DNA of 64,000 bases from Gammaproteobacteria bacterium (GTDB lineage: Bacteria > Pseudomonadota > Gammaproteobacteria > Ga0077554 > Ga007554). Under the pieces are notes generated by a model. It was not told the DNA's origin and ran no database searches. It saw only the letters and a list, made by a program, of their open reading frames with translations. Where the stretch lies: assembly GCA_040183005.1 (NCBI GenBank), contig JAMPIW010000007.1, positions 983,314 through 1,047,313 of the forward strand. The letters are read 5' to 3'. Positions 1 through 64,000 of this stretch are shown one piece after another. Within the stretch, counting starts at the first letter, position 1. Each line of letters opens with the position of its first letter. The translations under genes were made by a program, and so were the position numbers.

Positions 1-332
1 GGCATCTTCGCTCCGCCCACCAGCAGTGGGATGAGTGGCTTGCCTGAGTCAAGCGCAGCCTCGATCTCCTGGCGCACAAAATCGCCTGGGTCATCCAGCC
101 GTCGCCGGCCATCCGCGTCGGCCTTCAGCCAGAAAGGTCCCATCATCACCAGCACCGCGCCCGCTTCACGCAACTGGGACTGGATGGCCTGCGCAAAATC
201 CTCGCCCGGCTGGATATCATCGACATCGCGGAACACACTGCCGACGCCGAATTCCGCCTCCAGGGCGTCGGCCAGCCGGCCTGCAAAGCCGGCACTGTCG
301 TCGCGGCGGTAAGAAAGGAAGATTCGGGCCAT
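1..332 (-). CDS. TIR-domain protein (TIR_2 type), N-terminal part only; runs off the left edge
   Basis: Not in the ORF track; translated by hand from ATG at 332: MARIFLSYRRDDSAGFAGRLADALEAEFG...VFRDVDDIQPGEDF...DPGDFVRQEIEAAL. Starts 3 bp after the patatin stop codon. Confidence 0.85.
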   Translation of the reverse strand, partial: MARIFLSYRRDDSAGFAGRLADALEAEFGVGSVFRDVDDIQPGEDFAQAIQSQLREAGAVLVMMGPFWLKADADGRRRLDDPGDFVRQEIEAALDSGKPLIPLLVGGAKM

Positions 333-335
333 GGG

Positions 336-1469
336 TCAGAAGCCCGCGAAGTGCTCTGCCTTCACTTTCTTCGCCACCGCCTGCCCCACCCGCTGCAACT
401 CGGCGATATGCGCCACGGAATCGAGCTTCTGCACGTCTTCCGGTTTGATATCCGCCAGCTCCAGGGCTGACAGTCCCTTCGGGGACAGCTCGGCGTTGTA
501 GCGCATGTAAGTAAAGAGTTTACCCGGCCCCACCGGGCCCTTCGCGCCGATCATGTTACCCACCTCCCGATCAAGCTCATCGCCGGAGAGACATTTGCCA
601 AACACACGGCAGAGCGTGTCCTGCTCGTTGAGCGCCGCGTACATCAGCGCGGAGGGAATAGAGCCTGCGTTGTAGAGCAGATTCATTTCGTTGGGATCGA
701 GGTCGGCATTGGCCTGCGGGCTGGTGCCCGTGCCGATCGACACCACCAGCATCTTGTCTTCACCGGCGGACCAACCCATCTTGTAGGGCTCCACCGTTGC
801 CATCAGGAAGGCCTGGAACGCCGGGTTGTTGTAGGTGGTGATGCCGCCATCGACAAAGACGAACTGGTATTCGTTCTGCGTACCTGGGTCGAAGGTCACA
901 ACCTCGGGTGGAAAATACACCGGTGCCGCCGTGCTTGCGCGCACCAACTGCCACAGCGGCAACTTGAGGTTGCAATCCTTCCGTTCCGGCTGGTTGTATT
1001 TAGCGTACGGATTGTTCGAAACCGGCCAGGGCGAGTCGGTGGTGGCGTTGCGCATCACCATCATCAGCACCGTCTTCAGCTTGTCGCTGCCCAGGGCCGT
1101 GTCCTTGCCGAATACCTCCTGCATTTTCGTCGCCAGCTTATCGTCTTCGAATTTGTAACGGAAGCGTTTGAGCAGGGATGCCTTGTCGAACATGTCGGTG
1201 CCGCTGCTGATGTAGAACGAGCGGATATCGGACACCTTCATGCCGAGCGAGATGCACGCCGCGATGATGGCGCCGGTGCTGGTGCCCGCGACAAAATCGA
1301 AATAATCGGCCAACACAAAATCGTCGCCGCGCCCCAGCTTCTGGCGCAGCATGTTTTCAATTTCGGCCAGCACTTCCACCGTCATCATCCCGCGTATGCC
1401 GCCGCCGTCGAGGGCGAGGATTTTCTTGGGGCCGGGGGTTTGGATGCGTTTTTTCAGTTGCTCGTTCAT
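336..1469 (-). CDS. Patatin-like phospholipase
   Basis: ALDGGGIRG oxyanion motif, GTSTG nucleophile elbow and DGG catalytic Asp are all intact; 377 aa. Confidence 0.93.
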   Translation of the reverse strand: MNEQLKKRIQTPGPKKILALDGGGIRGMMTVEVLAEIENMLRQKLGRGDDFVLADYFDFVAGTSTGAIIAACISLGMKVSDIRSFYISSGTDMFDKASLLKRFRYKFEDDKLATKMQEVFGKDTALGSDKLKTVLMMVMRNATTDSPWPVSNNPYAKYNQPERKDCNLKLPLWQLVRASTAAPVYFPPEVVTFDPGTQNEYQFVFVDGGITTYNNPAFQAFLMATVEPYKMGWSAGEDKMLVVSIGTGTSPQANADLDPNEMNLLYNAGSIPSALMYAALNEQDTLCRVFGKCLSGDELDREVGNMIGAKGPVGPGKLFTYMRYNAELSPKGLSALELADIKPEDVQKLDSVAHIAELQRVGQAVAKKVKAEHFAGF

Positions 1470-1703
1470 GGTGTTTTCCTTAAGTGTTGTCAGTTTTCTT
1501 CTGGTGAGCGGAAAGGCTGTTTAGCTCACCCCATTTGCGGTCTTGCTGGTTTGCTGCGGAACTGGCTTGTCCGGCGGAATCGGCAGGCCGGGGCACTGCT
1601 CGATGTAATTGATATCCGGAGACACCCACTCGCGCCATTCCTTCTGGCTCATGTTACGGGTGAGTTTCTTGCAAAGTTCGTCGGGCCATATCTTGGGGGC
1701 GGG

Positions 1704-3434
1704 CCACAGCCGCAGGGTCTTGTCATAGCTGCCCGAGACGATGCGCGTGCCGTCGGGGCTGAAGGCCACTCTCGACACGAGGCCCTGATGCCCCTGCAGC
1801 GGAGCGCCGATAGGCTGGCCGGTTTGCGCGTCCCACAGCCGCAGGGTCTTGTCCCCACTGCCCGAGACGATGCGTGTGCCGTCGGGGCTGAAGGCGACGC
1901 TCGACACGTAGTCCTGATGCCCCTGCAGCGGCGCGCCGATGGGCGACCCGGTTTTCGCGTACCACAGGCGCAGGGTCTTGTCCCCACTGCCCGAGACGAT
2001 GCGCGTGCCGTCGGGGCTGAAGGCCACGCTCGTCACCCACTCCTGATGCCCCTGCAGCGGCGCGCCGATGGGCTGGCCGGTTTTCGCGTCCCACAGGCGC
2101 AGGGTCTTGTCCCAACTACCGGAGACGATGCGTGTGCCGTCGGGGCTGAAGGCCACTCTCGACACGAGGCCCTGATGCCCCTGCAGCGGAGCGCCGATAG
2201 GCTGGCCGGTTTGCGCGTCCCACAGCCGCAGGGTCTTGTCCCCACTGCCCGAGACGATGCGCGTGCCGTCGGGGCTGAAGGCCACGCTCCACACCGTGTC
2301 CTGATGCCCCTGCAGCGGCGCGCCGATGGGCTGGCCGGTTTTCGCATCCCACAGGCGCAGGGTCTTGTCTTCACTGCCCGAGACGATGCGCGTGCCGTCG
2401 GGGCTGAAGGCCACGCTCCACACCGTGTCCTGATGCCCCTGCAGCGGCGCGCCGATTTGCTGGCCGGTTTTCGCATCCCACAGGCGCAGGGTCTTATCCC
2501 AACTGCCCGAGACGATGCGCGTGCCGTTGGGGCTGAAGGCCACGCTCGACACTGCGTCCTGATGCCCCTGCAGCGGCGCACCGATCGGCGATCCGGTGTT
2601 CGCGTCCCACAGGCGCAGGGTCTTGTCCCCACTGCCCGAGACGATGCGCGTGCCGTCGGGGCTGAAGGCCACGCTCGTCACCCACTCCTGATGCCCCTGC
2701 AGCGGCGCGCCGATGGGCGACCCGGTTTTCGCGTCCCACAGGCGCAGGGTCTTGTCAAAACTACCGGAGACGATGCGCGTGCCGTCGGGGCTGAAGGCCA
2801 CTCTCGACACGAGGCCCTGATGCCCCTGCAGCGGAGCGCCGATAGGCTGGCCGGTTTTCGCATCCCACAGGCGCAGGGTCTTATCCCGACTGCCCGAGAC
2901 GATGCGCGTGCCGTTGGGGCTGAAGGCCACGCTCGACACCGCGTCCTGATGCCCCTGCAGCGGCGCACCGATGGGCGATCCGGTGTTCGCGTCCCACAGG
3001 CGCAGGGTCTTATCCCGACTGCCCGAGACGATGCGCGTGCCGTTGGGGCTGAAGGCCACGCTCGACACCGCGTCCTGATGCCCCTGCAGCGGCGCACCGA
3101 TGGGCGATCCGGTGTTCGCGTCCCACAGGCGCAGGGTCTTGTCCCCACTGCCCGAGACGATGCGCGTGCCGTCGGGGCTGAAGGCCACGCTCCACACCGT
3201 GTCCTGATGCCCCCGCAGCGGCACGCCGATGGGCGACCCGCTGTTCGCGTCCCACAGGCGCAGGGTCTTTGTCCCCACTGCCCGAGACGATGCGCGTGCC
3301 GTCGGGGCTGAAGGCCACGCTCGACACCGCGTCCTGATGCCCCTGCAGGGGCGCGCCGATCGGCGACCCGGTTTTCGCGTCCCACAGGCGCAGGGTCTTG
3401 TCCCCACTGCCCGAGACGATGCGTGCGCCGTCGG
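1704..3434 (-). repeat. Near-identical 129-bp (43-aa) WD40 tandem repeat array
   Basis: Unit [43 protein letters not shown], about 13.4 copies here; the first blade begins at 5091-5140 on the other side of the IS. Confidence 0.95.
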
Positions 3435-3470
3435 TAGTTGTCAAGCTAGTTGTCGCCTGAATGCTTGAAT

Positions 3471-4550
3471 TTATGCTGCCTTTTTGAGTTCTAAATTTTC
3501 CTCCTTTGGATCGGTTTTTTCGGCGACTTGTTGATCGGGATTCAAGTGAACTACGCGGACTGGCCGCCAGTTTCGAGTAACGCCACTCCAACGCTCTGGA
3601 TGCCTTTTCTTCGCTGCTTCATAGACGTCGACGCGCTTCTGTAGCAACGCGGTGTCCAGGCCCGCATGGCGCTCTGCGGGGGTAACGAATCTGATGGCAC
3701 TGTGACGATGTTCATGGTTGTACCAATGAACAAATGTGCTGACCCACTGCCTGGCGGCAATGAGACTTTCAAACGGTCGGAAGGGATAGACTGGCCGGTA
3801 TTTCAACGTCTTGAATAGCGACTCCGAAAAAGGATTGTCATTGCTGACCGCCGGGCGACTGAACGATGGCATCACGCCCAGCGCTTGCAGGGTGGCCAGC
3901 ATCGTGGCGCCTTTCATCGGGCTGCCATTGTCAGAATGCAACACCACCTGATTCAGTGCGATGTTTTCCCGCTTGCAAATATCGCGCATAACTTCGCTTG
4001 CCAGGTCACTACTTTCTGCATCATAGATCTGCCAGCCAACGATTTTTCGGCTAAAAATATCCATGAACAAATACAGGTAAAAATAGATTCCCTTCACCTG
4101 CGTTGGCAGATAAGTGATGTCCCAGCTAAATAACGCATTGGGCGCCGTTGCACAGAGCGCACGCGGCTTGTGGCGCTGTTGCGCGGGTCGTTCTGCGCCA
4201 CGATGCCTGAGCTGATGTGCTTCTCTCAGAGCGCGGTAAATGGTTGACTCAGAAGCGATATATTGCCCACGGTCGGCCAGCCGAGGAACGATTTGACCTG
4301 GCGGAAGATCCCCAAATTCGTCTGAATTCACGACTGCCAGCAGGCGCTCGCGTTCCGGCACACTGAGCTTGTTTTTGGGTGCCTGCAACCGCATGGGTCG
4401 CTGATCGCCGCGTAATGGGTCGAGCTGCCAGCGTTGCAAAGTGCGTTCGCTGAGAGAGATCGCCGCACAGGCGCGATCCTGGTGCGCACCCGCAGCGATT
4501 GCTTCCGCCACCAGTGTCATGACTTGGCCGCGCTCTGCGAGGGAGGTCAT
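3471..4550 (-). CDS. IS3-family transposase OrfB (DDE/rve core)
   Basis: [22 protein letters not shown] and WYNxEHRHSAI motifs; overlaps the orfA stop (ATGA). Confidence 0.92.
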
Positions 4551-5032
4551 TTGACCTCGTCCTCCCAGAGCGCGCGGAACTTTTTTTGCAGGATCAGCAA
4601 GGCTGCCGCCTCCGCCAATGCCTTCTCTTTGCGCACTAACTCACGCTTGAGTTTCTCATTTTCATCTTTCAATGTCCGAAATTCACGGATGCCTTGCACC
4701 GCTTTCACCTCGGTACAAAAAGCCGTTTTCCAGCTTGCCAGATGATGGGCAAATAAACCTTTTTCACGACACCACGCATGCAAGGTCTCGCCTGACAAGC
4801 CATGGGTTTCATGCAATGCCACCAGCTGCTCCTCCGCGCTCCAGTCCTGGGGCCGTTTCTCTTTTGTCACCGATATACTGAGCTTGCCCATCGATTTCCT
4901 TTTCATCCAATTCTTTAACGTATGGAAACTAACGTTCAGGTCTTCCGCCACCGACCGGATTGTCCGATCTCCACGAGAAAATACCTTGACCAGCGCTTGT
5001 TCTATAAATGCCCCAGAATACGTTATTTTCAT
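4547..5032 (-). CDS. IS3-family transposase OrfA (HTH)
   Basis: HTH-like N-terminus; A7G slippery motif (minus strand, about 4580-4587) near the 3' end, typical of -1 programmed frameshifting in the IS3 family. Confidence 0.88.
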   Translation of the reverse strand: MKITYSGAFIEQALVKVFSRGDRTIRSVAEDLNVSFHTLKNWMKRKSMGKLSISVTKEKRPQDWSAEEQLVALHETHGLSGETLHAWCREKGLFAHHLASWKTAFCTEVKAVQGIREFRTLKDENEKLKRELVRKEKALAEAAALLILQKKFRALWEDEVK

Positions 5033-6172
5033 CGTTGCCTCTATTTTAGAAAATTAAAATTTAGAGGCGACAACTAGCCTGACACAGGGGGCCGTCGGGG
5101 CTGACGGCGACTGCTAAGACTCGAGAATCCGCATCAATGACCTTCAACAAATGTGAGTGGCCAAATAGTGAGACACCTATTGTATTCTCGATCTCGCTAT
5201 GCGGCGCAATCCGGTGTGCTGCAAGCAGTTTCAACAATCCGAGCACCGTGCCACCTGGGCGTGCGCCCGACAGCATGGCTTGCGCTTCAGCATTAAGCTG
5301 CAGCGCTGTTGCCTGCTTGGATTCCTGATCCGCTTTCCAGGCGAGCCACACAGCCAGGAATGCAACCGCGATAGCCGCGAAAAGCAGGTATCTTAATAGT
5401 TTGCGGCTTTTTTTAAGCCTCGCGGCATCGGCCTGTGCCTGCTCAGTGGCACGCTTCTGTTCGGCCGTGAGTGCTTCTGCGGCAGCCTGCTTCTCCCGTG
5501 CGGCATCGAGTTCCGCCTGACGCCGGCGTTCTTCTTCCACCTGCTTTTGTGTCTCTCTCTGGCGCGAAGCCAACATGAACTCGCTGACGGGTTCAAGTCG
5601 TCTACGATAGGCAGGTCTGGCGGCGAGCGCCTCGGCGATGGCCAGCCGTTCACCCACCATCAGCCAGGGGTCCTTGCGGCCGTTCTTCTCCCAGTCTTGC
5701 GCAGCCTGTTCAACTGCATCGGCGACCTTCAGGTCTTCGCGCTCGGCGTGCAGCCAGTTGGCGAGTACGTCCCAGCGGCGCAACAGCGCTTCATGGGCTA
5801 CCTCGACGATTTTCTCGCCTTCGCGCTGGTCGGTGAGCAGCAGTCGTTTATCCGCCAGGGCATCAATGAGCTTATGGCTCTCGGGTGGTAGATCGGACAG
5901 CCGCGCTGTGCGGCGCATGGGCTCGTCGTTTTGCGGATTGATCGTGGCGAGCCAGGGAATGAAGGCGGCCCGCAGAGTTTCCAGTTGGGTCTGACGCTCG
6001 GCCGGGTCGCGGGCGAGCACGGACTCCGCTTCATCGTTCACCACGCTGCGCATGCCGCCCATGACGTCGTATTCGTCGAGGCGCAGGTCGCCGTCGCGTA
6101 AGCGTCCAGCCGTCCCACCTGTTTTTATAGTTACCCTTGCGCCACCCTGTGGTTTTCACAGGAGAGCGGCAC

Positions 6173-6490
6173 ATGAATATGAAATCGTTGGAGGCAAGTC
6201 GCCACTACTGGCAGCAGCACGTCGCGGCCTGGCGGTGTAGTGGCCTGAAGCAGATTGATTATTGCAGGCAGCATGGACTGGTGCCGAAGCAGCTTCGCTA
6301 CCGGATCGCCAAAGACCGTCGAAACGACGTTTGCGTGAGCGGCACGGATGCGGTCACGCTGGTGCCCGTGCAGATCGAGGAGGTCAACGGTGCTGGGTTG
6401 GTGTTGCAGAACGCGGGGGGGTGGCAGCTCACGCTGCCGTCCGGTGTTTCGGCAAGCTGGCTGGCAACCTTGCTGCGGGGCTTGTCATGA
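6173..6490 (+). CDS. tnpA: IS66 accessory protein TnpA
   Basis: WQQHVAAWRCSGLKQIDYCRQHGL HTH pattern; RBS GGAGAG before ATG 6173. Confidence 0.85.
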   Translation: MNMKSLEASRHYWQQHVAAWRCSGLKQIDYCRQHGLVPKQLRYRIAKDRRNDVCVSGTDAVTLVPVQIEEVNGAGLVLQNAGGWQLTLPSGVSASWLATLLRGLS

Positions 6491-6828
6491 TTGCGCAGCC
6501 GCATACGATCTGGGTGGCGGTCGCGCCGATGGACATGCGGGTGGGCATCGATGGTCTGTCGCTGCGGGTGCAGCAGGCGCTGGGCAAGGCCCCCTGCGAT
6601 GGCTCGGCCTATGTGTTTCGTAACCGTCGCGGTGATCGGCTCAAGGTGTTGCTGTGGGATGGCAATGGCGTGTGGTTGTGCCAGCGCCGGTTGCATCGGG
6701 GGCGCTTCGTCTGGCCGCAGGCGGACAGTCCGGTCTGGTCATTGGAACTTGCCCAATGGCAGTGGCTGATTGCTGGTGTCGACTGGCAGCGGATGTCGGC
6801 CCAACCGGCGGCCGACTGGCGTTTGTGA
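6487..6828 (+). CDS. tnpB: IS66 accessory protein TnpB
   Basis: PMDMRVGIDGL, YVFRNRRGDRLKVLLWDGNGVWLCQRRL motifs; ATGA overlap with tnpA. Confidence 0.92.
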   Translation: MIAQPHTIWVAVAPMDMRVGIDGLSLRVQQALGKAPCDGSAYVFRNRRGDRLKVLLWDGNGVWLCQRRLHRGRFVWPQADSPVWSLELAQWQWLIAGVDWQRMSAQPAADWRL

Positions 6829-6910
6829 CGATTGAAGCCGCCATGAAAAATGGTGAATAAAAACCTGTATTTATGCGGCTTTCTGCGGTGTTTCATGGTA
6901 TAATTTTGTC

Positions 6911-8536
6911 ATGAAAAACGTTGCCGAAGCAGCCCTGCAAGACGCTCCTGCCGCTCTCAAAAACTGGGCTGTGCTGGCGATGCAGCAGCTCGACGAAAAG
7001 AGTAACAAAGTACAACAGTTAAGCGATCAACTGTCACTGCGCGACCAGCAGCTCAAACACGCCGACCTCAAAATCCAGGCCCTGACCTTCGAACTCGCCT
7101 ACTACAAGCGCATTCGCTTTGCCAACAAGAGCGAACAATTCTCCTTGGAGCAGCGCGAGTTGTTCGAGGAAAGCTGGAATACCGACACCAGTGCGCTGGA
7201 AGCCGAAGTGGAACAGCTGGCATCTACCCAGCAACCCAAGCGCGAACGCGCCGGTCGCCAGCCGTTGCCGAATCATCTCGGCAACCGCTCCATGCGTTGC
7301 TCTACCTCCTGCATCCATGCAGTCGTCCCGCGCATCGAGCATCGCCACGAACCTGAGGGTTGCACCTGCGGCCAGTGCGGCAAGGATCTGGTCAAGATCG
7401 GCGAAGACATCAGCGAGCAACTGGATGTCGAGCCCGCCCGCTTCTTCGTGCATCGCCACATTCGTCCGCAGTATGCTTGCCGTGCTTGTGAGACCGTCAG
7501 TGCGGCGCCGATTCCGCCGGCGGTCATCGACGGCGGCATGGCGGCGCCGGGCTTGCTCACCTGGGTGATGGTCAGCAAATTCATGGATCACCTGCCTCTC
7601 TACCGGCTGGAGCAGATCGCCGCGCGCAGCGGGGTCGTCCTGTCACGCTCCACCTTGGCCGAATGGGTAGGTCGCATTGGCGTGGCACTCCAGCCGCTGG
7701 CCGACCGGCTGGCCGAGATACTTCGCCAGCGCACCGTCCTGCACGCCGACGAGACCCCGGTGCAGCAACTCGACCCCGGACGGGGAAAAACGCTACGCGC
7801 CTTCCTCTGGGCCTACCGAAGTTGCGATCTCGAACAGGGAGACCCCCTCGTCCTCTTCGACTACCAGACCGACCGGCGCGGCAAACATGCCAGGAACTTC
7901 CTGCAAGGCTGGAAGGGTGCCCTTATGGTCGATGATTATGCCTGCTACAAAGGCCTGTTCGCCCGCGCCGTGGTGGAACTGGCGTGCCTGGCCCATGCGC
8001 GGCGGAAATTCTACGATCTGCATGCCGCCCATCAGAGCCCGATTGCGGCCGAGGCATTGAAGCGCATTGCCGGACTCTACGCCATCGAAGATCAGGGCAA
8101 GACCCTGGGCATCGAAGATCGTCATGCATTACGCCAGCAACACGCCAAGCCGAAGCTGGACGAATTCCACGCCTGGCTCCAGAACACACGGCTCACCACC
8201 GCCACGGGTAGCGGCACCGCCAAGGCCATCGACTACAGCCTCAAACGCTGGGATGCAATCAAGCGCTACCTCGGGGATGGCCGTTACCCCATCGATAACA
8301 ACCCGGTGGAAAATGCTATCCGTCCTATTGCGCTTGGTAAAAAGAATTGGCTGTTCACCGGCAGTGAACGCGCGGGCCGCCGCGCCGCCGCCATCCAGAG
8401 CCTGTTCGCAACGGCGAAACTCAACGGCATCGAGCCGGCTGCCTGGCTGAAGGATACGCTGGAGAAACTGCCGACCTGGCCTAACAGCCGCATTGATGAG
8501 CTGTTGCCGTTGCGGTCTGTGCAGGCATCAGGCTGA
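6911..8536 (+). CDS. tnpC: IS66 transposase TnpC, with a 16-aa in-frame insertion
   Basis: CTCGQC...CRAC zinc ribbon, LHADETP, MVDDY, CLAHARRKF, IDNNPVENAIR motifs. Confidence 0.95.
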   Translation: MKNVAEAALQDAPAALKNWAVLAMQQLDEKSNKVQQLSDQLSLRDQQLKHADLKIQALTFELAYYKRIRFANKSEQFSLEQRELFEESWNTDTSALEAEVEQLASTQQPKRERAGRQPLPNHLGNRSMRCSTSCIHAVVPRIEHRHEPEGCTCGQCGKDLVKIGEDISEQLDVEPARFFVHRHIRPQYACRACETVSAAPIPPAVIDGGMAAPGLLTWVMVSKFMDHLPLYRLEQIAARSGVVLSRSTLAEWVGRIGVALQPLADRLAEILRQRTVLHADETPVQQLDPGRGKTLRAFLWAYRSCDLEQGDPLVLFDYQTDRRGKHARNFLQGWKGALMVDDYACYKGLFARAVVELACLAHARRKFYDLHAAHQSPIAAEALKRIAGLYAIEDQGKTLGIEDRHALRQQHAKPKLDEFHAWLQNTRLTTATGSGTAKAIDYSLKRWDAIKRYLGDGRYPIDNNPVENAIRPIALGKKNWLFTGSERAGRRAAAIQSLFATAKLNGIEPAAWLKDTLEKLPTWPNSRIDELLPLRSVQASG

Positions 8537-9964
8537 GCTGTATAGATGGGGCGGCTGGACGCTTACGCCGTCGCTGCCGTAATCCCGGTACAGCCGCGCC
8601 AGGGTCAGGGAGAGCAGCGGCAGCGTGTCTGCGCCGTGGGCGCAGTCACTGAGCATGCGTTCTACCAGGTCCGGTTTTACTTCCAGCCGATTGCCCGCCA
8701 CCGTGGCACGGTGTGCCGGGCCGGTGATGATTTCCTTGAACTGCGACGGCGGCATGGGTTTGAGATCGTCGAACACTCGGGCGTTCAACCCGGCCAGTTC
8801 GGGGGCGGTCTGCAAGGGTTCGTAGCGGTCCGAGCGGATGGTGAAGGCAACGATCAGCGACGGCTGATCCGGTCCGACATCGCGCAGGGTCTCGCCGATG
8901 AGGGCCAGGAAGCGACGCGCCTCGTCGGTGGCGTCCGGGTTGAACAGCTCCTCGGCCTGATCGACTGACAGCAGCAGGGTCGGCGGCGGGATGTCCTGGC
9001 CGTTCGCGATCAGCCGGTTATGGGCGGCACGCTGGATATCGGTGAGCAGGCGCGGTAACGAGTTGACCTCTGTCAGCAGGGCCGCCTTGATGGCGCCAAA
9101 AGTCTGACCACTCAGACCCAAGGTGGTGTGTGCCTTGTGGATGGCCATCGCCAAACCATATTCGCCGGTAAGGGGTTGGCGCTCGGGCCGGATCACTTCC
9201 AGCGGCAGGAAATGCCGGTCGTCTCGCTTCAGCCGGGGCAGCAGGCCAGCCCGCAGGAACGAGGACTTGCCGGTGCCGGAGGGGCCGAGAATAACGAACA
9301 GGGTTTCTACTCCGGTGGCACGCATGCCACGCAAGGCGTCCAGGCCACGGACGATCTGGGCATCCCGGCCGAAGAAGATCGCCGCATCGTTTTCCTCCAG
9401 GGCGGACAAGCCGCGATAGGGCGGACGCTGGGGATCGTCTGGCGGTGGCCAGGGAAAATAGCGCGCGTCCAGGCCGGCGTTTTCCAGCCCCATGCGCAAG
9501 CGCGTGAGTCCGTCGGTGAGAAATTCGATCTGCTGCGGCTCTCCTTTGTGGCTGAAAGTAAGCGCCGTCTTTGGGCCACCGCCCACCAGATGGCAGAGCT
9601 GCCATTCCGCGGTCAGCTCGGTGGGCAGTTCGCCGATCTCCACAGGCTTGAGAATGGCGCCGAAGATGCGTTTGTTGAGGCTCTTGGCGAGCAGAAACTC
9701 AGCCAGGCACCACTTGGATTTCGCCCACGCGGGCGTGACGACAAACACCACCGCCTCGCAACGGTCGGCCGCGCGCCGCAACGTCTCCTGCCAGCGCTCG
9801 CCCGCCGCCAGACCGCGCTGGGGATCGATGTCGAGAAAGACGTCATCCCAACCGTTCGCGGCCAGCCACTCCTTGAGTGCAACGGCCTCAAGTTCGTCGA
9901 TGCTGGAGTGGCTTAGGAAGATGCGGGACATGGAGACTCCTTTGCAGTCATCGCTGTTAATTCA

Positions 9965-9986
9965 CACCCCGAATACCATCGGGGTG
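9965..9986. other. 8-bp stem hairpin between the GH13 gene and the TIR-nSTAND1 gene
   Basis: CACCCCGA-ATACCA-TCGGGGTG; no clear U-tract, so function is unknown. Confidence 0.3.
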
Positions 9987-10017
9987 CGCTCCCTTCCATA
10001 GTGGAAATTGCCTGCCG

Positions 10018-11949
10018 TTAACCATAGACCACGAATCCCCCCGCCGGCACACTGACCCTTACCGCTCTGCCGTTGCGCGGCTCGATGGACGCCATGGCGC
10101 CGATCTGCGCGGGGTTGGTCGAGTAGAGGCAGGTCAGCGCCCCCGGTGCGGCGTGCAGGGCGGCGTCGATGGTCACCCAAGCCGACCGCTCGCTGTCCGC
10201 GTCGGTGTTGATGGCCAGCAGGATCTCCTGGTTGTTGAAGAGGCGCGACCAGGGCACCAGCGAGAGGATTCGGCCTCCGATCATGCGGGGCAGGCCGAAG
10301 GTGCCCGGCTCGCCGCTGTCGGAGATCTCGCGCAGGTACTGGCGGCCGCGCCGCAGGGGGAGAAGATCGCGGCGCAGTGTCGTCACCTCGGCGATGAAGC
10401 GGTAGATCTCGTGGTCTTCGTTAAAGAAGTGGCGGTCAATGCTCTGCAGTGAGCCGAAGTCACCGCCGAACATACACTCACGCAGGAACCGGTCGTTGTC
10501 TCCCGCCCCGTCGAAGCCCTGCTCGGTGCCATAGTAAAGGCAGGGGATGCCCATGGAGGTGAGGTTGAGGCCCAGCACGGCCTTGAGGTGGGCATAACCA
10601 TTGTTGATTTTGTCGCTGCAGAAACGGCCCTTGTTTTCGCCCTTGCGCACCTGGTCGTGATCGTCGAACAGGGTGACGACGTGCTTGCCGAACCAGACGT
10701 GGGAGGATTTGTTCACCAGCGCCGAGTTGCGGAACAGGTTGAAGTAATCGGTGGGCTCGCGCCAGCCCTTGGCCAGGTAGTCCATGCGGTCGGGGATGTC
10801 GTCTATCCCCAGGGCCGCGTCCAGGCCGGTTAGCTCCAGGGTGTTATAGGCATTCTCGCGCCCACCAGTGATCTCGCCCACCAGGAAGAAGTTTTCCTTG
10901 CCCAGGGTCTGGGCGAATTCCTTGATGACTGCAGCGAAGTAGCGCGTCGCGCCCGGTTCCATGTGTTTGACGGTGTCAATGCGAAAGCCGTCGATGTCGG
11001 CCAGGGCGATCCAGAACTTGTAGACATCGCACAGGGTGTCTAGAGCCGGAGTATTGTGGAAGGCGTCTACAATGCGCCTGTTCTGCGCGTCCCGGTCGTG
11101 CTCGCCGTGGTGAACATCCTTCAGGGTGACGAAGTCGCCCTCATAGTATTCGGGATCATAGTCCCAGCTATTGATGCGGCCCTTGGCGGTAAATGTGGCT
11201 GCGTCTTGCAGTTCCGATGGCCACACAGCGTCGTTGGGCCAGGCGTTGCCGTGGGTGGTGGGGTCGATGGCAGTGAAAGGGATATTGGCCTCGCCAAAGG
11301 CGTTGCGCCAGCCCGCCACCGGATAGGGTCTGCCATCCCAGCGCGGATCAATGTAGGTATTCCCCTTATCGTCCTTGGCGGGATAACGGTTCGGATTATT
11401 CTGGTAACCGAACACGTCGCCGGTGTGGTTGAGAATGATGTCCAGGATCACACAGATGCCATGGGCATGGGCCGTGTTCACCAGGTCGATGAGGTCCTGG
11501 CGGGTGCCGAAATGGGGGTCTACATCGAGGAAGTTCTGGATGCCGTAACCGTGGTAGGAGTGCTTGTCTGACTCCACCTGCTTGAACACCGGGCTGATCC
11601 ACAACGTACTCACGCCCATGCGTTGCAGGTAGCCGATCTTGCTCTCCAGTCCTTTCAGTGTGCCGCCCAGCCACTCATCACCGGCATCGGCCCAGGTGGC
11701 CCGATCCGCCTTGTAGGCATCGTCGGGAAAGCGGAACGGGAGCGTGGTACCGCTGGCAACGGGATTGCCGGCAAGGTCGCGATAGTCTTTTTCCCGTCCG
11801 TCGGAAAAACGGTCGAGCATCAGGAAGTAGAGCACCTGATCCTCCCAGGCTGGAGGGGAAGCCCGGTATTTTGGGCGCCGCAGGGTAGTCCAGTTGATGT
11901 CGGTAAGGCTACGTTCCAGTTGCGCGTGGGTGGTGTTGTCGATGTTCAT
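10018..11949 (-). CDS. GH13 alpha-amylase-family glycosidase, cytoplasmic, 643 aa
   Basis: FLMLDRFSDG, GGTLKGL, YHGYG, DIILNH, DGFRIDTVKH (nucleophile), LVGEI (acid/base), DDHD. Start placed at ATG 11949 behind a GGAGG RBS; no signal peptide. Confidence 0.92.
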   Translation of the reverse strand: MNIDNTTHAQLERSLTDINWTTLRRPKYRASPPAWEDQVLYFLMLDRFSDGREKDYRDLAGNPVASGTTLPFRFPDDAYKADRATWADAGDEWLGGTLKGLESKIGYLQRMGVSTLWISPVFKQVESDKHSYHGYGIQNFLDVDPHFGTRQDLIDLVNTAHAHGICVILDIILNHTGDVFGYQNNPNRYPAKDDKGNTYIDPRWDGRPYPVAGWRNAFGEANIPFTAIDPTTHGNAWPNDAVWPSELQDAATFTAKGRINSWDYDPEYYEGDFVTLKDVHHGEHDRDAQNRRIVDAFHNTPALDTLCDVYKFWIALADIDGFRIDTVKHMEPGATRYFAAVIKEFAQTLGKENFFLVGEITGGRENAYNTLELTGLDAALGIDDIPDRMDYLAKGWREPTDYFNLFRNSALVNKSSHVWFGKHVVTLFDDHDQVRKGENKGRFCSDKINNGYAHLKAVLGLNLTSMGIPCLYYGTEQGFDGAGDNDRFLRECMFGGDFGSLQSIDRHFFNEDHEIYRFIAEVTTLRRDLLPLRRGRQYLREISDSGEPGTFGLPRMIGGRILSLVPWSRLFNNQEILLAINTDADSERSAWVTIDAALHAAPGALTCLYSTNPAQIGAMASIEPRNGRAVRVSVPAGGFVVYG

Positions 11950-12002
11950 GATGTAGACCTCCTGTCTGTCTGATTGATCAGGCCGAAATCGGCCCCCTGC
12001 AT

Positions 12003-12206
12003 TTATCCTTCTTGATCCAATGCGGCAAGTTGCTCCTCGAACCAGCCGATCCAGTCCTGATGATTGGGCGGCAGTCGGCTGCTGGCGCAGCAGACTTTCG
12101 AGTTCGGCCAGCACTTCCACCGTCATCATGCCGCGTATGCCGCCGCCGAGGGCGAGGACTTTCTTGGGGCCGGGGCTTGGATGCGGGCTATGAGTTGTTC
12201 GTTCAT
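12003..12206 (-). pseudogene. Deletion scar: 5' end of a second patatin gene fused to the 3' end of a TPR gene
   Basis: 12206-12079 reads MNEQLIARIQAP/GPKKVLAL-GGGIRGMMTVEVLAELE (paralog of 1469-1350, with 1-bp and 3-bp deletions). 12078-12003 reads RLPPNHQDWIGWFEEQLAALDQEG* (paralog of the end of 13515-15473). Confidence 0.88.
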
Positions 12207-12225
12207 GATTTCCACTCCATGTTGC

Positions 12226-13395
12226 CTATCGCACCAAGGTCATCGGGCCTGCTTCACCCGTGACAAGATTGCGGTAATTACCCGTCATCTGCCTGCTGTT
12301 GGCGGAAACCTGAAGCCTTGCCTCACCACCGGTGTTGTCAAGGCGGGCATACTCAATCGTCACCACGCCCTGCACGATCGTCCCCGCTCCCTGGGCAATC
12401 AGTAGTTGGTTCCAGTTAAACAATTGGACGTTGACGTTGCTTCCCGACTGCTGAAAAATGTAAATACCATCTGGGCCGCGCCATGAACCGCTGATGTCAA
12501 TAAACGCCGACGCGGGCGATGCCGGAACGGAGGACGCAGGCACTGCAGGCGCCGATATGGGGAGATTTTCCGATGAAGGTTGGGGGTCAACAACCGGCGG
12601 CGCGGACGGATCGGATGTTGTCAGTGTTCCGATAAAGGCGAGGGTCAGGATACCGCCTAAAACCATGCCGCTGATGGCCAGTACCTTCCCTTTTGCGCCG
12701 CCTGCATCGGGGCTGCGCTTCACATCGTAAAACGCAGCGATACCCAGACCCAGCGCAATAAGCGCGAATACCAATGCGCCTATTTTCGTGTCTTGATCAT
12801 CGACACTTAACTCTGAGTACGAGATCATCAGCAGCACACCCAAGACCAGGCTGGCGATGGGCTTCCAACTGGTTTTTTTCGTAACATGCGGAGTCGGTTT
12901 GGGGGGTTCGGGCGGGCGCGGCCCGACCGGCGTCACCCCGGCTTTTTCCAGCACCTTTACCAGTTGCTGCGTATCGAACTCCCAGCGGTTGTCACTTACC
13001 TCTAAAGCCTGCCGCTTGCACAGCCGCTTAAGGTCTTCCGGCAGGCTGCCCTCTTCGGGCATGGTCGCTCCCTCTACAAGCACCGGGACCACCCGGATGT
13101 CGCGCTTGAGGGCTGCGGAAATCTCCATGCGGACAAAATCGTTGGCATCCTCCAACCGGCGATTGCCCTTTTCGTCCACCACCGTGAGCCACTGTTTGCC
13201 GATCACCACAATCAGGACTTTGCACGAAGATACTGCCTTCTCAATGACCCTATCGAACTCAAGGCCTGGCTCGATACTGCCCGAGACGTCCATGAACACT
13301 TGATCCTTGCCAAAATACTGGCTCAGCCAGTCGAAGAGCCTCCCTGCCTCCGACCGTGCATCGCCACGCCTGTAGTTAATGAATACACCCGCCAT
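12226..13395 (-). CDS. TIR domain - three TM helices (DUF4190-like) - C-terminal beta-rich domain
   Basis: VFINYRRGD...AGRLFDWL...FVRMEI TIR; three hydrophobic segments; Pro/Ser linker; beta-strand-rich C-terminus. Confidence 0.85.
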   Translation of the reverse strand: MAGVFINYRRGDARSEAGRLFDWLSQYFGKDQVFMDVSGSIEPGLEFDRVIEKAVSSCKVLIVVIGKQWLTVVDEKGNRRLEDANDFVRMEISAALKRDIRVVPVLVEGATMPEEGSLPEDLKRLCKRQALEVSDNRWEFDTQQLVKVLEKAGVTPVGPRPPEPPKPTPHVTKKTSWKPIASLVLGVLLMISYSELSVDDQDTKIGALVFALIALGLGIAAFYDVKRSPDAGGAKGKVLAISGMVLGGILTLAFIGTLTTSDPSAPPVVDPQPSSENLPISAPAVPASSVPASPASAFIDISGSWRGPDGIYIFQQSGSNVNVQLFNWNQLLIAQGAGTIVQGVVTIEYARLDNTGGEARLQVSANSRQMTGNYRNLVTGEAGPMTLVR

Positions 13396-13514
13396 TTGAA
13401 TTCCCCCTTATTTAGATAAACACCCGCTTATGCGGGTTTCGTGCTTCAAATCCCTAGATATTCAACAAATCAATGTCGCCCCCTCGGCCTCTCCTGTGTT
13501 TAGGTGATTGGAAA

Positions 13515-15473
13515 TTAATCGCCATCAAGTTTATGCAATTGTGCCTCGAACCAGCCGATCCAATCCTGATTGGGCGGCAGTTGGCCGCGAGTCTTCAAAC
13601 CTTGCTGAATATCAAGGCCACGCCGCAGATAGCCGCGCCGCTCGTCTGCCGACAGGCCAGCGTGCATACCGAGTTTCCCGCAGGACATGACGATATCGAT
13701 TTGCCACTGCACATTGGCCGCATCGCGCGCGGCCAGCGTTTCGCGGATGTCGAGGCTGTTGCGGTAGGCCGCCAGCGCACCCGCCAGATCGCCCTGCGCC
13801 ACCCGCACGTCGCCAATCTTGTTGTGACTGATCGACAGGTTGCGCTGCCACTCAGTGTTGGCGGCATCGAGTGCGGCCAACGTCTCGCAAATTTCATGGC
13901 TCTTGCGGTAGGCTGCCAGCGCCCCCGCTAGGTCGCCCTGTGCCACCAGCACATCGCCGATGCCGTCGTGACCGACCGCCAGGTCGCGCTGCCACCCGGT
14001 GTTGGCGGCATCGCGCGCGACCAGCGTCTCGCAAATTTCATGGTTCTTGCAGTAGGCTGCCAGCGCCCCCGCCAAGTCGCCCTGCGCCACCCTCACGTCG
14101 CCGATCCTGTTGTGGCTGACCGACAGGTCGCGCTGCCACTCGGTGTTGGCTGGATCGCGCGCGGCCAGCGTCTCGTGGATGTCGAGGCTGTTGCGGTAGG
14201 CCGCCAGCGCACCCGCCAGGCCGCCCTGCGCCACCAGCACATCGCCGATGCCGTCGTGACCGACCGCCAGGTCGCGCTGCCACTGCGTGTTGGCCGCATC
14301 GCGCGCGGCCAGCGCCTCGGCAATAGCGAGGCTGTTGCGGTAGGCCGCCAGCGCCGCCGCCAGGTCGCCCTGCGCCACCAGTACGTCGCCAATTCTGTTG
14401 TGACTCACCGACAGGTCGCGCTGAGCCTCATCATTGTCGGCGTCTGATGCCACACGCTGTTCAGCCACTGACTGTGCAATATCATAGCTGCGTCGGGCCG
14501 CCGCCAAGTCACCCAAGGCCACGTGCAGATCGCCGACATAAAAATGGGTTTCGATGTCCTCGGGATCGTGTTCTGCCGCCCGTTGATAAGCTGCTAACGC
14601 AGCGCGTACATCGTGTGAAAAAGCCAGTGCACCTTGTTCGCGTGCGAGCGCCGCCGCGCGTCGGCGAGCGGCGATTTCATCCTCACCGGTGACTTGTGGT
14701 GATTGGGCTTCTTCGTCTGCGGCGCGTTCTTCGGCGCGCATCAGGGCTTCAGCCGGTTGGGTATCGCCTTCTTGCAACGCCACTGCGGCGGCGATCTGCG
14801 CCGTGCTCGCGTCGGGTTGGGCAGCAGCAGTCAGTGTGCGCGCCACGGCCATTTGCAATTGCGTTTCCAATTCAGTGACGCGATTACTCATCTCAATAAC
14901 GCTGTTACGCAATGTGGTGTTTTCGGTATCTTTGCTATCAAGCTGTCGCGTCAGTGTAGCGATGATCTGCATCACTTCCGGGGAGTTTGGGGAGACCTGG
15001 GATGTGACCCCTTGCAGCTTCTGAATTTCGTTCTGTACCCCGGTGCTCAAGGCCTGAATCAGGTCTTTAATATCGCTGAATTCTGCGGGGCGGGCGTCGC
15101 GCTGTACTTCCTCGCGAAAGGCCTGGACGCAATTGAACAGATGCGAGTGGCCGATATCAGACAGCGCGACATCGGGAATGCTGGTGCGTAGCAAGGCGAT
15201 GTGAGGCTTGCCTTTGCCGCGACGGTACTCCAGATGTGTAATCGAGAGATTGTCCGGGTTGCCGTCGCCGGGCTGAAACCCATAACGGTGGCCCAATATC
15301 AGCACATACAAGTCGCAGCCGTCTATATCCGCCAGGCAACTGTCACGCACTGTCTCGCTGTCTGGACGATAGCTATGCACCGGCTGATGATTCGCCGCCA
15401 CGAGCCAGTCGAACACCGCCTTACGCTCATCCTCCAGGTCCTTCAAGGTGGATGAGACATACACTCTAGCCAT
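13515..15473 (-). CDS. DUF4062 (TIR-like) - helical/coiled-coil - TPR protein, no NTPase
   Basis: VYVSSTLKDLEDER...CDLYVLILGHRYG...SITHLEY; five 48-aa repeats at the C-terminus. Confidence 0.85.
   Translation of the reverse strand: MARVYVSSTLKDLEDERKAVFDWLVAANHQPVHSYRPDSETVRDSCLADIDGCDLYVLILGHRYGFQPGDGNPDNLSITHLEYRRGKGKPHIALLRTSIPDVALSDIGHSHLFNCVQAFREEVQRDARPAEFSDIKDLIQALSTGVQNEIQKLQGVTSQVSPNSPEVMQIIATLTRQLDSKDTENTTLRNSVIEMSNRVTELETQLQMAVARTLTAAAQPDASTAQIAAAVALQEGDTQPAEALMRAEERAADEEAQSPQVTGEDEIAARRRAAALAREQGALAFSHDVRAALAAYQRAAEHDPEDIETHFYVGDLHVALGDLAAARRSYDIAQSVAEQRVASDADNDEAQRDLSVSHNRIGDVLVAQGDLAAALAAYRNSLAIAEALAARDAANTQWQRDLAVGHDGIGDVLVAQGGLAGALAAYRNSLDIHETLAARDPANTEWQRDLSVSHNRIGDVRVAQGDLAGALAAYCKNHEICETLVARDAANTGWQRDLAVGHDGIGDVLVAQGDLAGALAAYRKSHEICETLAALDAANTEWQRNLSISHNKIGDVRVAQGDLAGALAAYRNSLDIRETLAARDAANVQWQIDIVMSCGKLGMHAGLSADERRGYLRRGLDIQQGLKTRGQLPPNQDWIGWFEAQLHKLDGD
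13704..14423 (-). repeat. Five 144-bp (48-aa) TPR-like tandem repeats
   Basis: Unit QRDLxVxHxxIGDVxVAQGDLAGALAAYRxSxxIxETLAARDAANTxW. Confidence 0.9.
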
Positions 15474-15500
15474 TCACAACCCCTTGATAGTTTCTGTGGC

Positions 15501-17489
15501 TCACCAAAGCTTCCGCGTATCCAGCCACGTTACCTGCCCCGTTCGTTCATTCACCTCGTTATACATATGCGCCGTCCCGCCCGGCCCGTCACCCCCTTCA
15601 CCATTCCACAGACAAACGAACCGCACCTTGTCCACACCGCAGGCGAGTGCGGTATAGAGCAGCCAGAGGTTGCAGCGTTCGTAGGGGTAGCCGGGTTCGG
15701 CATGCGGTGGTGGCTCACCCAGTGCATCCGGCGCGGAGCGAATGGGGGCAGCGAGTTTGGCCTTGGCGTCGAGGTAGCGGTTGCGCCAGGTCTCGCCGAC
15801 GCGTACCACAGATTTCTGAATGAAATCGGGTTCGTGAAACGGTTGCAGCCAATGCACTTTTACCCCGCGCTGCTGGCAGGCCTCGGTAAACAACAGATCG
15901 CCACCGCAGGCGCCTTGGGTGAGGGCGAGGTCATCGGGGCCGGCGCCGAGTTGGTCCAGCGCTTCGGCGATTTTCTGCGCGGCAATGGATTCCTTGTCGG
16001 CCGGAAAGCGCGGCGTGGCGCGGTCTGGCGTGTCGATCATGTGGCCGCTGAACAGGAACACTTGGCGCGGCTGCCAGCGCTCCTCGGGTGGGGTGAGTTT
16101 TTGCAGGGCACGGTCGAAGGTGGCGATGCCGGCGTCGACATGCTCCGGGTGAAAGCCGAGGTCCTTGAGCAGTTGCAGTTGCGCGCGGCTGGAGTTGAGC
16201 GCGAACCAGTCCTTGTCGTTTTTGGCGATGGCTTCCTTGTAGGCCTCCTTGACCGTCTCCGGCGTGCCGACCAGCACCTCGAGATCGCCGAGGGCCGCCA
16301 GGGACCAGAAGCGCTGACTGTCGTCCGGCTCGCACTCTGCGGCGAAGCGCACTGCACCGGCCATGGTATACATCTCACTGTCGTAGCGGGTGTCATTGGT
16401 GAGGTGGCGATAGAGATGCATCAGCGTGAGCGCGTTGATGCCGGAGTAGTAATGGCTGGGGTTGCGGCGGTAGCCCTTGGTGTAGCTGTCGATAGCGGCG
16501 CGCAGCAGGGCGTCTTCGTAAGCGGCCTCATCGCGCATCTGCGCCGGGGTCTTGCCGCTCTGGCGCCAAGCGGCGGTCCAGGCGTCCTTGTCGACGCGGC
16601 CCAGCAGCGCCCAGGTTTCCGGGTCAGTGGGGTAGGTGTCTAAAACGTTTCGATAGTGTTCGCGTGCCCTGTCCAACGAATGGCCGGGACAGCCAGCACA
16701 GGCCAGCCGTTGCAGGCAGATGCCCTTCCCCTGCAACCCCTTGAGGTTGCCCGGCTCGATCTCCAGTCCGCGTTCGAGCTGTTCCAGCGCGAAATCAAAG
16801 CGCTCGGCCTTGCGCAAGGCCTCACCCGCCCGGATCCAGGCCTCGGCGCGAAAGGCGGCGACGGGGGCTTCGTCCGCGAGCACCAGTACATCGCCGATAC
16901 GCCCTGCCTTGCGCGCCAACTCGACGCGATCTTGCCAGGCATCGTGCTGCTCCCAGAACTCGCGCACATCGCCAATGCGCAGCGACTTCCAGTCCGGCTC
17001 CTGCAGGTTGGGCAGCAGTTGATACACCGGGCTCACCTTGCGGCCGTGCCAGGATTCCATCGTCGCCTGCACCATCGCAGTAAGCTGGCGCATGTCGCTC
17101 TCCAGTGTTGCCGGGTCTGGCCCGCCGTCCTTGATGTTGTAGCGCAGCTTGCGGTCGGTGTAGAGGTCGAAGGCGGTCGTGACCTGTCCGCCGCACACGA
17201 TGACCACGCCGCGCGCGCGCAACGCATGGCGCACGCCGAGTTCGTACCAGACATTGGGATTGGCGAGTGTGAGGTCAGCCACCACCAGATCGGCGATCAG
17301 TAATTCCTGAAACATGTCGGTGCGAATGTCACCGGCTTGCCGTTCTTCATCCGCACGAAAAACATCCAGCCCGGCCGCCTCAAGCGCAGGCTTGATCAGC
17401 TCGGCATAGACACGATTGAAATCGATATCGCTGCCCTGGCTATCCTTCTTCGTGCCGAAAGGCATGGCGACAAACGCGTGCAGTTTCAC
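15501..17489 (-). CDS. Nucleoside deoxyribohydrolase-like domain - TPR-S (DUF4071/MAP3K TRAF-binding-like) - SLOG-fold domain
   Basis: AFVAMPFG, ADLVVADLTLANPNVWYELGVRHAL; TPR block with ETWALLGRVDKD and YYSGINALTL; C-terminal FSGHMID...TQGACGGD...RCN...GPGGT. Likely GTG start at 17489. Confidence 0.8.
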   Translation of the reverse strand: MKLHAFVAMPFGTKKDSQGSDIDFNRVYAELIKPALEAAGLDVFRADEERQAGDIRTDMFQELLIADLVVADLTLANPNVWYELGVRHALRARGVVIVCGGQVTTAFDLYTDRKLRYNIKDGGPDPATLESDMRQLTAMVQATMESWHGRKVSPVYQLLPNLQEPDWKSLRIGDVREFWEQHDAWQDRVELARKAGRIGDVLVLADEAPVAAFRAEAWIRAGEALRKAERFDFALEQLERGLEIEPGNLKGLQGKGICLQRLACAGCPGHSLDRAREHYRNVLDTYPTDPETWALLGRVDKDAWTAAWRQSGKTPAQMRDEAAYEDALLRAAIDSYTKGYRRNPSHYYSGINALTLMHLYRHLTNDTRYDSEMYTMAGAVRFAAECEPDDSQRFWSLAALGDLEVLVGTPETVKEAYKEAIAKNDKDWFALNSSRAQLQLLKDLGFHPEHVDAGIATFDRALQKLTPPEERWQPRQVFLFSGHMIDTPDRATPRFPADKESIAAQKIAEALDQLGAGPDDLALTQGACGGDLLFTEACQQRGVKVHWLQPFHEPDFIQKSVVRVGETWRNRYLDAKAKLAAPIRSAPDALGEPPPHAEPGYPYERCNLWLLYTALACGVDKVRFVCLWNGEGGDGPGGTAHMYNEVNERTGQVTWLDTRKLW

Positions 17490-17741
17490 CCTGCTCTCCC
17501 TTTGGTTTCTGGCGCGCCTAGCGCGCAGCCCATTCTCCACTTAGGCGCTATGATCGACAACAACGCCGCGCGGATAGTGATTCATTCGTCAATGTTTTTT
17601 ATCATAGCAGCATACTAGAGTCTGGCGATTTATTTGAGCTTCTCTCTGAACGCCGCAGCCTACGAATCGCCATGCACCGGCATGGCAGCCGTCGACGGGC
17701 AGCACGATTCTGCGGCCGGCGGAGCGGCGTCGGCTTGTCAC

Positions 17742-20592
17742 TCATTGGATGGCTGCCCCCAATTCGGTGAGGTGCAACTTGATTTCATCTTCCGTCCTGC
17801 CCATTGCCTGCAGAAGGCCGACGTAGTTCTTCGCGACGGTGAGCGAGTTCGGGTGCTCCGTCCCCAGGCTTACGATAAAGACCTCCAGCGCACGGCGCAT
17901 CAGCGGCTCGGCCTCCACCCAGCGGTGGGTGGCTTGGAGCAGTTGGGCCAGATTATTGAGGTCACGGGCAACGCTGGGGTGATCCGCGCCGAAGCTCGCC
18001 TCGTCGATGGCCAGCGCCCGGCGCATCAGCGGCTCGGCCTCAGGCAGGGGATTGGTGTCCTGGAGCAGTTGGGCCAGGTTGTTGAGGTCGGTAGCGACCT
18101 CGGGGTGATCCGCGCCGAAGCTCGCCTCGTCGATGGCCAGCGCCCGGCGCATCAGCGGCTCGGCCTCCACCAGGCGGTGGGTGGCCTTGAGCAGTCCGGC
18201 CAGGTTGTTGAGGTCGCGGGCGACATCGGGGTGATCCGCGCCGAAGCTCGCCTCGTCGATGGCCAGCGCCCGGCGCATCAGCGGCTCGGCCTCCGGCAGG
18301 CGGTTGGTGGCCTGGAGCAGTAGGGCCAGGTTGTTGAGGCGGATGGCGACCTTCGGGTGATCCGCGCCGAAGCTCGCCTCGTCGATGGCCAGTGCGCGGC
18401 GCATCAGCGGCTCGGCCTCCGCCAGACGGTTGGTGGCCTGGAGCAGTTGGGCCAGGTTGTTGAGCTCGATAGCGACCCTGGGGTGATCCGCGCCGAAGCT
18501 CGCCTCGTCGATGGCCAGCGCCCGGCGCATCAGTGGCTCGGCATCAGGCAGGCGGTTGGTAGCCTGGAGCAGTGAGGCCAGGTTGTTGAGCTCGATAGCG
18601 ACCCTGGGGTGATCCGCGCCGAAGCTCGCCTCGTCGATGGCCAGCGCCCGGCGCATCAGTGGCTCGGCATCAGGCAGGCGGTTGGTAGCCTGGAGCAGTG
18701 AGGCCAGGCTTGTTGAGCTCGATAGCGACCCTGGGGTGATCCGCGCCGAAGCTCGCCTCGTCGATGGCCAGCGCCCGGCGCGTCAGCGGCTCGGCCTCGG
18801 CGTACTGGGCCTTCGCGAGGAGCAGCAGCCCGGTCTGGTTCAGCAGCCGGGTGGTGGGATCAGCGAGTCCGGCCGCATCGGCGTGGGCCGCGACCGCCCG
18901 CGCATGGGGCGCCAGCGGGTCGAGCACCGGCCAGTTGCGCACGTCCTGGGGATCGCCCACGAAAGCGGCGTCGACCCAGCGCAGTGCTTCGGCGAGGGCG
19001 GTGTGCGCCGGGTCGTCGCGCTGGCTGCGGCGGGTGACCTCCTGCACCAGCCGGTGGACGCTGAAGGTGGGCGTGTCGGCGGCGCGGGTGATCAGGGAGT
19101 AGGACTCCAGCTCGGCCAAGGCGGCGAAGGTATCGGCTGCGGCGGCATCGAGCTCCGGAACGGGCACGTCAAGCAGGGATTCGGGAATCGGCTCCGGCGC
19201 CAACCAGGCCAGGCGCTGCAACAGCCGCCGGGCGGGCTCACCAAGGCGCTCGAAGGAGGTCTGCCAGGTGACGGCGACACTTTTGGGGTACTGCATCAGG
19301 CGCGGGTCGAACCACGCCAGCACCTTGTCGCGCTGCTCCTGCCATTCTTCGAGATAGCGGGCGAAGCCGAGGCGGCGCTGGGCGATGTAGGCGCCCGCCT
19401 GTTCCAGGGCGAGGGCGAGGCGGCCGAGTTCTTTGGCCAGGGTTCGCGCCACGGCGGGGTCGTCGGCCTGCTTGCGGCGCTGGGCTGCGGTGCGCGCCAG
19501 CAGGAATTCTGTGGCGGCCTCGGGCGAGAGCACGCCGAGCGGCAGCGCCGCGATGCTGCCGCTCCAGTTGGCGAGCCGGCTGGTGAGCAGGGCGTGGCCG
19601 CCGCAGAGTTGCGGCAGCAGGGCTTCGACGGCCGCAGCGTCATCTTCCGTATCGATGTTGTCGAGAATGAGCAGCCAGCCGGGGTGCTGCCGCAGCCACA
19701 CCACTACCGCGTCGCGCTGCCTGGCTTCGTCCGTCTCCCGCTGTTCGGGCAGGTCGAGGATGGCGTGCCCACACAGCGCCGCCAGGTTGCGTTGCAGCGC
19801 CCCAGTGCTATCGGCGCTGTCGGCGCCGACGAACAGCAGCGCCGTATAGTCGTCGGCGCGCCGCCAGGCGTACTCCAAAGCCAGCCGCGTCTTGCCGATG
19901 CCGCCCATGCCGTTGACTACCCGCGCAACGACGGGCGTGGCGGCGCTTTTTGAAACGGGGGCTGGGACGGGGGCGAGGGCGGGAACGGGACCGAAGCCTG
20001 CAGTGAGGTCTTCGAGCGCGGCCTCGCGCCCCTTGAACAGATCGCCGATGGTGAGATAAGGCAGATTGCGCGGCTGCGGGCCGCGCTGTTGTAGCCGAAA
20101 GCCGTCACGCAGCACCAGCGCGCGCAGCTGGTCGAGTGAGCTGAACGGGTTCCAGTCCTTGCCGCTGCTGCGCAACTCCGTGAGGAACGCCTGCTGCAAC
20201 TGCGCGGCATCGTCTGATTGTTGAACCGCATGGGCCGCGATAAACTCGGGCGACGCGAAATAGAGGTAAAGCTCCTTCACCGGCTGGCGCGAGCCATCGA
20301 GCCGCTCACCCCTGGCAAGGTAATACTCCCACTGCGAATAGGAACGGCGCGGAAATCCGGCAGGACGCGCCACCTCATCCGGCTCCCAGCCGTAGGCATC
20401 CCCCACCAGCGCAATCACCCGATCACAGGTGGCGATGTACTGCTCCAGCTTCTCCAGCAACGAACGGCCATGCTGCTGAAAATCCTCCTGCACCACCACC
20501 TCCGCCCCTACCGCGCGCAAGTCGCTGGCCAAGGCATCGCGGCAATCCTTGAGCTGTGCAGATACGGCGGAGAGGAAGATCTTCATGATCAA
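17742..20592 (-). pseudogene. DUF4062-NB-ARC (STAND)-TPR NLR-like gene with a +1 frameshift at about 18709
   Basis: KIFLSAVS...SQWEY N-domain; Walker A GMGGIGKT; Walker B LLILDNID. One repeat has AGGCTTGTTG where its siblings have AGGTTGTTG; removing that base gives 949 aa. Confidence 0.87.
17890..18790 (-). repeat. About seven 126-bp (42-aa) kinesin-light-chain-type TPR repeats plus cap
   Basis: Unit AEPLMRRALAIDEASFGADHPxVAxxLNNLAxLLQATNRLxE; the first two units are essentially identical in DNA. Confidence 0.93.
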
Positions 20593-20802
20593 TGAGTATC
20601 CTCTGTTTTTGTTGGGGCGGTTATTGGTGCTTGGTTATCACCACAATACATGAAGCATTGGGGTAGGTCATGCAATCTACCCACGCCTGCCCAGAAACTA
20701 ATTACTCGAATTAGCCGCCTTGCCTACCAACTCCTTCTCTCAGATGCTACGACATTTGTGGTCGCGGGGCACCCGACAAGATTCGTCCCATGATTGATCA
20801 AG

Positions 20803-23800
20803 CTATTGATCAGGCTTCTGTCGAGTCGGCTTCTTCCGCCCACCCTTGCCAGTACCCCCTCCTTTCGATTTCGACTGCAGCGCCTGGACTGCGGCCGTGG
20901 GTTTCGGCTCATCCTCTCCCGTCAGCCCCTTCAGAATCGCTTTGATCGTTTCGACAGTAACGCCATCACCGCCAAGCCTTTCTAACATCTGCCTAATAAA
21001 CTTCAACTGGCTCACCACCGAGTCCTGTTCGCGCGGCGTGGCCTGGACAGCGGTGAACACCTCGCGATAACGGGCGATGATGCTATCTACGGCGTCGGCC
21101 TTCAGCCCACCCTGCATCAGGCGGCGAGCAATGTCGGCATCCGGCAAGGCGACGGCGTCCCACAGTGTGCGCGAGGTGGCGTAACGCTCGACGGCGGCCG
21201 CTTCGCAGCGCGTAAACCACGACTCGGCATGGGGCAGCTTGTGACCCAGCAGCGCCTCGAGGGTGATCCAGTTGAGGGCGTGATAAGGGTCAAGCTGGGC
21301 ACCAGTCTCGGCCGCCTCATGGTAATAATGGGCTGCTTGTTTCAGGGCCTTGAGCATGTGTTTGCTCTCAGTGTCGACCTGAGCGAGACGCTTGTAGGCA
21401 CTGCCCAACAGGGCCAGACGCTCGCGGGTCTTGCCCAACGCGATGAGATGACCGAGGCGCTCGATGGCACTGTGAATCATGGCAATGTCATTGGTTTTTT
21501 GCCCGAATCGCGCCTCGAGGTTAGCAAGTTGTTCGGCGGCCGAGATGTCTACGTCGCTATCCGTCTCATCTGCAGCCAGGGCACCCCGATAGTAGTCGAT
21601 AGCGGTTTTGAATTCGCCCAGCTCGCTGTAGGCACGTGCGAACCGGTACAGCAGTGCACCTTGTGTTTGCCATGCGGCCGGGCAATCTTTTTGTAATGCC
21701 GTGAGCCGCGCATTCAAATCCTTTTTCTTCTCTTCGATCTCCTGAGGCGTAAAGATGTTGTCATTTGAAAGGTCTTGTGTCTCGATCCATATCGACCCCA
21801 ACTCATAGAGCACCTCCTCCACTGACGCATACTGCCGTGCCCGAGACGTGGTGCTAGTGTCATCAGTGGTATTCAGGCGGAAATCGGGATCGCCGTAGGC
21901 CTGGTAGGCGCCCCAGGTATTGCAGTCGCGGAACTGCGTCCAGGTTTCGGTGCGTGCTTGTTGCAACGCAGCGCCGAAGGTCGCGCCATCGAGCATGGCG
22001 GTGTAAAAGACCTTGGCAAAACTGTTCGCCGCATCGTCACGCACCGCCCAGCCGGCCGCAACCACGGCACGCACACCCATTTCAATGAGCTCGCGCGAGA
22101 TGCTGGCGGCGAGTTTGTTATAGGCGACCGACGGGCTGTCTTTGGCCTCGGGCCCGATTTGTCCGAGATGGCAGCAGTTAACAAACACCAGGTCGGGGAC
22201 ATGGCGCATCTTGGCAATTTCCACCGCGGTGAGATACAGGCCGCCTTCCAGCACCATGCCGCTGCGTGCCTTTCCATCTAGCGTCGGTGTGGCCTCGTAG
22301 TAGCCGTGACCGGCCAAATGCAGCACACGATAAGGCTGGGCGTAGAGCCGGTTGAATACGTCGAGGCCACCGGGGCGCTCGGGGTTGTGCTCCACCGCAA
22401 ATCCCTTGTGCGCCAGCAAGGAGGCGACGAGCTTCGCCTCCGCGCGTGCGCCCGGTAACGACGGGATGGTGTCTGAGGTGACGGGATCGCCGACGACGTA
22501 GGCCGAGTTGGAGGTGGCGGCGCGAATCTGGGTACGAAAATTCGCCGTTTCCAGTTGCCGTACGAAACCCAGTTTCACGCACAGCGGCTCCACATCATCG
22601 ACCATCAGCTCCCAAGGGTAGTTGGCGGTCTCGGCGTCGACCTCGAGCACCAGACGGGTAATCTGTCCGATACCGTCCTTGAGTTCGTTGGGCAGCAGCA
22701 GCTCCCACAAGGTGCGCGCGATACCGGCGCGGAATTGACTGTCGCGCCTGGAGAGTTGCACATATTTTTCTATAAGTTCGGGCTGGAGTTGCTGTACGCG
22801 TACTTCGGTGCGGGCCCGGTCTGCAATGGCAACGTAACGCAAGGCGCGAGGTGGTTCCGCGCGATTCTGCGCATCGTCAAAGGCGCAGTCCAGCACGGCG
22901 CGCCAGGTCGCCGGATCGACCTGACTGGCATCGGCAAGACTGGCCTTGAGATGCACGGCCACCGCCTTGGGTAATAGAGGCAGGGGCGTTCTGGCATGTG
23001 TGGCGGCTACTGCTGTGACTGCCCAGCGGCGCCACTGGCCTGGCGTGGGCATTTGCGAACGCCGCAAGCGACCGTTACGGCCAATGACAAGCTCCGGCTG
23101 CGCGTCGATATGCACTTCCAATGACTGGGCGATCGCGGGCGCCAGCTTGCAGGCGGCATGCGCCGCTTGTGTCGCCGCGTCACTGAACAGCTCGATGATT
23201 TCGAGGCGGTGAATGCGAACAGGGATATGGGCCCGTTCCATTTCTGCGTTTGCCTGGGCAACCGCACGCATCAGGGTGGCGACCGAGTCTTCCACGGTGA
23301 TGGCCGCCGCCGAATTGGCCCCAATCAACAGGGCACTCAGGCCGATCGTTTGGATGCCTGTTGCATCTGCACTGCGAGGTCTGTTGTCACAGGTTTGCAG
23401 TGCGTACTGCAATGCCCCTTCACGCACCGCGTTTGCCAGCGTACCTGTGCCTAGATCACCCATGCGCCCGAGGCCGATCACGATGGCGCCGCGCGGAATG
23501 CCCAGGCGCATGTCCAGCTCGCTCGGCGGGCGCCGCACGATAGCGGTTGTCCCCGGCGCCCCAGGATAGACGCCAAGCTGATAACGTTGCGATAGGGCAT
23601 GGCCGAGTTGGCGGTCCAGATGGGCCTCGGCAGCGGTGATGGTATCGCCGAGGTAATGGCCGACCATGACAGGGTAACTGGCATAGCGCAGATCGCCATG
23701 CACCACGCAGACGCTGAGGCTTACCGGCTCACGCCGCCGGTAGGCGCGAACGGGCTTGCCCATGAACCCGGCAATGAGTTCACCGCGCGTGGGATAGAGC

Positions 23801-26469
23801 ACTGGCTGCGGCACATAAGGCAACACCATCGTCTCACCGCGCGCCAGACTGGGTGGCGTGGTCGGCAAGGCCGTGGTCTTGCCTTGTTCAAGCAGCTCGA
23901 GGAGCGCCGGGAACGCCGGTTTGTAATCGGCGAGTTCACCGTGTTCAGCGGGCATGTACCACGTCGCGACGCCAGGGAGTTTTCCTGCCTCGTACGTGAC
24001 GCGCCCATCGCCTGCATCGGTAGCGGACAGGACAATCCGGTCCCACTTGTCGATGTCTGCGCCACAGGGCGTCATGGGTGCGCTGCCCGCCACATAGACC
24101 ACGCGGTCAGGATGAGGGATATTCACTGGCAGCGTGGCCACGGCATCCTGTGCATCCGTCAGCAACTTTGCCGCAGGCACGGCCCCACCATTTTCGTTGC
24201 TCTTCTTGAGCGCTTGCCACGCCTTCTCGGTGTACCAATCGAACGCCGCGCCCTCGCCTGGCTGAGGCAGCAGTTCCAATGCGCCCTGGAAACCACCAAT
24301 GATGTCCACTACCCCCTGGAGGTCGTGCGCCAGATCAAGCAACGCAAGCTGGCGCACAGTTGATGCAGCCCCAAGCAAGGTCTCGACCATGGAATAAGAG
24401 CCGCGATTCGGCGTACCCAGCATAACGAAACGGCTACCCGGATGAGCACAGATCTGCTCCCACACGTCCGCATGGTCAGCAATGAAGCGGCGCACCACCA
24501 GACCGCCCATGCCGTGTGCGATGAAGCGCACCGGCTGGGAAGTGCGCTCGAGCACCTTGCCGACCTCTTGACCCAGGTCGGCAGCGGCCTCGCGGATGGA
24601 CTTGCGCCAATCGTAGGCGAAGGGCAACACCTCATGGGAGTCAGCAAGGTACTTACACAGACTGTCATAGTACTCACCCAGCAAACCAGTGGCCTTGACG
24701 TTGCTGTCGTGAATGTCCTTGATCTTCGCTAACCCACCCATCATCAGATTCGGGAAATCCAGCCAGATGCACTCGCCCTTACGCTCTAGCTGTGACCCCA
24801 TGATCCCTGGCAGCACAAACACCACCGGCTGTGGCACGCCCGCGCGGGTCTGTAACGCGCGCAGCATGGGCACCGGCTCAATATGCGCGCGCTCGAATGC
24901 TGTGAATCCCTGCGGGAACTGTCCGGCAGGCGCCAGCAACCACTGGGCGAGCTTGATGCGCGTGCGCGCGTTCTTGAAATAGTTGAAGTGGCTGACGTCC
25001 GCCCCCTGGTCGAAGATGTAATACTCCTGCGCGCGCTGCGCACCGTAGAACATCGAGTCGGTGTTGACCACGAGATCGTTATCGCGCTTCTCATAGATAA
25101 AGCGGTCGGTGATGAACACGGCCATGCGCTTGAACCAGTTGCCGCCCTCGATATCGCCGGCGATCACGCCCAGTTCTCCCCCCGATGCGGCGGCAGAATT
25201 CAGCAAGGCCACTAATGGTGACTCCGGCATCATCGCCTCGATGCCCGGAATCAGCGCCGGGTCGGTGCGGTCCCGCACTACCTGCAAGGTCACGCGCTTG
25301 ATGACTTCGTAAATGGGCGATTGACCGACTACCGGAATGAAGCCAATGAGATTGGTCAGCAGCGAAAGAAATTCGTCGATGTTGTCTGAGGCAAGCAGCG
25401 TGCCGCGCGCCGGGGAGGCCACGCGCGCAATGCGCATCATACGCAGACGCTTCTGTTGTAACAGGTCGCGCAGGCGTTTGAGCTGCTTCTTGTCATGTCG
25501 GTCGGCCTCACCGAGCGCCGAAGCGGGGCGTTGAAAACGATCGATATGGGCGTCGTCCAAATCGGGCACGCCAAGGCAGACCAAATCGCCCACCTGGCCG
25601 CCACGCGAATGGGTGACCAGAGAGATCTGCGCCCCTTCCGGCAAGCACTCGACGAGAGCAACGGCATTATCGATGGGGCTCTCACTCATGGTGCGGTGCT
25701 CGAAGGCATAAATATGCTCGCCGAACGTAGCCCGCAATGTGCGCCATTCCTGGCTGGCATCACCTTCACAAAAGGCCCCGAAGCTGCCGAGGGTGCGCGA
25801 GGCCGTGCCATGGATGAACACCAGGATGGGTTTGTCCTTGGGCAGATCGTTCGCATTCAGTGATGCGGCCTGGCTGAGGTCCAACGGCGCACCGGCGTCC
25901 ACCGCGGCCCAGCGGTATAGCCCGGGGGCGGGCGTGAGGCGTTTTTCGATCAGATACATGAGCAGCTTGGCGGTGGCCCAGGCACCGGCCTTTTCCACCT
26001 GCTCAAGCGCGAGATCCTTGACACAATCCGCCCAGTTTTTGGGATCCTTTAGCTGCTCGACGAGGTCATCGCCCTTGAGGCGCAACACCCGCAGTGCGCC
26101 GGCGAACCAATCCTTTACGCCGCGTTCCGCAACACTGGGGCCCGGCAAGCCCGTCAGTTCCAGGCCGCGCTCGGTGATAGCCTCAGGATGCCAGAGCGCC
26201 ACACGTTCCTGATATCGCTTTGCCGAGGTCCACAGGGTCAACCCGCCCTCAACCTCAATCTCGAGGATGTCATCATCCTCCACCTCCACCACCCGGGCTG
26301 GCGCGCCTTTGGCCGCCGCTCGGGCCGGTGGGGAGAGGTCAAAGGCATGCACCACCTCGATGTTGTTCAGCAGGTCGGTGGTGGGTGGCACCTCCGCTGT
26401 GCCGCGCAGCCCCACGCGAAAGGGCTCCAGTGGCTCGTCTCGCCCCGGGATGATGAGTTGGATGGTCAT
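20803..26469 (-). CDS. 1888-aa protein: alpha/beta-hydrolase (lipase) - second degenerate hydrolase - linker domain - CHAT caspase-like protease - TPR
   Basis: FIHGT...VTHSRGG (Ser nucleophile); LPGIMGS...IAHGMGG (Ser replaced by Gly); VLHLAGHG and VFVNCCHLG (CHAT His/Cys dyad); C-terminal TPR-like helices. Confidence 0.88.
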   Translation of the reverse strand: MTIQLIIPGRDEPLEPFRVGLRGTAEVPPTTDLLNNIEVVHAFDLSPPARAAAKGAPARVVEVEDDDILEIEVEGGLTLWTSAKRYQERVALWHPEAITERGLELTGLPGPSVAERGVKDWFAGALRVLRLKGDDLVEQLKDPKNWADCVKDLALEQVEKAGAWATAKLLMYLIEKRLTPAPGLYRWAAVDAGAPLDLSQAASLNANDLPKDKPILVFIHGTASRTLGSFGAFCEGDASQEWRTLRATFGEHIYAFEHRTMSESPIDNAVALVECLPEGAQISLVTHSRGGQVGDLVCLGVPDLDDAHIDRFQRPASALGEADRHDKKQLKRLRDLLQQKRLRMMRIARVASPARGTLLASDNIDEFLSLLTNLIGFIPVVGQSPIYEVIKRVTLQVVRDRTDPALIPGIEAMMPESPLVALLNSAAASGGELGVIAGDIEGGNWFKRMAVFITDRFIYEKRDNDLVVNTDSMFYGAQRAQEYYIFDQGADVSHFNYFKNARTRIKLAQWLLAPAGQFPQGFTAFERAHIEPVPMLRALQTRAGVPQPVVFVLPGIMGSQLERKGECIWLDFPNLMMGGLAKIKDIHDSNVKATGLLGEYYDSLCKYLADSHEVLPFAYDWRKSIREAAADLGQEVGKVLERTSQPVRFIAHGMGGLVVRRFIADHADVWEQICAHPGSRFVMLGTPNRGSYSMVETLLGAASTVRQLALLDLAHDLQGVVDIIGGFQGALELLPQPGEGAAFDWYTEKAWQALKKSNENGGAVPAAKLLTDAQDAVATLPVNIPHPDRVVYVAGSAPMTPCGADIDKWDRIVLSATDAGDGRVTYEAGKLPGVATWYMPAEHGELADYKPAFPALLELLEQGKTTALPTTPPSLARGETMVLPYVPQPVLYPTRGELIAGFMGKPVRAYRRREPVSLSVCVVHGDLRYASYPVMVGHYLGDTITAAEAHLDRQLGHALSQRYQLGVYPGAPGTTAIVRRPPSELDMRLGIPRGAIVIGLGRMGDLGTGTLANAVREGALQYALQTCDNRPRSADATGIQTIGLSALLIGANSAAAITVEDSVATLMRAVAQANAEMERAHIPVRIHRLEIIELFSDAATQAAHAACKLAPAIAQSLEVHIDAQPELVIGRNGRLRRSQMPTPGQWRRWAVTAVAATHARTPLPLLPKAVAVHLKASLADASQVDPATWRAVLDCAFDDAQNRAEPPRALRYVAIADRARTEVRVQQLQPELIEKYVQLSRRDSQFRAGIARTLWELLLPNELKDGIGQITRLVLEVDAETANYPWELMVDDVEPLCVKLGFVRQLETANFRTQIRAATSNSAYVVGDPVTSDTIPSLPGARAEAKLVASLLAHKGFAVEHNPERPGGLDVFNRLYAQPYRVLHLAGHGYYEATPTLDGKARSGMVLEGGLYLTAVEIAKMRHVPDLVFVNCCHLGQIGPEAKDSPSVAYNKLAASISRELIEMGVRAVVAAGWAVRDDAANSFAKVFYTAMLDGATFGAALQQARTETWTQFRDCNTWGAYQAYGDPDFRLNTTDDTSTTSRARQYASVEEVLYELGSIWIETQDLSNDNIFTPQEIEEKKKDLNARLTALQKDCPAAWQTQGALLYRFARAYSELGEFKTAIDYYRGALAADETDSDVDISAAEQLANLEARFGQKTNDIAMIHSAIERLGHLIALGKTRERLALLGSAYKRLAQVDTESKHMLKALKQAAHYYHEAAETGAQLDPYHALNWITLEALLGHKLPHAESWFTRCEAAAVERYATSRTLWDAVALPDADIARRLMQGGLKADAVDSIIARYREVFTAVQATPREQDSVVSQLKFIRQMLERLGGDGVTVETIKAILKGLTGEDEPKPTAAVQALQSKSKGGGTGKGGRKKPTRQKPDQ

Positions 26470-26555
26470 TGCGTCCTCTCCCTCTGTGCGCCTCAGGCGC
26501 GTTATTGTTGTACCCCCCTGCCCGCGCGGCCACTCGGCGAGCTTTCAGCCATTGC

Positions 26556-27401
26556 TCATGGCATGGGCGTGAGGAACGGCCGATCGAACTGATCCTTGCG
26601 CCCTTCGAGTTGCGGGGTCTGGTCATAATCGCCCTGCTTGAGGTTGGCCAGTGTCTTGCTGTGCAGCTCGCGATAGCTGAGTTTACCCTTGGCTTCGTTG
26701 ATTGCTGCAACGAGATTGTAGGTCAACGCGCCGTTATAACTGTTGCCGATATAGGCGTCGGCCGAAGTCTGGGTATCACGGCAGCCGGTGACGAGCAGCT
26801 CGGGGATATCAGCCACTACCACATCGCTCTTTTTGCGTTTCGCCCGTGGGGAGGCACGCAGTTCACCACGCAACTTGCCACGCAGTTTGCGACCGGACTC
26901 CTCGGCCATCATGTCCCAGGGATTGGGCAGATAACGCGGGATTATCGGCGCGTCCGGCGGCAGGAAGGCACGGGTGTTGGTGCCTGAGTGGCAACAGTCC
27001 ATGATGACGGTCAGGCTCACGCCCGCGCGCAGCTTGTCGAAGGTAGTTCGCAACCAGTCGTCCCTGAGCGGGTCCTTCCAGTCGAGATCCGTCGGGCACA
27101 GGATCTCGTCACGGTGATCGGCCTCGTCGCCATCATCGTCCGGCACGTTGGCGCCGTGACCGGAGTAATGCAACAACACCACATCACCCGCGCGCGCCTT
27201 ACTCACCAAATCGACGATGGCCGCCTGCATCGCCTTCTTGGTCGCCGCCAAATCGGTAAGCACAGCGATGTCGCCCGCCTTGAAACCGTAATACTTGGTG
27301 AGTACACCTTTCATGTTCTTCACGTCATTGACACAGCCCCGCAGATCCGCGCCGGGGATACTGTAACGATTGATGCCGATTAACACTGCGCGTTTGGTCA
27401 T
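26556..27401 (-). CDS. Metacaspase / caspase-family peptidase C14
   Basis: LRGCVND, HYSGHG (catalytic His), DEADHRDEILCPTD, MDCCHSG (catalytic Cys); ATGA overlap with the upstream NLR stop codon. Confidence 0.94.
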   Translation of the reverse strand: MTKRAVLIGINRYSIPGADLRGCVNDVKNMKGVLTKYYGFKAGDIAVLTDLAATKKAMQAAIVDLVSKARAGDVVLLHYSGHGANVPDDDGDEADHRDEILCPTDLDWKDPLRDDWLRTTFDKLRAGVSLTVIMDCCHSGTNTRAFLPPDAPIIPRYLPNPWDMMAEESGRKLRGKLRGELRASPRAKRKKSDVVVADIPELLVTGCRDTQTSADAYIGNSYNGALTYNLVAAINEAKGKLSYRELHSKTLANLKQGDYDQTPQLEGRKDQFDRPFLTPMP

Positions 27402-30361
27402 GGCTTGTTCCTTAGTTGGGTGGTTGTGGGTGAGTCGGTTTGTGATACTGTAATTTCCTCTGTCGCTATTTCTCCAAGACTATCTCGTATTTGGCGCTGA
27501 TTTGCGCTGAGGGTTTCGGGGGCACTGTCCATCAGCCAGGCGAGATGCTCATGTGCCAGGAGAGCGGCCTGATCGTGCAGACCTGCCTGCCTCAACGTCA
27601 GTAAATGATTCCACGCCGCGGCCGTTGTATCCGGGTGCTTCTCGCCCAGCACCCGGCGACGAACCTCCAGCACCTTTTCTTCAAGCACACGGGCGCCCGC
27701 CAGGTCACCCTGATCCCTAAGTGTGAGGGCCAGGTTATTCATGCTGGTCAGTGTGTTTGGATGCTCCTCGCCCAGCATCCGGCTGAGAACTGCCAACACC
27801 TTTCCCTGAAGCGCACGGGCACCCGCCAAGTCGCCCTGGTTCCCGCGTGTGCTGGCCAGATTGTTCATGCTGATCAGTGTGTCTGGGTGCTCCTCGCCCA
27901 GCACTCGGCAGCGAACCACCAGCACCTTTTCCTCAAGTGCACGAGCACCCGCCAGATCACCCTGGTTGAAAAGTATGCTGGCCAGGTTGCTCATGCTCGC
28001 CAGCGTGCCAGGGCCTTCCTCGCCCAACACCCTGTGGCTAACCTCCAGCACCTCTTCCCCAAGCGCACAAGCACCCGCCAGATCACCCTGGTTGAAAAGT
28101 ATGGTGGCCAGGTTGCTCATGCTCACCAGCGTGTCCGGGTGTTCCTCGCCCAGCACCCGGCGGCTAACCGCCAATACCTCTTCCTCAAGCACACGGGCGC
28201 CCATCAGATTACCCTGGTTGAAAAGTGTGCTGACCAGGTTGCTCATGCTCGCCAGCGTGTCCGGGTGTTCCCCGCCCAGCACCCGGCGGCCAACCGCCAA
28301 CATCTCTTCCTCAAGCACACGGGCGCCCTCCAGATCACCCTGGTTGAAAAGTGTGATGGCCAGGTTGCTCATGCTCGCCAGCGTGTCCGGGTGTTCCTCG
28401 CCCAGCACCCGGCGGCTAACCTCCAACACCTCTTCCTCAAGCGTACGGGCACCCTCCAGATCGCCCTGGTTCCAAAGTGTGCTGGCCAGGCTGTTCATGC
28501 TCGCCAGCGTGTCCGGGTGTTCCTCGCCCAGCACCCGGCGGTTAACCTCCAACACCCCTTCCTCAAGCGCACGGGTGCCCGTCAGCACCATTCCCAGAAA
28601 CGCACGGGCGGCGGCACGCTCCCTGCGCACGGGGTCATAACGCGCAACCCAAGTGCAAAGCTCAATAGTCGCAAGATCGTCATACGTGCCCACAACGAGG
28701 CTGCTGGCATGCTCAATCCAGTGCGCCAGCGCCGCATGGTTACGAATATCGTCGGCGTGCTCGGCAAGTTCGTCCGTGAGCGCCCGCTTGGCAGCCACGC
28801 ACAGGGCGATACTGCGATCGGAGTTAGCACCGTGAAAACGCATCGTGCGGGTTACCAGGACATGCACAGTCACCGAGAAATCGGTATCGCCGGTGGCCTC
28901 AGCCAGGGATTGTTCCTGGGCCTCGTGCAGGGCGAGGTCGGCGCGGTCTAGCGCATCCGAATCACTCAAGCCATCGGCAACTGCAAATACCCGAGCGACT
29001 AGGCGCCTGGGGATGGGCGCGATGGCCAGCACAGCGGCCAGGCGCAGAAAGTTGCGCGTCTCTTCGCTCACGGCGGCGATGCTCTGCAGCAGCATAGTGG
29101 CGATGCTGGCTTCGTGACCGTTGGGCAACTGGCCAGAGAAGTGCTTCGCCAACTCCAAGGCATCTTTGTCTGGATGACGAAGATCGTTGAGAAACTCGAG
29201 ATAGGGTTTGCTTTTGAGGCGTGCCGCCGTCACATCCACGGCCAGGGCGTGATAGCCCAGCTCGCGGAGGATCTCAGCCACTGCGGCGGCCTCGGCTTCA
29301 TCGGCGGGCGGGCGTTGCTGGGTGAGCAGGCTGCGTGCTTCGGCCTCAGCCAGCACGCCCACCTCCACCCTGCCACCCAACGCTTGGTATTCGTGGCTGC
29401 GAGTGGTGAGCAGGGTCTTGCCATGGGCATGGGGGGCGACCCAGCCGCGCAAATCCTGTATCGGAACATCCGCTGGCACGTCGTCGATCACCCAGAGGAA
29501 GGGCTGGTTTTTGTCTGCGAAATGTTTGTGCAACTCCCCTTCGATCTGCACCTGGGATTTATCCTTGATCTCTATGCCCAACCAGGCAGCCACGTTACGC
29601 CACTGCTGCTCGCGCTGTTGGTTGAGCGTATCTGCCGTAACGCCATTTTCGCCAGCGGTGCGCGCACTGAGCCAGAACACACCACCGGGATACGCGGCGC
29701 CATAACGCAAGGCGTACTCCTCCGCCAGCAGCGACTTGCCCATGCCACCGCCACCCACGAGCTGCGCCAAGGCCGTGCCCAGTTTGAGCTGGCCGATGAC
29801 GGTCTGGCCGCACCAGAGTTGATCGTGCATCTGCCACATGTGCCGCAACCGCCCGACAAAACGCGCCGAGCCGGTGGCGGTGTAGGGAAACCAGGAGGGG
29901 ATAACAAGCGGGCGGATATCACCGAGGGTGCCCGTCAGCCCCTGCACTTGCGCTGCGATGCGCTTGGCGAGGTCGTCATAGCCGACGCGATCATCCATGG
30001 CAGGTGCGCTGAGGTATTGCTGATCTTTCAGCTCAGGCAGGGCAATGTGGTCCGGGCTGGTTTCGGGATTGACGATAAGCACCCGCTGGCGTGGATCACC
30101 GGCTTGCTGCGCGGCCAGGTAGGCAGCGGTGAGCTCCCATTGGCAGGGGCGGGAGAGCGGATAGTGCTTCGAGTACCAGGCGAGCACCGCCTTGCTGTGC
30201 GCGAGGCCTTCTGTGATCGCGCGGGTGATGGCGGCATAGTCCGCGATGTCGGCACGGTCGAGCCAAACGCTGAGCCCCTGCGCGCGCAAGGCCTCTACGA
30301 GCAAGTCCACGCGTGGCATGTCGAGGCGGCGGTAGCTGATAAACACGTCGTATTCGGTCAT
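27398..30361 (-). CDS. TIR-NB-ARC (STAND)-TPR NLR-like protein, intact, 987 aa
   Basis: YDVFISYRR...SRPCQWE TIR; Walker A GGGGMGKS; Walker B LWVIDDVP; about eight 42-aa EEHPDTL-type TPRs. Confidence 0.92.
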   Translation of the reverse strand: MTEYDVFISYRRLDMPRVDLLVEALRAQGLSVWLDRADIADYAAITRAITEGLAHSKAVLAWYSKHYPLSRPCQWELTAAYLAAQQAGDPRQRVLIVNPETSPDHIALPELKDQQYLSAPAMDDRVGYDDLAKRIAAQVQGLTGTLGDIRPLVIPSWFPYTATGSARFVGRLRHMWQMHDQLWCGQTVIGQLKLGTALAQLVGGGGMGKSLLAEEYALRYGAAYPGGVFWLSARTAGENGVTADTLNQQREQQWRNVAAWLGIEIKDKSQVQIEGELHKHFADKNQPFLWVIDDVPADVPIQDLRGWVAPHAHGKTLLTTRSHEYQALGGRVEVGVLAEAEARSLLTQQRPPADEAEAAAVAEILRELGYHALAVDVTAARLKSKPYLEFLNDLRHPDKDALELAKHFSGQLPNGHEASIATMLLQSIAAVSEETRNFLRLAAVLAIAPIPRRLVARVFAVADGLSDSDALDRADLALHEAQEQSLAEATGDTDFSVTVHVLVTRTMRFHGANSDRSIALCVAAKRALTDELAEHADDIRNHAALAHWIEHASSLVVGTYDDLATIELCTWVARYDPVRRERAAARAFLGMVLTGTRALEEGVLEVNRRVLGEEHPDTLASMNSLASTLWNQGDLEGARTLEEEVLEVSRRVLGEEHPDTLASMSNLAITLFNQGDLEGARVLEEEMLAVGRRVLGGEHPDTLASMSNLVSTLFNQGNLMGARVLEEEVLAVSRRVLGEEHPDTLVSMSNLATILFNQGDLAGACALGEEVLEVSHRVLGEEGPGTLASMSNLASILFNQGDLAGARALEEKVLVVRCRVLGEEHPDTLISMNNLASTRGNQGDLAGARALQGKVLAVLSRMLGEEHPNTLTSMNNLALTLRDQGDLAGARVLEEKVLEVRRRVLGEKHPDTTAAAWNHLLTLRQAGLHDQAALLAHEHLAWLMDSAPETLSANQRQIRDSLGEIATEEITVSQTDSPTTTQLRNKP
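27590..28575 (-). repeat. About eight 126-bp (42-aa) TPR repeats
   Basis: Unit GDLxGARxLEEEVLxVSRRVLGEEHPDTLASMSNLAxxLFNQ. Confidence 0.9.
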
Positions 30362-30420
30362 CCCCTCATTCCCTGAACCCCTCCCGTTGCTCCGCCGTCG
30401 ACTCAGCAGCGCCTTGACCT

Positions 30421-30449
30421 ATTACAACGGATAGACGCACTTCTGACAA
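30421..30449 (-). promoter_or_regulatory. Candidate sigma70 promoter for the island's first gene
   Basis: TTGTCA-N17-TGTAAT on the minus strand, about 60 bp upstream of ATG 30361. Confidence 0.5.
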
Positions 30450-30659
30450 GGGCTTACATCGAGCCACACAACAATCTTAAAAACGGATAGTCATCTGAAA
30501 CGAGAAGGTGTCGCGGAAATCAGCGGCCTGATTATTACTGTTGGCTCGGCTTATCCTGCCATTTAGCCACTCATAATGCGTGGCCAGCGATCATGCACTG
30601 CATGCTTATGTTCGAATGTTGGCTCAGGAATATATTCACACATAATTTACCCGGCAATA

Positions 30660-30687
30660 AAAAAAGGGACCCGAAGGCCCCTTTTTT
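30660..30687. terminator. Bidirectional rho-independent terminator
   Basis: AAAAAAGGGACC-CGAA-GGCCCCTTTTTT, 27 bp past the DUF5666 gene stop. Confidence 0.75.
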
Positions 30688-30713
30688 CTCGTTCCCGCTA
30701 CGGACTGGCGCGA

Positions 30714-31961
30714 TCAGTCGTCACCCTCTCGCTCGACCTTGGTGGCGATGTTCGTGCTCGTACCGTCTTTTGTGTAGAAGTTGATCTTCAGGAAATTCGA
30801 TGTGGTGACATTTCCCAGGTTGCGCTGGATGCCGTCTTCGAACAGGGTGTCGTTGTTAACGGTGACTATCACTGTCTTCGCGCCATCGAATATGGAGAGG
30901 GTATTGGGGGACGTGACCGAGGTGACCTGACCCTTGATCTCACCGAAAACAATCCCGCCGCCACTGCCATCACCACCGCTGCCACCACCACTCGCACCAT
31001 CGTCGCCGCCTAGCTTGAATTTCACCTTCTGCGCTATCAGCACGCCATTGGTGATCTTACCTTCCACCTCGACCCTGACGTTATTAACCAGGTTGGCATT
31101 GGTACCATTCTCGTAGCCGGAACTGGGCAGACTGGCGACGCTCACCGCCACGCCATTGACGCTGAAAGTATCACCGGACAGGCCCGTAACAAAGCCTTCG
31201 ATTTCGACCTCTTCGCCATTCTTGGTGCCGCCCAACGAACAACTGTCATCGAACTCGATACTGGTTGCCGTGATCACAGCGCCGCTTGCCGTGCCTTTGA
31301 CTTCCACACACACGCCGTTAATCACACCGCCGGGAAGGCTGATGTAATTCACAGTAGTTGCGCCTATGCTGAATGTCCCAGATGGGTTGCCGAGGCTGCT
31401 GACAACGCCCTTCAACTCGACTTCGGTAGTCCCCGTCTTAACCTCAACACGCGTGGCGCGAATATCCCCGTTGGCGTCGCGCAACCCGCTCACTTCGACG
31501 ATCTGGCCTCCAGCCAATCCAGCAAACCCCGTTGTTCCCGAAAACACCGTCAGGGCATCCACCTTGATAGTCTGCCCCAGCACGGTGAAGGTGCCACCCG
31601 TACCTGTCGTCGCTGGAATAATGCCCGCCACCGGCCCCTGCACATCATCGGCATACTTGATACGCTTCGCGATGAACTTGCCGCTGGCGTCTTTCTCCCA
31701 CTCCACGCGCACCACCATGCCGACGCCCAGTTTGGCCTGCGTGACGCCGGTCTGGCCCTCCACCTCAATCTCCGCCCCTTCGGTGGCAAATTCGATACCG
31801 TTGACAAACACACTGCCAAACCCGGTTACCGGCCCCTGGCTCATGCCCGTGCCGCCGATTCCGCCGCCCGCGAGTCCCCCTCCTGCACCACCGCCACAGG
31901 AGACCAGCCCCGATAGGATGAAAGACACCAACAGACCCCTACCAAATAATCCGGCTTTCAT
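30714..31961 (-). CDS. DUF5666-repeat lipoprotein
   Basis: Lipobox LVSC followed by a Gly-rich linker; GPVTGFGSVFVNG and repeated OB-like units (VEVSG...ATRVE). Confidence 0.8.
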   Translation of the reverse strand: MKAGLFGRGLLVSFILSGLVSCGGGAGGGLAGGGIGGTGMSQGPVTGFGSVFVNGIEFATEGAEIEVEGQTGVTQAKLGVGMVVRVEWEKDASGKFIAKRIKYADDVQGPVAGIIPATTGTGGTFTVLGQTIKVDALTVFSGTTGFAGLAGGQIVEVSGLRDANGDIRATRVEVKTGTTEVELKGVVSSLGNPSGTFSIGATTVNYISLPGGVINGVCVEVKGTASGAVITATSIEFDDSCSLGGTKNGEEVEIEGFVTGLSGDTFSVNGVAVSVASLPSSGYENGTNANLVNNVRVEVEGKITNGVLIAQKVKFKLGGDDGASGGGSGGDGSGGGIVFGEIKGQVTSVTSPNTLSIFDGAKTVIVTVNNDTLFEDGIQRNLGNVTTSNFLKINFYTKDGTSTNIATKVEREGDD

Positions 31962-32836
31962 TTTAGTTCTCCTTCTGACGACGCATCAAAATCTTCTTCA
32001 AAATAATAAATACCAACGCCCGCATTTTTGCGCCCCGTCCCGCTGGCGGAGGGGTTCACATCACGGTCATGCCCGGCGAGATAACGATCCAGCTCCTCCA
32101 GCAATGCCTGCGCGCGCGTAGCACTCAGCGCGCGCAACTGCGGCAGAATATTTTCCGGCAGATTGTCGTAGGCCACCTTACGCTGAAATAAACGCTCATC
32201 GGCAGTGTGGCGGAGATTGTGGTCAATGGTGGCAATGAGCAATCGCACGTCGGTGCCCAGTATTTCGAGCCTGGCAATGTCATCGGTTTGGGGTAGATAA
32301 GCACGGTTGAGCAGCCGGATACGGTCATCATCGAGACGTTCGACTGTGCCGACACGAACCAGCTCGTCGAGCATGGCGCGCGCGGGGACATCGCGGCTGA
32401 ACTCTTTGACCAGCCCTTCAAACGTCGCTCCCTCGCCACTCAAGGGAAGATCGGCGGGGTTGCCCTGCTTGTCGGCAAAGCGCGCTTCCCGCACCCAGCC
32501 ACTGATCACCCGTGCAGCACGGTTATAGCGCTCTTCAGCGGCATCATCATAGGGAGCGCCCAGCTCCTGCAATCGCGTAATTTCCTTGCGCGACAAGCCT
32601 GTAATCACCGCCGCCCGTGACACGGACTGCTTACGGCCTGCTATACTGAACTCGCGCAACGCGACGTCCGCATACACCCAGCGCGCAATATCCTCAAACA
32701 CGCCATAGGGCACACCATTGCGCAGCAGGATGCGCACCAACGGGCGCAACAACCTGGCGACGGCGGAAGAAAGAGTTTTGGTAAATTTTCTGTTTGGCAT
32801 GATTGGGAACTTATTCCCATTTATTTTGTTTGTCAA
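31958..32836 (-). CDS. DUF6502-family protein
   Basis: LLRPLVRILLRNGV...SRAAVITGLSRKEI...KEFSRDVPARAMLDEL; usual partner of DUF5666. Alternative start at 32800. Confidence 0.75.
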   Translation of the reverse strand: MTNKINGNKFPIMPNRKFTKTLSSAVARLLRPLVRILLRNGVPYGVFEDIARWVYADVALREFSIAGRKQSVSRAAVITGLSRKEITRLQELGAPYDDAAEERYNRAARVISGWVREARFADKQGNPADLPLSGEGATFEGLVKEFSRDVPARAMLDELVRVGTVERLDDDRIRLLNRAYLPQTDDIARLEILGTDVRLLIATIDHNLRHTADERLFQRKVAYDNLPENILPQLRALSATRAQALLEELDRYLAGHDRDVNPSASGTGRKNAGVGIYYFEEDFDASSEGELK

Positions 32837-32968
32837 GTTTTTTTACGTTAACTTCTAACCCGCGAACGGCTAAACACACACCTTCTCTATCAGCGATTGA
32901 CTGGTATAATCCCTCATTTGCATACAGACTGGCAAACCTCTCTGCCGCAACCCCCGGAAGTTACGTAT

Positions 32969-34636
<1,668 letters not shown>

Positions 34637-34804
34637 TTCAATCCCAATTCAATTCAACGGTTGCAACTACCCCCACTCCCGCCCTGCGAGAGTGGGTTGG
34701 GGTGAGGGAATATAAAGCACTCATCCCTCCCTGCAGAAAAATGCTGGGGAAAAACCACCGTTTCCGGATAACGATCAACAAATATTATTGAGGAAGAATT
34801 TTTA

Positions 34805-35809
34805 ATGAGTGTATTTGTAACGCTGTTTTTGATGCTCATCGTCATACTGATTGCCGCCGAAATATTCACCAATGCGCTGGAACACCTAGGCGAAAAATTG
34901 AAAATTTCCGAGGGCGTCACCGGTTCATTATTTGCTGCCGTTGGCACTGCAATGCCGGAGACCATGGTGCCGCTGTTGGCCATTTTCGCAGGCACCGACA
35001 ATCAACACGTGAATGAGGAAATCGGTGTGGGCGCAATCCTCGGCGCGCCGCTGATGCTGGCTACGCTGTCCGTTTCATTACTGGCGTTCTTCACCTTCCG
35101 CAAACGCGGCATTAGCGGGCATTTCACACCGGAAAGAACCGGCTTTAAACGCGACCTGGACTTTTTCCTGTTCGCGTTCGCGCTGGCCGCGATTGCGATG
35201 TACATTCCACACGACATGAATTATCTGCGCGCCTTTATCGGCGTGTCGCTGGTGCTGACCTACTTTGTCTACATCATGATGACCTTGCGCGCCTCTGCAA
35301 AACTGGTAGAGGACGGCCACGCTACCGAGGCCCACTCACCCATGCTTCTCAGCCGCATCGGCCTGCCCACCAACATGACCACCATCGTGCTGCAACTTGG
35401 CATGGGCCTGGGCCTGTTAGTCGCGGGCGCCAAGGGCTTCATCAGCGGCGTGGAAGAGGCTTCGACTATCCTCGGCATATCAGCCCTGATGCTGTCACTG
35501 ATGATTATCCCCATCGCCACTGAGCTGCCGGAAAAATTCAACAGCATCCTCTGGATTCGCCGCCACAAAGACACCATGGCCTTCGGCAACATTACTGGCG
35601 CCATGGTCTTTCAAGGGACGCTGCTGCCGGCCATCGGTATCATGCTCACCCCCTGGTCACCGCGCCCGGAAGTGCTGGCAGGCATCGTGATCGCATTTTT
35701 AGGCGCGCTATGGCTACGCCTCATGGTCACGCGAGGACAGCTAAAGGTCTGGCATGTGCTGGTCAATGGCAGTTTATATATTACCTATCTGGCGATTGCG
35801 TTGAGTTAA
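34805..35809 (+). CDS. Sodium:calcium antiporter (CaCA family)
   Basis: Two alpha repeats GTAMPE and ATELPE; multiple TM helices. Confidence 0.88.
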   Translation: MSVFVTLFLMLIVILIAAEIFTNALEHLGEKLKISEGVTGSLFAAVGTAMPETMVPLLAIFAGTDNQHVNEEIGVGAILGAPLMLATLSVSLLAFFTFRKRGISGHFTPERTGFKRDLDFFLFAFALAAIAMYIPHDMNYLRAFIGVSLVLTYFVYIMMTLRASAKLVEDGHATEAHSPMLLSRIGLPTNMTTIVLQLGMGLGLLVAGAKGFISGVEEASTILGISALMLSLMIIPIATELPEKFNSILWIRRHKDTMAFGNITGAMVFQGTLLPAIGIMLTPWSPRPEVLAGIVIAFLGALWLRLMVTRGQLKVWHVLVNGSLYITYLAIALS

Positions 35810-35841
35810 CTCCATTTCCAATTCAACCGCGTATTTTCACC

Positions 35842-35872
35842 TCATCTCCCGCAAGGCGGGAGATGATTTTTT
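35842..35872 (+). terminator. Rho-independent terminator
   Basis: TCATCTCCCGC-AAG-GCGGGAGATGA followed by TTTTTT. Confidence 0.85.
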
Positions 35873-35962
35873 CTTCATTTATGATTTCAGCCGTGCTGAA
35901 CGGTATAGCCGAATGTCTTGACTGGGGAGTCCACTATACGGCGTACCCTACATTGATTGGCT

Positions 35963-36343
35963 TCACGAGCTAAGTCGATGCAACCTCATCAGCAACTCCG
36001 CCTCACCTCTCACCAGACCACAGGATGACATCAGTTCGTCAACACTGGCGCCTTTCTGAACAAGTCGAATGGCATGTCCATAAGTTTGTGCAGCAGGATC
36101 GCGCAAATCCACTTGGTCCTGTCGTTCGGCCAGTCGGCGCAATTGCTGTTCCATACGTTCCACATTCCCACCAACCCCCGCCGCCCCGGCACATAAGGCA
36201 CGCAAATCATCTTGCAGTATCAGCACCTCGGCGTCACGCTGCTTAATGCGCAGATCCAGGCGACGTATTTTTAACCATACGGGAATCTGCATGATCAATG
36301 CCAACACACCAGCCAAAATCAGAATCGTCACGTCACTGTTCAT
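35963..36343 (-). CDS. DUF2802-domain protein
   Basis: N-terminal TM, coiled coil, YGHAIRLVQKGASVDELMSSCGLVRGEAELLMRLH; usual position after cheW. Confidence 0.85.
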   Translation of the reverse strand: MNSDVTILILAGVLALIMQIPVWLKIRRLDLRIKQRDAEVLILQDDLRALCAGAAGVGGNVERMEQQLRRLAERQDQVDLRDPAAQTYGHAIRLVQKGASVDELMSSCGLVRGEAELLMRLHRLSS

Positions 36344-36400
36344 GGCAAATCAGCTCGCGCGGGGATGCGCGGGGACAGGGCTTTAAAGCAATAGAAAGGA

Positions 36401-36583
36401 CTACGCATAGTCATCAATGTAAGGGGGATGACCCTCATCCTTTTCTTTTTCATCAGGCATTTTCCTGTCGCGGCCTGAACGATCAGAGGGGCGATCAGTC
36501 GGGTGCTTCCTGGGATCGACCTTCTCCACAGGCCGTGTTGGCCAGACAGGATACAACGGATTGACATCACCTACCTTGGCCAT
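36401..36583 (-). CDS. Small hypothetical protein (60 aa)
   Basis: In operon orientation, GGAGG RBS, ends YIDDYA. Confidence 0.5.
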   Translation of the reverse strand: MAKVGDVNPLYPVWPTRPVEKVDPRKHPTDRPSDRSGRDRKMPDEKEKDEGHPPYIDDYA

Positions 36584-36614
36584 CGCCGAGCCTCCTGACA
36601 GACGGTCTGCCGCA

Positions 36615-37106
36615 TCAGACCATCGACATATCCTTCCACTCTTCGTCGCTCAACAATTTATTAAGATCGACAAGTATCAGCAATTGGTCGCCGCGATTGG
36701 AAACACCCTGAATATAACGCGAGCTTTCCTCATTACCGATATTTGGCGCAGCCTCAATCTCCGATGTGCGCAGGTAAACGACCTCCGCCACGCTGTCAAC
36801 GAGGATACCTATCACATTCTCCATAACCTCAATAATCACAATGCGGCTGGAGTCATCCAATTCCTTGGGCCTTAAACCAAAGCGCCTGCGGGTATCCATC
36901 ACTGTCACTACATTACCACGTAAATTGATAATACCAAGAACACTATCAGATGCCCCCGGTACAGGCGCGATTTCGTTGACGCGAAGGACTTCCTGCACCT
37001 GCAAGACATTCACTCCGTACATTTCACCCTCTAGGCGAAACGTAACCCATTGCGAAATAGCGTCACTTTCAGTTTGTTCAGCTTGCCTCATTAAATCATT
37101 CCCCAT
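36615..37106 (-). CDS. cheW: Chemotaxis coupling protein CheW
   Basis: QWVTFRLEGEMYGVNVLQVQEVLR...GIINLRGNVV. Confidence 0.95.
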   Translation of the reverse strand: MGNDLMRQAEQTESDAISQWVTFRLEGEMYGVNVLQVQEVLRVNEIAPVPGASDSVLGIINLRGNVVTVMDTRRRFGLRPKELDDSSRIVIIEVMENVIGILVDSVAEVVYLRTSEIEAAPNIGNEESSRYIQGVSNRGDQLLILVDLNKLLSDEEWKDMSMV

Positions 37107-37181
37107 ATGTTAATCTGGAACGCCGCACTTAACCCGCAAGCATTAATCATGCCCAACAAATAAGTATCAACAACCCGCAAG

Positions 37182-37865
37182 CTAACCAACCAATTCCTGA
37201 GAAAATTTATCCACGTCAAGCAACACACACATGTGTTCAATCACAGTCCCTACCATCCAGGGGCGGTGCGTGCTATCTGCGCGCCAGCGCACTTTTTTGC
37301 GGTCCAGAGTGAGCGCCTGAATGACCTCATCGCAGATAAACCCCCATGATGCATCATCAACCAGCACAACACGCCGGGAGGTTTTTTTTTCAACAATCTC
37401 AGCATGTGGGTGACGGTTTTCAGGCGCCATTAAATAGCCAATGTCAATTATTTTGACATTGGCTCCACGATAAGGAAGCAATCCCAAAAGCCGTTTTGAA
37501 TATCCAGGCACAGCCGCAATGGAATCAACCCCATCGACAATACTGCTCAACCTGCTCAAGGGGGCCACCAGAGCTACCCCATCCACTTTAAACAAGAGAC
37601 CCTTAAAAGTTGGGGATGCCCACACCGGGAAGTCACCGCTTTCCAGTTGCACTTGTTCCTGATCGGGTTGATCCGGCGCAATGCTTCCACTCTGCTCCGC
37701 AATAACAATATCCGCTGAGGACAAAACCGCCGGGAGACTGTATGTAGAAGATACATCTGGCTCAAAATCCGGGACGTCCTGCAACAGGGCATCAAGATAG
37801 ACCGTAAGGGCTGTGTCTTGTTCGAGAACAACCGCTAAACGTCCTTTTTTCATCGGATTATTCAT
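37182..37865 (-). CDS. CheW-domain protein
   Basis: Acidic N-terminus then a CheW-like domain (FKGLLFKVDGVALVAPL...MVGTVIEHMCVLLDVD). Confidence 0.85.
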   Translation of the reverse strand: MNNPMKKGRLAVVLEQDTALTVYLDALLQDVPDFEPDVSSTYSLPAVLSSADIVIAEQSGSIAPDQPDQEQVQLESGDFPVWASPTFKGLLFKVDGVALVAPLSRLSSIVDGVDSIAAVPGYSKRLLGLLPYRGANVKIIDIGYLMAPENRHPHAEIVEKKTSRRVVLVDDASWGFICDEVIQALTLDRKKVRWRADSTHRPWMVGTVIEHMCVLLDVDKFSQELVG

Positions 37866-38671
37866 AACGACCCCACCATGCGTAGCGCCTGTTCTCGCAC
37901 CACTACTCCCGTTGGATTATGTCCCATAAGACTGTCCAACAAAGAAGTATAGGCGCCGACACCTCGCGCATCCGGCGCCATCATGGGTAATGGCAGCCCT
38001 GCGCGGCTTGCCTCACGAAATTGGGTGTCAATGGGAATAATGGCCTCAGATAATTCAACGGAATAACGCTCCTGGAGAAACTGTAGACTCTGTTGAGACG
38101 CGCGGGTCCTACGGTCAAACATTGTAGGTAAAATGGTATGAGGAACAGGAATGTTGCGTGACCGCATAATCATTTTTAATGTACGCATCATACGCTCCAG
38201 ACCCTTCAATGCCAAAAACTCAGTTTGCACAGGGATAACAAGGTGATCGCATGCGGCCAACGCATTCACCATCAGAACACCCAACATAGGCGGACAATCA
38301 ATCAGCACATAATCAAACCGTGAGCTGATACGCTTTAACGTGCGTGACAATATCAACCCCATACCTCCCTGCGCTCCAAGCTGGCGGTCAAGGGTTGCAA
38401 TTGCGGTAGACGACGGCAATAGAAAGAGACGATCAAATTTTGTCCGTTTTATCACGGACGCGATCATTACATCAGGATTCTGGAACAGGGAATAAACACT
38501 GTCTTCAATCGTATCAGGATCATATCCGGAATAGGATGTCAGGGAACCATGCGGATCCATATCAATCATCAATGTTCTATAGCCACGCAACGACAATAAT
38601 CCGGCAAGAGTAATTGTTGTCGTTGTTTTACCAACACCACCCTTCTGATTCGCCACCGCCCATACTTTCAT
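37862..38671 (-). CDS. ParA-family ATPase (chemotaxis cluster)
   Basis: VANQKGGVGKTTT, IDMDPHGSL, DCPP. Confidence 0.92.
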   Translation of the reverse strand: MKVWAVANQKGGVGKTTTTITLAGLLSLRGYRTLMIDMDPHGSLTSYSGYDPDTIEDSVYSLFQNPDVMIASVIKRTKFDRLFLLPSSTAIATLDRQLGAQGGMGLILSRTLKRISSRFDYVLIDCPPMLGVLMVNALAACDHLVIPVQTEFLALKGLERMMRTLKMIMRSRNIPVPHTILPTMFDRRTRASQQSLQFLQERYSVELSEAIIPIDTQFREASRAGLPLPMMAPDARGVGAYTSLLDSLMGHNPTGVVVREQALRMVGSL

Positions 38672-39723
38672 TTCGCGCCTCCTTGACTCAAACGGGCATC
38701 ACTCGGTTGTGCGCCGGTGGTTGTTGATGAACTTTTAACAGGATGATCTATCACAGTGAAAGAGCCCCTGTCTGTTACCTCCTTCCCTGTAACATCAACC
38801 GGCTCATGTGGGTTCTTGTTTGGTGCATCATGCTTCCCTGATGGAATCTGGGGCGCGACTTCACGCGTTGTTAAGGAATCACTGCCATCTCCTGATGATA
38901 ATTTTCTTCTATCGTAAACTCGCCCGGAAGATTCATCATTCAGTATCACAATAACGACCTTCCTGTTTTTGTTTCGACCATCCTCCGTTGAGTTGTCCGC
39001 AACAGGCCTATACTCTCCATAACCAACAGCAGACATTCTCTCAGGACTGACACCTGAATCCATAAATACGTGGACGACACTCGCGGAACGTGCGGCAGAC
39101 AGTTCCCAGTTTGACGGGAAGGCTAATGTGTTGATAGGGAGATTATCGGTAAACCCCTCAACCCTGATCGGGTTCGGGAAATCTCGCAATATCTTTGCAA
39201 TTTCACTTAATGTAGGTATGGCTTGTTCTTGTAAACGGGAAACGCCACTTGGAAACAAAATGTTGGTGTTGATCTCAACTTCAAGCCAAAAATCACTTCG
39301 CCGGATAGAGACCATATTCTTGACAATAAGGCCTGCCATCGCCCGCTCAATCTTATCGGCAATGGCTTTTAATGCGGCCGGGGAACTGGCACGCTCACTG
39401 TTAATTTTATCCTGTTGGTCCATCGTCTTGCGCGGGATAGGCATCGGGGGTCTACGGATAACATTTGGGTCCGTTCTTTGCTCCAGTGTCGTATCACGCG
39501 GGGATTTAGCCTCCCTCCCCACTTGAACAGGTTCAATACTTTTCGGGGCAGCCCTGAATGCCGCAACCATTGAATCAGACAATACGCGGTACTTTCCCTC
39601 ATTCACAGAGGATATTGAGTACATGACGACAAAGAATGCAAAAAGCAGCGTGATGAAATCAGCATAAGAAACCAACCATCTCTCGTGATTTTCGTGTTCC
39701 TCATGTTTTTTCTTCCTTGCCAT
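38668..39723 (-). CDS. motD: Flagellar stator protein MotD (MotB family)
   Basis: ERWLVSYADFITLLFAFFVVMY; OmpA-like domain EGFTDN...NWELSAARS...NRKV. Confidence 0.9.
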   Translation of the reverse strand: MARKKKHEEHENHERWLVSYADFITLLFAFFVVMYSISSVNEGKYRVLSDSMVAAFRAAPKSIEPVQVGREAKSPRDTTLEQRTDPNVIRRPPMPIPRKTMDQQDKINSERASSPAALKAIADKIERAMAGLIVKNMVSIRRSDFWLEVEINTNILFPSGVSRLQEQAIPTLSEIAKILRDFPNPIRVEGFTDNLPINTLAFPSNWELSAARSASVVHVFMDSGVSPERMSAVGYGEYRPVADNSTEDGRNKNRKVVIVILNDESSGRVYDRRKLSSGDGSDSLTTREVAPQIPSGKHDAPNKNPHEPVDVTGKEVTDRGSFTVIDHPVKSSSTTTGAQPSDARLSQGGAK

Positions 39724-39739
39724 ATAAATAAATTACATT

Positions 39740-40480
39740 CTAGTGTAGATAACCATGGAGTTTTGTCTCGATATTTCTCGGGTTCTCACCTTCCGCAATA
39801 GATATAATTCCTTCTATGATCATTTCCCTGAATTGTGTCTGGTCGTGAATAATTGCCTTCAACTTGCTTGCCATGGGCAGCATAAAAAGATTTGCCAATC
39901 CTACGCCATAGATTGTTGCAACAAACGCCGTGGCAATACCCCCGCCCAGCTTGCTTGGATCGGAAAGATTATTCATTACGTGAATCAGACCCATAACAGC
40001 TCCAATGATGCCAACCGTGGGACAATATCCACCCATGCCTTCATATACTTTTGCGGCCTGAGTATCGTTATGCTCCTTTGAGGAAAGCTCTACTTCCAGT
40101 ATTCCTCTTATCGCATCCGGTTCGCTTCCATCAACAAGCAATTGCATCCCTTTCTTTGCAAACGCATCGGTTTCCGCCTCAATTAAAGGTTCAAGACCCA
40201 ATAAACCCTCTTTTCGGGCAACATTGCTCCACCCAACGATTTTTTCAATAATCTCTTTTTGAGCAATTTTTGGAGGAAAGAAAACCCATAACGCGATCTT
40301 GAGAGACCTCATGAATGTAGGCATCGGTGTTTGAATCATGACGGCCCCTACCGTGCCGCCAAAGACTATTATGAATGCAGTCATCTGGAGCAATGACCCA
40401 ATGTGCCCGCCTTCCAGGGCATTTCCGCCCAGAATGGATCCAAAGGCCAACACAATGCCCACAACCGTCAGAATGTCCAC
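39740..40480 (-). CDS. motC: Flagellar stator protein MotC (MotA family)
   Basis: ARKEGLLGLE, GYCPTVGIIGAVMGLI, FVATIYGVG. Confidence 0.92.
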   Translation of the reverse strand: MDILTVVGIVLAFGSILGGNALEGGHIGSLLQMTAFIIVFGGTVGAVMIQTPMPTFMRSLKIALWVFFPPKIAQKEIIEKIVGWSNVARKEGLLGLEPLIEAETDAFAKKGMQLLVDGSEPDAIRGILEVELSSKEHNDTQAAKVYEGMGGYCPTVGIIGAVMGLIHVMNNLSDPSKLGGGIATAFVATIYGVGLANLFMLPMASKLKAIIHDQTQFREMIIEGIISIAEGENPRNIETKLHGYLH

Positions 40481-40483
40481 ACG

Positions 40484-41581
40484 CTAATTCCTATGGGCAA
40501 GATTGTTGCCGATGTCCTGGAGTGACATAACCTGATCAGCCAGACCCGCTTCCACAATGGCCATGGGCATACCATAGACCACACAACTCTGCTCGTCCTG
40601 AACCCATACGACCGATCCTCCCTGCTTCAGAAGACGCGCACCCTCACGACCATCCGCACCCATGCCGGTCATAACCACAGACAATACCTGTCCAGGAAAT
40701 ATCTTGGCGGCGGATGAAAACGTGATGTCGACGCTCGGCTTGTAAATTTGACCTTGCTCACCATCATGAATACGAACGTACACCTTCCCGGAGCGCTGCT
40801 CAAGAAGCATCTGTCTCCCTCCGGGAGCCAATAATGCAACCCCCGCTTCCAGAAAATCACCGTCCTCGGCCTCTTTCACCTTTATGGCACACAATTTATC
40901 CAAACGTTGAGCAAATGCAGGCGTGAAGCTGGCGGGCATATGCTGGACAAGCAATAATGGAAACGGAAAATTGGCAGGTAATTTTGACAATACTTGCTGA
41001 AGGGCGACTGGCCCTCCCGTCGAAGTTCCTATAGCAACCAATTTGCAGTTTCCAGGGTATTTTTTTACAGAAGCACCTATGGCCTCTCTGGATGAAAAAT
41101 TTTCTTCTTTAACTCGAGCAGTTTTTGGCGCCTCGGATAAAACAGGTGCTTTCTTTAATGCTCCTTGGCGCAGAGCCATTCCTTTCGTTCCAACTGTACG
41201 CACACGGGAACACAACAAACGCTTTGCTTCTTCACGATCTTGAGAGAGATCTTCAAATCGCTTGGGGAGGAAATCCACGGCACCCGCATCCAGAGCATCC
41301 AGAGTAGCTTGTGCCCCATCGGTAGTAAGTGATGAAAACATCAGCACTGGAGTAGGATTAGAAGCCATGATGCGACGCACAGCAGTAATACCATCCATCA
41401 CCGGCATCTCTATATCCATGGTAATAACATCGGGCTTGAGCTGGACGGTCTTTTCAATCGCCTCCACCCCGTTTGATGCTGTTCCAACAACTTCAAGATG
41501 AGCGTCACCACCTAAAATCTCTGTCACCCGCCTGCGGAAAAAACCGGAGTCATCGACAACCAACACACGAACCTTCATCAT
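40484..41581 (-). CDS. cheB: Chemotaxis methylesterase CheB
   Basis: REC domain plus GTSTGGP, QHMP and TGMGADG motifs. Confidence 0.96.
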   Translation of the reverse strand: MMKVRVLVVDDSGFFRRRVTEILGGDAHLEVVGTASNGVEAIEKTVQLKPDVITMDIEMPVMDGITAVRRIMASNPTPVLMFSSLTTDGAQATLDALDAGAVDFLPKRFEDLSQDREEAKRLLCSRVRTVGTKGMALRQGALKKAPVLSEAPKTARVKEENFSSREAIGASVKKYPGNCKLVAIGTSTGGPVALQQVLSKLPANFPFPLLLVQHMPASFTPAFAQRLDKLCAIKVKEAEDGDFLEAGVALLAPGGRQMLLEQRSGKVYVRIHDGEQGQIYKPSVDITFSSAAKIFPGQVLSVVMTGMGADGREGARLLKQGGSVVWVQDEQSCVVYGMPMAIVEAGLADQVMSLQDIGNNLAHRN

Positions 41582-41603
41582 GAACTCCTATCAACGAGGT
41601 GTC

Positions 41604-43613
41604 TTACCTATGACCGTAGGCATCCATAAGTCCGGGGAAGTCGAGAATAAGCGCAATGCGGCCGTTTCCGGTAATTGTTGCCCCTGATAATCCCCGCGTA
41701 CCATGCAGCAATGACCCTAAGGGCTTTATTACCACTTCTTCTTGCCCAATGAGATTCTCAACAACACACCCAATGCGCTGCGACCCAACGCTGACTACAA
41801 CAACATATCCTGCTGAACGATGATTATAAGAATCAGCGTCTTTCACTAGCCAGTCGTGCAGATAAAATAACGGGATTGCCTTGTTTCGCACGATCACAAC
41901 CAATCGACCATCAACTATATTGGTACGCGCCTCATCAAGGTTGAATATCTCACTGACATTAACCAGAGGCATTGCAAATATTTGCTGGCCAAGCATTACC
42001 ATCAATGTCGGCATAATCGCCAGCGTCAATGGCACCTTGATAATGAAACGGCTCCCTTTCCCTAACTTTGATTCAATTTCAACAACACCGTTAAGTTGCG
42101 CAATGCGGGTTTTCACCACATCCATTCCCACACCACGCCCGGAAACATCCGAAATCTGCGTCTTGGTGGAAAATCCTGGTAGAAAAATCAGGTTGTAACA
42201 ACCGGTATCATCAAGGCGAGCCGCAGCCTCGGTATCCAGCAATCCTTTTTCTACCGCCTTGCGACGCAACACTTCGGCATCCATGCCGGCTCCGTCCTCT
42301 TCTATTGACAGCAGGATATGATCCCCTTCCTGTTGGGCAGAAAGAGTCACGGTGCCGGCACGCGGCTTTCCAGCCGCTAACCGTACATCAGGGGTTTCAA
42401 TGCCGTGATCAACGGCATTTCGCACAAGATGGACCAGCGGATCGGCGAGTGCCTCTACCAGATTCTTGTCTAGATCAGTCTCCTCACCATGCAGCTCTAA
42501 TATCACTTCTTTATTCAGGCTGCGTGCCAAATCACGGACAACCCTCGGAAAACGGCCAAATACCTTCTTTATCGGCTGCATGCGTGTCTTCATGACAGCA
42601 TTCTGCAAATCCGATGTCACCAGATCGAGGTTCCCTACGACTTGGGCCATTTCCTCATTAATCATGGATGACTTGAGGGTGGCAAGCCGATTGCGCACCA
42701 GCACCAGCTCTCCCACCAGGTTCATGATGTCATCCAGGCGTTTCGTATCAACACGCACTGTCGTATCCGCAGGCGGCTGCGCTGCATCCTTGCCGGTAGC
42801 GGATGGCTGACTTGCCGCTGGTTTGTCTTCCGTCTTGGTTTTTTGAGCCTCTATAGGAGGAGGTTCAGAAATCAGGGAGGCTACTGGTTTATCCTGTGCC
42901 TTTCCCGAGGTGGCATTGATATTATCTAGTAACGCTTCGAATTCTTCGTCCGTAATCATGTCGGATGAAGGCAATGAAGCTGGAGTCTCCGTGACATTCT
43001 TTGATGGTGAGCCGGCATGAGCAGCCTGCCCATGCAATTGATCGAGAAGAGCCTCGAATTCGTCATCAGTAATATCATCACTGCCGGCGGCTACTGGCGT
43101 TTTCCCCGGCGCATGTACGGGTAAGGCGGCTTCAACGGCATCATCCATCATGACTTCAACGATTGGCTCCGCAACAGGCTCAGGAAATGCGCCTGGCATG
43201 ACGCTTACAGCTTCGTTCTCGCTCTGAGGCTGTGCCAGAACATCCAAATTCTTGAGCAATGAGGGATCGGCTGGCGAGGGATCCTCACCAGATCGCACTT
43301 GCTCCATCATGACCTTAACAAGGTCAAGGACAGTTAAAATAACATCCATGAGCTGGGCATCAACCAGCCGCTTTCCCTGCCGGAGAGTATTAAAAACATC
43401 CTCAGCACGATGACACACGGCAACTAATGCAGTCAGATTTAGAAATCCGGCACCGCCTTTGACCGTATGAAACCCTCTAAACACCGCGTTAAGAAGATCA
43501 CTGTCACGTGGGCGCCTCTCAAGATCAACTAGTTGCTCGCCCAGTTTCTCAATAATTTCGCCGGCCTCTACCAGAAAATCCTGAAGAATGTCATCGTCTG
43601 TGTCAATCGCCAT
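41604..43613 (-). CDS. cheA: Chemotaxis histidine kinase CheA
   Basis: Hpt FRGFHTVKGGA, HLVRNAVDHGIE, SGRGVGMDVV, C-terminal CheW domain. Confidence 0.97.
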   Translation of the reverse strand: MAIDTDDDILQDFLVEAGEIIEKLGEQLVDLERRPRDSDLLNAVFRGFHTVKGGAGFLNLTALVAVCHRAEDVFNTLRQGKRLVDAQLMDVILTVLDLVKVMMEQVRSGEDPSPADPSLLKNLDVLAQPQSENEAVSVMPGAFPEPVAEPIVEVMMDDAVEAALPVHAPGKTPVAAGSDDITDDEFEALLDQLHGQAAHAGSPSKNVTETPASLPSSDMITDEEFEALLDNINATSGKAQDKPVASLISEPPPIEAQKTKTEDKPAASQPSATGKDAAQPPADTTVRVDTKRLDDIMNLVGELVLVRNRLATLKSSMINEEMAQVVGNLDLVTSDLQNAVMKTRMQPIKKVFGRFPRVVRDLARSLNKEVILELHGEETDLDKNLVEALADPLVHLVRNAVDHGIETPDVRLAAGKPRAGTVTLSAQQEGDHILLSIEEDGAGMDAEVLRRKAVEKGLLDTEAAARLDDTGCYNLIFLPGFSTKTQISDVSGRGVGMDVVKTRIAQLNGVVEIESKLGKGSRFIIKVPLTLAIMPTLMVMLGQQIFAMPLVNVSEIFNLDEARTNIVDGRLVVIVRNKAIPLFYLHDWLVKDADSYNHRSAGYVVVVSVGSQRIGCVVENLIGQEEVVIKPLGSLLHGTRGLSGATITGNGRIALILDFPGLMDAYGHR

Positions 43614-43624
43614 CTTTGAAAACC

Positions 43625-44371
43625 TCAGAATCCAAGACTGGAGAGCAAGTCATCAACGTCATCCTGGCCGGACACTCTGTCCTTGTGACTTTCACAGCCA
43701 GGAATGCGTGGTCCATCACCTTCAACAGTGTTTTTATTTACACCCGTTTTTTCCACCGTAATCATTCTTTGACCTGAGATGCGAATAAGCTCAACCAGAC
43801 CGCTCTCAACCTCCTGTACCATATTAATAACCCGGCGAATGATTTGACCTGTCAGATCCTGAAAATCCTGGGCCATCATCACATCTGACAAATGCTCATG
43901 GAGATGCTCGGCGTTGCGCGCCGTCCAAACCATAAATTCTCCGATTTCTCCACTCAATTCTCTAAACTCATTGACCGGCATTTGGCGCTGCCTGAAACGG
44001 TCCCACTTCATCTCTAAGGTTGATGACTTCTCCTTCAATTGCTCAGAGATTGGAAGGGCTTTTTCAACTGCATTAAGCGTTCTATTCGCGGATTGCTCAG
44101 TCATCGTTATGACATAGTTAAGTCTTTCCTTGGCGTCAGGAATATCACTCTCAGCCAACGACAAAATGCGAGAATCAACCTGGAAGCTGTTTAATGTCTC
44201 ATGAAGCTGCCTTGTCAGCTTGCCGACCTCCTGAAAGAGAGATGACTCACGTAATTTTGTGATTTCATCAATAAGACGATCAACTTCTTCTTCATTGCCA
44301 TCCTCGATTGATTCGGCAAGAGCTCTAGCCATAGATAGGCATTTGTCCGTATTATTGATCATTTCGCTCAT
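43625..44371 (-). CDS. cheZ: Chemotaxis phosphatase CheZ
   Basis: MMAQDFQDLTGQIIRRV; C-terminal QDDVDDLLSSLGF. Confidence 0.96.
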   Translation of the reverse strand: MSEMINNTDKCLSMARALAESIEDGNEEEVDRLIDEITKLRESSLFQEVGKLTRQLHETLNSFQVDSRILSLAESDIPDAKERLNYVITMTEQSANRTLNAVEKALPISEQLKEKSSTLEMKWDRFRQRQMPVNEFRELSGEIGEFMVWTARNAEHLHEHLSDVMMAQDFQDLTGQIIRRVINMVQEVESGLVELIRISGQRMITVEKTGVNKNTVEGDGPRIPGCESHKDRVSGQDDVDDLLSSLGF

Positions 44372-44413
44372 TACTAATCCTTGCTGGTGTTATTATGAAA
44401 TCAACAGATCGAT

Positions 44414-44818
44414 TCATTTTGCCGATTCTATTCTCTCAAATATCTTGTCTATCTTTTCTTTCAGGGTTGCTGCCGTGAATGGCTTTACAACATAACCATT
44501 AACTCCAGCCTGTGCTGCCTCGATTATTTGTTCGCGCTTTGCTTCGGCAGTAACCATCAGCACTGGAAGCGTTGTCAGCTTTGGATCGGCGCGCACCGCC
44601 TTAAGAAGGTCGATCCCCTGCATTCCAGGCATGTTCCAGTCTGTAATAAGGAAATCAAACCCGCCCGCCTGCAACATAGGAAGAGCCGTTTTACCATCAT
44701 CGGCTTCACTGGTATTATTAAAGCCAAGATCACGCATCAAATTTTTAATGATGCGCCTCATTGTGGAGAAATCATCCACAATGAGAATTTTCATATTCTT
44801 GTCCAAAGCAACCTCCAA
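44414..44818 (-). CDS. cheY: Chemotaxis response regulator CheY
   Basis: [34 protein letters not shown]. Confidence 0.97.
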
Positions 44819-44865
44819 TCCTAGCTCAAAGAGAGATTAATGATTTCGCCAACCATAGATCTTCC

Positions 44866-45597
44866 TTAGTTTTCCGCTCTCCATTGGCTGAGACGGGCCT
44901 GTAAACGTATCAGAGCCTGGCTATGAATCTGACTCACTCTCGACTCGCTTACACCAAGAACAGCCCCAATCTCACGCAAATTGAGTTCTTCGTCATAATA
45001 AAGTGCCATAACAAGACGCTCCCTTTCCGGCAATCCAGAAACCGCCTCTGATAGGCTCTTTTTGAAATCATCTCTTTGCAAACCTTCGAGTATTCCCGAG
45101 TTTTTATCAGCAAACTGTGAAGCTACGGCCTCATCATCCACCCCCATATCCTCGAAACTCATTACCAAATAGCCGCTCGCATCCTGAAGCATCTGGTGAT
45201 ATTCATCGAGGGACATTTCCAGAATCTCCGCCACCTCGCTGTCGCGAGCATCACGTCCCTTGATGTTTTCTATCATGCGCACGGCTTCCGCCACTTTTCT
45301 TGCCTTGCGATGCACGGAGCGTGGTGCCCAGTCATTTTTTCGGATCTCATCTAGCATTGCACCACGAATGCGAATACCAGCATATGTTTCAAAGCTTGCT
45401 CCCTGTGTCGCATCATAGTTACGTGATGCCTCCAAAAGACCGATCATGCCGGCCTGTATCAGATCATCGGCCTGGACACTGGGTGGTAGTCGGCTCATCA
45501 GGTGATAAGCGATCCTCTTCACCAGAGGAGCGTGTTGCGCAACGGTATCATCTCTGTCATCGGCGTTAGTACGGGCATACATAGCGAGTCCATTCAT
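44866..45597 (-). CDS. fliA: Flagellar sigma factor FliA (sigma28)
   Basis: APLVKRIAYHL...RIRGAMLDEIRKNDWAPRSV...VSESRVSQIH. Confidence 0.97.
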   Translation of the reverse strand: MNGLAMYARTNADDRDDTVAQHAPLVKRIAYHLMSRLPPSVQADDLIQAGMIGLLEASRNYDATQGASFETYAGIRIRGAMLDEIRKNDWAPRSVHRKARKVAEAVRMIENIKGRDARDSEVAEILEMSLDEYHQMLQDASGYLVMSFEDMGVDDEAVASQFADKNSGILEGLQRDDFKKSLSEAVSGLPERERLVMALYYDEELNLREIGAVLGVSESRVSQIHSQALIRLQARLSQWRAEN

Positions 45598-46487
45598 AGC
45601 GACATCATCCTATAGTTTTGGTTGGTCTGAATCAGCCGCTCGACGAAAAATTCGAGATGCCCTCCAGCTGCTACCGTCACAGGCCAATTATCGGCCTTCT
45701 GCGCCAGTTTCTTGAATGCCATTGCAGACTTACTGCGCGGATATGCATCGACTACCGGACGCTGCTTTTGGACTGCTTTGCGCAAATAGTCGTCGTAGGG
45801 AACTACGCCCATGAAATCCACTGTAGCATCGAGATAACGATCCACAACCTTGACTATTTTGTTATACACATCACGCCCCTCCTGAAGACTATGCACCATG
45901 TTGGCCAGGATACGAAAACGATGCATCCCATAATCGCGATTAAGAAGTTTTATCAAGGCATAAGCGTCGGTCAGGGACGCCGGTTCGTCACACACTACCA
46001 CGATGACTTCCTGCGCAGCCCGGCTGAAGCTGACCACACTTTCTGAAATACCGGCAGCGGTGTCGATCAGCAATACATCCAGGGTTTGGCTCAACTCGCT
46101 GAAAGCGCGTATGACACCGGCATGTTGTGTGGCACTGAGTTCCGCCATGCTTTTCAGGCCGGAAGACGCGGGAACAATTGATAGTCCGTTAGATGCTGGA
46201 AGAATGACTTCTTCCAGGGTACGTTCGCCACTAATGACATGGGAAAGATTGTAAATGGGGTGCAATCCCAGCAATACATCAACGTTTGCCAGCCCCATAT
46301 CCGCATCCATCAGCAGCACTGACTTTCCTTCATTGGCCATCGCAAGGCCGAGATTCACGGACACATTGGTTTTTCCGACGCCGCCTTTTCCACTGGTAAC
46401 TGCGATAACACGCACGGGCCTGTGATGTGCCATACGGCGCAACCCCTCGGCCTGATCCCCGATCAAATCACGATGCACGTCAGACAT
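45594..46487 (-). CDS. flhG: Flagellar number regulator FlhG/FleN (MinD-like ATPase)
   Basis: DQAEGLRRM, VTSGKGGVGKT, DADMGLANVD; start placed at 46487. Confidence 0.93.
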   Translation of the reverse strand: MSDVHRDLIGDQAEGLRRMAHHRPVRVIAVTSGKGGVGKTNVSVNLGLAMANEGKSVLLMDADMGLANVDVLLGLHPIYNLSHVISGERTLEEVILPASNGLSIVPASSGLKSMAELSATQHAGVIRAFSELSQTLDVLLIDTAAGISESVVSFSRAAQEVIVVVCDEPASLTDAYALIKLLNRDYGMHRFRILANMVHSLQEGRDVYNKIVKVVDRYLDATVDFMGVVPYDDYLRKAVQKQRPVVDAYPRSKSAMAFKKLAQKADNWPVTVAAGGHLEFFVERLIQTNQNYRMMSL

Positions 46488-47847
46488 GAGCATGTGCTGC
46501 CACCTTTTCGACCGGCACTGATAACGCCTCATCCTCAAGAGAAGAAGCAGCCTGTTGCATGATGGCCACACTGCGGCTCACCAAGGTATGCGCACGAGCA
46601 TTATGCAAATCTTCCGGAACACGCTGACCATCGCTGATGTAGGAAACGGGAAGGTCGTGCTGAATGGTGACACTCAATGCGCTGCCAAGGCTGGTGGCTT
46701 CATCCAGCTTTGTGAAAATGCAGCCATCCAGAGCCATCCCTTGAAATGCGCGAATGGTTTCATCCAATCCCGACAATCGTGTCGTGGTAGACAGCACCAG
46801 ATATTTTTTAATGAGTGGCATACGGCCACCACTGCCATTGAGAACAGCAAATTGCGCGGATAGCCGCACATCACGCTGGCCCATCCCGGCGGTATCGATC
46901 AGTATGAGGCGCCTGTCACTCAGCTCCGCTAATATCTGTTGCAACTCGGCTCTATCGCCGGCCACACGCACAGGAATATTCAATATCCTTCCGTAAGACT
47001 TAAGATGCTCATGTGCGCCGATACGGTAGTTATCGGTTGTCACCAGTGCAACATGGCGCGATCCATGCCGCAAGGCATAATGCGCCGCCAGCTTGGCCAC
47101 TGTTGTGGTCTTACCGACTCCGGTGGGACCGACCAATGCAACGATGCCACCCTGGGTAAGAATGTCATCATCTGTTACCTTCACTTGGTGAGCCAGAACT
47201 CCCAGCGCCCGTCGCCATAACAACTCAATCTGCGGTGCCTGTGCGATTTCCAGGGGGATTTCATCGACCACCTGGCGACACAGTGTCGCGCTTAGACCCA
47301 GCCTCATCAGACGTTGAAATAATGCAGCCTGCTGAGGATGACGTCGCTCAAGATCGCCCCACGCCAGACCGGATAATTGGTTTTCCAGCAAGCCTCGCAA
47401 GTTCCTGAGCTCAGCCCACATGTCATCCAGTGCTGGCCTTGGGGCAATGGATGAATAAACATCACTTTTGTGATCTTTTTCGTAAGATTCCTTAACAGCC
47501 TGTTCTTGCATAAAATCCAGGCTTATCTCTTCATTTTCATCATCTTTCTCCGAGGACAAAGCGGCAGCGGCTTCATAAAATGTTTTTTGTGATTGTGCTG
47601 ACCGTGAAGTGCCACGATGCGGCCCTACAACAGGATGAGACCGCTCAACATTCTTCGACACATTTGACCCTGTGGAAAACAGATCGGCATTGCTCACCAT
47701 GGCTTCGTCGTAGTCGATGGCAGAGACTATTTCCACCCCACCTTCGACCCGCCGATTGGAAAGTATCACTGCATCCGGCCCAAGCTCATCGCGTACTTTG
47801 CGTATCGCCTGGCGTATGTCAGGAGCGAAAAAGCGTTTCATTTTCAT
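46480..47847 (-). CDS. flhF: Flagellar SRP-like GTPase FlhF
   Basis: MKMKRFFAPDIRQAI, GPTGVGKTTT, DTAG, TKLDE. Confidence 0.96.
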   Translation of the reverse strand: MKMKRFFAPDIRQAIRKVRDELGPDAVILSNRRVEGGVEIVSAIDYDEAMVSNADLFSTGSNVSKNVERSHPVVGPHRGTSRSAQSQKTFYEAAAALSSEKDDENEEISLDFMQEQAVKESYEKDHKSDVYSSIAPRPALDDMWAELRNLRGLLENQLSGLAWGDLERRHPQQAALFQRLMRLGLSATLCRQVVDEIPLEIAQAPQIELLWRRALGVLAHQVKVTDDDILTQGGIVALVGPTGVGKTTTVAKLAAHYALRHGSRHVALVTTDNYRIGAHEHLKSYGRILNIPVRVAGDRAELQQILAELSDRRLILIDTAGMGQRDVRLSAQFAVLNGSGGRMPLIKKYLVLSTTTRLSGLDETIRAFQGMALDGCIFTKLDEATSLGSALSVTIQHDLPVSYISDGQRVPEDLHNARAHTLVSRSVAIMQQAASSLEDEALSVPVEKVAAHAHV

Positions 47848-47872
47848 TCCACATGCCTTTTATTATAAGATC

Positions 47873-47939
47873 GGTGGGTGCAAATTCTTTCGCACTAACC
47901 AGCCGTATAGTTGTAGGGCGAAAATCAATTCGGCCCTGC
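47873..47939 (+). repeat. Two degenerate GTAG-type REP-like palindromes
   Basis: GGTGGGTGCAAATTCTTTCGCAC and GTAGGGCGAAAATCAATTCGGCCCTGC in the flhA-flhF intergenic region. Confidence 0.4.
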
Positions 47940-47940
47940 A

Positions 47941-50022
47941 TTACTTGCCCACACTCGCCACGACCCTGATCTGCTTGCTGTCGGGAATTTCGTTGTACGA
48001 CAACACATGCAAGCCTGGAATCGAATGCCTCACCAAGCGAGACAGAGGCAGTCGCAATGGCATTGACACCAACAACACCGCAGGCTGTCCTGCAAGCTCC
48101 TGACGTTGCGCGCTTTGCTCCAGCGCAGAATGCATCCTTTCTGCCAGACCCGGCTCTAAACCCATTCCTGCTGAGCCCGGTGCTTGTAATGAGTTTTGCA
48201 ATATCTGTTCCAAATCCGGATCCAACGTAATAACCGCAAGCTCTGGAGCCACCCCATTGATTTGTTGAACAATTAACCTGCTCAGTGCGACGCGTGCGGC
48301 GGCAGTCAATACGGCGGGATCCTGACTTTTTGGCGTGTGCCCTGCCAATGTTTCGGCAATCGTTCGAATATCTCGGATCGGAATGCGCTCTTCCAAAAGG
48401 TTTTGCAATACTTTCAGAACCACACCCAGAGACACCGTATTCGGCACCAAATCCTCAACCAGTTTGGGAGCGGTTTTGGCAAGGCTATTGAGGAGCTGCT
48501 GTACCTCTTCGCGCCCCAGCAACTCCTGCGCGTGACCTTGCAAAATTTGACTGAGATGCGTTGCCACGACGGTGCCGGAATCAACGACGGTATATCCCAG
48601 CGTCTGGGCATGATCACGTTGCGATGGATCTATCCATACAGCCTCCAGCCCAAAGGCTGGATCTTTGCCGGGCATCCCCTGCAATGTGCCGAAAACTTGC
48701 CCTGGATTGATCGCAAGATCGCGCTCCGGGTGAATCTCCGCCTCGCCGATGGTGGCTCCCAGCAAAGTGATGCGATAAGCATTCGGCGCCAGGTCGAGAT
48801 TGTCGCGAATATGTACCGGTGGCACGAGAAAACCGAGATCCTGGGTCAACTTCTTGCGCACACCCTTGATGCGCCCCATGAGTTGCCCGCCCTGATTCTT
48901 GTCCACCATGGGAATCAAGCGATAACCTACTTCAAGGCCGATGGGGTCGACGGGGACGATATCATCCCAACTCAAATCTCGTGATTCGGGTGCGCTTTCG
49001 GTCAGCCTTTCCGCTACCACAGGCAGCGCTTGCGCAGTTTTTTGGCGCTGCGCAATCATATAAGACATCGCTCCCGCCGCCGCCGCCAATGACAGAAACG
49101 CAACATTGGGCATCCCAGGCACCAAGCCTATGGATCCTATGACAGCCGCAGTTACAGCCAATGCACGTGGACTATCAAACAACTGCTTCAGAATCTGCTT
49201 GCCCATATCCTGGGCACTGGAGACACGCGTCACCATGATCGCGGCGGCAACGGACAATAGCAGCGCGGGAATTTGTGTTACCAAGCCATCGCCGATGGTC
49301 AGCAGGGTATAGTTGTGCAATGCCTCGCTTAATGGCATACCATGCTGAAGCACGCCGATCACAAATCCACCAATAACATTCACGAAGAGAATCAATATTC
49401 CGGCGATGGCATCACCGCGCACAAACTTGCTGGCGCCATCCATAGAGCCATAAAAATCCGCCTCCTGAACTCCTTCGGCACGGCGTGCCCTGGCTTCATC
49501 CTGCGTGATCAAACCAGCATTGAGATCGGCATCTATCGCCATTTGCTTTCCCGGCATGGCATCCAGGGTAAAGCGTGCGCTTACTTCTGAAATACGTCCG
49601 GCGCCCTTGGTGACAACAATAAAATTAATGATCACCAAAATTGCAAACACAACCAGGCCAACCGCGTAATTACCCCCCACCACGAAGTCGCCGAATGCTT
49701 CAATGACGTGACCCGCCGCGCCGGTCCCGGTGTGTCCTTCCATCAATATCACACGAGTGGAGGCAATATTCAGCGCAAGCCTCAATAACGTAGCCAGCAG
49801 CAATACTGTGGGAAATGCCGCGAAATCCAGCGGTTTCTGCACATACACCCCAGTCAGCAACACGACCAGTGAAAGAGCGATGCTGAAGGTGAAAAATGTA
49901 TCTAGCATCAGTGGTGGGAGGGGCACCACCATCATAGCCAGAAGCATCATCAGGAACAGTGGAACGCCTAAACCGCGACGGCTAAAGTCACGCAAGCTTT
50001 GTAAAATCATGGTTTGGTTCAT
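47941..50022 (-). CDS. flhA: Flagellar export protein FlhA
   Basis: FTLDAMPGKQMAIDADLNAG, FYGSMDGASKFVRGDA. Confidence 0.98.
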   Translation of the reverse strand: MNQTMILQSLRDFSRRGLGVPLFLMMLLAMMVVPLPPLMLDTFFTFSIALSLVVLLTGVYVQKPLDFAAFPTVLLLATLLRLALNIASTRVILMEGHTGTGAAGHVIEAFGDFVVGGNYAVGLVVFAILVIINFIVVTKGAGRISEVSARFTLDAMPGKQMAIDADLNAGLITQDEARARRAEGVQEADFYGSMDGASKFVRGDAIAGILILFVNVIGGFVIGVLQHGMPLSEALHNYTLLTIGDGLVTQIPALLLSVAAAIMVTRVSSAQDMGKQILKQLFDSPRALAVTAAVIGSIGLVPGMPNVAFLSLAAAAGAMSYMIAQRQKTAQALPVVAERLTESAPESRDLSWDDIVPVDPIGLEVGYRLIPMVDKNQGGQLMGRIKGVRKKLTQDLGFLVPPVHIRDNLDLAPNAYRITLLGATIGEAEIHPERDLAINPGQVFGTLQGMPGKDPAFGLEAVWIDPSQRDHAQTLGYTVVDSGTVVATHLSQILQGHAQELLGREEVQQLLNSLAKTAPKLVEDLVPNTVSLGVVLKVLQNLLEERIPIRDIRTIAETLAGHTPKSQDPAVLTAAARVALSRLIVQQINGVAPELAVITLDPDLEQILQNSLQAPGSAGMGLEPGLAERMHSALEQSAQRQELAGQPAVLLVSMPLRLPLSRLVRHSIPGLHVLSYNEIPDSKQIRVVASVGK

Positions 50023-50073
50023 CTATTACTTATCCGTTGTTAAGCCTCAAAATGGCGGCATGAGGCAACGGCC

Positions 50074-51219
50074 TTACTCATCACGCCGCAATTCATCCGG
50101 TATTGGTAATTCCGCCATCGTTAGCGGTGTTTCATCATATTGAGCGCCAGAGTGTTGACGCTGTTTCAGCTGATAAACATACGCCAGCACTTGCGCCACC
50201 GCCAAATACAGCCCGGCGGGAATGGCATGATTCAATTCCGTACTGTGATGCAGTGCCCGTGCCAGAGGAGGGGCGGAGAGTATTGGGATACGATGCGTGA
50301 CGGCGACCGTACGTATCTGCAGAGCGATGAGATCAGCGCCTTTGGCCACCACCACCGGTGAGCGCATTTTATCCGGGTCATAACGCAACGCCACGGCATA
50401 GTGAGTCGGGTTGGTAACGATTACATCGGCTTTTGGAATTTCCGCCATCATGCGGCGGCGCGCCATCTCGCGCTGCTGACTACGAATGCGTCCCTTGACC
50501 TCTGGATTTCCGTCCGTTTCCTTGAATTCTTCCTTGATTTCCTGATGGGTCATCTTGAGCTTTCGGGAGTGATCCCAAATCTGGAACGGCACATCAACCG
50601 CAGCTATCAGCACCATCGTGCCGCTTAACGCAAGAAATGACCATCCCAGCAAGCTCGCTACATGGCCCAGGGCATTAGGCAAAGGCTCATCACCCAGACC
50701 GACAAAATCCCCCGCCATGTTCCATAACAGCACTACGGCAGCAGCGCCCAACACTATGAACTTCGCAAACGCCTTCACCAGCTCCATCAAACCATGCGGC
50801 CCAAAGATACGTTTCAGGCCGGATAGCGGACTAAGTTTTTCCCATTTAAACCCCAAGGCCTCGCTGCTGAATGACCAGCCGCCCAGTGCCAGCGGTGCAA
50901 GCAATGCGGCCACTATCATCAGAACAAGGAAAGGCGCCAAAGCAGTCAGGGCGTCCGCCACGGATTGCTCAAGAAGCTGCAACATGGCGCCAGGGTTAAA
51001 TACATTTTCCCGGCTGATATGGAAATTGTGGCGCATGGAGTCCAGCAGCCCCGATGTTATCCGGCCACCCAGCACCAGGAATCCACCGGCGGAGGCCAGT
51101 AACATTACCGTCGAGTTGAGATCCAGGGAACGGGCGATTTGCCCCTTTTCTCGCGCCTCCTGGAGGCGCTTGGGAGTCGCCTGTTCAGTGCGTTCCTGGC
51201 CGCTGTCTTTCTCTGCCAT
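50074..51219 (-). CDS. flhB: Flagellar export protein FlhB
   Basis: QERTEQATPKRL; NPTH autocleavage site. Confidence 0.98.
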   Translation of the reverse strand: MAEKDSGQERTEQATPKRLQEAREKGQIARSLDLNSTVMLLASAGGFLVLGGRITSGLLDSMRHNFHISRENVFNPGAMLQLLEQSVADALTALAPFLVLMIVAALLAPLALGGWSFSSEALGFKWEKLSPLSGLKRIFGPHGLMELVKAFAKFIVLGAAAVVLLWNMAGDFVGLGDEPLPNALGHVASLLGWSFLALSGTMVLIAAVDVPFQIWDHSRKLKMTHQEIKEEFKETDGNPEVKGRIRSQQREMARRRMMAEIPKADVIVTNPTHYAVALRYDPDKMRSPVVVAKGADLIALQIRTVAVTHRIPILSAPPLARALHHSTELNHAIPAGLYLAVAQVLAYVYQLKQRQHSGAQYDETPLTMAELPIPDELRRDE

Positions 51220-51222
51220 GAC

Positions 51223-52002
51223 TTACGTACCTCCCGCTACCATTTTCTGCATCAGGGCAAAGACATCGCTCATGAGATTATTTAATTGAGGAGAAATAAC
51301 CGGCAACGTCACAAGCATGACAACGATGCCCAGCAATAGCGTGATCGGGAATCCAATCGAAAAAATATTCAGTTGAGGAGAAGCGCGCGTCATGACGCCG
51401 AAGGCAATGTTCGCCACCAGCAACGCGGTAACAGCAGGCAGGGAAATAAGCACTGCGCCGGAAAACATATGACCACCCCAGATGACGAGATCCCACACGC
51501 CACTCATCGCCAATCCAGTCGGACCGACAGGCAAGGTACGAAAACTATCGGCGAGCACTTCAAGCAATACCAAATGGCCGTTGAAGCCAAGAAATATCAG
51601 TGTCACCAACACCTGGTAAAACTGGCTCACTACCGGCACCTGGACGCCATTCAGTGGATCCACCATTGAAGCAAAGCCCAACCCCATGGATTGCCCGATC
51701 AACTGCCCGGCCAATACAAAAGCACCAAAAACCAGCTTCAAGGAAAACCCCATTGCCAGGCCAATCAACACCTGCTGAATCACAATCATCAATCCCGCAG
51801 AGCTGAGAGGATCAACCACCGGAACAGGAGGCAGCACTGGGGCGATCACCAGTGTCAACGCTACGGAAAATCCCACGCGGATGCGCACCGGCACGCTTTG
51901 CGCTCCAAACACCGGAGCCATTGCCACCAATGCCATAACGCGGAACAAGGGCCAGAGATACATGCCGATCCATGAGGCGATTTCAGCGCTGGTAAATTGC
52001 AT
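51223..52002 (-). CDS. fliR: Flagellar export protein FliR
   Basis: AGQLIGQSMGLGFA...PQLNIFSIGFP. Confidence 0.96.
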   Translation of the reverse strand: MQFTSAEIASWIGMYLWPLFRVMALVAMAPVFGAQSVPVRIRVGFSVALTLVIAPVLPPVPVVDPLSSAGLMIVIQQVLIGLAMGFSLKLVFGAFVLAGQLIGQSMGLGFASMVDPLNGVQVPVVSQFYQVLVTLIFLGFNGHLVLLEVLADSFRTLPVGPTGLAMSGVWDLVIWGGHMFSGAVLISLPAVTALLVANIAFGVMTRASPQLNIFSIGFPITLLLGIVVMLVTLPVISPQLNNLMSDVFALMQKMVAGGT

Positions 52003-52028
52003 GGTAAGAAACCACTCGTGGGGGGCGC

Positions 52029-52054
52029 GGAGCGGGATTCAAACCCGTCCCTAC
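52029..52054 (-). repeat. GTAG-type REP-like palindrome
   Basis: GTAGGGACGGGTTTGAATCCCGCTCC between fliQ and fliR. Confidence 0.45.
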
Positions 52055-52324
52055 TCAGCCTATCAATACAGGAATACTCTCTATCAAGCGCCGCATATAA
52101 TCCACCAATCGCTCCAACAGCCATGGCCCGGCTATTACGAATGTCAGCAATGTGACAAGAAGTTTCGGCACAAAGCTGAGCGTGACTTCGTTGATTTGGG
52201 TTGCCGCCTGGAACATGCTCACCAGCAAACCAACCGCCAGTGCGGGAAGCAGCAAAACCGCAAGCAACAGCACACAGACTTCCAGAGCCTCCTTTCCTAC
52301 GGTGACAACTGTTTCTGGGGTCAT
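52055..52324 (-). CDS. fliQ: Flagellar export protein FliQ
   Basis: FQAATQINEVTLSFVPK. Confidence 0.96.
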   Translation of the reverse strand: MTPETVVTVGKEALEVCVLLLAVLLLPALAVGLLVSMFQAATQINEVTLSFVPKLLVTLLTFVIAGPWLLERLVDYMRRLIESIPVLIG

Positions 52325-52337
52325 GACACAATTCCGA

Positions 52338-53075
52338 TTAATTAAAGCTTGCCGCCAGCGTCCCGATAATCAACGCCCAGCCATCGACAAGCACAAACAA
52401 CATGATTTTGAACGGCAAGGAGATCACCATCGGCGATAACATCATCATACCCATTGCCATCAACACACTGGCAACCACCAGATCAATAATCAAAAATGGA
52501 ATAAAAATCAGAAATCCAATCTGGAAGGCCGTCTTTAATTCGCTGGTAACGAATGCCGGCACAAGCAGGGAAAACGGCACAGCCTCGGGTGATTCAATGC
52601 CATCCCGGCCTGAAATGTGTGTAAACAATTCAAGGTCGCTATCGCGGGTTTGCCCAAGCATGAAGTCCCGGAAAGGTGCCCTGGCGATGTTAATCGCCTC
52701 CTGGGCGGATATTTTTTCATCCATATAGGGAGTCAGCGCTTCCTGATTCACCTTGTCGAATACCGGCGCCATGATGAAAAATGTCAGAAACAATGCCAGG
52801 CCAAGCAGGGTTTGATTGGTCGGTGTCGCGCCCGTACCTAATGCCTGGCGCAGAATTGCCAGCACAATGATGATGCGCGTAAACGATGTCATCATGAGTA
52901 ATGCTGCCGGCAACATGGACAGCAGCGTCATGAACAACAGTGTCTGGATGCTCACGGTATAGGTCTGCGCACCGTTGGCACCAGCCGTTACTGTAGCCAC
53001 ATCCAGCCCTGGTGCCGCCATGGCTGATCCCAGCGGCACGAGCATGGCAAGAATCACGAACAGGCCGTGCTTCAT
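52338..53075 (-). CDS. fliP: Flagellar export protein FliP
   Basis: [42 protein letters not shown]. Confidence 0.97.
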
Positions 53076-53566
53076 GACTGTTTTCGCTGCTTGATTGCCA
53101 GGCTCAGCCGTTCGGCAAAGCCTCTTGCATCACCCGCCACCAGTTTTCCGAACAGATTATCTGGCGATTCATTTGGTGAGGATGGCGTCAATCGCACTGG
53201 ATGCTCCAGGCGATGCAGCGCTTGCACCCGTCCCGGAGCCACCCCGATCAACAATTGCTCTTCTCCCACCTGCAACAACACGACCCGCTCACGGGGGCCA
53301 ACAGACAGGCCGCCCAGAATTTTTAGAGATCCACTCGCCGAGGATTGAAAACGGCCATAGCGACGCAGCATCCATGCAATGCCAACAATAACCAGCAAAA
53401 CCACCAGCAATCCCAGTGTTACTTGCAATAAACTCCCGGTGGAAACACCTGCCGGAACGGATCCACCGCCGGCAGGACCCACCTTTTCCACGGCGAAGGA
53501 CATGGCTGGCCATAACAAACTCCCAGCCAGAAGAAAACCGCCACACGCAAGATATTTACTCTTCAT
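53072..53566 (-). CDS. fliO: Flagellar protein FliO
   Basis: TM plus [23 protein letters not shown]. Confidence 0.92.
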
Positions 53567-54018
53567 TATCTCAACTTTTTTACGCGTTCAGCGGGGCTAA
53601 TAACATCAGTTAAACGTATCCCGAATTTCTCATTGACCACGACCACCTCGCCGTGTGCAATCAATGTCCCATTGACCATAACATCCATCGGTTCACCCGC
53701 TAAACGGTCGAGCTCAACGACAGAACCCTGATTGAGCTGCAACAAGTGGCGGATACTGATCAGGGTGCGTCCAATCTCCATCGAAAGGGTAACAGGAACA
53801 TCCAAAATCACATCCATGTTCACTTCTCCCGGCGACCCCGAAAAGGAGGTCTCCGGCTGCAACTCATGGAATTGCGCACGGGAATAGTCCGTATTTCCGG
53901 AGCCGGACGCTCCTCCACCATTGGACTGCGCCGGGATTGGCGTGGCCTCCTGTTCCGCCAGCGCTGCGGCCCATTCATCCGCTATATCAACATCCATCGT
54001 GCCACCGTCCTCGCTCAT
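53566..54018 (-). CDS. fliN: Flagellar switch protein FliN
   Basis: DEWAAAL; ILDVPVTLSMEIG...GEVVVVNEKFGIRL. Confidence 0.97.
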   Translation of the reverse strand: MSEDGGTMDVDIADEWAAALAEQEATPIPAQSNGGGASGSGNTDYSRAQFHELQPETSFSGSPGEVNMDVILDVPVTLSMEIGRTLISIRHLLQLNQGSVVELDRLAGEPMDVMVNGTLIAHGEVVVVNEKFGIRLTDVISPAERVKKLR

Positions 54019-54032
54019 AACATTCTCCTGGT

Positions 54033-55037
54033 CTATTTACTTTGACCCGACTGGGATGACCCTTGATGTTTTATAGACTCCACTATCTTGATCGCACTGT
54101 ACCCTTCTGATACTCCAAACCTGCCACGGAACACTGGAATATCTTCAGCACGCAACATTACCGTTTCAGGAATCTCCACGGGGATCACATCGCCTGCTTT
54201 CATTTTAAGCAAATCTCTCAAACTAATATTGGTTTCTGTCAGAACGCTGCTGATCTCCACCTTGGCTTCCTTTATTTCATCCCGTAGCGCAACCAACCAG
54301 CGCTCGTCAACATCGGAGCGGTCACTTTGCATTCCCGCATCGAGCACATCACGGATAGGCTCGATCATCGAATAGGGAAATGTTACGTGCAGATCTCCCC
54401 CTCCTCCATCAAGCTCAATATGGAAGGTGCTGACAACAACCACCTCAGTAGGACTAACAATATTGGCAAACTGCGGATTCACTTCCGAGTTGATATATTC
54501 AAAATCAACGGGCATCACCGGCATCCAGGCTTCTTTGAGATCCTTGAATACCTGCTGCAGAACCATCTGAATGACGCGCATCTCGGTTGGCGTGAATTCT
54601 CTCCCCTCGATCCTCGTGTAAAACCGCCCCTCTCCCCCAAAAAAATTGTCTACTACAATAAAAACCAATTTTGGATCAAAGATGAATAGCGCTGTCCCCC
54701 TCAGCGGGTTAACGCGAACAAGGTTCAAGCTGGTAGGAACAAACAAGCTGTGTACATATTCCGCAAACTTGAGCATTTGCACACCGCTTACGGAAATTTC
54801 AGGAGAGCGGCGCAGCATGTTGAAAAGGCTGATGCGAAAGTGACGGGCAAATCTTTCATTGATCATCTCCAGAGTGGGAAGTCGCCCACGCACAATGCGA
54901 TCCTGGCTGGCAAAATTATAGTTGCGCGCCGTCCCATCCGACGCAAGATCGCCTCCATCGGTCTCGACGTCCCCGCTATCGACACCATGCAACAGCGCAT
55001 CAATTTCATCCTGGGAAAGAATATCTGTGACTGACAT
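54033..55037 (-). CDS. fliM: Flagellar switch protein FliM
   Basis: DILSQDEIDALL, QDRIVRGRLPTLE. Confidence 0.97.
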   Translation of the reverse strand: MSVTDILSQDEIDALLHGVDSGDVETDGGDLASDGTARNYNFASQDRIVRGRLPTLEMINERFARHFRISLFNMLRRSPEISVSGVQMLKFAEYVHSLFVPTSLNLVRVNPLRGTALFIFDPKLVFIVVDNFFGGEGRFYTRIEGREFTPTEMRVIQMVLQQVFKDLKEAWMPVMPVDFEYINSEVNPQFANIVSPTEVVVVSTFHIELDGGGGDLHVTFPYSMIEPIRDVLDAGMQSDRSDVDERWLVALRDEIKEAKVEISSVLTETNISLRDLLKMKAGDVIPVEIPETVMLRAEDIPVFRGRFGVSEGYSAIKIVESIKHQGSSQSGQSK

Positions 55038-55042
55038 GGCCG

Positions 55043-55579
55043 TTATTGCATCACAAAACTGGTGAAATAAACTGCTTCCACACCGGTGGATCCTGTTTGC
55101 TCTTTCATGATCTTCTGGATTTCCTTCAAGGCATCGGCGCGAATCTTTTCCTTTCCTTGACGTGTGCTGACGCTTTCGGGCGTCTGGGTGCCAAACAACA
55201 TAACGAGATTGTTGCGTATCAATGGCGTATGTGTTTTGACGGCCTCGATCACGAGCGGATCACGCGCCATTACCTCCACGGTAATCTGCAAAAATCGCAC
55301 GGAAGATTCATCCTGGAAATTCACAACAAATGCCGGATCAAGGGCGAAATAAACTGCCGGCGCTTTGTTATGTTTATCGCCACCGGCTTCCTTGTGCCCT
55401 TCTGATGCACTTTTGCCGTGGCCACCCCCTCCGCTCATGAATATTGCAGCCCCGGCGCCACCTCCTGCTAGAACCAGTGCACCGACAACAATAAGGACAA
55501 TTTTCACAACCGGAGATTTTTTCTTCGCCGGTTTCTTATCATCCGCACTATCGTCTTTGTCCAATTTTTCGACCGCCAT
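55043..55579 (-). CDS. fliL: Flagellar basal-body protein FliL
   Basis: Single TM, FVVNF...RFLQI...VYFTSFVMQ; start placed at ATG 55579, downstream of the sigma54 site. Confidence 0.93.
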   Translation of the reverse strand: MAVEKLDKDDSADDKKPAKKKSPVVKIVLIVVGALVLAGGGAGAAIFMSGGGGHGKSASEGHKEAGGDKHNKAPAVYFALDPAFVVNFQDESSVRFLQITVEVMARDPLVIEAVKTHTPLIRNNLVMLFGTQTPESVSTRQGKEKIRADALKEIQKIMKEQTGSTGVEAVYFTSFVMQ

Positions 55580-55626
55580 TGCGCTGGGCCCTTTCTGATC
55601 AACCAAGTATTTCTTGATATGATCAA

Positions 55627-55642
55627 AGCAAGCGCCATGCCA
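55627..55642 (-). promoter_or_regulatory. Sigma54 (-24/-12) promoter of the fliL operon
   Basis: TGGCAT-GGCGC-TTGCT matches TGGCAY-N5-TTGCW, 48 bp upstream of the fliL ATG. Confidence 0.8.
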
Positions 55643-55811
55643 TACACGGAAAAAGAATTTATCATTAAACAATCATGCGGTTATGATTTGATCAAGAAAT
55701 GATGTCAGCAAATTGACAGGAAAAGGGGGAGACTCTGCCGAAAATATGGCGGGGGATTTCTGGGGCTAATGGATGAGAGTTTTTAAATACGTCTTAGGTT
55801 CTGTTGACGTT

Positions 55812-56567
55812 TCATCTCAGCCACAAAAGTACCGCCGCAAAAGATAGCATTCCCATGTAATTAACAGCTTTTTTCTCATATCGAGTAGCAATCCGGCGAT
55901 AATGCTTGAGCTTGCCAAACATGCATTCGACGGCATGTCGCTCCTTATAAAGCCAATAATCACAGTCAATTTTCTCTTTTCGGTTCGACTTCGGCGGAAT
56001 CACAACCTCTATCCCACGCGCCTTTAACCACGCGCGCAGCTCGTTTGTGTCGTAGCCTTTATCCGCCAGAAGTGCTGATGTTTGGATGCCTTCCAGCAGC
56101 GGTATTGCGACCGTGCACTCCGCCGTTTGGCCACCCGTCAGAATGAATTCAATCGGCATGCCAAGTGCATCACAGGCCGCATGAATCTTACAGCTAAACC
56201 CACCTTTGGAGCGCCCCAGCGCTTCTTTTTCAGCCGAACTGCCCGCCGCGCCTGCGGCACAGGCGTGCGCTCTTGTCACCGTTCCATCAATAGAAACATC
56301 TTGTAAATCAGCATCTTCGGAAAAATAAGTGAGCAATCTATCCCATGCGCCATTCGCACACCAACGTGAGTATCGCTTGAAGACGCTATTCCATTTGCCA
56401 TGCTCTGGCGGCAGCGTCCGCCACTGCGCGCCGGTGCGCAGTATCCACAATGATGCGCCCATAAATCGCCTGCATTTATCGGGCGATCCGAGATGCACGC
56501 CCGTCAATTTAGTTAAGTGTGACAATATACGCACCCACTCACTATCGCTTATTTTGGTTCTGTCCAT
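55812..56567 (-). CDS. IS5-family transposase
   Basis: LWILRTGAQWR, IDGT, KIHAACD, ADKGYD, YKERHAVECMFGKLK...RYEK. Confidence 0.93.
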   Translation of the reverse strand: MDRTKISDSEWVRILSHLTKLTGVHLGSPDKCRRFMGASLWILRTGAQWRTLPPEHGKWNSVFKRYSRWCANGAWDRLLTYFSEDADLQDVSIDGTVTRAHACAAGAAGSSAEKEALGRSKGGFSCKIHAACDALGMPIEFILTGGQTAECTVAIPLLEGIQTSALLADKGYDTNELRAWLKARGIEVVIPPKSNRKEKIDCDYWLYKERHAVECMFGKLKHYRRIATRYEKKAVNYMGMLSFAAVLLWLR

Positions 56568-56572
56568 GCCAA

Positions 56573-57696
56573 GGCGCGCTCAAAAACCAAGTGCAACATT
56601 TTTAGGGGATAATGTTGCATGGGAAAAAACTACGATCAATTGAGTATTGAAGAGCGGGCAATGATACAAACGCAACTGGAGATGGGGGTCAAACCTGCCG
56701 CAATTGCCAAGTCCATAACCCGGTCAGCCTCTACCGTCTCACGTGAACTTCGGCGCAATGGCTGGAGCCGCCCGAAAACGCCTCGCGGCCCTGGACGACC
56801 GGCTGTGGCGGGAGGCTATCGTGCCGAGGCAGCCCACAAACGTGCGCATGGCTGCACGATCAAGCCGCGTGTTGAGGGTCGCCTGCGACTGGGAACCACG
56901 CTGTGGGATTCAGTCATGCGCCACCTGAAAGCAGGCTACTCACCGGAGCAGATTGCTGGCACACTGGCGCTTGTGCATCCAGATACCCCTACCTTGCAGG
57001 TTTCCCATGAGACCATCTACACCGCCATCTACGCCATGCCGCGTGGCGAACTGCGCACGGAAGTGATTGGCTGGTTGCGTTTCGGCCATGCCAAGCGCCG
57101 TCCCCGTGCGCGTGGCGAAGACCGGCGCGGACGGATTCCTGACATGGTCAGCATTCATGACCGTCCGCCTGAGATTGAAGAGCGGTTGATCCCGGGCCAC
57201 TGGGAGGGTGACTTCATCAAGGGCGCGCATAATCGCTCATCTGTCGGTACGCTGGTGGAACGGACCACGCTGTTCACGGTACTGGCAAAAATGGAAAATG
57301 CCACTGCTGAGGCGACGTTGACCGGCTTCAGTCATGTGCTCAACCGCATTGATGCGCAAAAGCGCCTCTCGTTGACGTACGATCAAGGCAGGGAAATGGC
57401 GGCACACCAACGGCTGACAGAAACCACAGGGGTGAAAGTATATTTTGCCGATCCACACAGCCCCTGGCAGCGCGGCATCAACGAGAATACCAATGGTCTG
57501 TTGCGGCAGTACCTGCCCAAGGGGAGTGACTTGAGTGGTTTCACGCAGGAGGAGCTGGATGCGATTGCCTGGCAACTCAATACCCGACCACGCAAGTCAC
57601 TGGGCTTCAAATGCCCAGCCGAGTTGTTTACACCAGACTCTTTCGATTTCAGGCAGCATCACGCTGCGCTTTTTGCACTTGGTCATTGAAACCGCC
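56573..57696 (+). mobile_element. IS30-family element nested in the IS5
   Basis: 24-bp IRs matching 19/24 (GGCGCGCTCAAAAACCAAGTGCAA / TTGCACTTGGTCATTGAAACCGCC); 3-bp duplication CAA. Confidence 0.88.
56619..57689 (+). CDS. IS30-family transposase
   Basis: STVSRELRRN, SPEQIAG, GHWEGD, TYDQGREM, PWQRGINENTNGLLRQYLPKG. Confidence 0.96.
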   Translation: MGKNYDQLSIEERAMIQTQLEMGVKPAAIAKSITRSASTVSRELRRNGWSRPKTPRGPGRPAVAGGYRAEAAHKRAHGCTIKPRVEGRLRLGTTLWDSVMRHLKAGYSPEQIAGTLALVHPDTPTLQVSHETIYTAIYAMPRGELRTEVIGWLRFGHAKRRPRARGEDRRGRIPDMVSIHDRPPEIEERLIPGHWEGDFIKGAHNRSSVGTLVERTTLFTVLAKMENATAEATLTGFSHVLNRIDAQKRLSLTYDQGREMAAHQRLTETTGVKVYFADPHSPWQRGINENTNGLLRQYLPKGSDLSGFTQEELDAIAWQLNTRPRKSLGFKCPAELFTPDSFDFRQHHAALFALGH

Positions 57697-57891
57697 CAAC
57701 CTAAAACGGCGGATTCTACCAAAACCGCGAAACGTCAACAGAACCTAAGAGACTGTCCAAATTTACGTGGCCAATTACAATACGATTTCGGTAAGTGATA
57801 AAGTCAGCAGCACATTCAAAATTCTTCGGCTTGACAAATGACTCGAACACGCTCTTAATAAACTCACGTGACCTTTAATGGCCAAATTATC

Positions 57892-58287
57892 ATGCGCCGA
57901 CTCGCAAGACAGTCTCTGTTGCTATTTGTTGTGCTGCATCTCGTGACGATGCCGGCCCATGCCCAGCTTGCGTGCATCAAGGCCTGTGCGGCTCATGCGG
58001 GACATACCCATACCTCTCCCGCTCATGCACATCATATGGATGCGCATGGTGTGCAGCACGCCGACAAGTCCCATGATGTCGCGGCACATGACCTTGCCAA
58101 GAAGGCCAAGCCCTGCGGTTGCGACGCCAGTCACTGCGCTGGTGGAGCGAATTGCTGCATGGCCCTCATGCCCGGCTTCACCCTCGCCTTGCCGGCGCCG
58201 GACATGCCGGGCGCAGAGGTTCCCTGCCGTCTCGTCGGCACGCCCATCCCTCCCAAACTCCGACCTCCACTCTCTTCTCCCACCTGA
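57892..58287 (+). CDS. Exported His/Cys-rich metal-binding protein (CopL/DUF2946-like)
   Basis: Signal peptide, His-rich tract, CGC...HC...CC, C-terminal RPP; directly upstream of copA. Confidence 0.6.
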   Translation: MRRLARQSLLLFVVLHLVTMPAHAQLACIKACAAHAGHTHTSPAHAHHMDAHGVQHADKSHDVAAHDLAKKAKPCGCDASHCAGGANCCMALMPGFTLALPAPDMPGAEVPCRLVGTPIPPKLRPPLSSPT

Positions 58288-58626
58288 GCGGCTGATACCC
58301 GGATTCTCACCTCGGCGCGTGCCTGTGTCGCCGTGCGGCTCCAGGCATTGCCACGTTGCATTCTTGGCATCCGTGCATTCTCACCAAACCATGTCATCAC
58401 CAGTCCGGTCACGGGTTGCAGTATTGTCCGGCAAGGAGAAGAAAAAATATTTGCACTCAAAATCAACGACAAGAAGAACCTCGTCATGGGGTTGCTGCTG
58501 GGTGCTCTCGTCACCGGCATCTCCGGCACCACGCGAAATGGTAGCAGCTAAGTGCATGCAACCGAACAATCTTGATATTCCCGGTGGAACGAACCACTTG
58601 ATTCACGCACTTGAAAGGAATAGTTC

Positions 58627-61035
58627 ATGAACGCCAGCACTGATCCGGTATGCGGCATGAAGGTCGGTATCGATTCACAACATTACGCGGAGCATGCGGG
58701 CGAACGGTATTATTTCTGTTCACAACGCTGCCAGGAAAAATTCTTTGCAAATCCCGCCGGATATGTCAAGCCGGATGTAGCGGCCGCAGCTCAGGCCACC
58801 CAATCAGCCCAAGTTACCGGGTGGTACACCTGTCCGATGCACCCGGAAATCCGCCAACCTGCACCAGGCAATTGTCCGAAGTGCGGCATGGCCTTGGAGC
58901 CTGAATCTCCGGGAGTTCTGGGAACGGTCGAATACACCTGCCCCATGCATCCCGAGGTAGTGCGCAGCAAACCTGGAAACTGCCCAATATGCGGCATGGC
59001 TCTAGAGCCGCGCAACGCCCCGGCGGAAGACAACGCGGAGTTGCGCGACATGACGCGCCGATTTCGGATGAGCGCGGCGCTGGCGTTGCCGGTCTTTTTG
59101 GTGGCGACAGTGTCCGATCTTCTCCCGTCCGCAATACCGGATGCGCTCACGCCAGTGTTGCTGCAATGGCTGGAATTCGTCCTAGCTACGCCAGTGGTAC
59201 TGTGGGGCGGCTGGCCGGTCTTCCAGCGTGGCTGGGCATCCATGGTCAATCGCAGCCTCAATATGTTCAGCCTGATCTCGCTCGGCGTCGGCGTGGCTTG
59301 GAGCTATAGCGTGATAGCGATGCTGCTTCCGGGCATCTTCCCGCCCACGATGCGTAGCATGGGTGACACGGTGCCGGTGTATTTTGAAGCTGCAGCAGTG
59401 ATCATGGCGCTAGTGCTGCTCGGCCAGGTGATGGAACTGCGCGCACGCAGCCAGACCAGCGCCGCGATCAAACTGCTGTTGGGTCTTGCGCCCAAGACTG
59501 CGCGCATCATCCGCGCTAACGGCAGCGAGGAAGACATCCCGCTGGAGCAGGTACAACCGGGCGATGTACTGCGCGTACGTCCCGGCGAGAAGGTGCCGGT
59601 GGATGGCGTGGTGCTGGAAGGCACGAGCGCACTGGATGAATCCATGGTCACCGGCGAATCCATTCCAGTGGAAAAAATCGCCGGCGCGCGCCTGATCGGT
59701 GCCACGGTGAACGGCACCGGCAGCTTGGTGATGCGCGCCGAGCGCGTCGGCTCCGACACGCTTCTCGCGCAGATCGTGCACATGGTGAGCGAGGCGCAGC
59801 GTTCACGCGCGCCGATCCAACGCCTGGCCGATGTCACTGCGGGTTATTTCGTGCCGGCGGTAGTGCTAGTTGCGCTCGCCACGCTGGTGGTGTGGAGCCT
59901 CTGGGGACCGGAGCCGCGCCTGGCACATGCCATCGTCAACGCCGTGGCGGTGCTCATCATCGCCTGCCCTTGCGCGCTGGGACTGGCCACACCGATGTCG
60001 ATCATGGTCGGCACCGGGCGCGGCGCGCTGGTCGGCGTGCTGATCAAGAATGCCGAGGCACTGGAAACCATGGAGAAGGTGGACACGCTTGTGGTGGACA
60101 AGACCGGCACGCTGACTGAAGGCAAACCTAAGCTGATGTCGGTCATGCCGCTCGCCGGATTCGACGAAGGCGAAGTGCTGCGGCTAGGCGCCAGTCTGGA
60201 GCGCGCCAGCGAGCATCCGCTGGCGGCGGCGATCGTGAACGGCGCGCAAGAAAAAGGGTTAACACTCGCGGCAGTCAACGATTTCCGTTCATACCCCGGC
60301 AAGGGCGTGGCGGGAATGGTCGAGGGGCGCGCGGTCGCGCTGGGCAACCTCAAGTTGTTCGAAGAATTGCGCATAGCCGCAGGCGAATTGCCCGTCCGTG
60401 CCGAAGCGCTCCGCGGTGACGGTCAGACAGTGATGTTGCTGGCGATTGACGGCAGAGCGGCGGGACTGATCGGCGTGGCTGATCCGATCAAAGATTCCAC
60501 ACTGGATGCGATCCGCGCCCTCCATGAGGAAGGCGTGCAAGTGATCATGCTCACCGGCGACAACCGCACCACGGCCGAGGCGGTGGCGCGCAAGCTGGGA
60601 ATAGACCGTGTCGAGGCGGAAGTGCTGCCCGAACAGAAGGCATCCATCGTAAAACAACTGCAAGCGCAGGGCCGCTTCGTTGCGATGGCGGGCGACGGCA
60701 TCAACGATGCACCGGCGCTGGCCCAGGCCCAGGTAGGCATCGCCATGGGTACTGGCACCGACGTAGCGATGGAAAGCGCGGGCATTACCCTGGTCAAGGG
60801 TGACCTGCACGGCATCGTGCGCACCGTGCGTTTGAGCCGCGCCACCATGCGCAACATCCGGCAAAACCTGTTTTTTGCCTTCATCTACAACGTGCTCGGC
60901 ATCCCCGTTGCGGCGGGCGTGCTGTACCCGTTCTTCGGACTGCTGCTCTCGCCCATCATCGCGGCGGCGGCGATGAGTTTCAGTTCCGTATCAGTGATTA
61001 CCAATGCACTGCGCCTCAACCGCGTGCGGCTTTAG
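58627..61035 (+). CDS. copA: Cu(I)/Ag(I)-translocating P1B-type ATPase with YHS and two heavy-metal-binding domains
   Basis: DPVCGM...YFCS, two YTCPMHPE...CPxCGM, TGES, CPC, DKTGT, SEHP, GDGIND, YN and MSFSS. Confidence 0.95.
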
Positions 61036-61102
61036 GATGGTGCGTGTTTCCAAGACGCGCACCACGCCGCGAAGACGATAAAACAACAACGAGGTAACAC
61101 CC

Positions 61103-61678
61103 ATGCCCATCATTGCCACTCCTGCGAATTATCGCTTCCCGTGGTATGTGCGCCTGTTCTTCTGGAACCAGCGACGCCGTTACGGTAAGGTGCTCGAACC
61201 GGCCCGGCTGTGGGGCCGTAGCCCCAAGGTATTCGCCGCGCTGGCGCTGCTGTTTGGCGCCCTCGACCGGCGCTCATCGCCCATCGAGTCCACGCTGCGT
61301 TCTTTCATTACGGTGCGTGTTTCGCAGATCAACTGGTGCGCCTTTTGCGTGGACATCAACTCGGCGCTGGCGCTGAAGCGCGGTGGCAATCTGGACAAAC
61401 TGGCCGAGCTGCACCGCTTCGAAACCAGTACGCTGTTCAGCGAGCGCGAGAAGGCGGCGCTCGCCTATGCCGAGGCGATCACCCATTCGGACCGGCAGTC
61501 CACGGCCGAGCATTTCGCGCGCCTGCGCCGCCACTTCGATGACGACGCGATCGTCGAGCTGACCGGGCTCATCGCATTTCAGAACATGTCGAGCAAGTTT
61601 AACGCGGCCCTGGGTGTGGAAGCACAGGGTTTCTGTACGATGGCGCCGCAACCAAAGGGGCCGGGATGCTCTGGATGA
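61103..61678 (+). CDS. Carboxymuconolactone decarboxylase / AhpD-family protein
   Basis: RVSQINWCAFCVD CxxC motif; EREKAALAYAEAIT. Confidence 0.88.
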   Translation: MPIIATPANYRFPWYVRLFFWNQRRRYGKVLEPARLWGRSPKVFAALALLFGALDRRSSPIESTLRSFITVRVSQINWCAFCVDINSALALKRGGNLDKLAELHRFETSTLFSEREKAALAYAEAITHSDRQSTAEHFARLRRHFDDDAIVELTGLIAFQNMSSKFNAALGVEAQGFCTMAPQPKGPGCSG

Positions 61679-61710
61679 TCCTACCCCTCCCGTATTAGCA
61701 GGTGACAGGT

Positions 61711-61735
61711 CAGGTTGCGCGAAGCGCTCCCCTAC
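61711..61735 (-). repeat. GTAG-type REP-like element
   Basis: GTAGGGGAGCGCTTCGCGCAACCTG in the convergent AhpD-ecfT gap. Confidence 0.35.
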
Positions 61736-61783
61736 GCGCCAACTTGGCCCGCATCTTGTGCCACCCGCAAGGGCGCAATGCCT

Positions 61784-62536
61784 TCAGGGTAGATGAGCCA
61801 GCCAAAGCGCCACACCCAGCGCCGCCGGGTACAGCCATTGCCTGACAGCAGGGCGTCCATTCTCAGGGATTTCGACAGCATGGCAGATCTCGTCATCAGC
61901 GCGCACTAATACCTGCTGGTACAGCACCGCAGCGGCATCGCCTATCCGGTCAACAGTCCGGCTCTGTGGTGTGGCAGTGACAGGTTGGGCCGCCCTTGCC
62001 CCCCGGAGGGGAGGCTGCGCGCTGCCCTTCAGGGTACTTGTGCCCTTCAGGGTTAACGCCTGCACCTTGGGCACCGTCTCAAGCACCAGGGCCATGCGCA
62101 CCGCCAATCTGTCATGGGAAACACCCAGCAGCCGTAATGGCCTGGCCAGCCAGTGAATGGCGCTCAACAATTGCTCGCGGGATGTGGTTTGCAACAGGAG
62201 ATTAACCGCCAGCACTAATGCAATCAGAGAAACGATACGTATCGCCCCCTCCTCCATTCCTTCGAGGGTGGGCAGCCAGACGGACAATGCGGGCGATAAT
62301 AAGAGAGGCGGTTCGCCGGGGGTGAACCAGAAGTAAATGATCACCAGGGAAAGAAACAGCCAGCGCATACGCCGCAGCATTAACATAGCTGGCTTAAGAT
62401 GAACGCCACCAGCCATGCCATAGAGAATCACGAGGACCGTAGCGGCCATCAGCAGGGGATTCAAATCACCGAGTGAAAGAAACCCTGCCATGACAATAAA
62501 ACTCACAACGCGGATGACTGGATGGATTGCCATCAT
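61784..62536 (-). CDS. EcfT/CbiQ-like membrane protein
   Basis: LRRMRWLFLSL...YFWFTPGEP...TTSREQLLSAI...RLAVRMALVLE; directly downstream of fimV. Confidence 0.78.
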   Translation of the reverse strand: MMAIHPVIRVVSFIVMAGFLSLGDLNPLLMAATVLVILYGMAGGVHLKPAMLMLRRMRWLFLSLVIIYFWFTPGEPPLLLSPALSVWLPTLEGMEEGAIRIVSLIALVLAVNLLLQTTSREQLLSAIHWLARPLRLLGVSHDRLAVRMALVLETVPKVQALTLKGTSTLKGSAQPPLRGARAAQPVTATPQSRTVDRIGDAAAVLYQQVLVRADDEICHAVEIPENGRPAVRQWLYPAALGVALWLAHLP

Positions 62537-62542
62537 TGCCGA

Positions 62543-64000
62543 TCAAGCAATCTGTTGCATTAGCTCCTGAGCTTCCTGCTTTTGCGAATCATCTCCTTCA
62601 TCCAGCACTTCGTTCAGCAGCACTCTCGCGCCTTCCTGATCTTCCATGTCGATATATGCCTTGGCGAGATCCAGCTTGGTGCCTACCATGTCGATCCCGG
62701 CAAACAGGTCATCATCAGCTTCTTGCGTCGGCACATCCTCGGGGGCGGTGCCGTCAAAAGCAGATAACGCGGCCTCCAGATCCCAATCATCGGCGGGCTC
62801 TTTGGAAACCACCGCCTCCGCTGCTTCACCGGTTTCCTGGGCCAGAAGGCCAAAGTCATGATCGACCGAGCTGTTGCCTTCAAGATTAAAGGCGAGATCC
62901 GATGCGGTTTCCAGGATAGACGCTGGTTCTTCAGCGGTAGCGAGCTGTATAGCTTCAAGCTCAGCGTCAAGGTTTTCTTCCATCCCCATGCTTGTAATGG
63001 TATTACTCGCTTCGCTCGTATCCTGCTCATCAAGCAGGAATACACTCGAAGCGTTTTCCGCCACCTCCTGAACATCGTCAACCACGGAATTGCTGTTGAC
63101 CTCTTGGCTCAGGTTGTTGATCGCCCCGCTCAGGCTAAGATCGAAGTCCAGGGAGTTATCCAGCAGCGCGTCAGCAGGCAGGTGCTCTTCCATCTGACTC
63201 GGCGCCGCATCAACACTTGCCTGCTCACTAAATCCAAAATCAAAATCGATGGAATTATCGGCACTGGCGGGTTGCACCGCAGCCTCCAGAACTGCGTCCT
63301 GCCCGGCGGGCATGCCTAGCTCTAACTCAGAAAAATCCATCTCGCCGGCAGCGGAACTATCGTATGACCCTTCGGCTTGCGCGTCGGGCAGCGAAAAATC
63401 GCTTAGATGCTGAGCCGAAGCATTTTGATCTGGATAGAACGCATCCGCGCCAGCTATGGCAGCCGCGCCGACACCAGCGATTCCGGCAATCACTGCCCCA
63501 TCCGGCATATCCTCGGGCGCTGCTTTACCAAACAAAGGATGCCCGGGGCAGACCTGTTTACCCATTTCCACCACTTTGTGCCACAGGGGATGACCCTCGC
63601 CACCCAGAGTGGCATACAGTGTCTCGGCCTGCGTCTCAAAGGCATCGGCATTTTTGGTCGCGTGATAAATCTCCAGCAGCTTCAGCGCAAGTTCATGCCT
63701 ACCGGGGTCTTGACGCATGGCCTCTTTGATTAACGATTCGGCCTGATCGTACCGCCTGTAGGCCAAGTACACATCAGCCTCGGCAAGGGGATCAATCACG
63801 TCCTCATCAGCATGGATGACATGGGCATCACCCAGACCCATGGCCGCTTCCGGTACTGCTTTATCATCACCTTCGACGCTCGCGGGAGCAATTGCCGGGG
63901 TAGACGCACTTGCCGCTCTAGAGGCGAACTTATCACGTCCTTGTGGTGCAAAAGCCCCTTCCTGGATATCTATCGCGGCTTGCCGACGCCGACGCACAAG
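62543..64000 (-). CDS. fimV: FimV family protein, C-terminal part (5' end outside the window)
   Basis: DPLAEADVYLAYRRYDQAE TPR, acidic region, TKLDLAKAYIDMEDQEGARVLLNEVLDEG C-terminal domain. Confidence 0.93.
   Translation of the reverse strand, partial: LVRRRRQAAIDIQEGAFAPQGRDKFASRAASASTPAIAPASVEGDDKAVPEAAMGLGDAHVIHADEDVIDPLAEADVYLAYRRYDQAESLIKEAMRQDPGRHELALKLLEIYHATKNADAFETQAETLYATLGGEGHPLWHKVVEMGKQVCPGHPLFGKAAPEDMPDGAVIAGIAGVGAAAIAGADAFYPDQNASAQHLSDFSLPDAQAEGSYDSSAAGEMDFSELELGMPAGQDAVLEAAVQPASADNSIDFDFGFSEQASVDAAPSQMEEHLPADALLDNSLDFDLSLSGAINNLSQEVNSNSVVDDVQEVAENASSVFLLDEQDTSEASNTITSMGMEENLDAELEAIQLATAEEPASILETASDLAFNLEGNSSVDHDFGLLAQETGEAAEAVVSKEPADDWDLEAALSAFDGTAPEDVPTQEADDDLFAGIDMVGTKLDLAKAYIDMEDQEGARVLLNEVLDEGDDSQKQEAQELMQQIA

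Follow-up and report, generated by a model that had tools for sequence, protein, structure and literature searches.

A horizontally acquired defence-type island in a gammaproteobacterium carries a conserved metacaspase and giant lipase-CHAT-TPR-S gene pair beside Thoeris-like and NLR-like genes

In type VIII Thoeris, a TIR protein is combined with a "CMP hydrolase and TPR" effector that cADPR activates, and the authors of that work connect the effector TPR with one predicted by Aravind's group (bioRxiv 10.64898/2025.12.03.692087). Type IV Thoeris relies on an Arg-specific caspase-like protease which is switched on by a TIR signal, and the same paper covers a SAVED-CHAT to PCaspase cascade (bioRxiv 10.1101/2024.10.24.620036). 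Elsewhere, an alpha/beta-hydrolase zymogen is unlocked by a caspase-like protease at R|G sites (bioRxiv 10.1101/2025.11.14.688446). The locus described here probably consists of separable modules rather than one machine, working by the mechanism proposed below. The first module is a conserved two-gene core, a metacaspase followed by a giant protein. The second consists of Thoeris-like signalling parts, namely membrane-anchored TIRs, a DRHyd-TPR-S-SLOG protein, a DUF4062-TPR protein and TIR/patatin pairs. The third comprises three autonomous NLR-like STANDs, each with an N-terminal effector of TIR or TIR-like type and a sensor of near-identical repeats (WD40 or TPR); an IS66 and an IS3 element have killed one of the three.

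The locus lies in a window of 64,000 nt (the whole stretch of DNA that was analysed; negative positions run past its left edge) from a bacterium of a biofilter metagenome. It is a foreign, GC-rich island of 34.3 kb, both ends of which, window -3645 and 30625, are exact as read from empty sites. A precise empty site, with the island missing, is present in 4/4 sequenced genomes of the same genus; in these, blastn places window -8650 to -3646 next to the sequence from 30626 onward, with ∼7 bp (TAATTTT) between. The GC content is 0.614 in the island versus 0.560 in the genome, the metacaspase was not found in any of 40 relatives searched, and the same gene families surround the metacaspase in other phyla, which together argue that the island is more than a chance assembly. 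The region is a horizontally acquired conflict (defence-type) island.

Every gene class named in the original prediction is present according to Pfam, and the island does continue past the left edge, where 3.6 kb more hold the remainder of one TIR gene, another TIR gene, and a plus-strand ORF of 546 aa. The content amounts to three STAND/NLR-like genes, five TIR_2 and two TIR-like DUF4062 domains (Pfam), a metacaspase, a giant lipase-lipase-CHAT-TPR-S protein, a DRHyd-TPR-S-SLOG protein, a patatin and a patatin scar, and a GH13 enzyme (Table 1). The call of an immune-type island without a named system was borne out as well. PADLOC returned domain-level matches only and none of its system models fit, none of the NCBIfam defence-system models reached its own cut-off, and FxSxx_TPR, the sole NCBIfam family above cut-off, covers nothing of the TIR-NB-ARC-TPR protein beyond its TPR half. 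From the precedents above, we infer that the island may act against phage. Promoter and terminator scans of the island were at chance level only, and the locus was found in no RNA run.

Table 1. Features of the island in window coordinates.
Feature	Position	Strand	Evidence
Further TIR gene (342 aa) and 546-aa plus-strand ORF	beyond TIRb, up to -3645		
TIRb, 327 aa, TIR_2-TM-C-terminal domain	1-332 (5' part; gene to -651)	-	Pfam TIR_2 3.3e-15 (full gene L004:9349-10332)
Patatin-like phospholipase	336-1469	-	Pfam Patatin 1.2e-25; motifs GGGIRG, GTSTG, DGG intact
Broken TIR_2-nSTAND1-WD40 gene, three parts	8575-9931 + 5096-6097 + 1521-3431	-	Pfam
Broken NLR, 3' part: ~14 near-identical 43-aa WD40 units	1521-3431	-	Pfam WD40 1.8e-163, 12 stretches
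IS3-family insertion sequence, 1660 bp	3432-5091	-	Pfam rve + HTH_Tnp_1; 4-bp target duplication CCGT
Broken NLR, middle: C-terminal nSTAND1, coiled coil, hydrophobic segment	5096-6097	-	nSTAND1 profile 253-378, 8.7e-23
IS66-family insertion sequence, 2469 bp	6098-8566	+	Pfam DDE_Tnp_IS66 2.1e-97; 8-bp target duplication GCCGTCGC
Broken NLR, 5' part: TIR_2 + N-terminal nSTAND1	8575-9931	-	TIR_2 2.4e-13; nSTAND1 profile 1-239, 1.4e-46; Walker A GPSGTGKS
GH13 alpha-amylase-family glycosidase	10018-11949	-	Pfam Alpha-amylase 2.5e-43
Deletion scar	12015-12206	-	patatin N-terminal remnant (12206-12079, frameshifted) fused to DUF4062-TPR paralog C-terminal remnant (12077-12015)
TIR_2-DUF4190 (membrane)-C-terminal domain protein, TIRb paralog	12226-13395	-	TIR_2 5.3e-10; DUF4190 1.4e-8
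DUF4062 (TIR-like)-coiled coil-TPR protein	13515-15473	-	Pfam DUF4062 1.5e-20 + TPR families
DRHyd-TPR-S-SLOG protein, 662 aa	15501-17489	-	Pfam TPR-S 8.6e-17, MAP3K_TRAF_bd; NCBI name DUF4071/TRAFs-binding
DUF4062-NB-ARC-DUF7779-TPR NLR-like gene	17742-20592	-	Pfam; Walker A GMGGIGKT; 9 near-identical 42-aa TPR units
Giant protein, 1888 aa, DUF7379 x2/LCAT-CHAT-TPR-S	20803-26469	-	Pfam DUF7379 6.3e-31, LCAT 8.8e-8, CHAT 5e-33, TPR-S 6.3e-15
Stand-alone metacaspase, 281 aa	26556-27401	-	Pfam Peptidase_C14 2.5e-33; His82/Cys137 dyad; conserved basic linker (KLRGKLRGELRASPRAKRKK)
TIR_2-NB-ARC-TPR_10/12 NLR-like protein, 987 aa, intact	27398-30361	-	Pfam; Walker A GGGGMGKS; repeats
Island right end	30362-30625	.	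sequence from 30626 onward common to same-genus genomes (blastn)

The pair of metacaspase and giant lipase-protease genes recurs in hundreds of bacterial species. Among 80 loci from Nitrospirota, beta-, gamma- and delta-proteobacteria, NC10, Rokubacteria, and Verrucomicrobiota, the gene immediately downstream of the caspase encodes a homolog of the giant protein in 59. Neighbourhoods were counted for close homologs of the metacaspase in other phyla, at 36 complete loci. CHAT was found in 33 of these, TPR-S in 25, TIR in 13, DRHyd in 12, SLOG in 12, nSTAND1 in 5, and NB-ARC in 1. Because CHAT is kept nearly throughout while NLR domains are rare, the conserved unit is the pair; the TIR and the DRHyd-TPR-S-SLOG protein are frequent accessories to it, and NLRs are its neighbours only in the closest clade (the window, L011/L090, and L005/L091), where an NLR gene sits directly upstream of the caspase. 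TIR and DRHyd tend to occur together (DRHyd in 8 of 13 TIR loci versus 4 of 23 loci without TIR, Fisher p 0.011), and SLATT proteins are present in 8 loci. The pair is found without TIR, DRHyd or SLOG within 10 kb in 14 of the 36 loci, which suggests that TPR-S may sense a non-TIR product or that the TIR gene lies elsewhere in the genome. In L007 and L092 the pair stands alone, in unrelated genome contexts. Relatives of the metacaspase, the giant CHAT protein, the DRHyd-TPR-S-SLOG protein and the TIR that are 40-90% identical adjoin the same metacaspase family in other genomes, as do relatives, in the same identity range, of the patatin, the DUF4062-TPR protein, and even the 546-aa ORF. The original prediction of a multi-sensor immune locus with shared effectors stands as to its immune type and the genes that travel together; that NLRs and effectors form one system is not upheld by the domain counts.

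A rival reading is one integrated system, in which the three NLRs would detect different invaders and activate shared effectors (the metacaspase, the CHAT-lipase giant, the patatin, and the DRHyd-TPR-S-SLOG protein) via TIR domains or direct contact; we consider this unlikely. The genes inside the window share one direction with short gaps, and the TIR_2-NB-ARC-TPR_10/12 and Peptidase_C14 genes share an ATGA overlap, an arrangement that would be compatible with a functional link in this genome; however, the overlap is not conserved, the two genes being 52 bp apart in L090 and 246 bp apart in L005. The order NLR, caspase, giant protein, TIR-nSTAND1 remnant recurs in L011/L090, with a related order in L005/L091, yet the scarcity of NB-ARC and nSTAND1 near the caspase and the 14 loci with the pair alone speak against a single system. 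Likewise, the TIR domains of the NLRs keep the catalytic Glu and could make signals for TPR-S and SLOG, but a shared adaptor (EAD or Death-like) domain is absent: C14 takes up residues 3-267 of the 281 in the metacaspase, which leaves no adaptor domain able to couple it to an NLR. In addition, two IS elements have destroyed one NLR, whereas the rest is intact.

The metacaspase, with 3957 homologs, is of the Arg/Lys type; H82 and C137 are invariant in the homolog comparison, and the PDB profile matches are metacaspase-4, Mca1, and MCA2 (1e-43 to 1e-30). The giant protein consists of an N-domain, lipase-like domain 1 (THSRGG), lipase-like domain 2 (AHGMGG), a middle domain, a CHAT protease (HLAGHG, NCCH), TPR-S, and a tail. 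Catalytic dyads are intact in the pair; in lipase-like domain 2 the nucleophile Ser is replaced by Gly. The identities of metacaspase and giant protein are uncorrelated (rho 0.04), which is odd for an obligate enzyme-substrate pair.

By analogy with the described systems, the most likely mechanism would be a cascade from TIR nucleotide through TPR-S, CHAT and metacaspase to lipase. Upon infection, a TIR enzyme would make a nucleotide, most likely of the ADP-ribose type, whose binding by the TPR-S of the giant protein would turn on the CHAT protease. The cut by CHAT would then fall in the basic linker of the pro-metacaspase or in linkers of the giant protein itself. Once freed, the metacaspase would degrade proteins after Arg and the lipase module would attack the membrane, killing the infected cell. 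We infer the ligand and the order of cleavage from precedent.

A candidate for the signal-making TIR is the TIR_2-DUF4190 protein, which has a conserved Glu in ...DFVRME (...DFVRQE in TIRb) and an 80-86% identical copy beside DRHyd-TPR-S and caspase in L010. The DRHyd-TPR-S-SLOG protein, whose homologs begin at residue 18 of the longer ORF, resembles the cADPR-activated effector ThsI of type VIII Thoeris in architecture but has an added SLOG. This SLOG domain, proposed earlier, is upheld by fold, as the AF2 model of the C-domain (pLDDT 85) gave YpsA 2nx2 (E 3.9e-5), DprA, ShosA, and LOG as best Foldseek matches. The DRHyd assignment is tentative: the best 11 PDB matches of the N-domain profile are all Rcl/DNPH1 and weak (E 0.13-0.64), the YELG Glu is kept, and the model of the N-domain is Rossmann-like (full model pLDDT 84). 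The patatin matches the PADLOC phospholipase effector (6.5e-46) and reaches 125.7 bits with NCBIfam CBASS_lipase, below the cut-off of 200. The suspected patatin remnant is real and is fused to what is left of a DUF4062-TPR paralog, 21 aa of its C-terminus; in tblastn, the former is 79% identical to the patatin N-terminus over 34 aa (range 69-79%) and the latter 76% over 21 aa.

Each NLR is self-contained in architecture, since each has its own N-terminal TIR or TIR-like domain. In L011/L090, the caspase is preceded by a copy of the TIR_2-NB-ARC-TPR gene that is 76% identical but has a frameshift. The DUF4062-NB-ARC gene is split at 18656/18670 by one extra G at 18709, without which it is a 949-aa open frame. 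A 93-nt short-read unitig of the source metagenome, at twice genome depth, does not have the extra G, so this frameshift is probably an assembly error. Once the two IS elements are taken out together with a single copy of each duplication, the parts of the broken NLR join in a continuous frame; at 3268-3270, an additional A also shifts the frame (GACAAAGAC versus GACAAGAC in six other WD40 units). Its WD40 units are 88-94% identical in DNA. The IS3-family element has at least six genome copies, one 100% identical, with target duplications at every copy, and full copies of the IS66-family element (99.15% identity), each with an 8-bp duplication of its own, lie on C3 and C4.

Less probable still than an integrated system is a non-antiviral role, as a programmed-cell-death, kin-discrimination or stress module of biofilm-living bacteria. 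The metacaspase and CHAT would then serve altruistic lysis, and the hypervariable-repeat NLRs self/non-self recognition, like fungal HET-E/NWD proteins. The biofilter origin of the host, homologs from Nitrospira, Burkholderiales and other biofilm or floc communities, near-identical WD40 and TPR units like those of fungal NLR repeat arrays, the many loci with the pair but without a TIR gene, and the connection that Kaur et al. 2020 (PMC7159879) draw between systems of this kind and a multicellular lifestyle are consistent with this role. However, Thoeris IV and VIII, protease-zymogen modules and Avs, which are the closest analogues with test results, all act against phage, and defence islands typically show a patchy distribution, horizontal acquisition and decay by IS elements.

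That the island is the decaying, largely non-functional remnant of a single acquisition, its apparent organisation being history only, is very improbable: the twice-interrupted NLR with its extra base, the patatin/TPR deletion scar and the lost Ser of lipase domain 2 point that way, but ten large ORFs are still open with intact catalytic or Walker motifs, the Ser-to-Gly change is common to a whole clade of otherwise conserved proteins, and the second frameshift is the probable assembly error.

The start of the GH13 ORF is at 11949 rather than 12129, and the nearest solved structures to its product are an Anoxybacillus amylase and CGTases. In L092, an 83% identical copy of the DUF4062-TPR protein follows the giant protein and is itself followed by a 71% identical N-terminal fragment of the GH13 enzyme, which travels with the DUF4062-TPR block.

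Our preferred reading of this locus, which we consider reasonably probable, is that of a modular, acquired island with a conserved core consisting of a metacaspase and a CHAT-lipase protein. The inventory was compiled from an ORF listing and Pfam scans, with the genes read on the minus strand from 30361 downward, and the resulting gene order shows that the earlier inventory of this locus was correct. The original prediction also held that the locus runs beyond the left edge of the window, which is where we located the rest of a TIR gene, a second TIR gene, and a 546-aa ORF. For simplicity, the 1888-aa lipase-lipase-CHAT-TPR-S protein is called the giant, the metacaspase and the giant are called the pair, and the three STAND proteins are called NLRs.

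Features of the island and its surroundings (window coordinates; negative values lie left of the window edge; L004 is the extracted left flank)
Feature	Coordinates	Strand	Remarks
TIR_2-NB-ARC-TPR_10/12 (NLR)	27398-30361	-	987 aa; Pfam
Peptidase_C14 metacaspase	26556-27401	-	281 aa; start overlaps preceding stop as ATGA
Giant with DUF7379 x2, LCAT, CHAT, TPR-S	20803-26469	-	1888 aa; Pfam
Lipase 2 elbow of giant	24508-24525		residues 649-654
Middle domain of giant	22720-23829		residues 881-1250
DUF4062-NB-ARC-DUF7779-TPR (NLR)	17742-20592	-	Pfam
TPR array	17742-18800		126-nt units
TPR-S/MAP3K_TRAF_bd protein	15501-17489	-	662 aa; Pfam
DUF4062-TPR	13515-15473	-	Pfam
TIR_2-DUF4190	12226-13395	-	Pfam
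Scar	12015-12206		patatin N-terminal remnant fused to DUF4062-TPR C-terminal remnant
GH13	10018-11949	-	Pfam
TIR_2-nSTAND1-WD40 (NLR), three pieces	8575-9931, 5096-6097, 1521-3431	-	nSTAND1 1.4e-46 (Pfam)
IS66-family element	6098-8566		target duplication GCCGTCGC
IS3-family element	3432-5091		target duplication CCGT
WD40 array	1650-3431		129-nt units
Patatin	336-1469	-	Pfam; neighbours are TIR genes (3-bp gap)
Further TIR gene	1-332	-	start only inside window; full length 327 aa
Second TIR gene beyond left edge	L004:8296-9324 (window -1704 to -676)		342 aa
546-aa ORF, leftmost island gene	L004:6627-8267 (window -3373 to -1733)	+	
Flagellar export/chemotaxis cluster	36600-56600		GC 0.47-0.54

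The window corresponds to C9:983314-1047313 in a 3.33 Mb genome assembled in nine contigs. In four congeners (G001-G004), the match to positions -8650 to -3646 runs straight into the match to 30626 onward, with ∼7 bp (TAATTTT or similar) at the junction in three of them and 233 bp of other sequence in the fourth. These empty sites delimit the island to positions -3645 to 30625, or 34,271 bp. Its GC content is 0.614 as compared to 0.560 for the genome, and it shows both hallmarks of a genomic island, a present/absent polymorphism at a fixed site and an atypical composition. The metacaspase was not found in any of the 40 relatives searched and its nearest relatives (88-90% identity) belong to unrelated lineages, which demonstrates that the island was horizontally acquired. 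A search of the island ends returned no tRNA, att-type repeat, or integrase, and a plasmid collection contained zero metacaspase matches at E 1e-30. A promoter and terminator scan of the island gave results at chance level, and the locus was found in none of the RNA runs searched. The genes to the left of the island are ordinary ones, encoding a MobB-like P-loop protein, an ABC exporter, a hydrolase, a porin, and CysS. Taken as a whole, the island is of an ordinary type, namely a defence island. A flagellar export and chemotaxis cluster (FlhA, FlhB, FlhF, MinD-like, CheA, CheB, CheW, MotB) within the same window has a GC content well under the 0.61 of the island.

The metacaspase family comprises 3957 protein homologs that are 68-90% identical across phyla, and 401 stretches match it in a one-genome-per-species collection. 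In the best 80 of these 401 loci, the metacaspase is 68-88% identical, and the loci span Nitrospirota, beta-, gamma-, and delta-proteobacteria, NC10, Rokubacteria, Verrucomicrobiota, and Binatia. Every island protein was searched against these 80 loci by tblastn. A giant homolog lies immediately downstream of the caspase in 59 loci and a DRHyd-TPR-S protein lies near it in 28, often at 70-84% identity, while TIR (11), patatin (5), nSTAND1 (2), and TIR-NB-ARC (1) proteins were also recovered near the caspase. A second neighbourhood test used iterated HMM searches and was confined to the 36 loci flanked by 10 kb at both ends. Here, CHAT was found in 33 loci, lipase 2 in 28, and TPR-S in 25, followed by TIR (13), DRHyd (12), SLOG (12), nSTAND1 (5), patatin (3), and NB-ARC (1). 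In 14 of the 36 loci, the pair is present but TIR, DRHyd, and SLOG are all absent within 10 kb on each side. DRHyd was detected in 8 of the 13 TIR loci versus 4 of the 23 TIR-less loci (Fisher p 0.011).

Annotated contexts place the pair in unrelated genomic surroundings. The pair stands alone in one locus (L007), adjoins chemotaxis genes with a DUF4062-TPR gene behind it in another (L092), and has the DRHyd-TPR-S gene immediately upstream in a third (L008). Only the closest clade (L005/L091, L011/L090) has an NLR between the DRHyd-TPR-S gene and the caspase. The partner behind the caspase is itself modular and occurs in three forms: one of ∼1850 aa, one of ∼1000 aa that consists of the middle domain, CHAT, and TPR-S without lipases, and one of ∼1050 aa with lipase 2 only. 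In L061 and L072, a patatin replaces the usual partner directly behind the caspase. The pair is missing from the defence-system catalogues searched, and our literature search returned no experimental report on it. Searches of the literature on TPR-S, DUF7379, PF20308, and PF24096 likewise returned nothing; the likely source of TPR-S is reportedly Burroughs et al. 2015.

Metacaspase identities in loci L010-L089 range from 68 to 88% (median 73%) and those of the giant partner from 33 to 82% (median 39%). There is no correlation between them (Spearman 0.04, 39 loci), which suggests that cassettes have been shuffled or that constraint is very unequal. Genes for DUF4231/SLATT_3 membrane effectors, the effector class of type VII Thoeris, were observed near the same metacaspase family at L036:9321-9965 and in seven more loci.

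The active sites of the core are largely preserved. In the metacaspase, His82 and Cys137 are invariant and a basic linker is conserved, and the profile matches plant, yeast, and trypanosome metacaspases, down to 1e-43, which by sequence places the protein in the Arg/Lys-specific branch. The giant retains the lipase 1 motif THSRGG and the CHAT motifs HLAGHG and NCCH. The lipase 2 elbow reads AHGMGG in the window, L005, L090, L091, and L092 and AHSMGG in all other homologs, so the nucleophilic Ser of lipase 2 was lost to Gly in the clade of the window. Elsewhere in the island, the patatin motifs GGGIRG, GTSTG, and DGG are intact, the Glu of WxxxE is kept in all five TIR_2 domains, and Walker A is kept in all three NLRs. 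The middle domain of the giant has a sole PDB profile match, 3jru (E 0.09), a leucyl aminopeptidase with a macro-fold N-domain. The match, which is to that N-domain, hints only weakly at a macro-like pocket, and we do not claim a macro domain.

The second TPR-S protein of the island is the 662-aa protein, for which homolog starts indicate a true start at 17489. Its family is highly conserved (77-91% identity in the best 120 matches) and is named DUF4071/TRAFs-binding by NCBI. In the protein itself, Pfam identifies TPR-S (8.6e-17). An AF2 model (pLDDT 84) predicts Rossmann-like N- and C-domains on either side of a TPR solenoid. The best 11 PDB matches of the N-domain profile are weak (E 0.13-0.64) and are all Rcl/DNPH1, with the ...ADLVVAD...YELG motif aligned. 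Rcl and DNPH1 are members of the deoxyribohydrolase (DRHyd; CMP-hydrolase) superfamily. The sequence profile of the SLOG domain had no match in the PDB. Because the Foldseek results of the whole model were swamped by TPR proteins, the C-domain was folded separately (pLDDT 85). This model matched YpsA (E 3.9e-5, TM 0.56-0.60) and also DprA, ShosA, and LOG, and the C-domain is accordingly modelled as a SLOG fold. Stand-alone SLOG proteins of ∼200 aa, 65-71% identical to this C-domain, are encoded ∼840 bp upstream of the caspase in L009, L044, L053, L067, L077, and L089.

The original prediction recognised no named system here, and PADLOC and NCBIfam scans agree in that they yield domain-level or sub-threshold matches only. 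It should be noted that PADLOC 2.0 is older than type VIII Thoeris, which consists of the TIR protein ThsB and the effector ThsI, a 'CMP hydrolase and TPR' protein, with canonical cADPR as the signal; its authors note that Aravind's group had predicted a part in TIR signalling for the TPR of ThsI, and they give the ThsI proteins as IMG 2658136732 and Ga0265295_1000171125 (bioRxiv 10.64898/2025.12.03.692087). By domain build, the 662-aa protein resembles ThsI, having a DRHyd N-domain, albeit with weak matches, and TPR-S. TIR genes are nearby on the same strand, TIR-DUF4190 being two genes downstream, and TIR and DRHyd co-occur across loci. However, the island protein is extended at its C-terminus by a YpsA-like SLOG domain and is separated from the TIR gene by a DUF4062-TPR gene, the island TIRs are membrane-anchored, and the giant is an additional TPR-S protein.

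Three further systems resemble the pair itself. Type IV Thoeris couples a TIR protein via N7-cADPR to the caspase-like ThsE, a promiscuous Arg-specific protease (bioRxiv 10.1101/2024.10.24.620036), and the island likewise has TIR enzymes beside a caspase-family protease of the Arg/Lys (metacaspase) type. In contrast, the fixed partner of the island metacaspase is the CHAT-TPR-S giant (33 of 36 loci) rather than a TIR (13 of 36), and the gene just upstream is an NLR with a TIR domain and not ThsB. The nearest NCBIfam model of the island TIRs is type III ThcB4, far below cut-off. In type III-B CRISPR, a SAVED-CHAT protease processes PCaspase (bioRxiv 10.1101/2024.10.24.620036). The giant is also a sensor-coupled CHAT encoded with a separate caspase-like protease, a possible substrate, although its sensor is TPR-S rather than SAVED, its CHAT is fused to two lipase-like domains, and the CRISPR context is absent. 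Lastly, LcCaspase unlocks the alpha/beta-hydrolase zymogen LcHydrolase at R|G sites (bioRxiv 10.1101/2025.11.14.688446). Adjacency of a caspase-family protease and lipase-like alpha/beta-hydrolases is found in 59 of the 80 loci and cleavage after Arg is plausible, whereas the island hydrolases are of a different family (DUF7379/LCAT) and lie in an 1888-aa fusion with its own CHAT.

By analogy with these systems, ligand binding by the TPR-S of the giant would activate CHAT, which would process the metacaspase and/or the linkers of the giant, and the Arg-specific metacaspase and the lipase would then kill the cell. The present analysis itself shows the anatomy, the conservation of adjacency, and active sites that are intact, whereas the mechanism is drawn from the three tested systems. 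A TIR-made ADP-ribose derivative is the likeliest ligand, since TPR-S is the part of ThsI that putatively reads cADPR and since TIR, DRHyd, SLOG, and SLATT genes are recurrent near the pair. The main caveat is that 14 loci have the pair without a TIR gene. The pair is widespread yet missing from the searched catalogues, and if TPR-S does read a TIR-made nucleotide and act through CHAT and the metacaspase on the lipase, then three recent discoveries, Thoeris signalling, caspase-like executioners, and protease-unlocked zymogens, would be joined in one module and the effector range of TIR signalling would be extended.

The original prediction viewed the locus as one integrated multi-sensor system. 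Co-occurrence of TIR and DRHyd with the pair supports part of this view, while the scarcity of NB-ARC (1/36) and nSTAND1 (5/36) near the pair speaks against including the NLRs. The NLRs look autonomous, since effector domain, NTPase, and repeat sensor are present in one chain. In a stronger version, the NLRs and the stand-alone TIRs would feed one nucleotide network: TIR domains would make ADP-ribose-type messengers upon sensing different invaders, and shared effectors would read them through their TPR-S and SLOG domains, these effectors being a ThsI-like nucleotide hydrolase and the lipase-like/CHAT giant that fires the metacaspase. We regard this version as improbable. If true, it would be a bacterial counterpart of the plant TIR-NLR/EDS1 death pathway, and no NLR-to-Thoeris hybrid that includes a proteolytic cascade would have preceded it. 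In the plant pathway, a TIR-NLR generates a small molecule that acts through the lipase-like receptor EDS1 to cause cell death. With several TIRs, two TPR-S proteins, a SLOG domain, and three NLRs together, the island is a natural test set for whether bacterial NLRs and Thoeris-type effectors communicate in the manner of plant TIR-NLRs and lipase-like proteins.

Regarded individually, the NLRs resemble Avs/AVAST and bNACHT proteins in joining a TIR(-like) effector, a STAND NTPase (NB-ARC/nSTAND1), and a TPR/WD40 sensor. They differ in the near identity of their repeat units, a feature shared with fungal HET-E/NWD receptors, and the PADLOC Avs models gave zero matches for the three STAND proteins, with only TIR-domain matches. 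TIR/STAND architectures and combinations of nSTAND1, TIR, DRHyd, and caspase were described by Kaur et al. 2020/2021 (PMC7159879, PMC8195603), and nSTAND1, TIR_2, caspase, and CHAT are all present in the island. The EAD-coupled NLR-caspase system of Kaur et al. is ruled out because Pfam finds no EAD or Death-like adaptor, the C14 domain covering residues 3-267 of 281 in the metacaspase and the NLR N-termini being TIR_2 or DUF4062. CBASS would account for the patatin, which has an intact dyad and whose best PADLOC and NCBIfam matches are CBASS phospholipase effectors (CapV), but it scores 125.7 for CBASS_lipase against an NCBIfam cut-off of 200, and the reading is ruled out because the Pfam scans of island proteins detected no CD-NTase cyclase.

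Both IS elements are multi-copy in the genome, with an individual target duplication at each copy, and removal of the two elements with one duplication copy each yields a continuous TIR-nSTAND1-coiled-coil-hydrophobic-WD40 frame. A residual extra A is present in GACAAAGAC at 3268-3270, where six other WD40 units have GACAAGAC; it may be real or an error, as the unitigs of the source run stop short of the spot. The DUF4062-NB-ARC-TPR gene is split by a single extra G at 18709. This G is missing from a 93-nt short-read unitig of the source metagenome at 2x genome depth, a doubling expected if two repeat units are identical, so 18709 is probably a long-read assembly error inside the repeat array and the gene is probably intact (949 aa). 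Units within each of the WD40 and TPR arrays are 88-100% identical at the DNA level, and short-read unitigs break all through both arrays. Near-identical repeat units are the pattern of fungal HET-E/NWD-type NLRs. The scar marks the former position of a second TIR-then-patatin pair. The IS66-family element has many copies in the genome, most of which diverge from this one within 46 bp (query 1380-1425); full-length alignment (99.15%) is restricted to those on contigs C3 and C4.

Pfam searches at E ≤5 with the TIR C-terminal domains, the 546-aa ORF, and the N-domain, middle, and tail of the giant returned nothing usable, and the 546-aa ORF had zero Pfam, NCBIfam, or PDB matches. In L019 and L080, 40% identical relatives of this ORF occur no more than a few kb from a member of the metacaspase family. 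A second, unassigned alpha/beta domain is present in the 342-aa TIR protein (...SALFEAGYALALG...), and its motif resembles nucleoside deoxyribosyltransferase, with no database support. With a score of 336.6 against an NCBIfam cut-off of 300, FxSxx_TPR matches the TPR half of the TIR-NB-ARC-TPR protein, which probably reflects no more than shared TPR_10/12 repeats. Finally, at L092:16694-18963, a 90-aa fragment 71% identical to the GH13 N-terminus follows a DUF4062-TPR gene that is 83% identical to the one in the island, and GH13 therefore seems, from this sequence comparison, to travel with the DUF4062-TPR block.

What the first reader, a model, noticed from the sequence alone, without database searches (positions are those of the whole stretch)
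1521..9931. A 1422-aa TIR-nSTAND1-TM-WD40 receptor hidden under two IS insertions and a frameshift
Seen: removing IS66 plus one target duplication restores RDYGSDG|DLRLDEY; removing the IS3-like element plus one direct repeat restores AVSPDG|ARIVSGS; removing one T at 3268-3270 restores the WD40 frame (455+333+635 codons). The ORF track shows this as unrelated fragments. The predicted TM would put 14 WD40 blades (two propellers) across the membrane from the TIR-NTPase. Three independent lesions in one gene suggest either decay or selection against a toxic receptor. The remaining 467-aa ORF still encodes TIR plus NTPase without its sensor.
Basis: partly seen in the sequence, partly recalled or inferred. 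Interest (0 to 1): 0.7.

Follow-up and report, generated by a model that had tools for sequence, protein, structure and literature searches.

The report
IS-broken TIR-STAND-WD40 receptor gene
This is a dead copy of a widespread bacterial "NLR-like" immune-type receptor gene, cut by two jumping elements and probably one extra base; the break is ordinary decay, but the family's conserved membrane-spanning layout is worth testing in intact relatives.

Summary
On the minus strand, 9931-8567, 6089-5091 and 3426-1521 join into one 1422-aa frame once three things are removed: an IS66 element (6098-8566, 8-bp target duplication), an IS3-family element (3432-5090, 5-bp duplication, not 8) and one extra base at 3268-3270.

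Contigs of a public metagenome run span all four IS junctions. A related contig carries the IS66 site uninterrupted. That run neither confirms nor refutes the single-base frameshift.

The product is a standard member of the known TIR-nSTAND1-WD40 family. At least 576 genomes encode relatives. Of 76 complete copies, 62 have 1200 aa or more, and 67 keep a hydrophobic helix at about residue 640-700.

The family is absent from 11 same-genus or same-family genomes. The gene sits in an island of TIR, NB-ARC, CHAT and caspase genes that shows other damage, in a genome with about 100 repeat copies. Neutral decay is therefore enough; selection against toxicity is not shown.

The 14 WD40 units are about 90% identical, with variation concentrated at seven positions. 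A CapV-like patatin gene lies downstream and recurs beside 11 of 80 homologues, but it is not exclusive to them.

This is a new member of a known kind, of low to moderate interest.

The parts
8567..9931 (-). Gene piece A, codons 1-455. It holds the TIR domain (aa 4-95; WC..E motif with Glu78 at 9695-9718) and the first part of the nSTAND1 NTPase (aa 171-450). Walker A GPSGTGKSS is at 9260-9286 and Walker B LLLSVDQAEE at 8948-8977. As annotated, the ORF runs on into IS66 to 8528 (467 aa).
   Evidence: The AlphaFold model shows TIR plus a P-loop core, and its best PDB fold match is the plant TIR-NLR RPP1.
6098..8566 (+). IS66-family insertion sequence, 2469 bp. TnpB is at 6262-6828 and TnpC at 6911-8536. 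Terminal repeats are GTAAGCG.../...CGCTTAC. The 8-bp target duplication lies at 6090-6097 and 8567-8574.
   Evidence: NF033517, 449 bits against a cutoff of 180. Two other full copies are 99% identical, one with its own 8-bp duplication.
5091..6089 (-). Gene piece B, codons 456-788. It holds the end of the nSTAND1 module (profile 253-378), a charged coiled-coil-like stretch from aa ~630, the hydrophobic helix LLRYLLFAAIAVAFLAVWLAW (5337-5399, aa 686-706), a linker, and the start of WD40 unit 1 (from 5111).
3432..5090 (-). IS3-family insertion sequence, 1659 bp. orfA is at 4547-5032 (HTH_Tnp_1) and orfB at 3471-4550 (rve). The 5-bp target duplication GCCGT lies at 3427-3431 and 5091-5095.
   Evidence: NF033516, 190 bits against a cutoff of 160. 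There are four full copies with different flanks, one of them 100% identical.
1521..3426 (-). Gene piece C, codons 789-1422. It holds the rest of 14 WD40 units of 43 aa (129-nt period, mean 90% nucleotide identity) and a conserved C-terminal tail with two Cys (…ELCKKLTRNMS…QCPGLP…).
3268..3270 (-). One extra base (TTT on the + strand, AAA on the coding strand) in WD40 unit 2. It shifts the frame.
   Evidence: GACAAAGACC against GACAAGACC in the other units. Not confirmed by reads.
336..1469 (-). CapV-like patatin phospholipase gene, 51 nt downstream and co-directional. A recurrent but not exclusive neighbour of this receptor family.

Best explanation
The region is a pseudogene of a canonical TIR-nSTAND1-TM-WD40 protein. 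This is an NLR-like 'conflict system' receptor of a large, known but experimentally untested bacterial family. It was acquired horizontally and is now inactivated by an IS66 insertion in the NTPase module, an IS3-family insertion at the first WD40 unit, and probably a one-base insertion in WD40 unit 2.

The damage is most simply neutral decay of a dispensable gene, in an IS-rich genome and inside an island of similar genes that is also eroding.

Inferred mechanism of the intact protein:
- The N-terminal TIR and P-loop NTPase sit in the cytoplasm.
- A single helix crosses the membrane.
- Two seven-bladed WD40 propellers lie outside. Their variation is concentrated at seven positions per repeat, which I take, from general knowledge of WD40 repeats, to lie on the top face of the propeller and to bind a ligand.
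- Binding would license NTP-dependent oligomerisation, bringing TIR domains together to cleave NAD+ or make a nucleotide signal.
- The downstream CapV-like patatin is a candidate executor.

Shown here: gene structure, lesions, family membership, conservation of the helix, and the repeat variation pattern. Inferred: topology, ligand sensing, TIR chemistry and the link to patatin.
For: - The single 1422-aa frame is restored by removing two elements with proper target duplications plus one base.
- The nSTAND1 profile is split 1-239 / 253-378 by the IS66.
- Intact homologues are 50-73% identical over the first 800 aa, and most are 1390-1460 aa long.
- 576 loci were found in species-representative genomes. 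Of 76 complete copies, 62 have 1200 aa or more and 67 have a hydrophobic helix at aa ~640-700.
- The helix is kept in relatives with TPR, FGE-sulfatase or Peripla_BP_6 C-termini, and is preceded by 3-5 Lys/Arg.
- Invariant residues include C75 and E78, G221-K222-S223, and D324, Q325, E327, E328.
- Run X1 has contigs across all four IS junctions.
- A natural IS66-empty site exists in L115, at 92% nucleotide identity.
- There is no homologue in 4 same-genus and 7 same-family genomes, and only a single copy in the own genome.
- The genome has about 100 repeat intervals, 168 kb in all.
- A neighbouring TIR-NB-ARC-TPR gene is split by a +1 G.
- Repeat analysis: the seven variable positions have pN/pS 2.3, the other 36 have 0.12.
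- Literature: nSTAND1 was named as a conflict-system STAND clade (PMC8195603). TM plus extracellular PBP variants were noted in that family's position (PMC7159879).
Against: - The frameshift is unverified. No exact X1 contig covers 3190-3263.
- Topology rests on Kyte-Doolittle hydropathy and charge bias alone, with no dedicated predictor or experiment. 9 of 76 homologues lack the helix.
- The variable positions were chosen by their variability, so their pN/pS is inflated by selection of sites.
- No member of this family has a tested function.
- The patatin link is weak. It is scattered on the receptor tree (12 changes for 13 cases, no better than shuffles). This patatin subfamily more often follows TPR-S genes (17/65) than WD40 genes (3/65).
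Confidence: 0.8

Rival explanations
1. Adaptive inactivation: the receptor was toxic or autoactive in this host, and the multiple hits reflect selection for its loss.
For: Two or three lesions lie in one 4.3-kb gene. The naive Poisson chance of two or more of about 100 IS copies landing in 4.27 kb of 3.33 Mb is about 0.0075. TIR-STAND proteins are expected to be cell-killing when activated (family knowledge).
Against: One lesion is enough to inactivate the gene, so further hits are what neutral decay predicts. IS survive only in dispensable DNA, so the real per-gene chance is higher than the naive figure. With about 3000 genes, some double hit is expected.
Confidence: 0.12
2. The one-base frameshift at 3268-3270 is an assembly or consensus error inside a near-identical tandem array. 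The gene then carries only the two IS lesions.
For: No contig of X1 reproduces 3190-3263 or the extra base, and a second zone (1695-1759) of the array is also unmatched. The genome looks like a long-read assembly: 9 contigs with all IS copies resolved.
Against: Logan contigs drop minority paths in repeats, so absence is not evidence. Among near-identical repeat copies genome-wide, gaps are about ten times rarer than mismatches (193 against 1994), and three IS66 copies have identical length. This argues against frequent indel errors. The run is only three bases long.
Confidence: 0.3
3. The residual 467-aa ORF (TIR plus a partial NTPase) is a functional, sensor-less product retained for its own activity.
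For: The ORF is open with its native start. TIR Glu78 and Walker A and B are intact. Short TIR-nSTAND1 ORFs (413 and 451 aa) also occur at two other loci.
Against: It ends at profile position 239 of 379 of the NTPase module, followed by 12 IS-encoded residues. The model is disordered from aa ~400. No expression data could be obtained. STAND activation normally needs the complete module to oligomerise (family knowledge).
Confidence: 0.08
4. The hydrophobic segment is a membrane tether or oligomerisation helix, and the WD40 propellers stay in the cytoplasm like the Apaf-1 or Avs sensors.
For: Known bacterial STAND sensors act on cytoplasmic phage proteins (PMC13581612). Some homologues lack the helix (P0042, P0050, P0018).
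Against: A single central membrane-spanning helix must put the two halves on opposite sides. The helix is kept with C-terminal Peripla_BP_6 and FGE-sulfatase domains. The WD40 forms share a C-terminal tail with two conserved Cys. Lys/Arg are enriched on the N-terminal side.
Confidence: 0.25

Closest known systems
TIR-nSTAND1-WD40 proteins (Pfam PF20703 nSTAND1; clade named by Kaur, Iyer, Burroughs and Aravind, eLife 2021, PMC8195603; NCBI name 'nSTAND1 domain-containing NTPase')
   Same: Collinear over the full length. Identity is 50-73% over the first 800 aa, with the same TIR, NTPase, helix, roughly 14 WD40 units and C-terminal tail.
   Different: This copy is interrupted by two IS and probably a frameshift. 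Its WD40 units are unusually uniform (90% nucleotide identity).
Plant TIR-NLRs (RPP1, ROQ1)
   Same: The domain order is TIR, then STAND NTPase, then repeat sensor. RPP1 is the best PDB fold match of the N-terminal model (E 9e-8). The expected logic is ligand-induced oligomerisation activating a TIR NADase.
   Different: The NTPase clade differs (NB-ARC), the sensor is LRR rather than WD40, there is no membrane helix, and the TM-score is low (0.21).
Fungal HET-E / NWD NLRs with highly conserved WD40 repeats
   Same: Near-identical tandem WD40 units with variation confined to a few positions. In the fungal proteins, as I recall, such positions lie on the top face of the propeller.
   Different: The fungal proteins are cytoplasmic, with NACHT NTPase and HET effector. 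No allorecognition role is shown here.
Receptor kinases such as mycobacterial PknD (cytoplasmic enzyme, one TM, extracellular beta-propeller)
   Same: The proposed topology: an N-terminal cytoplasmic catalytic part, a single helix, and a C-terminal propeller outside.
   Different: The catalytic part is a kinase rather than TIR plus NTPase, and the propeller is NHL rather than WD40. This is recalled knowledge, not tested here.
CapV, the cGAMP-activated patatin phospholipase of CBASS (for the downstream gene)
   Same: CapV is the best NCBIfam match of the patatin gene. PADLOC phospholipase-effector models also match.
   Different: The score is 126 bits against a cutoff of 200, so it is not an equivalog. 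No cyclase is present. Its partners here are TIR, TPR-S or NLR genes.

Membership tests
nSTAND1 NTPase family (PF20703) | Match to the family profile above the curated threshold | tested here: met
   Scores are 160 bits (profile 1-239) and 82 bits (profile 253-378) against a cutoff of 27.1. The two halves lie on either side of the IS66.
nSTAND1 NTPase family (PF20703) | Intact P-loop motifs (Walker A GxxxxGK[ST]; Walker B hhhhD followed by acidic residues) | tested here: met
   GPSGTGKSS and LLLSVDQAEE are present. G221, K222, S223, D324, Q325, E327 and E328 are invariant in 10 aligned members.
nSTAND1 NTPase family (PF20703) | N-terminal effector domain and C-terminal repeat sensor in one chain, collinear with full-length members | tested here: met
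   TIR_2 scores 51 bits (cutoff 28) and WD40 525 bits. The reconstructed 1422 aa compare with typical members of 1390-1460 aa.
nSTAND1 NTPase family (PF20703) | NTP-dependent oligomerisation and effector activation | not testable with these tools
   This needs biochemistry on an intact homologue.
TIR NADase-type domains | Conserved catalytic glutamate in the WC..E helix | tested here: met
   The motif is SKWCLAEF, and C75 and E78 are invariant. Assigning it as catalytic rests on knowledge of plant and bacterial TIRs.
IS66 family | TnpB plus TnpC (DDE_Tnp_IS66), GTAAGCG-type terminal repeats and an 8-bp target duplication | tested here: met
IS3 family | orfA (HTH) and orfB (rve) transposase, a short (3-5 bp) target duplication and multiple copies | tested here: met
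   NF033516 scores 190 bits (cutoff 160). The 5-bp duplication is seen in 3 of 4 copies, with 4 of 5 bases matching in the fourth. The outermost bases of the two ends do not pair.
Single-pass membrane receptor with extracytoplasmic sensor | One membrane-spanning helix with the C-terminal domain outside | tested here: inconclusive
   Hydropathy is 2.29 over 19 aa. The helix is conserved in 67 of 76 homologues, with Lys/Arg upstream, and some relatives carry PBP or FGE-sulfatase C-termini. There is no topology experiment or dedicated predictor.
Anti-phage defence system | Protection against phage when expressed | not tested
   PADLOC has only weak ThsB-like TIR hits (26 bits). No member of the family has been assayed, to my knowledge.
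CBASS CapV phospholipase (downstream gene) | Equivalog-level match and an adjacent CD-NTase | tested here: not met
   The score is 126 bits against a cutoff of 200. No cyclase gene is seen among the neighbours.

The most novel reading that the evidence does not exclude
The family, of which this is a dead copy, is a transmembrane NLR. A hypervariable, recombining WD40 double propeller outside the cell membrane senses an envelope or extracellular ligand (for example a phage part or a neighbour's surface). It signals through a STAND NTPase to a cytoplasmic TIR, whose nucleotide product can switch on a CapV-like patatin. This would be a bacterial hybrid of Toll-like-receptor topology and NLR mechanism.
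Probability: 0.3. Interest if true: 0.6.

Novelty: new member of a known kind. Interest (0 to 1): 0.3.

Why it matters
For this genome, the region should be annotated as one pseudogene rather than three unrelated ORFs. It also documents active IS66 and IS3 elements eroding an immune-type island.

More broadly, the survey made here shows that the TIR-nSTAND1-WD40 family is large: at least 576 species. It nearly always carries a central membrane helix, including in relatives with periplasmic-type C-terminal domains. That makes the question of whether bacterial NLR-like proteins can sense outside the cytoplasm directly testable on intact homologues from culturable Pseudomonas, Arthrobacter or Rhodococcus.

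Tried and rejected
- IS-empty alleles: none among the contigs of run X1. Contigs cannot show absence of rare alleles.
- Read check of the frameshift: four read-laying runs gave no exact contig over 3190-3263. A run search with that stretch found nothing. An exact-pattern scan of metagenome contigs, allowing either form, found nothing.
- Orthologue in relatives: none in 40 related genomes. No paralogue in the own genome.
- Solved structures by sequence: no hit.
- Patatin as a dedicated partner of the receptor: rejected as exclusive. The association is scattered on the receptor tree, and the patatin subfamily mostly sits beside other genes.
- The small 327-aa TIR gene after the patatin as part of a conserved receptor-patatin-TIR trio: not found at other receptor loci.
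- Common target preference behind the similar duplications of the two IS (GCGACGGC and CCGACGGC): rejected. The IS3 duplication is only 5 bp, and other copies sit in unrelated targets.
Full report
**What is in the sequence**

The gene lies on the minus strand. ORF listing and translation give three pieces:
- 9931-8567: TIR plus the first part of a P-loop NTPase.
- 6089-5091: the rest of the NTPase, a charged helical stretch, one strongly hydrophobic segment, and the start of a WD40 array.
- 3426-1521: the rest of the WD40 array and a C-terminal tail.

Pfam places TIR_2 at aa 4-95. It places nSTAND1 profile positions 1-239 in the first piece and 253-378 in the second, so one domain is cut in two.

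**The two insertions**

Between pieces 1 and 2 lies a 2469-bp IS66 element (6098-8566). It carries TnpB and TnpC genes, GTAAGCG-type ends and an exact 8-bp target duplication.

Between pieces 2 and 3 lies an IS3-family element with orfA and orfB. The genome holds four full copies of it with different flanks, and all begin CGG-TAGTTG. The element is therefore 3432-5090 and its duplication is 5 bp (GCCGT). The restored junction is unchanged.

**The extra base**

At 3268-3270 the coding strand reads GACAAAGACC, where every other unit reads GACAAGACC. Removing both elements, one duplicate each and one base gives a single 1422-aa frame.

**Are the lesions real?**

One public run (X1, a biofilter metagenome held as Logan contigs) carries this organism at a depth of about 170-200.
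- Its contigs cross all four IS junctions: 8539-8620, 5179-6125, 5064-5151 and 3396-3460.
- No contig skips an element, but contigs cannot exclude rare empty alleles.
- A metagenome contig from a relative (L115) reads ...TACGGCAGCGACGGCGACCTGCGT... straight through the IS66 site, at 92% identity to the upstream flank. The pre-insertion sequence therefore exists in nature exactly as reconstructed.

The frameshift is different. No X1 contig matches 3190-3263 exactly, and all contigs laid over the site derive from other repeat units. A second zone (1695-1759) is also unmatched.
- Contig building drops minority paths in repeats, so this neither confirms nor refutes the extra base.
- Genome-wide, near-identical repeat copies differ by ten times more substitutions than gaps, and IS66 copies have identical lengths. 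This argues against an indel-ridden assembly.
- I put the frameshift at roughly 65-70% real.

**What the gene is**

The reconstructed protein finds hundreds of intact homologues, 50-73% identical over the first 800 residues. Most are 1390-1460 aa with TIR_2, nSTAND1 and WD40 domains. Sources name them 'nSTAND1 domain-containing NTPase' or 'TIR domain-containing protein'.

They are mainly in Actinomycetota (Nocardia, Rhodococcus, Mycobacterium, Arthrobacter) and Pseudomonadota. Of 76 complete copies among the best 80, 62 have 1200 aa or more.

In a 10-sequence alignment the TIR C75 and E78, the Walker A G-K-S, and the Walker B residues D324, Q325, E327 and E328 are invariant.

An AlphaFold model of the first 467 aa (mean pLDDT 73) shows a TIR fold, a disordered linker and a P-loop core. 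Its best PDB fold match is the plant TIR-NLR RPP1, followed by ORC/Cdc6-type ATPases. No solved structure matches by sequence.

The clade was named nSTAND1 and assigned to counter-invader conflict systems by Kaur et al. (PMC8195603). WD40 and FGE-sulfatase sensors on bacterial STANDs are described in PMC13581612 and PMC10907252. The kind is therefore known, and this copy is a broken member.

**The membrane helix**

LLRYLLFAAIAVAFLAVWLAW (aa 686-706) has a 19-residue hydropathy of 2.29 and follows ...RLKKSRK.
- A comparable segment lies at aa ~640-700 in 67 of 76 complete homologues.
- It is present in relatives whose C-terminal part is TPR, FGE-sulfatase or a Peripla_BP_6 solute-binding fold.
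- Lys/Arg are enriched on the N-terminal side.
- The WD40 forms share a C-terminal tail with two conserved cysteines.
- Kaur et al. (PMC7159879) had noted TM helices followed by an extracellular PBP domain at this position of related proteins.

A single central helix must separate the two halves, and the TIR and NTPase need cytoplasmic NAD+ and NTP. The sensor is therefore most likely outside. This is inference from hydropathy, not a demonstrated topology.

**The WD40 array**

There are 14 units of 43 aa with a 129-nt period and mean pairwise nucleotide identity of 90%.
- Amino-acid variation is concentrated at seven positions: the residue before Asp in GSxD, three in the DAxTGxP turn, and four after GHQ. 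From general knowledge of WD40 repeats I take these to be top-face hotspot positions; I did not map them onto a structure here.
- At those seven positions pN/pS is 2.3, against 0.12 elsewhere. The sites were chosen by their variability, so the ratio is inflated.
- Blocks of units recur (for example the ...GLVSR, ...EWVTS and ...DTVWS endings), as expected from unequal recombination.
- This is the pattern known from fungal HET-E/NWD receptors.

**Context**

The gene has no paralogue in its genome and no homologue in four same-genus and seven same-family genomes. It is therefore an acquired accessory gene.

Upstream lie a GH13 amylase and then a run of TIR-TM, DUF4062-TPR, TPR-S, TIR-NB-ARC-TPR, lipase-CHAT, caspase and TIR-NB-ARC-TPR genes. 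One of these (18670-20592 plus 17742-18656) is itself split by a +1 G inside a TPR repeat.

The genome carries about 100 repeat intervals of 700 bp or more at 95% identity or more, 168 kb in total. On a uniform model the chance of two hits in this 4.27-kb gene is about 0.0075. However, IS persist only in dispensable DNA, and the genome has thousands of genes. A double hit somewhere, in a long dispensable gene, is therefore unremarkable. I see no need for selection against toxicity, and I cannot exclude it.

**The patatin neighbour**

The gene 51 nt downstream is a patatin. Its best NCBIfam match is the CBASS cGAMP-activated phospholipase, below the family cutoff, and it matches PADLOC phospholipase-effector models.

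- A homologue (35-60% identity) lies immediately downstream and co-directional, or divergently upstream, of the receptor gene in 11 of 80 loci from both phyla. It does so again in L032/L033, at 56% identity.
- The association is scattered over the receptor tree and no more clustered than shuffled labels.
- In the reverse test, on 80 loci of this patatin subfamily, the commonest upstream neighbour is a TPR-S protein (17/65). WD40 is rare (3/65). TIR genes are the commonest downstream neighbour (9/61).

The patatin is therefore a mobile module of such islands that often keeps company with TIR-bearing genes. A TIR-signal-activated lipase is a reasonable hypothesis, but not a demonstrated partner of this receptor.

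**Verdict**

The architectural reading is supported and the 'toxic receptor' reading is not needed. This is an IS-disrupted member of a known family. The feature worth following is family-wide rather than local: the conserved membrane helix between the NTPase and the sensor.

Noticed in passing
window 17742-20592 (-): A TIR/DUF4062-NB-ARC-TPR gene appears split into two ORFs (640 and 304 aa) by one extra G in a TPR repeat near 18690: AACAAGCCTGGCC where the later repeats imply AACAACCTGGCC. This is a second frameshift inside a tandem-repeat array of the same island.
   Followed up: partly
L115 (JGI contig Ga0073916_1000269), 1-3916: In a close relative, the same TIR-nSTAND1 5' part (93% aa identity) continues after the NTPase module into PAS-GGDEF-EAL domains instead of helix plus WD40. 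An apparent frame change lies near its nt 280-320. The same patatin (87%) and small TIR gene (93%) follow.
   Followed up: partly
window 10018-12129 (-) and protein P0018 (loci L028-L030): P0018, from a Methylococcaceae MAG, is 72% identical in its TIR-nSTAND1 part. It ends in a fragment 69% identical to residues 64-217 of the GH13 amylase that lies directly upstream of the receptor gene here. The amylase-receptor neighbourhood therefore recurs, there as a truncated fusion next to a transposase.
   Followed up: partly
window 10018-30361: This is a dense island of conflict-system genes: TIR with TM segments (12226-13395), DUF4062-TPR (13515-15473), TPR-S (15501-17540), a lipase-CHAT-TPR-S giant (20803-26469), a caspase (26556-27401) and TIR-NB-ARC-TPR (27398-30361).
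   Followed up: partly
genome C9:981609-983645 (window -1704 to 332, minus strand): Two further TIR-type genes follow the patatin in the same direction. One is 327 aa, with a TIR, a hydrophobic segment and a C-terminal domain, and starts 3 nt after the patatin stop. The other is 342 aa.
   Followed up: partly
loci L115-L194 (patatin subfamily): Patatins 63-87% identical to the window's are most often preceded by a TPR-S / MAP3K_TRAF_bd protein of about 660 aa (17 of 65). They are often followed by a TIR gene (9 of 61). A few are followed by lipase-CHAT or caspase genes.
   Followed up: partly
whole genome (G000): About 100 repeat intervals of 700 bp or more at 95% identity or more (168 kb, 5% of 3.33 Mb). 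They include an abundant family of about 1340 bp and nested IS at C6:177-182 kb. One IS66 copy (C4:164272-166740) has no target duplication, suggesting recombination between copies.
   Followed up: no
window 1695-1759 and 3190-3263: These are the only two stretches of the WD40 array with no exactly matching contig in run X1, although the organism's depth there is about 170-200.
   Followed up: partly

Follow-up and report, generated by a model that had tools for sequence, protein, structure and literature searches.

The window, which is the whole 64,000-nucleotide stretch of DNA analysed here, contains a WD40 repeat array that forms the C-terminal end of a 1422-codon gene encoding a TIR domain, an nSTAND1 NTPase, a coiled coil, one transmembrane helix and 14 WD40 blades (Table 1). 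In this genome the gene is a pseudogene, as it is interrupted by an IS66-family element in the NTPase domain, by an IS3-family element in blade 1 and by a +1 shift in unit 2. Deletion of the two insertion elements and of a single A yields an unbroken frame of 1422 codons.

Table 1. Features of the receptor gene, its insertions and the adjacent phospholipase gene (positions in the window).
Feature	Position	Strand	Description
Patatin-like phospholipase gene	336..1469	minus	starts 51 nt past the stop codon of the WD40 gene
C-terminal tail	1521..1703	minus	LRLWPAPKIWPDELCKKLTRNMS..EW..WVSP....QCPGLPIPPD; stop codon 1521-1523
WD40 array	1704..3434	minus	14 head-to-tail units of 129 nt (43 codons)
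Unit starts (RIVSGS)	3423, 3294, 3164, 3035, 2906, 2777, 2648, 2519, 2390, 2261, 2132, 2003, 1874, 1745	minus	
Frameshift	3268..3270	minus	unit 2; one extra A, GACAAAGACC versus GACAAGACC (or GATAAGACC) in the other 13 units
IS3-family element	3432..5091	minus	1660 bp; orfA 4547-5032, orfB 3471-4550; inserted in blade 1
Middle gene fragment	5096..6097	minus	C-terminal third of nSTAND1, helical/coiled-coil region, transmembrane helix, linker, first strands of blade 1
Transmembrane helix	5343..5399		LLRYLLFAAIAVAFLAVWL; residues 686-704
IS66-family element	6098..8566	plus	tnpA-like 6137-6490, tnpB-position ORF, tnpC 6911-8536; inserted in NTPase domain
N-terminal gene fragment	8575..9931	minus	TIR and first two thirds of nSTAND1; start codon 9929-9931

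The N-terminal fragment matches Pfam TIR_2 (E = 2.4e-13) and contains a WCLAEF motif, and its TIR part weakly matches the ThsB-like models of PADLOC. The NTPase is divided between two fragments, with positions 1-239 of the nSTAND1 profile (PF20703) in the N-terminal one (E = 1.4e-46, 160.3 bits) and positions 253-378 in the middle one (E = 8.7e-23, 82 bits; cut-off 27.1 for both); both parts score above this gathering threshold, and they become contiguous when the IS66 element is removed. The domain carries Walker A (GPSGTGKSS) and Walker B (LLLSVDQAEE) motifs. A Pfam search of the receptor gene gave no match to NACHT (PF05729) and placed the NTPase with nSTAND1 and, weakly, AAA_16, while a PDB sequence search with the TIR-NTPase part returned no match. 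The transmembrane helix is a hydrophobic 19-mer (KD 2.29). The tail that follows the array is predicted to form two helices and has five invariant columns across 51 sequences (W300, C311, N317, W323 and C337), so that its two cysteines are invariant in the family.

The IS66 element, of which the genome carries more than 10 copies, has inverted repeats that begin GTAAGCG, a DDE_Tnp_IS66 domain (E = 2e-97) and an exact 8-bp target duplication, GCCGTCGC, at 6090-6097 and 8567-8574. The IS3-family element has inverted repeats, rve/HTH_Tnp_1 domains and an exact 4-bp target duplication (CCGT at 3428-3431 and 5092-5095); the genome has several more copies, of which two are 100% identical, and each of the three copies whose flanks were read has its own 4-bp duplication. 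Both elements match further genomic copies exactly or almost exactly; the inactivation is therefore recent, which explains why the array is otherwise still open. The third lesion is seen as an interval of 130 nt between units; the best position for a deletion is 3268-3270, which reads AAA for AA, and removal of one A restores the frame. This shift could be a sequencing or polishing error within near-identical repeats. Programmed frameshifting or phase variation was considered for it and rejected, because a change from AA to AAA does not make a slippery tract and the gene is killed by the two insertions anyway. A first-pass annotation of this DNA had overlooked the 1-nt insertion in unit 2, the insertion sequence adjoining the 5' end of the array and the rest of the gene.

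Tandem Repeats Finder reports a single array over the positions in Table 1, with a period of 129, 13.4 copies, 90% matches, no indels and a score of 2655, and the anchor CGCATCGTCTC occurs 14 times in it at a spacing of 129 nt except at the frameshift. The 129-nt repeats are therefore real, as the first-pass annotation held, but its description of them as almost identical was overstated: pairwise DNA identity averages 90.5% (range 84.5-99.2%) and 33 of the 129 nucleotide sites vary. With eight variable codons left out, identity rises to 95.1%; at the protein level, the 13 full units share a mean pairwise identity of 0.87. Variation is concentrated at the three spots that the annotation had named, and every string it listed is found in the per-codon table: the residues after GHQ (DA in four units, DT and GL in three each, EW in two, DY in one), the pair before VAF in V-xx-VAF (SS, WS, SR or TS) and the residue x in SGSxD (G, R, F, W or E, with Y in unit 14). 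Its counts of recurring cassettes were likewise exact (QDAVSS four times, QDTVWS and QGLVSR three times each, QEWVTS twice). A second, milder tier of variable codons lies in DA[K/N/Q]TG[S/Q] and SP[D/N]G.

The array part after the frameshift matches Pfam WD40 in 12 stretches (E = 4e-163). An AlphaFold2 (AF2) model of blades 8-14 (pLDDT 94.1, pTM 0.87) has 28 strands, or seven times four, and the 14 blades make up two seven-bladed beta-propellers. Foldseek matches the model to WD40 propellers (E = 1e-37), the best being PkwA, the Nostoc 'highly repetitive propeller' 2YMU, designs derived from 2YMU, and WDR5; superposition on 5YZV and the 2YMU-derived designs gives an rmsd of 0.9-1.6 A at 45-49% identity. 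When the variable residues are placed by DSSP position in this model, a mapping to a predicted propeller that the annotation had proposed as a check, they fall in the D-A loop, at the start of strand A and in the B-C turn. The positions that vary from blade to blade and are predicted to project from the top face comprise the final two of the D-A loop, the second and third of strand A and the one that opens the B-C turn (R1-3, R1-2, R1, R2 and D-1). Published hotspots of the WD40 top face are R1-2, R1 and D-1 (Wu et al., 2012; PMC3419727), and secondary-structure position combined with textbook WD40 topology supports the assignment of the array's hypervariable codons to these predicted hotspots and their neighbours. 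The second-tier codons 17, 20 and 41 lie in the C-D and A-B loops, that is, on the bottom face.

More than 2500 homologues were found, and those with the conserved C-terminal tail have a median length of 1420 aa and a mode of 14 units. Intact homologues are common across Proteobacteria and Actinomycetota. Several of them have arrays that are just as homogenised and are hypervariable at the same positions; across 14 homologous arrays whose internal identity is 70% or more, the three positions that vary most are exactly D-1, R1-2 and R1. At the DNA level, three independent homogenised arrays, cut into units with a unit HMM, show a hotspot pN that is 1.4-2.6 times the scaffold pS. The nearest database relative by protein search is 73% identical, and the nearest relative found is 80% identical in its N-terminal part and lies on a truncated MAG contig. 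An orthologue search in 40 related genomes found none in the same genus or family, and the gene is patchy in distribution, being absent from 11 genomes of that genus and family. The same N-terminal chassis occurs in relatives with other sensors, including TPR, FGE-sulfatase-type and periplasmic-binding-protein folds (Peripla_BP_6); in homologues that are 51-59% identical over the N-terminal 800 aa, an FGE-sulfatase (CLec-fold) sensor replaces WD40.

Downstream of the receptor gene lies a gene for a patatin-like phospholipase (Pfam Patatin, E = 1e-25; PADLOC phospholipase effector, E = 6.5e-46). A patatin homologue is found directly 3' of the receptor gene in nine homologous loci from several phyla, and on this gene order the phospholipase is likely to be an operon partner or effector of the receptor. 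The receptor gene is part of a GC-rich island that also includes other TIR, patatin, NB-ARC/TPR and caspase-type genes and a second repeat-bearing NLR, which is likewise frameshifted. The NTPase fragments gave no match to the Avs1-5 and bNACHT models of PADLOC v2, so the defence role proposed for the receptor rests on its context.

We favour, with a probability of roughly 85%, the reading that the repeats are the C-terminal sensor of an NLR-like TIR-nSTAND1-WD40 receptor with variable top-face residues, of which the copy in this genome is dead. It is conceivable, if improbable, that they are instead consensus repeats maintained for stability in a scaffold or signalling protein with no role in conflict, and that the hotspots bind a fixed, ordinary cellular partner. 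Highly repetitive WD40 proteins are reported to be more stable (Hu et al., 2017; PMC5587647), the NTPase goes unrecognised by PADLOC, and an anti-phage or incompatibility role of the family is a prediction. Against such a role for the repeats stand the fusion of a TIR effector to a STAND NTPase, the gene content of the island, the exchange of sensors on a common chassis, the patchy distribution of the gene and the observation that FGE-type sensors of nSTAND1 proteins are targets of diversity-generating retroelements (PMC10907252).

The form of the array could also have been created by an assembler that collapsed, expanded or mis-ordered units, given that near-identical 129-nt repeats over 1.7 kb are hard for short-read assemblers and that units R10 and R13 are only 1 nt apart and R03, R04 and R07 only 2-4 nt apart. 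An artefact of this kind is nonetheless very improbable, as all units can be told apart by sequence, a single base is the only indel in the array, and the flanks are unique and lie on a 1.9-Mb contig of a 9-contig genome. Moreover, 14 units is the mode of the family (27 of 61 complete homologues), and the restored protein of 1422 aa differs little from the family median.

Comparison of the 13 full units with each other by the Nei-Gojobori method gave a dN of 0.49 and a dS of 0.26 for codons 7, 31, 32, 34 and 35 (ratio 1.9, with ~3 synonymous sites behind the estimate), and a dN of 0.011 and a dS of 0.169 for the remaining 35 codons (ratio 0.06). These counts are rough, and dN/dS lacks rigour as a test where paralogous repeats exchange sequence, but they follow the per-codon comparison that the annotation had proposed and support a scaffold that appears to be under strong purifying selection, with hotspot codons at which non-synonymous change seems to exceed synonymous change. 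All four gametes are present in 32 of 153 informative site pairs, and units R06 and R11 have both ends in common and differ in the middle; failure of the four-gamete test thus supports the view that the units are mosaics. With synonymous sites differing by only ~15%, the comparisons show blades that have been kept alike because units were recently duplicated and have undergone recombination or gene conversion. Searches of the genome with the unit by blastn and tblastn found this locus and no paralogous array, which leaves no second gene that could have donated sequence by gene conversion. The least probable alternative is that the unit differences are random mutations acquired after the gene had been inactivated and describe no shaped recognition surface: the gene is broken at three places and the second repeat-bearing NLR of the island is frameshifted too, but the low scaffold ratio, the 12 units past the frameshift that lack a stop codon, the intact homologues that vary at the same positions and the recent inactivation implied by IS copies 100% identical to others all speak against it, and neither evenly spread variation nor intact arrays without the hotspot pattern were found.

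In intact relatives of the TIR-nSTAND1-WD40 receptor, the top face of the propeller would bind a ligand, binding would lead to NTP-dependent oligomerisation of the STAND module, and the gathered TIR domains might then cleave NAD+ or produce a signal, with cell death or growth arrest as the end result, possibly by way of the downstream patatin phospholipase. The invariant scaffold stretches between hotspot codons may serve as the homology for shuffling of hotspot cassettes.

The first-pass annotation likened the array to fungal HET-E/NWD receptors. The likeness holds for mechanism and evolutionary regime and fails for membership. Like the HET-E, HET-D and NWD NLRs of Podospora anserina (Paoletti, 2007; Chevanne, 2010; Dyrka, 2014; PMC4986451), the gene combines an effector, a STAND NTPase and a WD40 array with 80-90% identical units, hypervariable top-face positions, a non-synonymous excess and mosaic units that point to repeat shuffling. 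It differs in having nSTAND1 rather than NACHT, TIR rather than a HET effector, a unit of 43 rather than 42 aa, a transmembrane helix between NTPase and sensor, and a bacterial host in which it is a pseudogene. The annotation's further proposal of a recombination-diversified recognition surface in a bacterium agrees with the recombination signals and the hotspot ratio, but bacterial surfaces of this kind had been described before and the present copy is dead: the array is an inactivated new case of a repeat-diversified bacterial receptor, a pattern already published for bacterial highly repetitive WD40/NLR arrays with variable hotspots (Hu et al., 2017; Dyrka et al., 2020, bioRxiv 10.1101/2020.01.06.895854). 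Its WD40 beta-propeller fold and an internal identity above the cut-off of at least 0.7 place it among the Highly-Repetitive WD40 proteins of Hu et al. (2017), which include PkwA (5YZV) and the Nostoc punctiforme protein 2YMU, with which it shares 14 blades and diversity confined to predicted hotspots; the propeller alone was described there, whereas here it sits on a TIR-nSTAND1-TM chassis and is inactivated.

Among bacterial systems, nSTAND1 STAND NTPases are known from predicted counter-invader systems (Kaur et al., 2021; PMC8195603) and from nSTAND1-CLec 'antigen sensors' diversified by retroelements (Dore et al., 2024; PMC10907252); these share with the present gene the PF20703 NTPase, an N-terminal TIR and a variable, diversifying C-terminal sensor. 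Unlike the CLec sensors, the array relies on repeat homogenisation and shuffling, with no reverse transcriptase, and no diversity-generating retroelement was seen beside the receptor gene. The effector-STAND-repeat sensor logic is also that of Avs and other NLR-related defence systems of bacteria (Gao, 2022; Kibby, 2023; PMC13581612), and WD40 propeller sensors are recognised within defence-associated STAND clades; the present gene differs in matching no Avs or bNACHT model and in a predicted membrane-spanning topology that is not described for Avs.

The array thus offers a clean bacterial case of an immune-type receptor whose putative binding surface would, like that of fungal NLRs, be diversified as its repeats are homogenised and shuffled, while relatives on the same chassis reach the same outcome through a diversity-generating retroelement. 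It supports the general point, already published for bacteria, that NLR-like sensors of all kingdoms evolve surfaces that are 'scaffold-constant, contact-variable'. Its practical value lies in the family, as intact homologues in culturable hosts (Pseudomonas, Azotobacter, Rhodococcus and Arthrobacter, with Pseudomonas akapageensis and Azotobacter chroococcum as examples) provide a testable system.

Conservation of the transmembrane helix suggests that the sensor may lie outside the cytoplasm. A more tentative proposal, to which we give somewhat less than even odds, is that the whole TIR-nSTAND1 family consists of single-pass membrane receptors whose sensors, here the hypervariable twin WD40 propeller and in relatives a TPR, FGE/CLec or periplasmic-binding-protein fold, are extracytoplasmic and detect envelope or periplasmic rather than cytosolic ligands, combining a Toll-like topology with an NLR engine; if true, STAND receptors would be found to detect invaders at a new site, beyond the membrane, and a literature search found no description of such a membrane topology. 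Animal Toll-like receptors are an analogy in topology only, the topology here being predicted: they too join a sensor made of repeats to a cytoplasmic TIR domain through one transmembrane helix, but here the TIR domain is separated from the membrane by a STAND NTPase, the sensor consists of WD40 rather than LRR units, the chain order is reversed, and homology is confined to the TIR domain. One strongly hydrophobic helix is found near residue 683 in 103 of 121 homologues, K+R residues number 4.5 before the helix versus 2.6 after it, Peripla_BP_6 sensors occur in some relatives, and the part beyond the membrane is free of cysteine apart from the two invariant cysteines.

Rather than forming a free-standing gene, the WD40 array is part of a larger receptor gene, in which it is followed upstream on the minus strand by an IS3-family element, a fragment encoding the C-terminal third of nSTAND1, an IS66 element, and an N-terminal fragment with a TIR domain and the first two thirds of nSTAND1. 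The ends of both IS elements were set by their other copies in the genome; each of the 3 other IS3-family copies with flanks read has its own target duplication, as does 1 of the 2 full other IS66 copies whose flanks were read, the second being without any. In addition, unit 2 of the array reads GACAAAGACC, versus GACAAGACC or GATAAGACC in other units. Removing both IS elements with one target duplication copy apiece, and a single A, restores an uninterrupted 1422-codon frame, which encodes, in order, a TIR domain (with WCLAEF), the Walker A (GPSGTGKSS) and Walker B (VDQAEE) motifs, a helical/coiled-coil region, a hydrophobic helix at residues 686-704, a linker, the 14 blades and a conserved tail. 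The two IS insertions and the extra A thus make the receptor gene a pseudogene with three lesions, although the unit 2 frameshift by itself could have arisen in sequencing or polishing. Its inactivation is recent, since the IS3-family element is 100% identical to two other genome copies, the IS66 element shares long stretches of 99-100% identity with copies elsewhere, and the remaining array frame is still open. The host genome (C2, C3, C4, C6 and C9) is IS-rich, with at least 12 full or partial IS66 copies and six IS3-family copies, several of them 100% identical, and both disrupting elements are members of these active IS families.

Features of the receptor gene and its surroundings (window coordinates)
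Feature	Position	Strand	Details
TIR gene (first of two after the patatin), part within the window	3-332
Patatin-like phospholipase	336-1469		start 51 nt downstream of receptor gene; PADLOC CBASS-type phospholipase effector, E 6.5e-46
Receptor gene	1521-9931	minus
WD40 repeat array	1704-3434	minus	Tandem Repeats Finder: single array, period 129, 13.4 copies, 90% matches, no indels
IS3-family element	3432-5091		orfA/orfB, inverted repeats, 4-bp duplication CCGT
Hydrophobic helix	5343-5399	minus	predicted transmembrane; between NTPase and sensor
IS66 element	6098-8566		GTAAGCG ends, 8-bp duplication GCCGTCGC
Alpha-amylase gene	10018-12129		directly upstream of receptor gene
Tandem array	13714-14423		144 nt x 4.9, 83% matches; inside minus-strand ORF
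Second NLR-type gene	17742-20592
TPR array of second NLR-type gene	17885-18798	minus	126 nt, 7.2 copies, 90% matches
Tandem array	27630-28575		126 nt x 7.5, 85% matches; inside minus-strand ORF

Within the array, the CGCATCGTCTC (RIVS) motif occurs 14 times at a spacing of exactly 129 nt, except for one 130-nt interval, and each unit translates as RIVSGS, 34 further residues and (D/N)GT. The first-pass annotation had called the units almost identical in DNA, which is somewhat generous given a mean pairwise identity of 90.5% (range 84.5-99.2%), which rises to 95.1% when eight variable codons are left out, and 33 variable sites among the 129 of each unit. The residue strings and counts it listed around GHQ and VAF are exact (DA/SS four times, DT/WS and GL/SR three times each, EW/TS twice and DY/SS once), as are the residues G, R, F, W, E and Y at SGSxD. 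Radical variation falls at codons 7, 31, 32, 34 and 35, with at most five residue types in the 13 full units and a sixth, Y, at codon 7 of unit 14; variation at codons 17, 20 and 41 is conservative (K/N/Q, S/Q and D/N), and six other codons (15, 18, 21, 24 and 27 among them) each carry a singleton change, in most cases in unit 2. It is very improbable that this array is an assembly artefact, since every unit can be told apart from the others, exactly 14 units is the family mode (27 of 61 complete homologues, another 14 having 13), and the restored length of 1422 aa compares with a family median of 1420.

Per-codon dN/dS across the repeats was a check proposed at first pass. By Nei-Gojobori counts over the 13 complete units, the five hypervariable codons have a ratio of 1.9 (dN 0.49, dS 0.26) and the other 35 a ratio of 0.06 (dN 0.011, dS 0.169); pS in divergent homologue arrays is 0.5-0.7. 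The units owe their likeness to recent common descent or sequence exchange, and not merely to protein-level constraint, as the low dS shows. All four gametes were found in 32 of 153 informative site pairs, and R06 and R11, for example, share flanks on both sides of a different middle. The unit pair R05-R06 is similar to R10-R11, which points to exchange plus block duplication.

The variable sites were also mapped on the predicted propeller. A model of blades 8-14 plus the tail (window:1524-2603:-), built on an alignment of 50 homologues, has a pLDDT of 94.1 and a pTM of 0.87, and contains 28 strands that form seven four-stranded blades, then two short helices; it is closest in fold to 7-blade designs derived from the Nostoc 'highly repetitive propeller', to PkwA (5YZV), to 2YMU itself and to WDR5. 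In its DSSP string, hypervariable positions fall at the end of the D-to-A loop (its last two residues), in strand A (residues 2-3) and at the start of the B-to-C turn (its first residue), and second-tier variable residues belong to the C-to-D and A-to-B loops; no variable residue occupies a core strand position. In the scheme of Wu et al. 2012 (PMC3419727), V-S-S-V is the strand-a fingerprint, so codons 34, 32 and 7 correspond to R1, R1-2 and D-1, the three residues through which the top face contacts partners in 29 solved WD40 complexes. From these positions and established WD40 topology, the hypervariable codons are predicted to lie on the top face.

A similar pattern was found in homologous arrays, so hotspot-focused variation is a property of the family and no accident of the window copy. 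Among 14 homologous arrays with internal identity of at least 70%, variability peaks at D-1 (mean entropy 2.17), R1-2 (1.82) and R1 (1.80), with R1-3 and D+1 next; a random top three out of 43 positions would coincide with the three published hotspots with a probability of 1 in 12,341. At the DNA level, three independently homogenised arrays (two from Mycobacterium, one from Arthrobacter) have a hotspot pN 1.4-2.6 times the scaffold pS, and a scaffold pN/pS of 0.33-0.40. Internal identity of the 43-aa unit forms a continuous range of 0.28-0.88 across homologues, with the window array near the top at 0.87.

More than 2500 relatives of restored residues 1-800 were found (best 73% identical), typically of ~1400 aa and annotated as 'nSTAND1 domain-containing NTPase' or 'TIR domain-containing protein'. 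They come from Pseudomonas, Rhodococcus, Arthrobacter, Nocardia and Azohydromonas, as well as from numerous MAGs; a scan of species-representative genomes extended this range to Azotobacter, Nitrosospira, Thauera, Azoarcus, Mycobacterium and further hosts. A search of 11 genomes within the same genus or family gave no homologue, and the island has a GC content of 0.62 versus 0.53 in the remaining window (0.70 in the array), so the receptor gene is accessory and was probably acquired. In other members, the same N-terminal chassis bears TPR arrays, FGE-sulfatase-type domains or a periplasmic-binding-protein fold instead of the propeller, which is typical sensor swapping.

Highly repetitive, hotspot-variable WD40 arrays are already known from bacteria. 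For example, Hu et al. 2017 (PMC5587647) catalogued 'Highly-Repetitive' prokaryotic WD40 proteins with diversity at hotspot sites, and Dyrka et al. 2020 (bioRxiv 10.1101/2020.01.06.895854) described bacterial NLRs with WD and TPR repeats at 80-90% identity and proposed a fungal-type regime for them; Kaur et al. 2021 (PMC8195603) defined nSTAND1, and Dore et al. 2024 (PMC10907252) described nSTAND1 sensors that are diversified by DGRs. The array is real, well explained and known in kind, in a copy that is a recent pseudogene. While what the first-pass annotation observed is confirmed, its interpretation is supported in part: the analogy to fungal HET-E/NWD receptors is apt for the evolutionary regime, which the array shares, but not for membership, because the NACHT and HET domains of the fungal proteins are missing here.

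What may be new is the predicted extracytoplasmic topology of the sensor. One strongly hydrophobic helix, a predicted transmembrane segment, lies between NTPase and sensor in 103 of 121 homologues and is conserved independently of sensor type (WD40, TPR, FGE-sulfatase or Peripla_BP_6 among P0001-P0120). This helix, the K+R bias across it (4.5 before versus 2.6 after), the periplasmic-binding-protein fold used as sensor by some relatives, and the restriction of cysteines after the helix to two invariant ones in the C-terminal tail suggest that the TIR-NTPase is cytoplasmic and the propeller extracytoplasmic, a topology for which no statement was found in the literature searched.

By analogy with established STAND/NLR and TIR biology (Apaf-1, Avs and bacterial TIR NADases; PMC7159879, PMC13581612), a ligand on the propeller top face would free the NTPase for oligomerisation, which would in turn activate the TIR domain. 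Diversification would proceed via unequal exchange and conversion between units, with invariant stretches (one of 14 residues, for example) providing homology and hotspot cassettes being reshuffled. Patatin homologues 35-60% identical lie directly after the receptor gene in nine homologous loci of Proteobacteria and Actinomycetota (L018, L020, L021, L029, L030, L033, L066, L079 and L087); this shared position makes the patatin a recurrent partner, and suggests that TIR-nSTAND1-sensor plus patatin is a conserved two-gene unit in which the phospholipase is possibly the executioner. Two more TIR genes follow the patatin on the same strand (L009:13610-15646, just before the window, which the first reaches); one of 327 aa combines a TIR domain with a hydrophobic helix and a C-terminal part rich in beta structure, and one of 342 aa matches the PADLOC 'TIR-TM' model (E 1e-68).

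For the N-terminal part, the second-closest genomic relative is P0015 (locus L011, a Methylococcaceae MAG; annotated as 892 aa), which continues from TIR-nSTAND1 into an alpha-amylase-like C-terminus; with the alpha-amylase gene in the window, this suggests a shared but rearranged neighbourhood. In the second NLR-type gene of the island, units 2 and 3 of the TPR array are 100% identical, and the first unit ends AACAAGCCTG versus AACAACCTG in the others, a +1 insertion that cuts off the sensor. Both repeat-bearing NLRs of the island thus have a +1 break near the array start, with no long homopolymer at either. The two remaining tandem arrays presumably encode TPR-type repeats in additional STAND/TPR proteins of the island.
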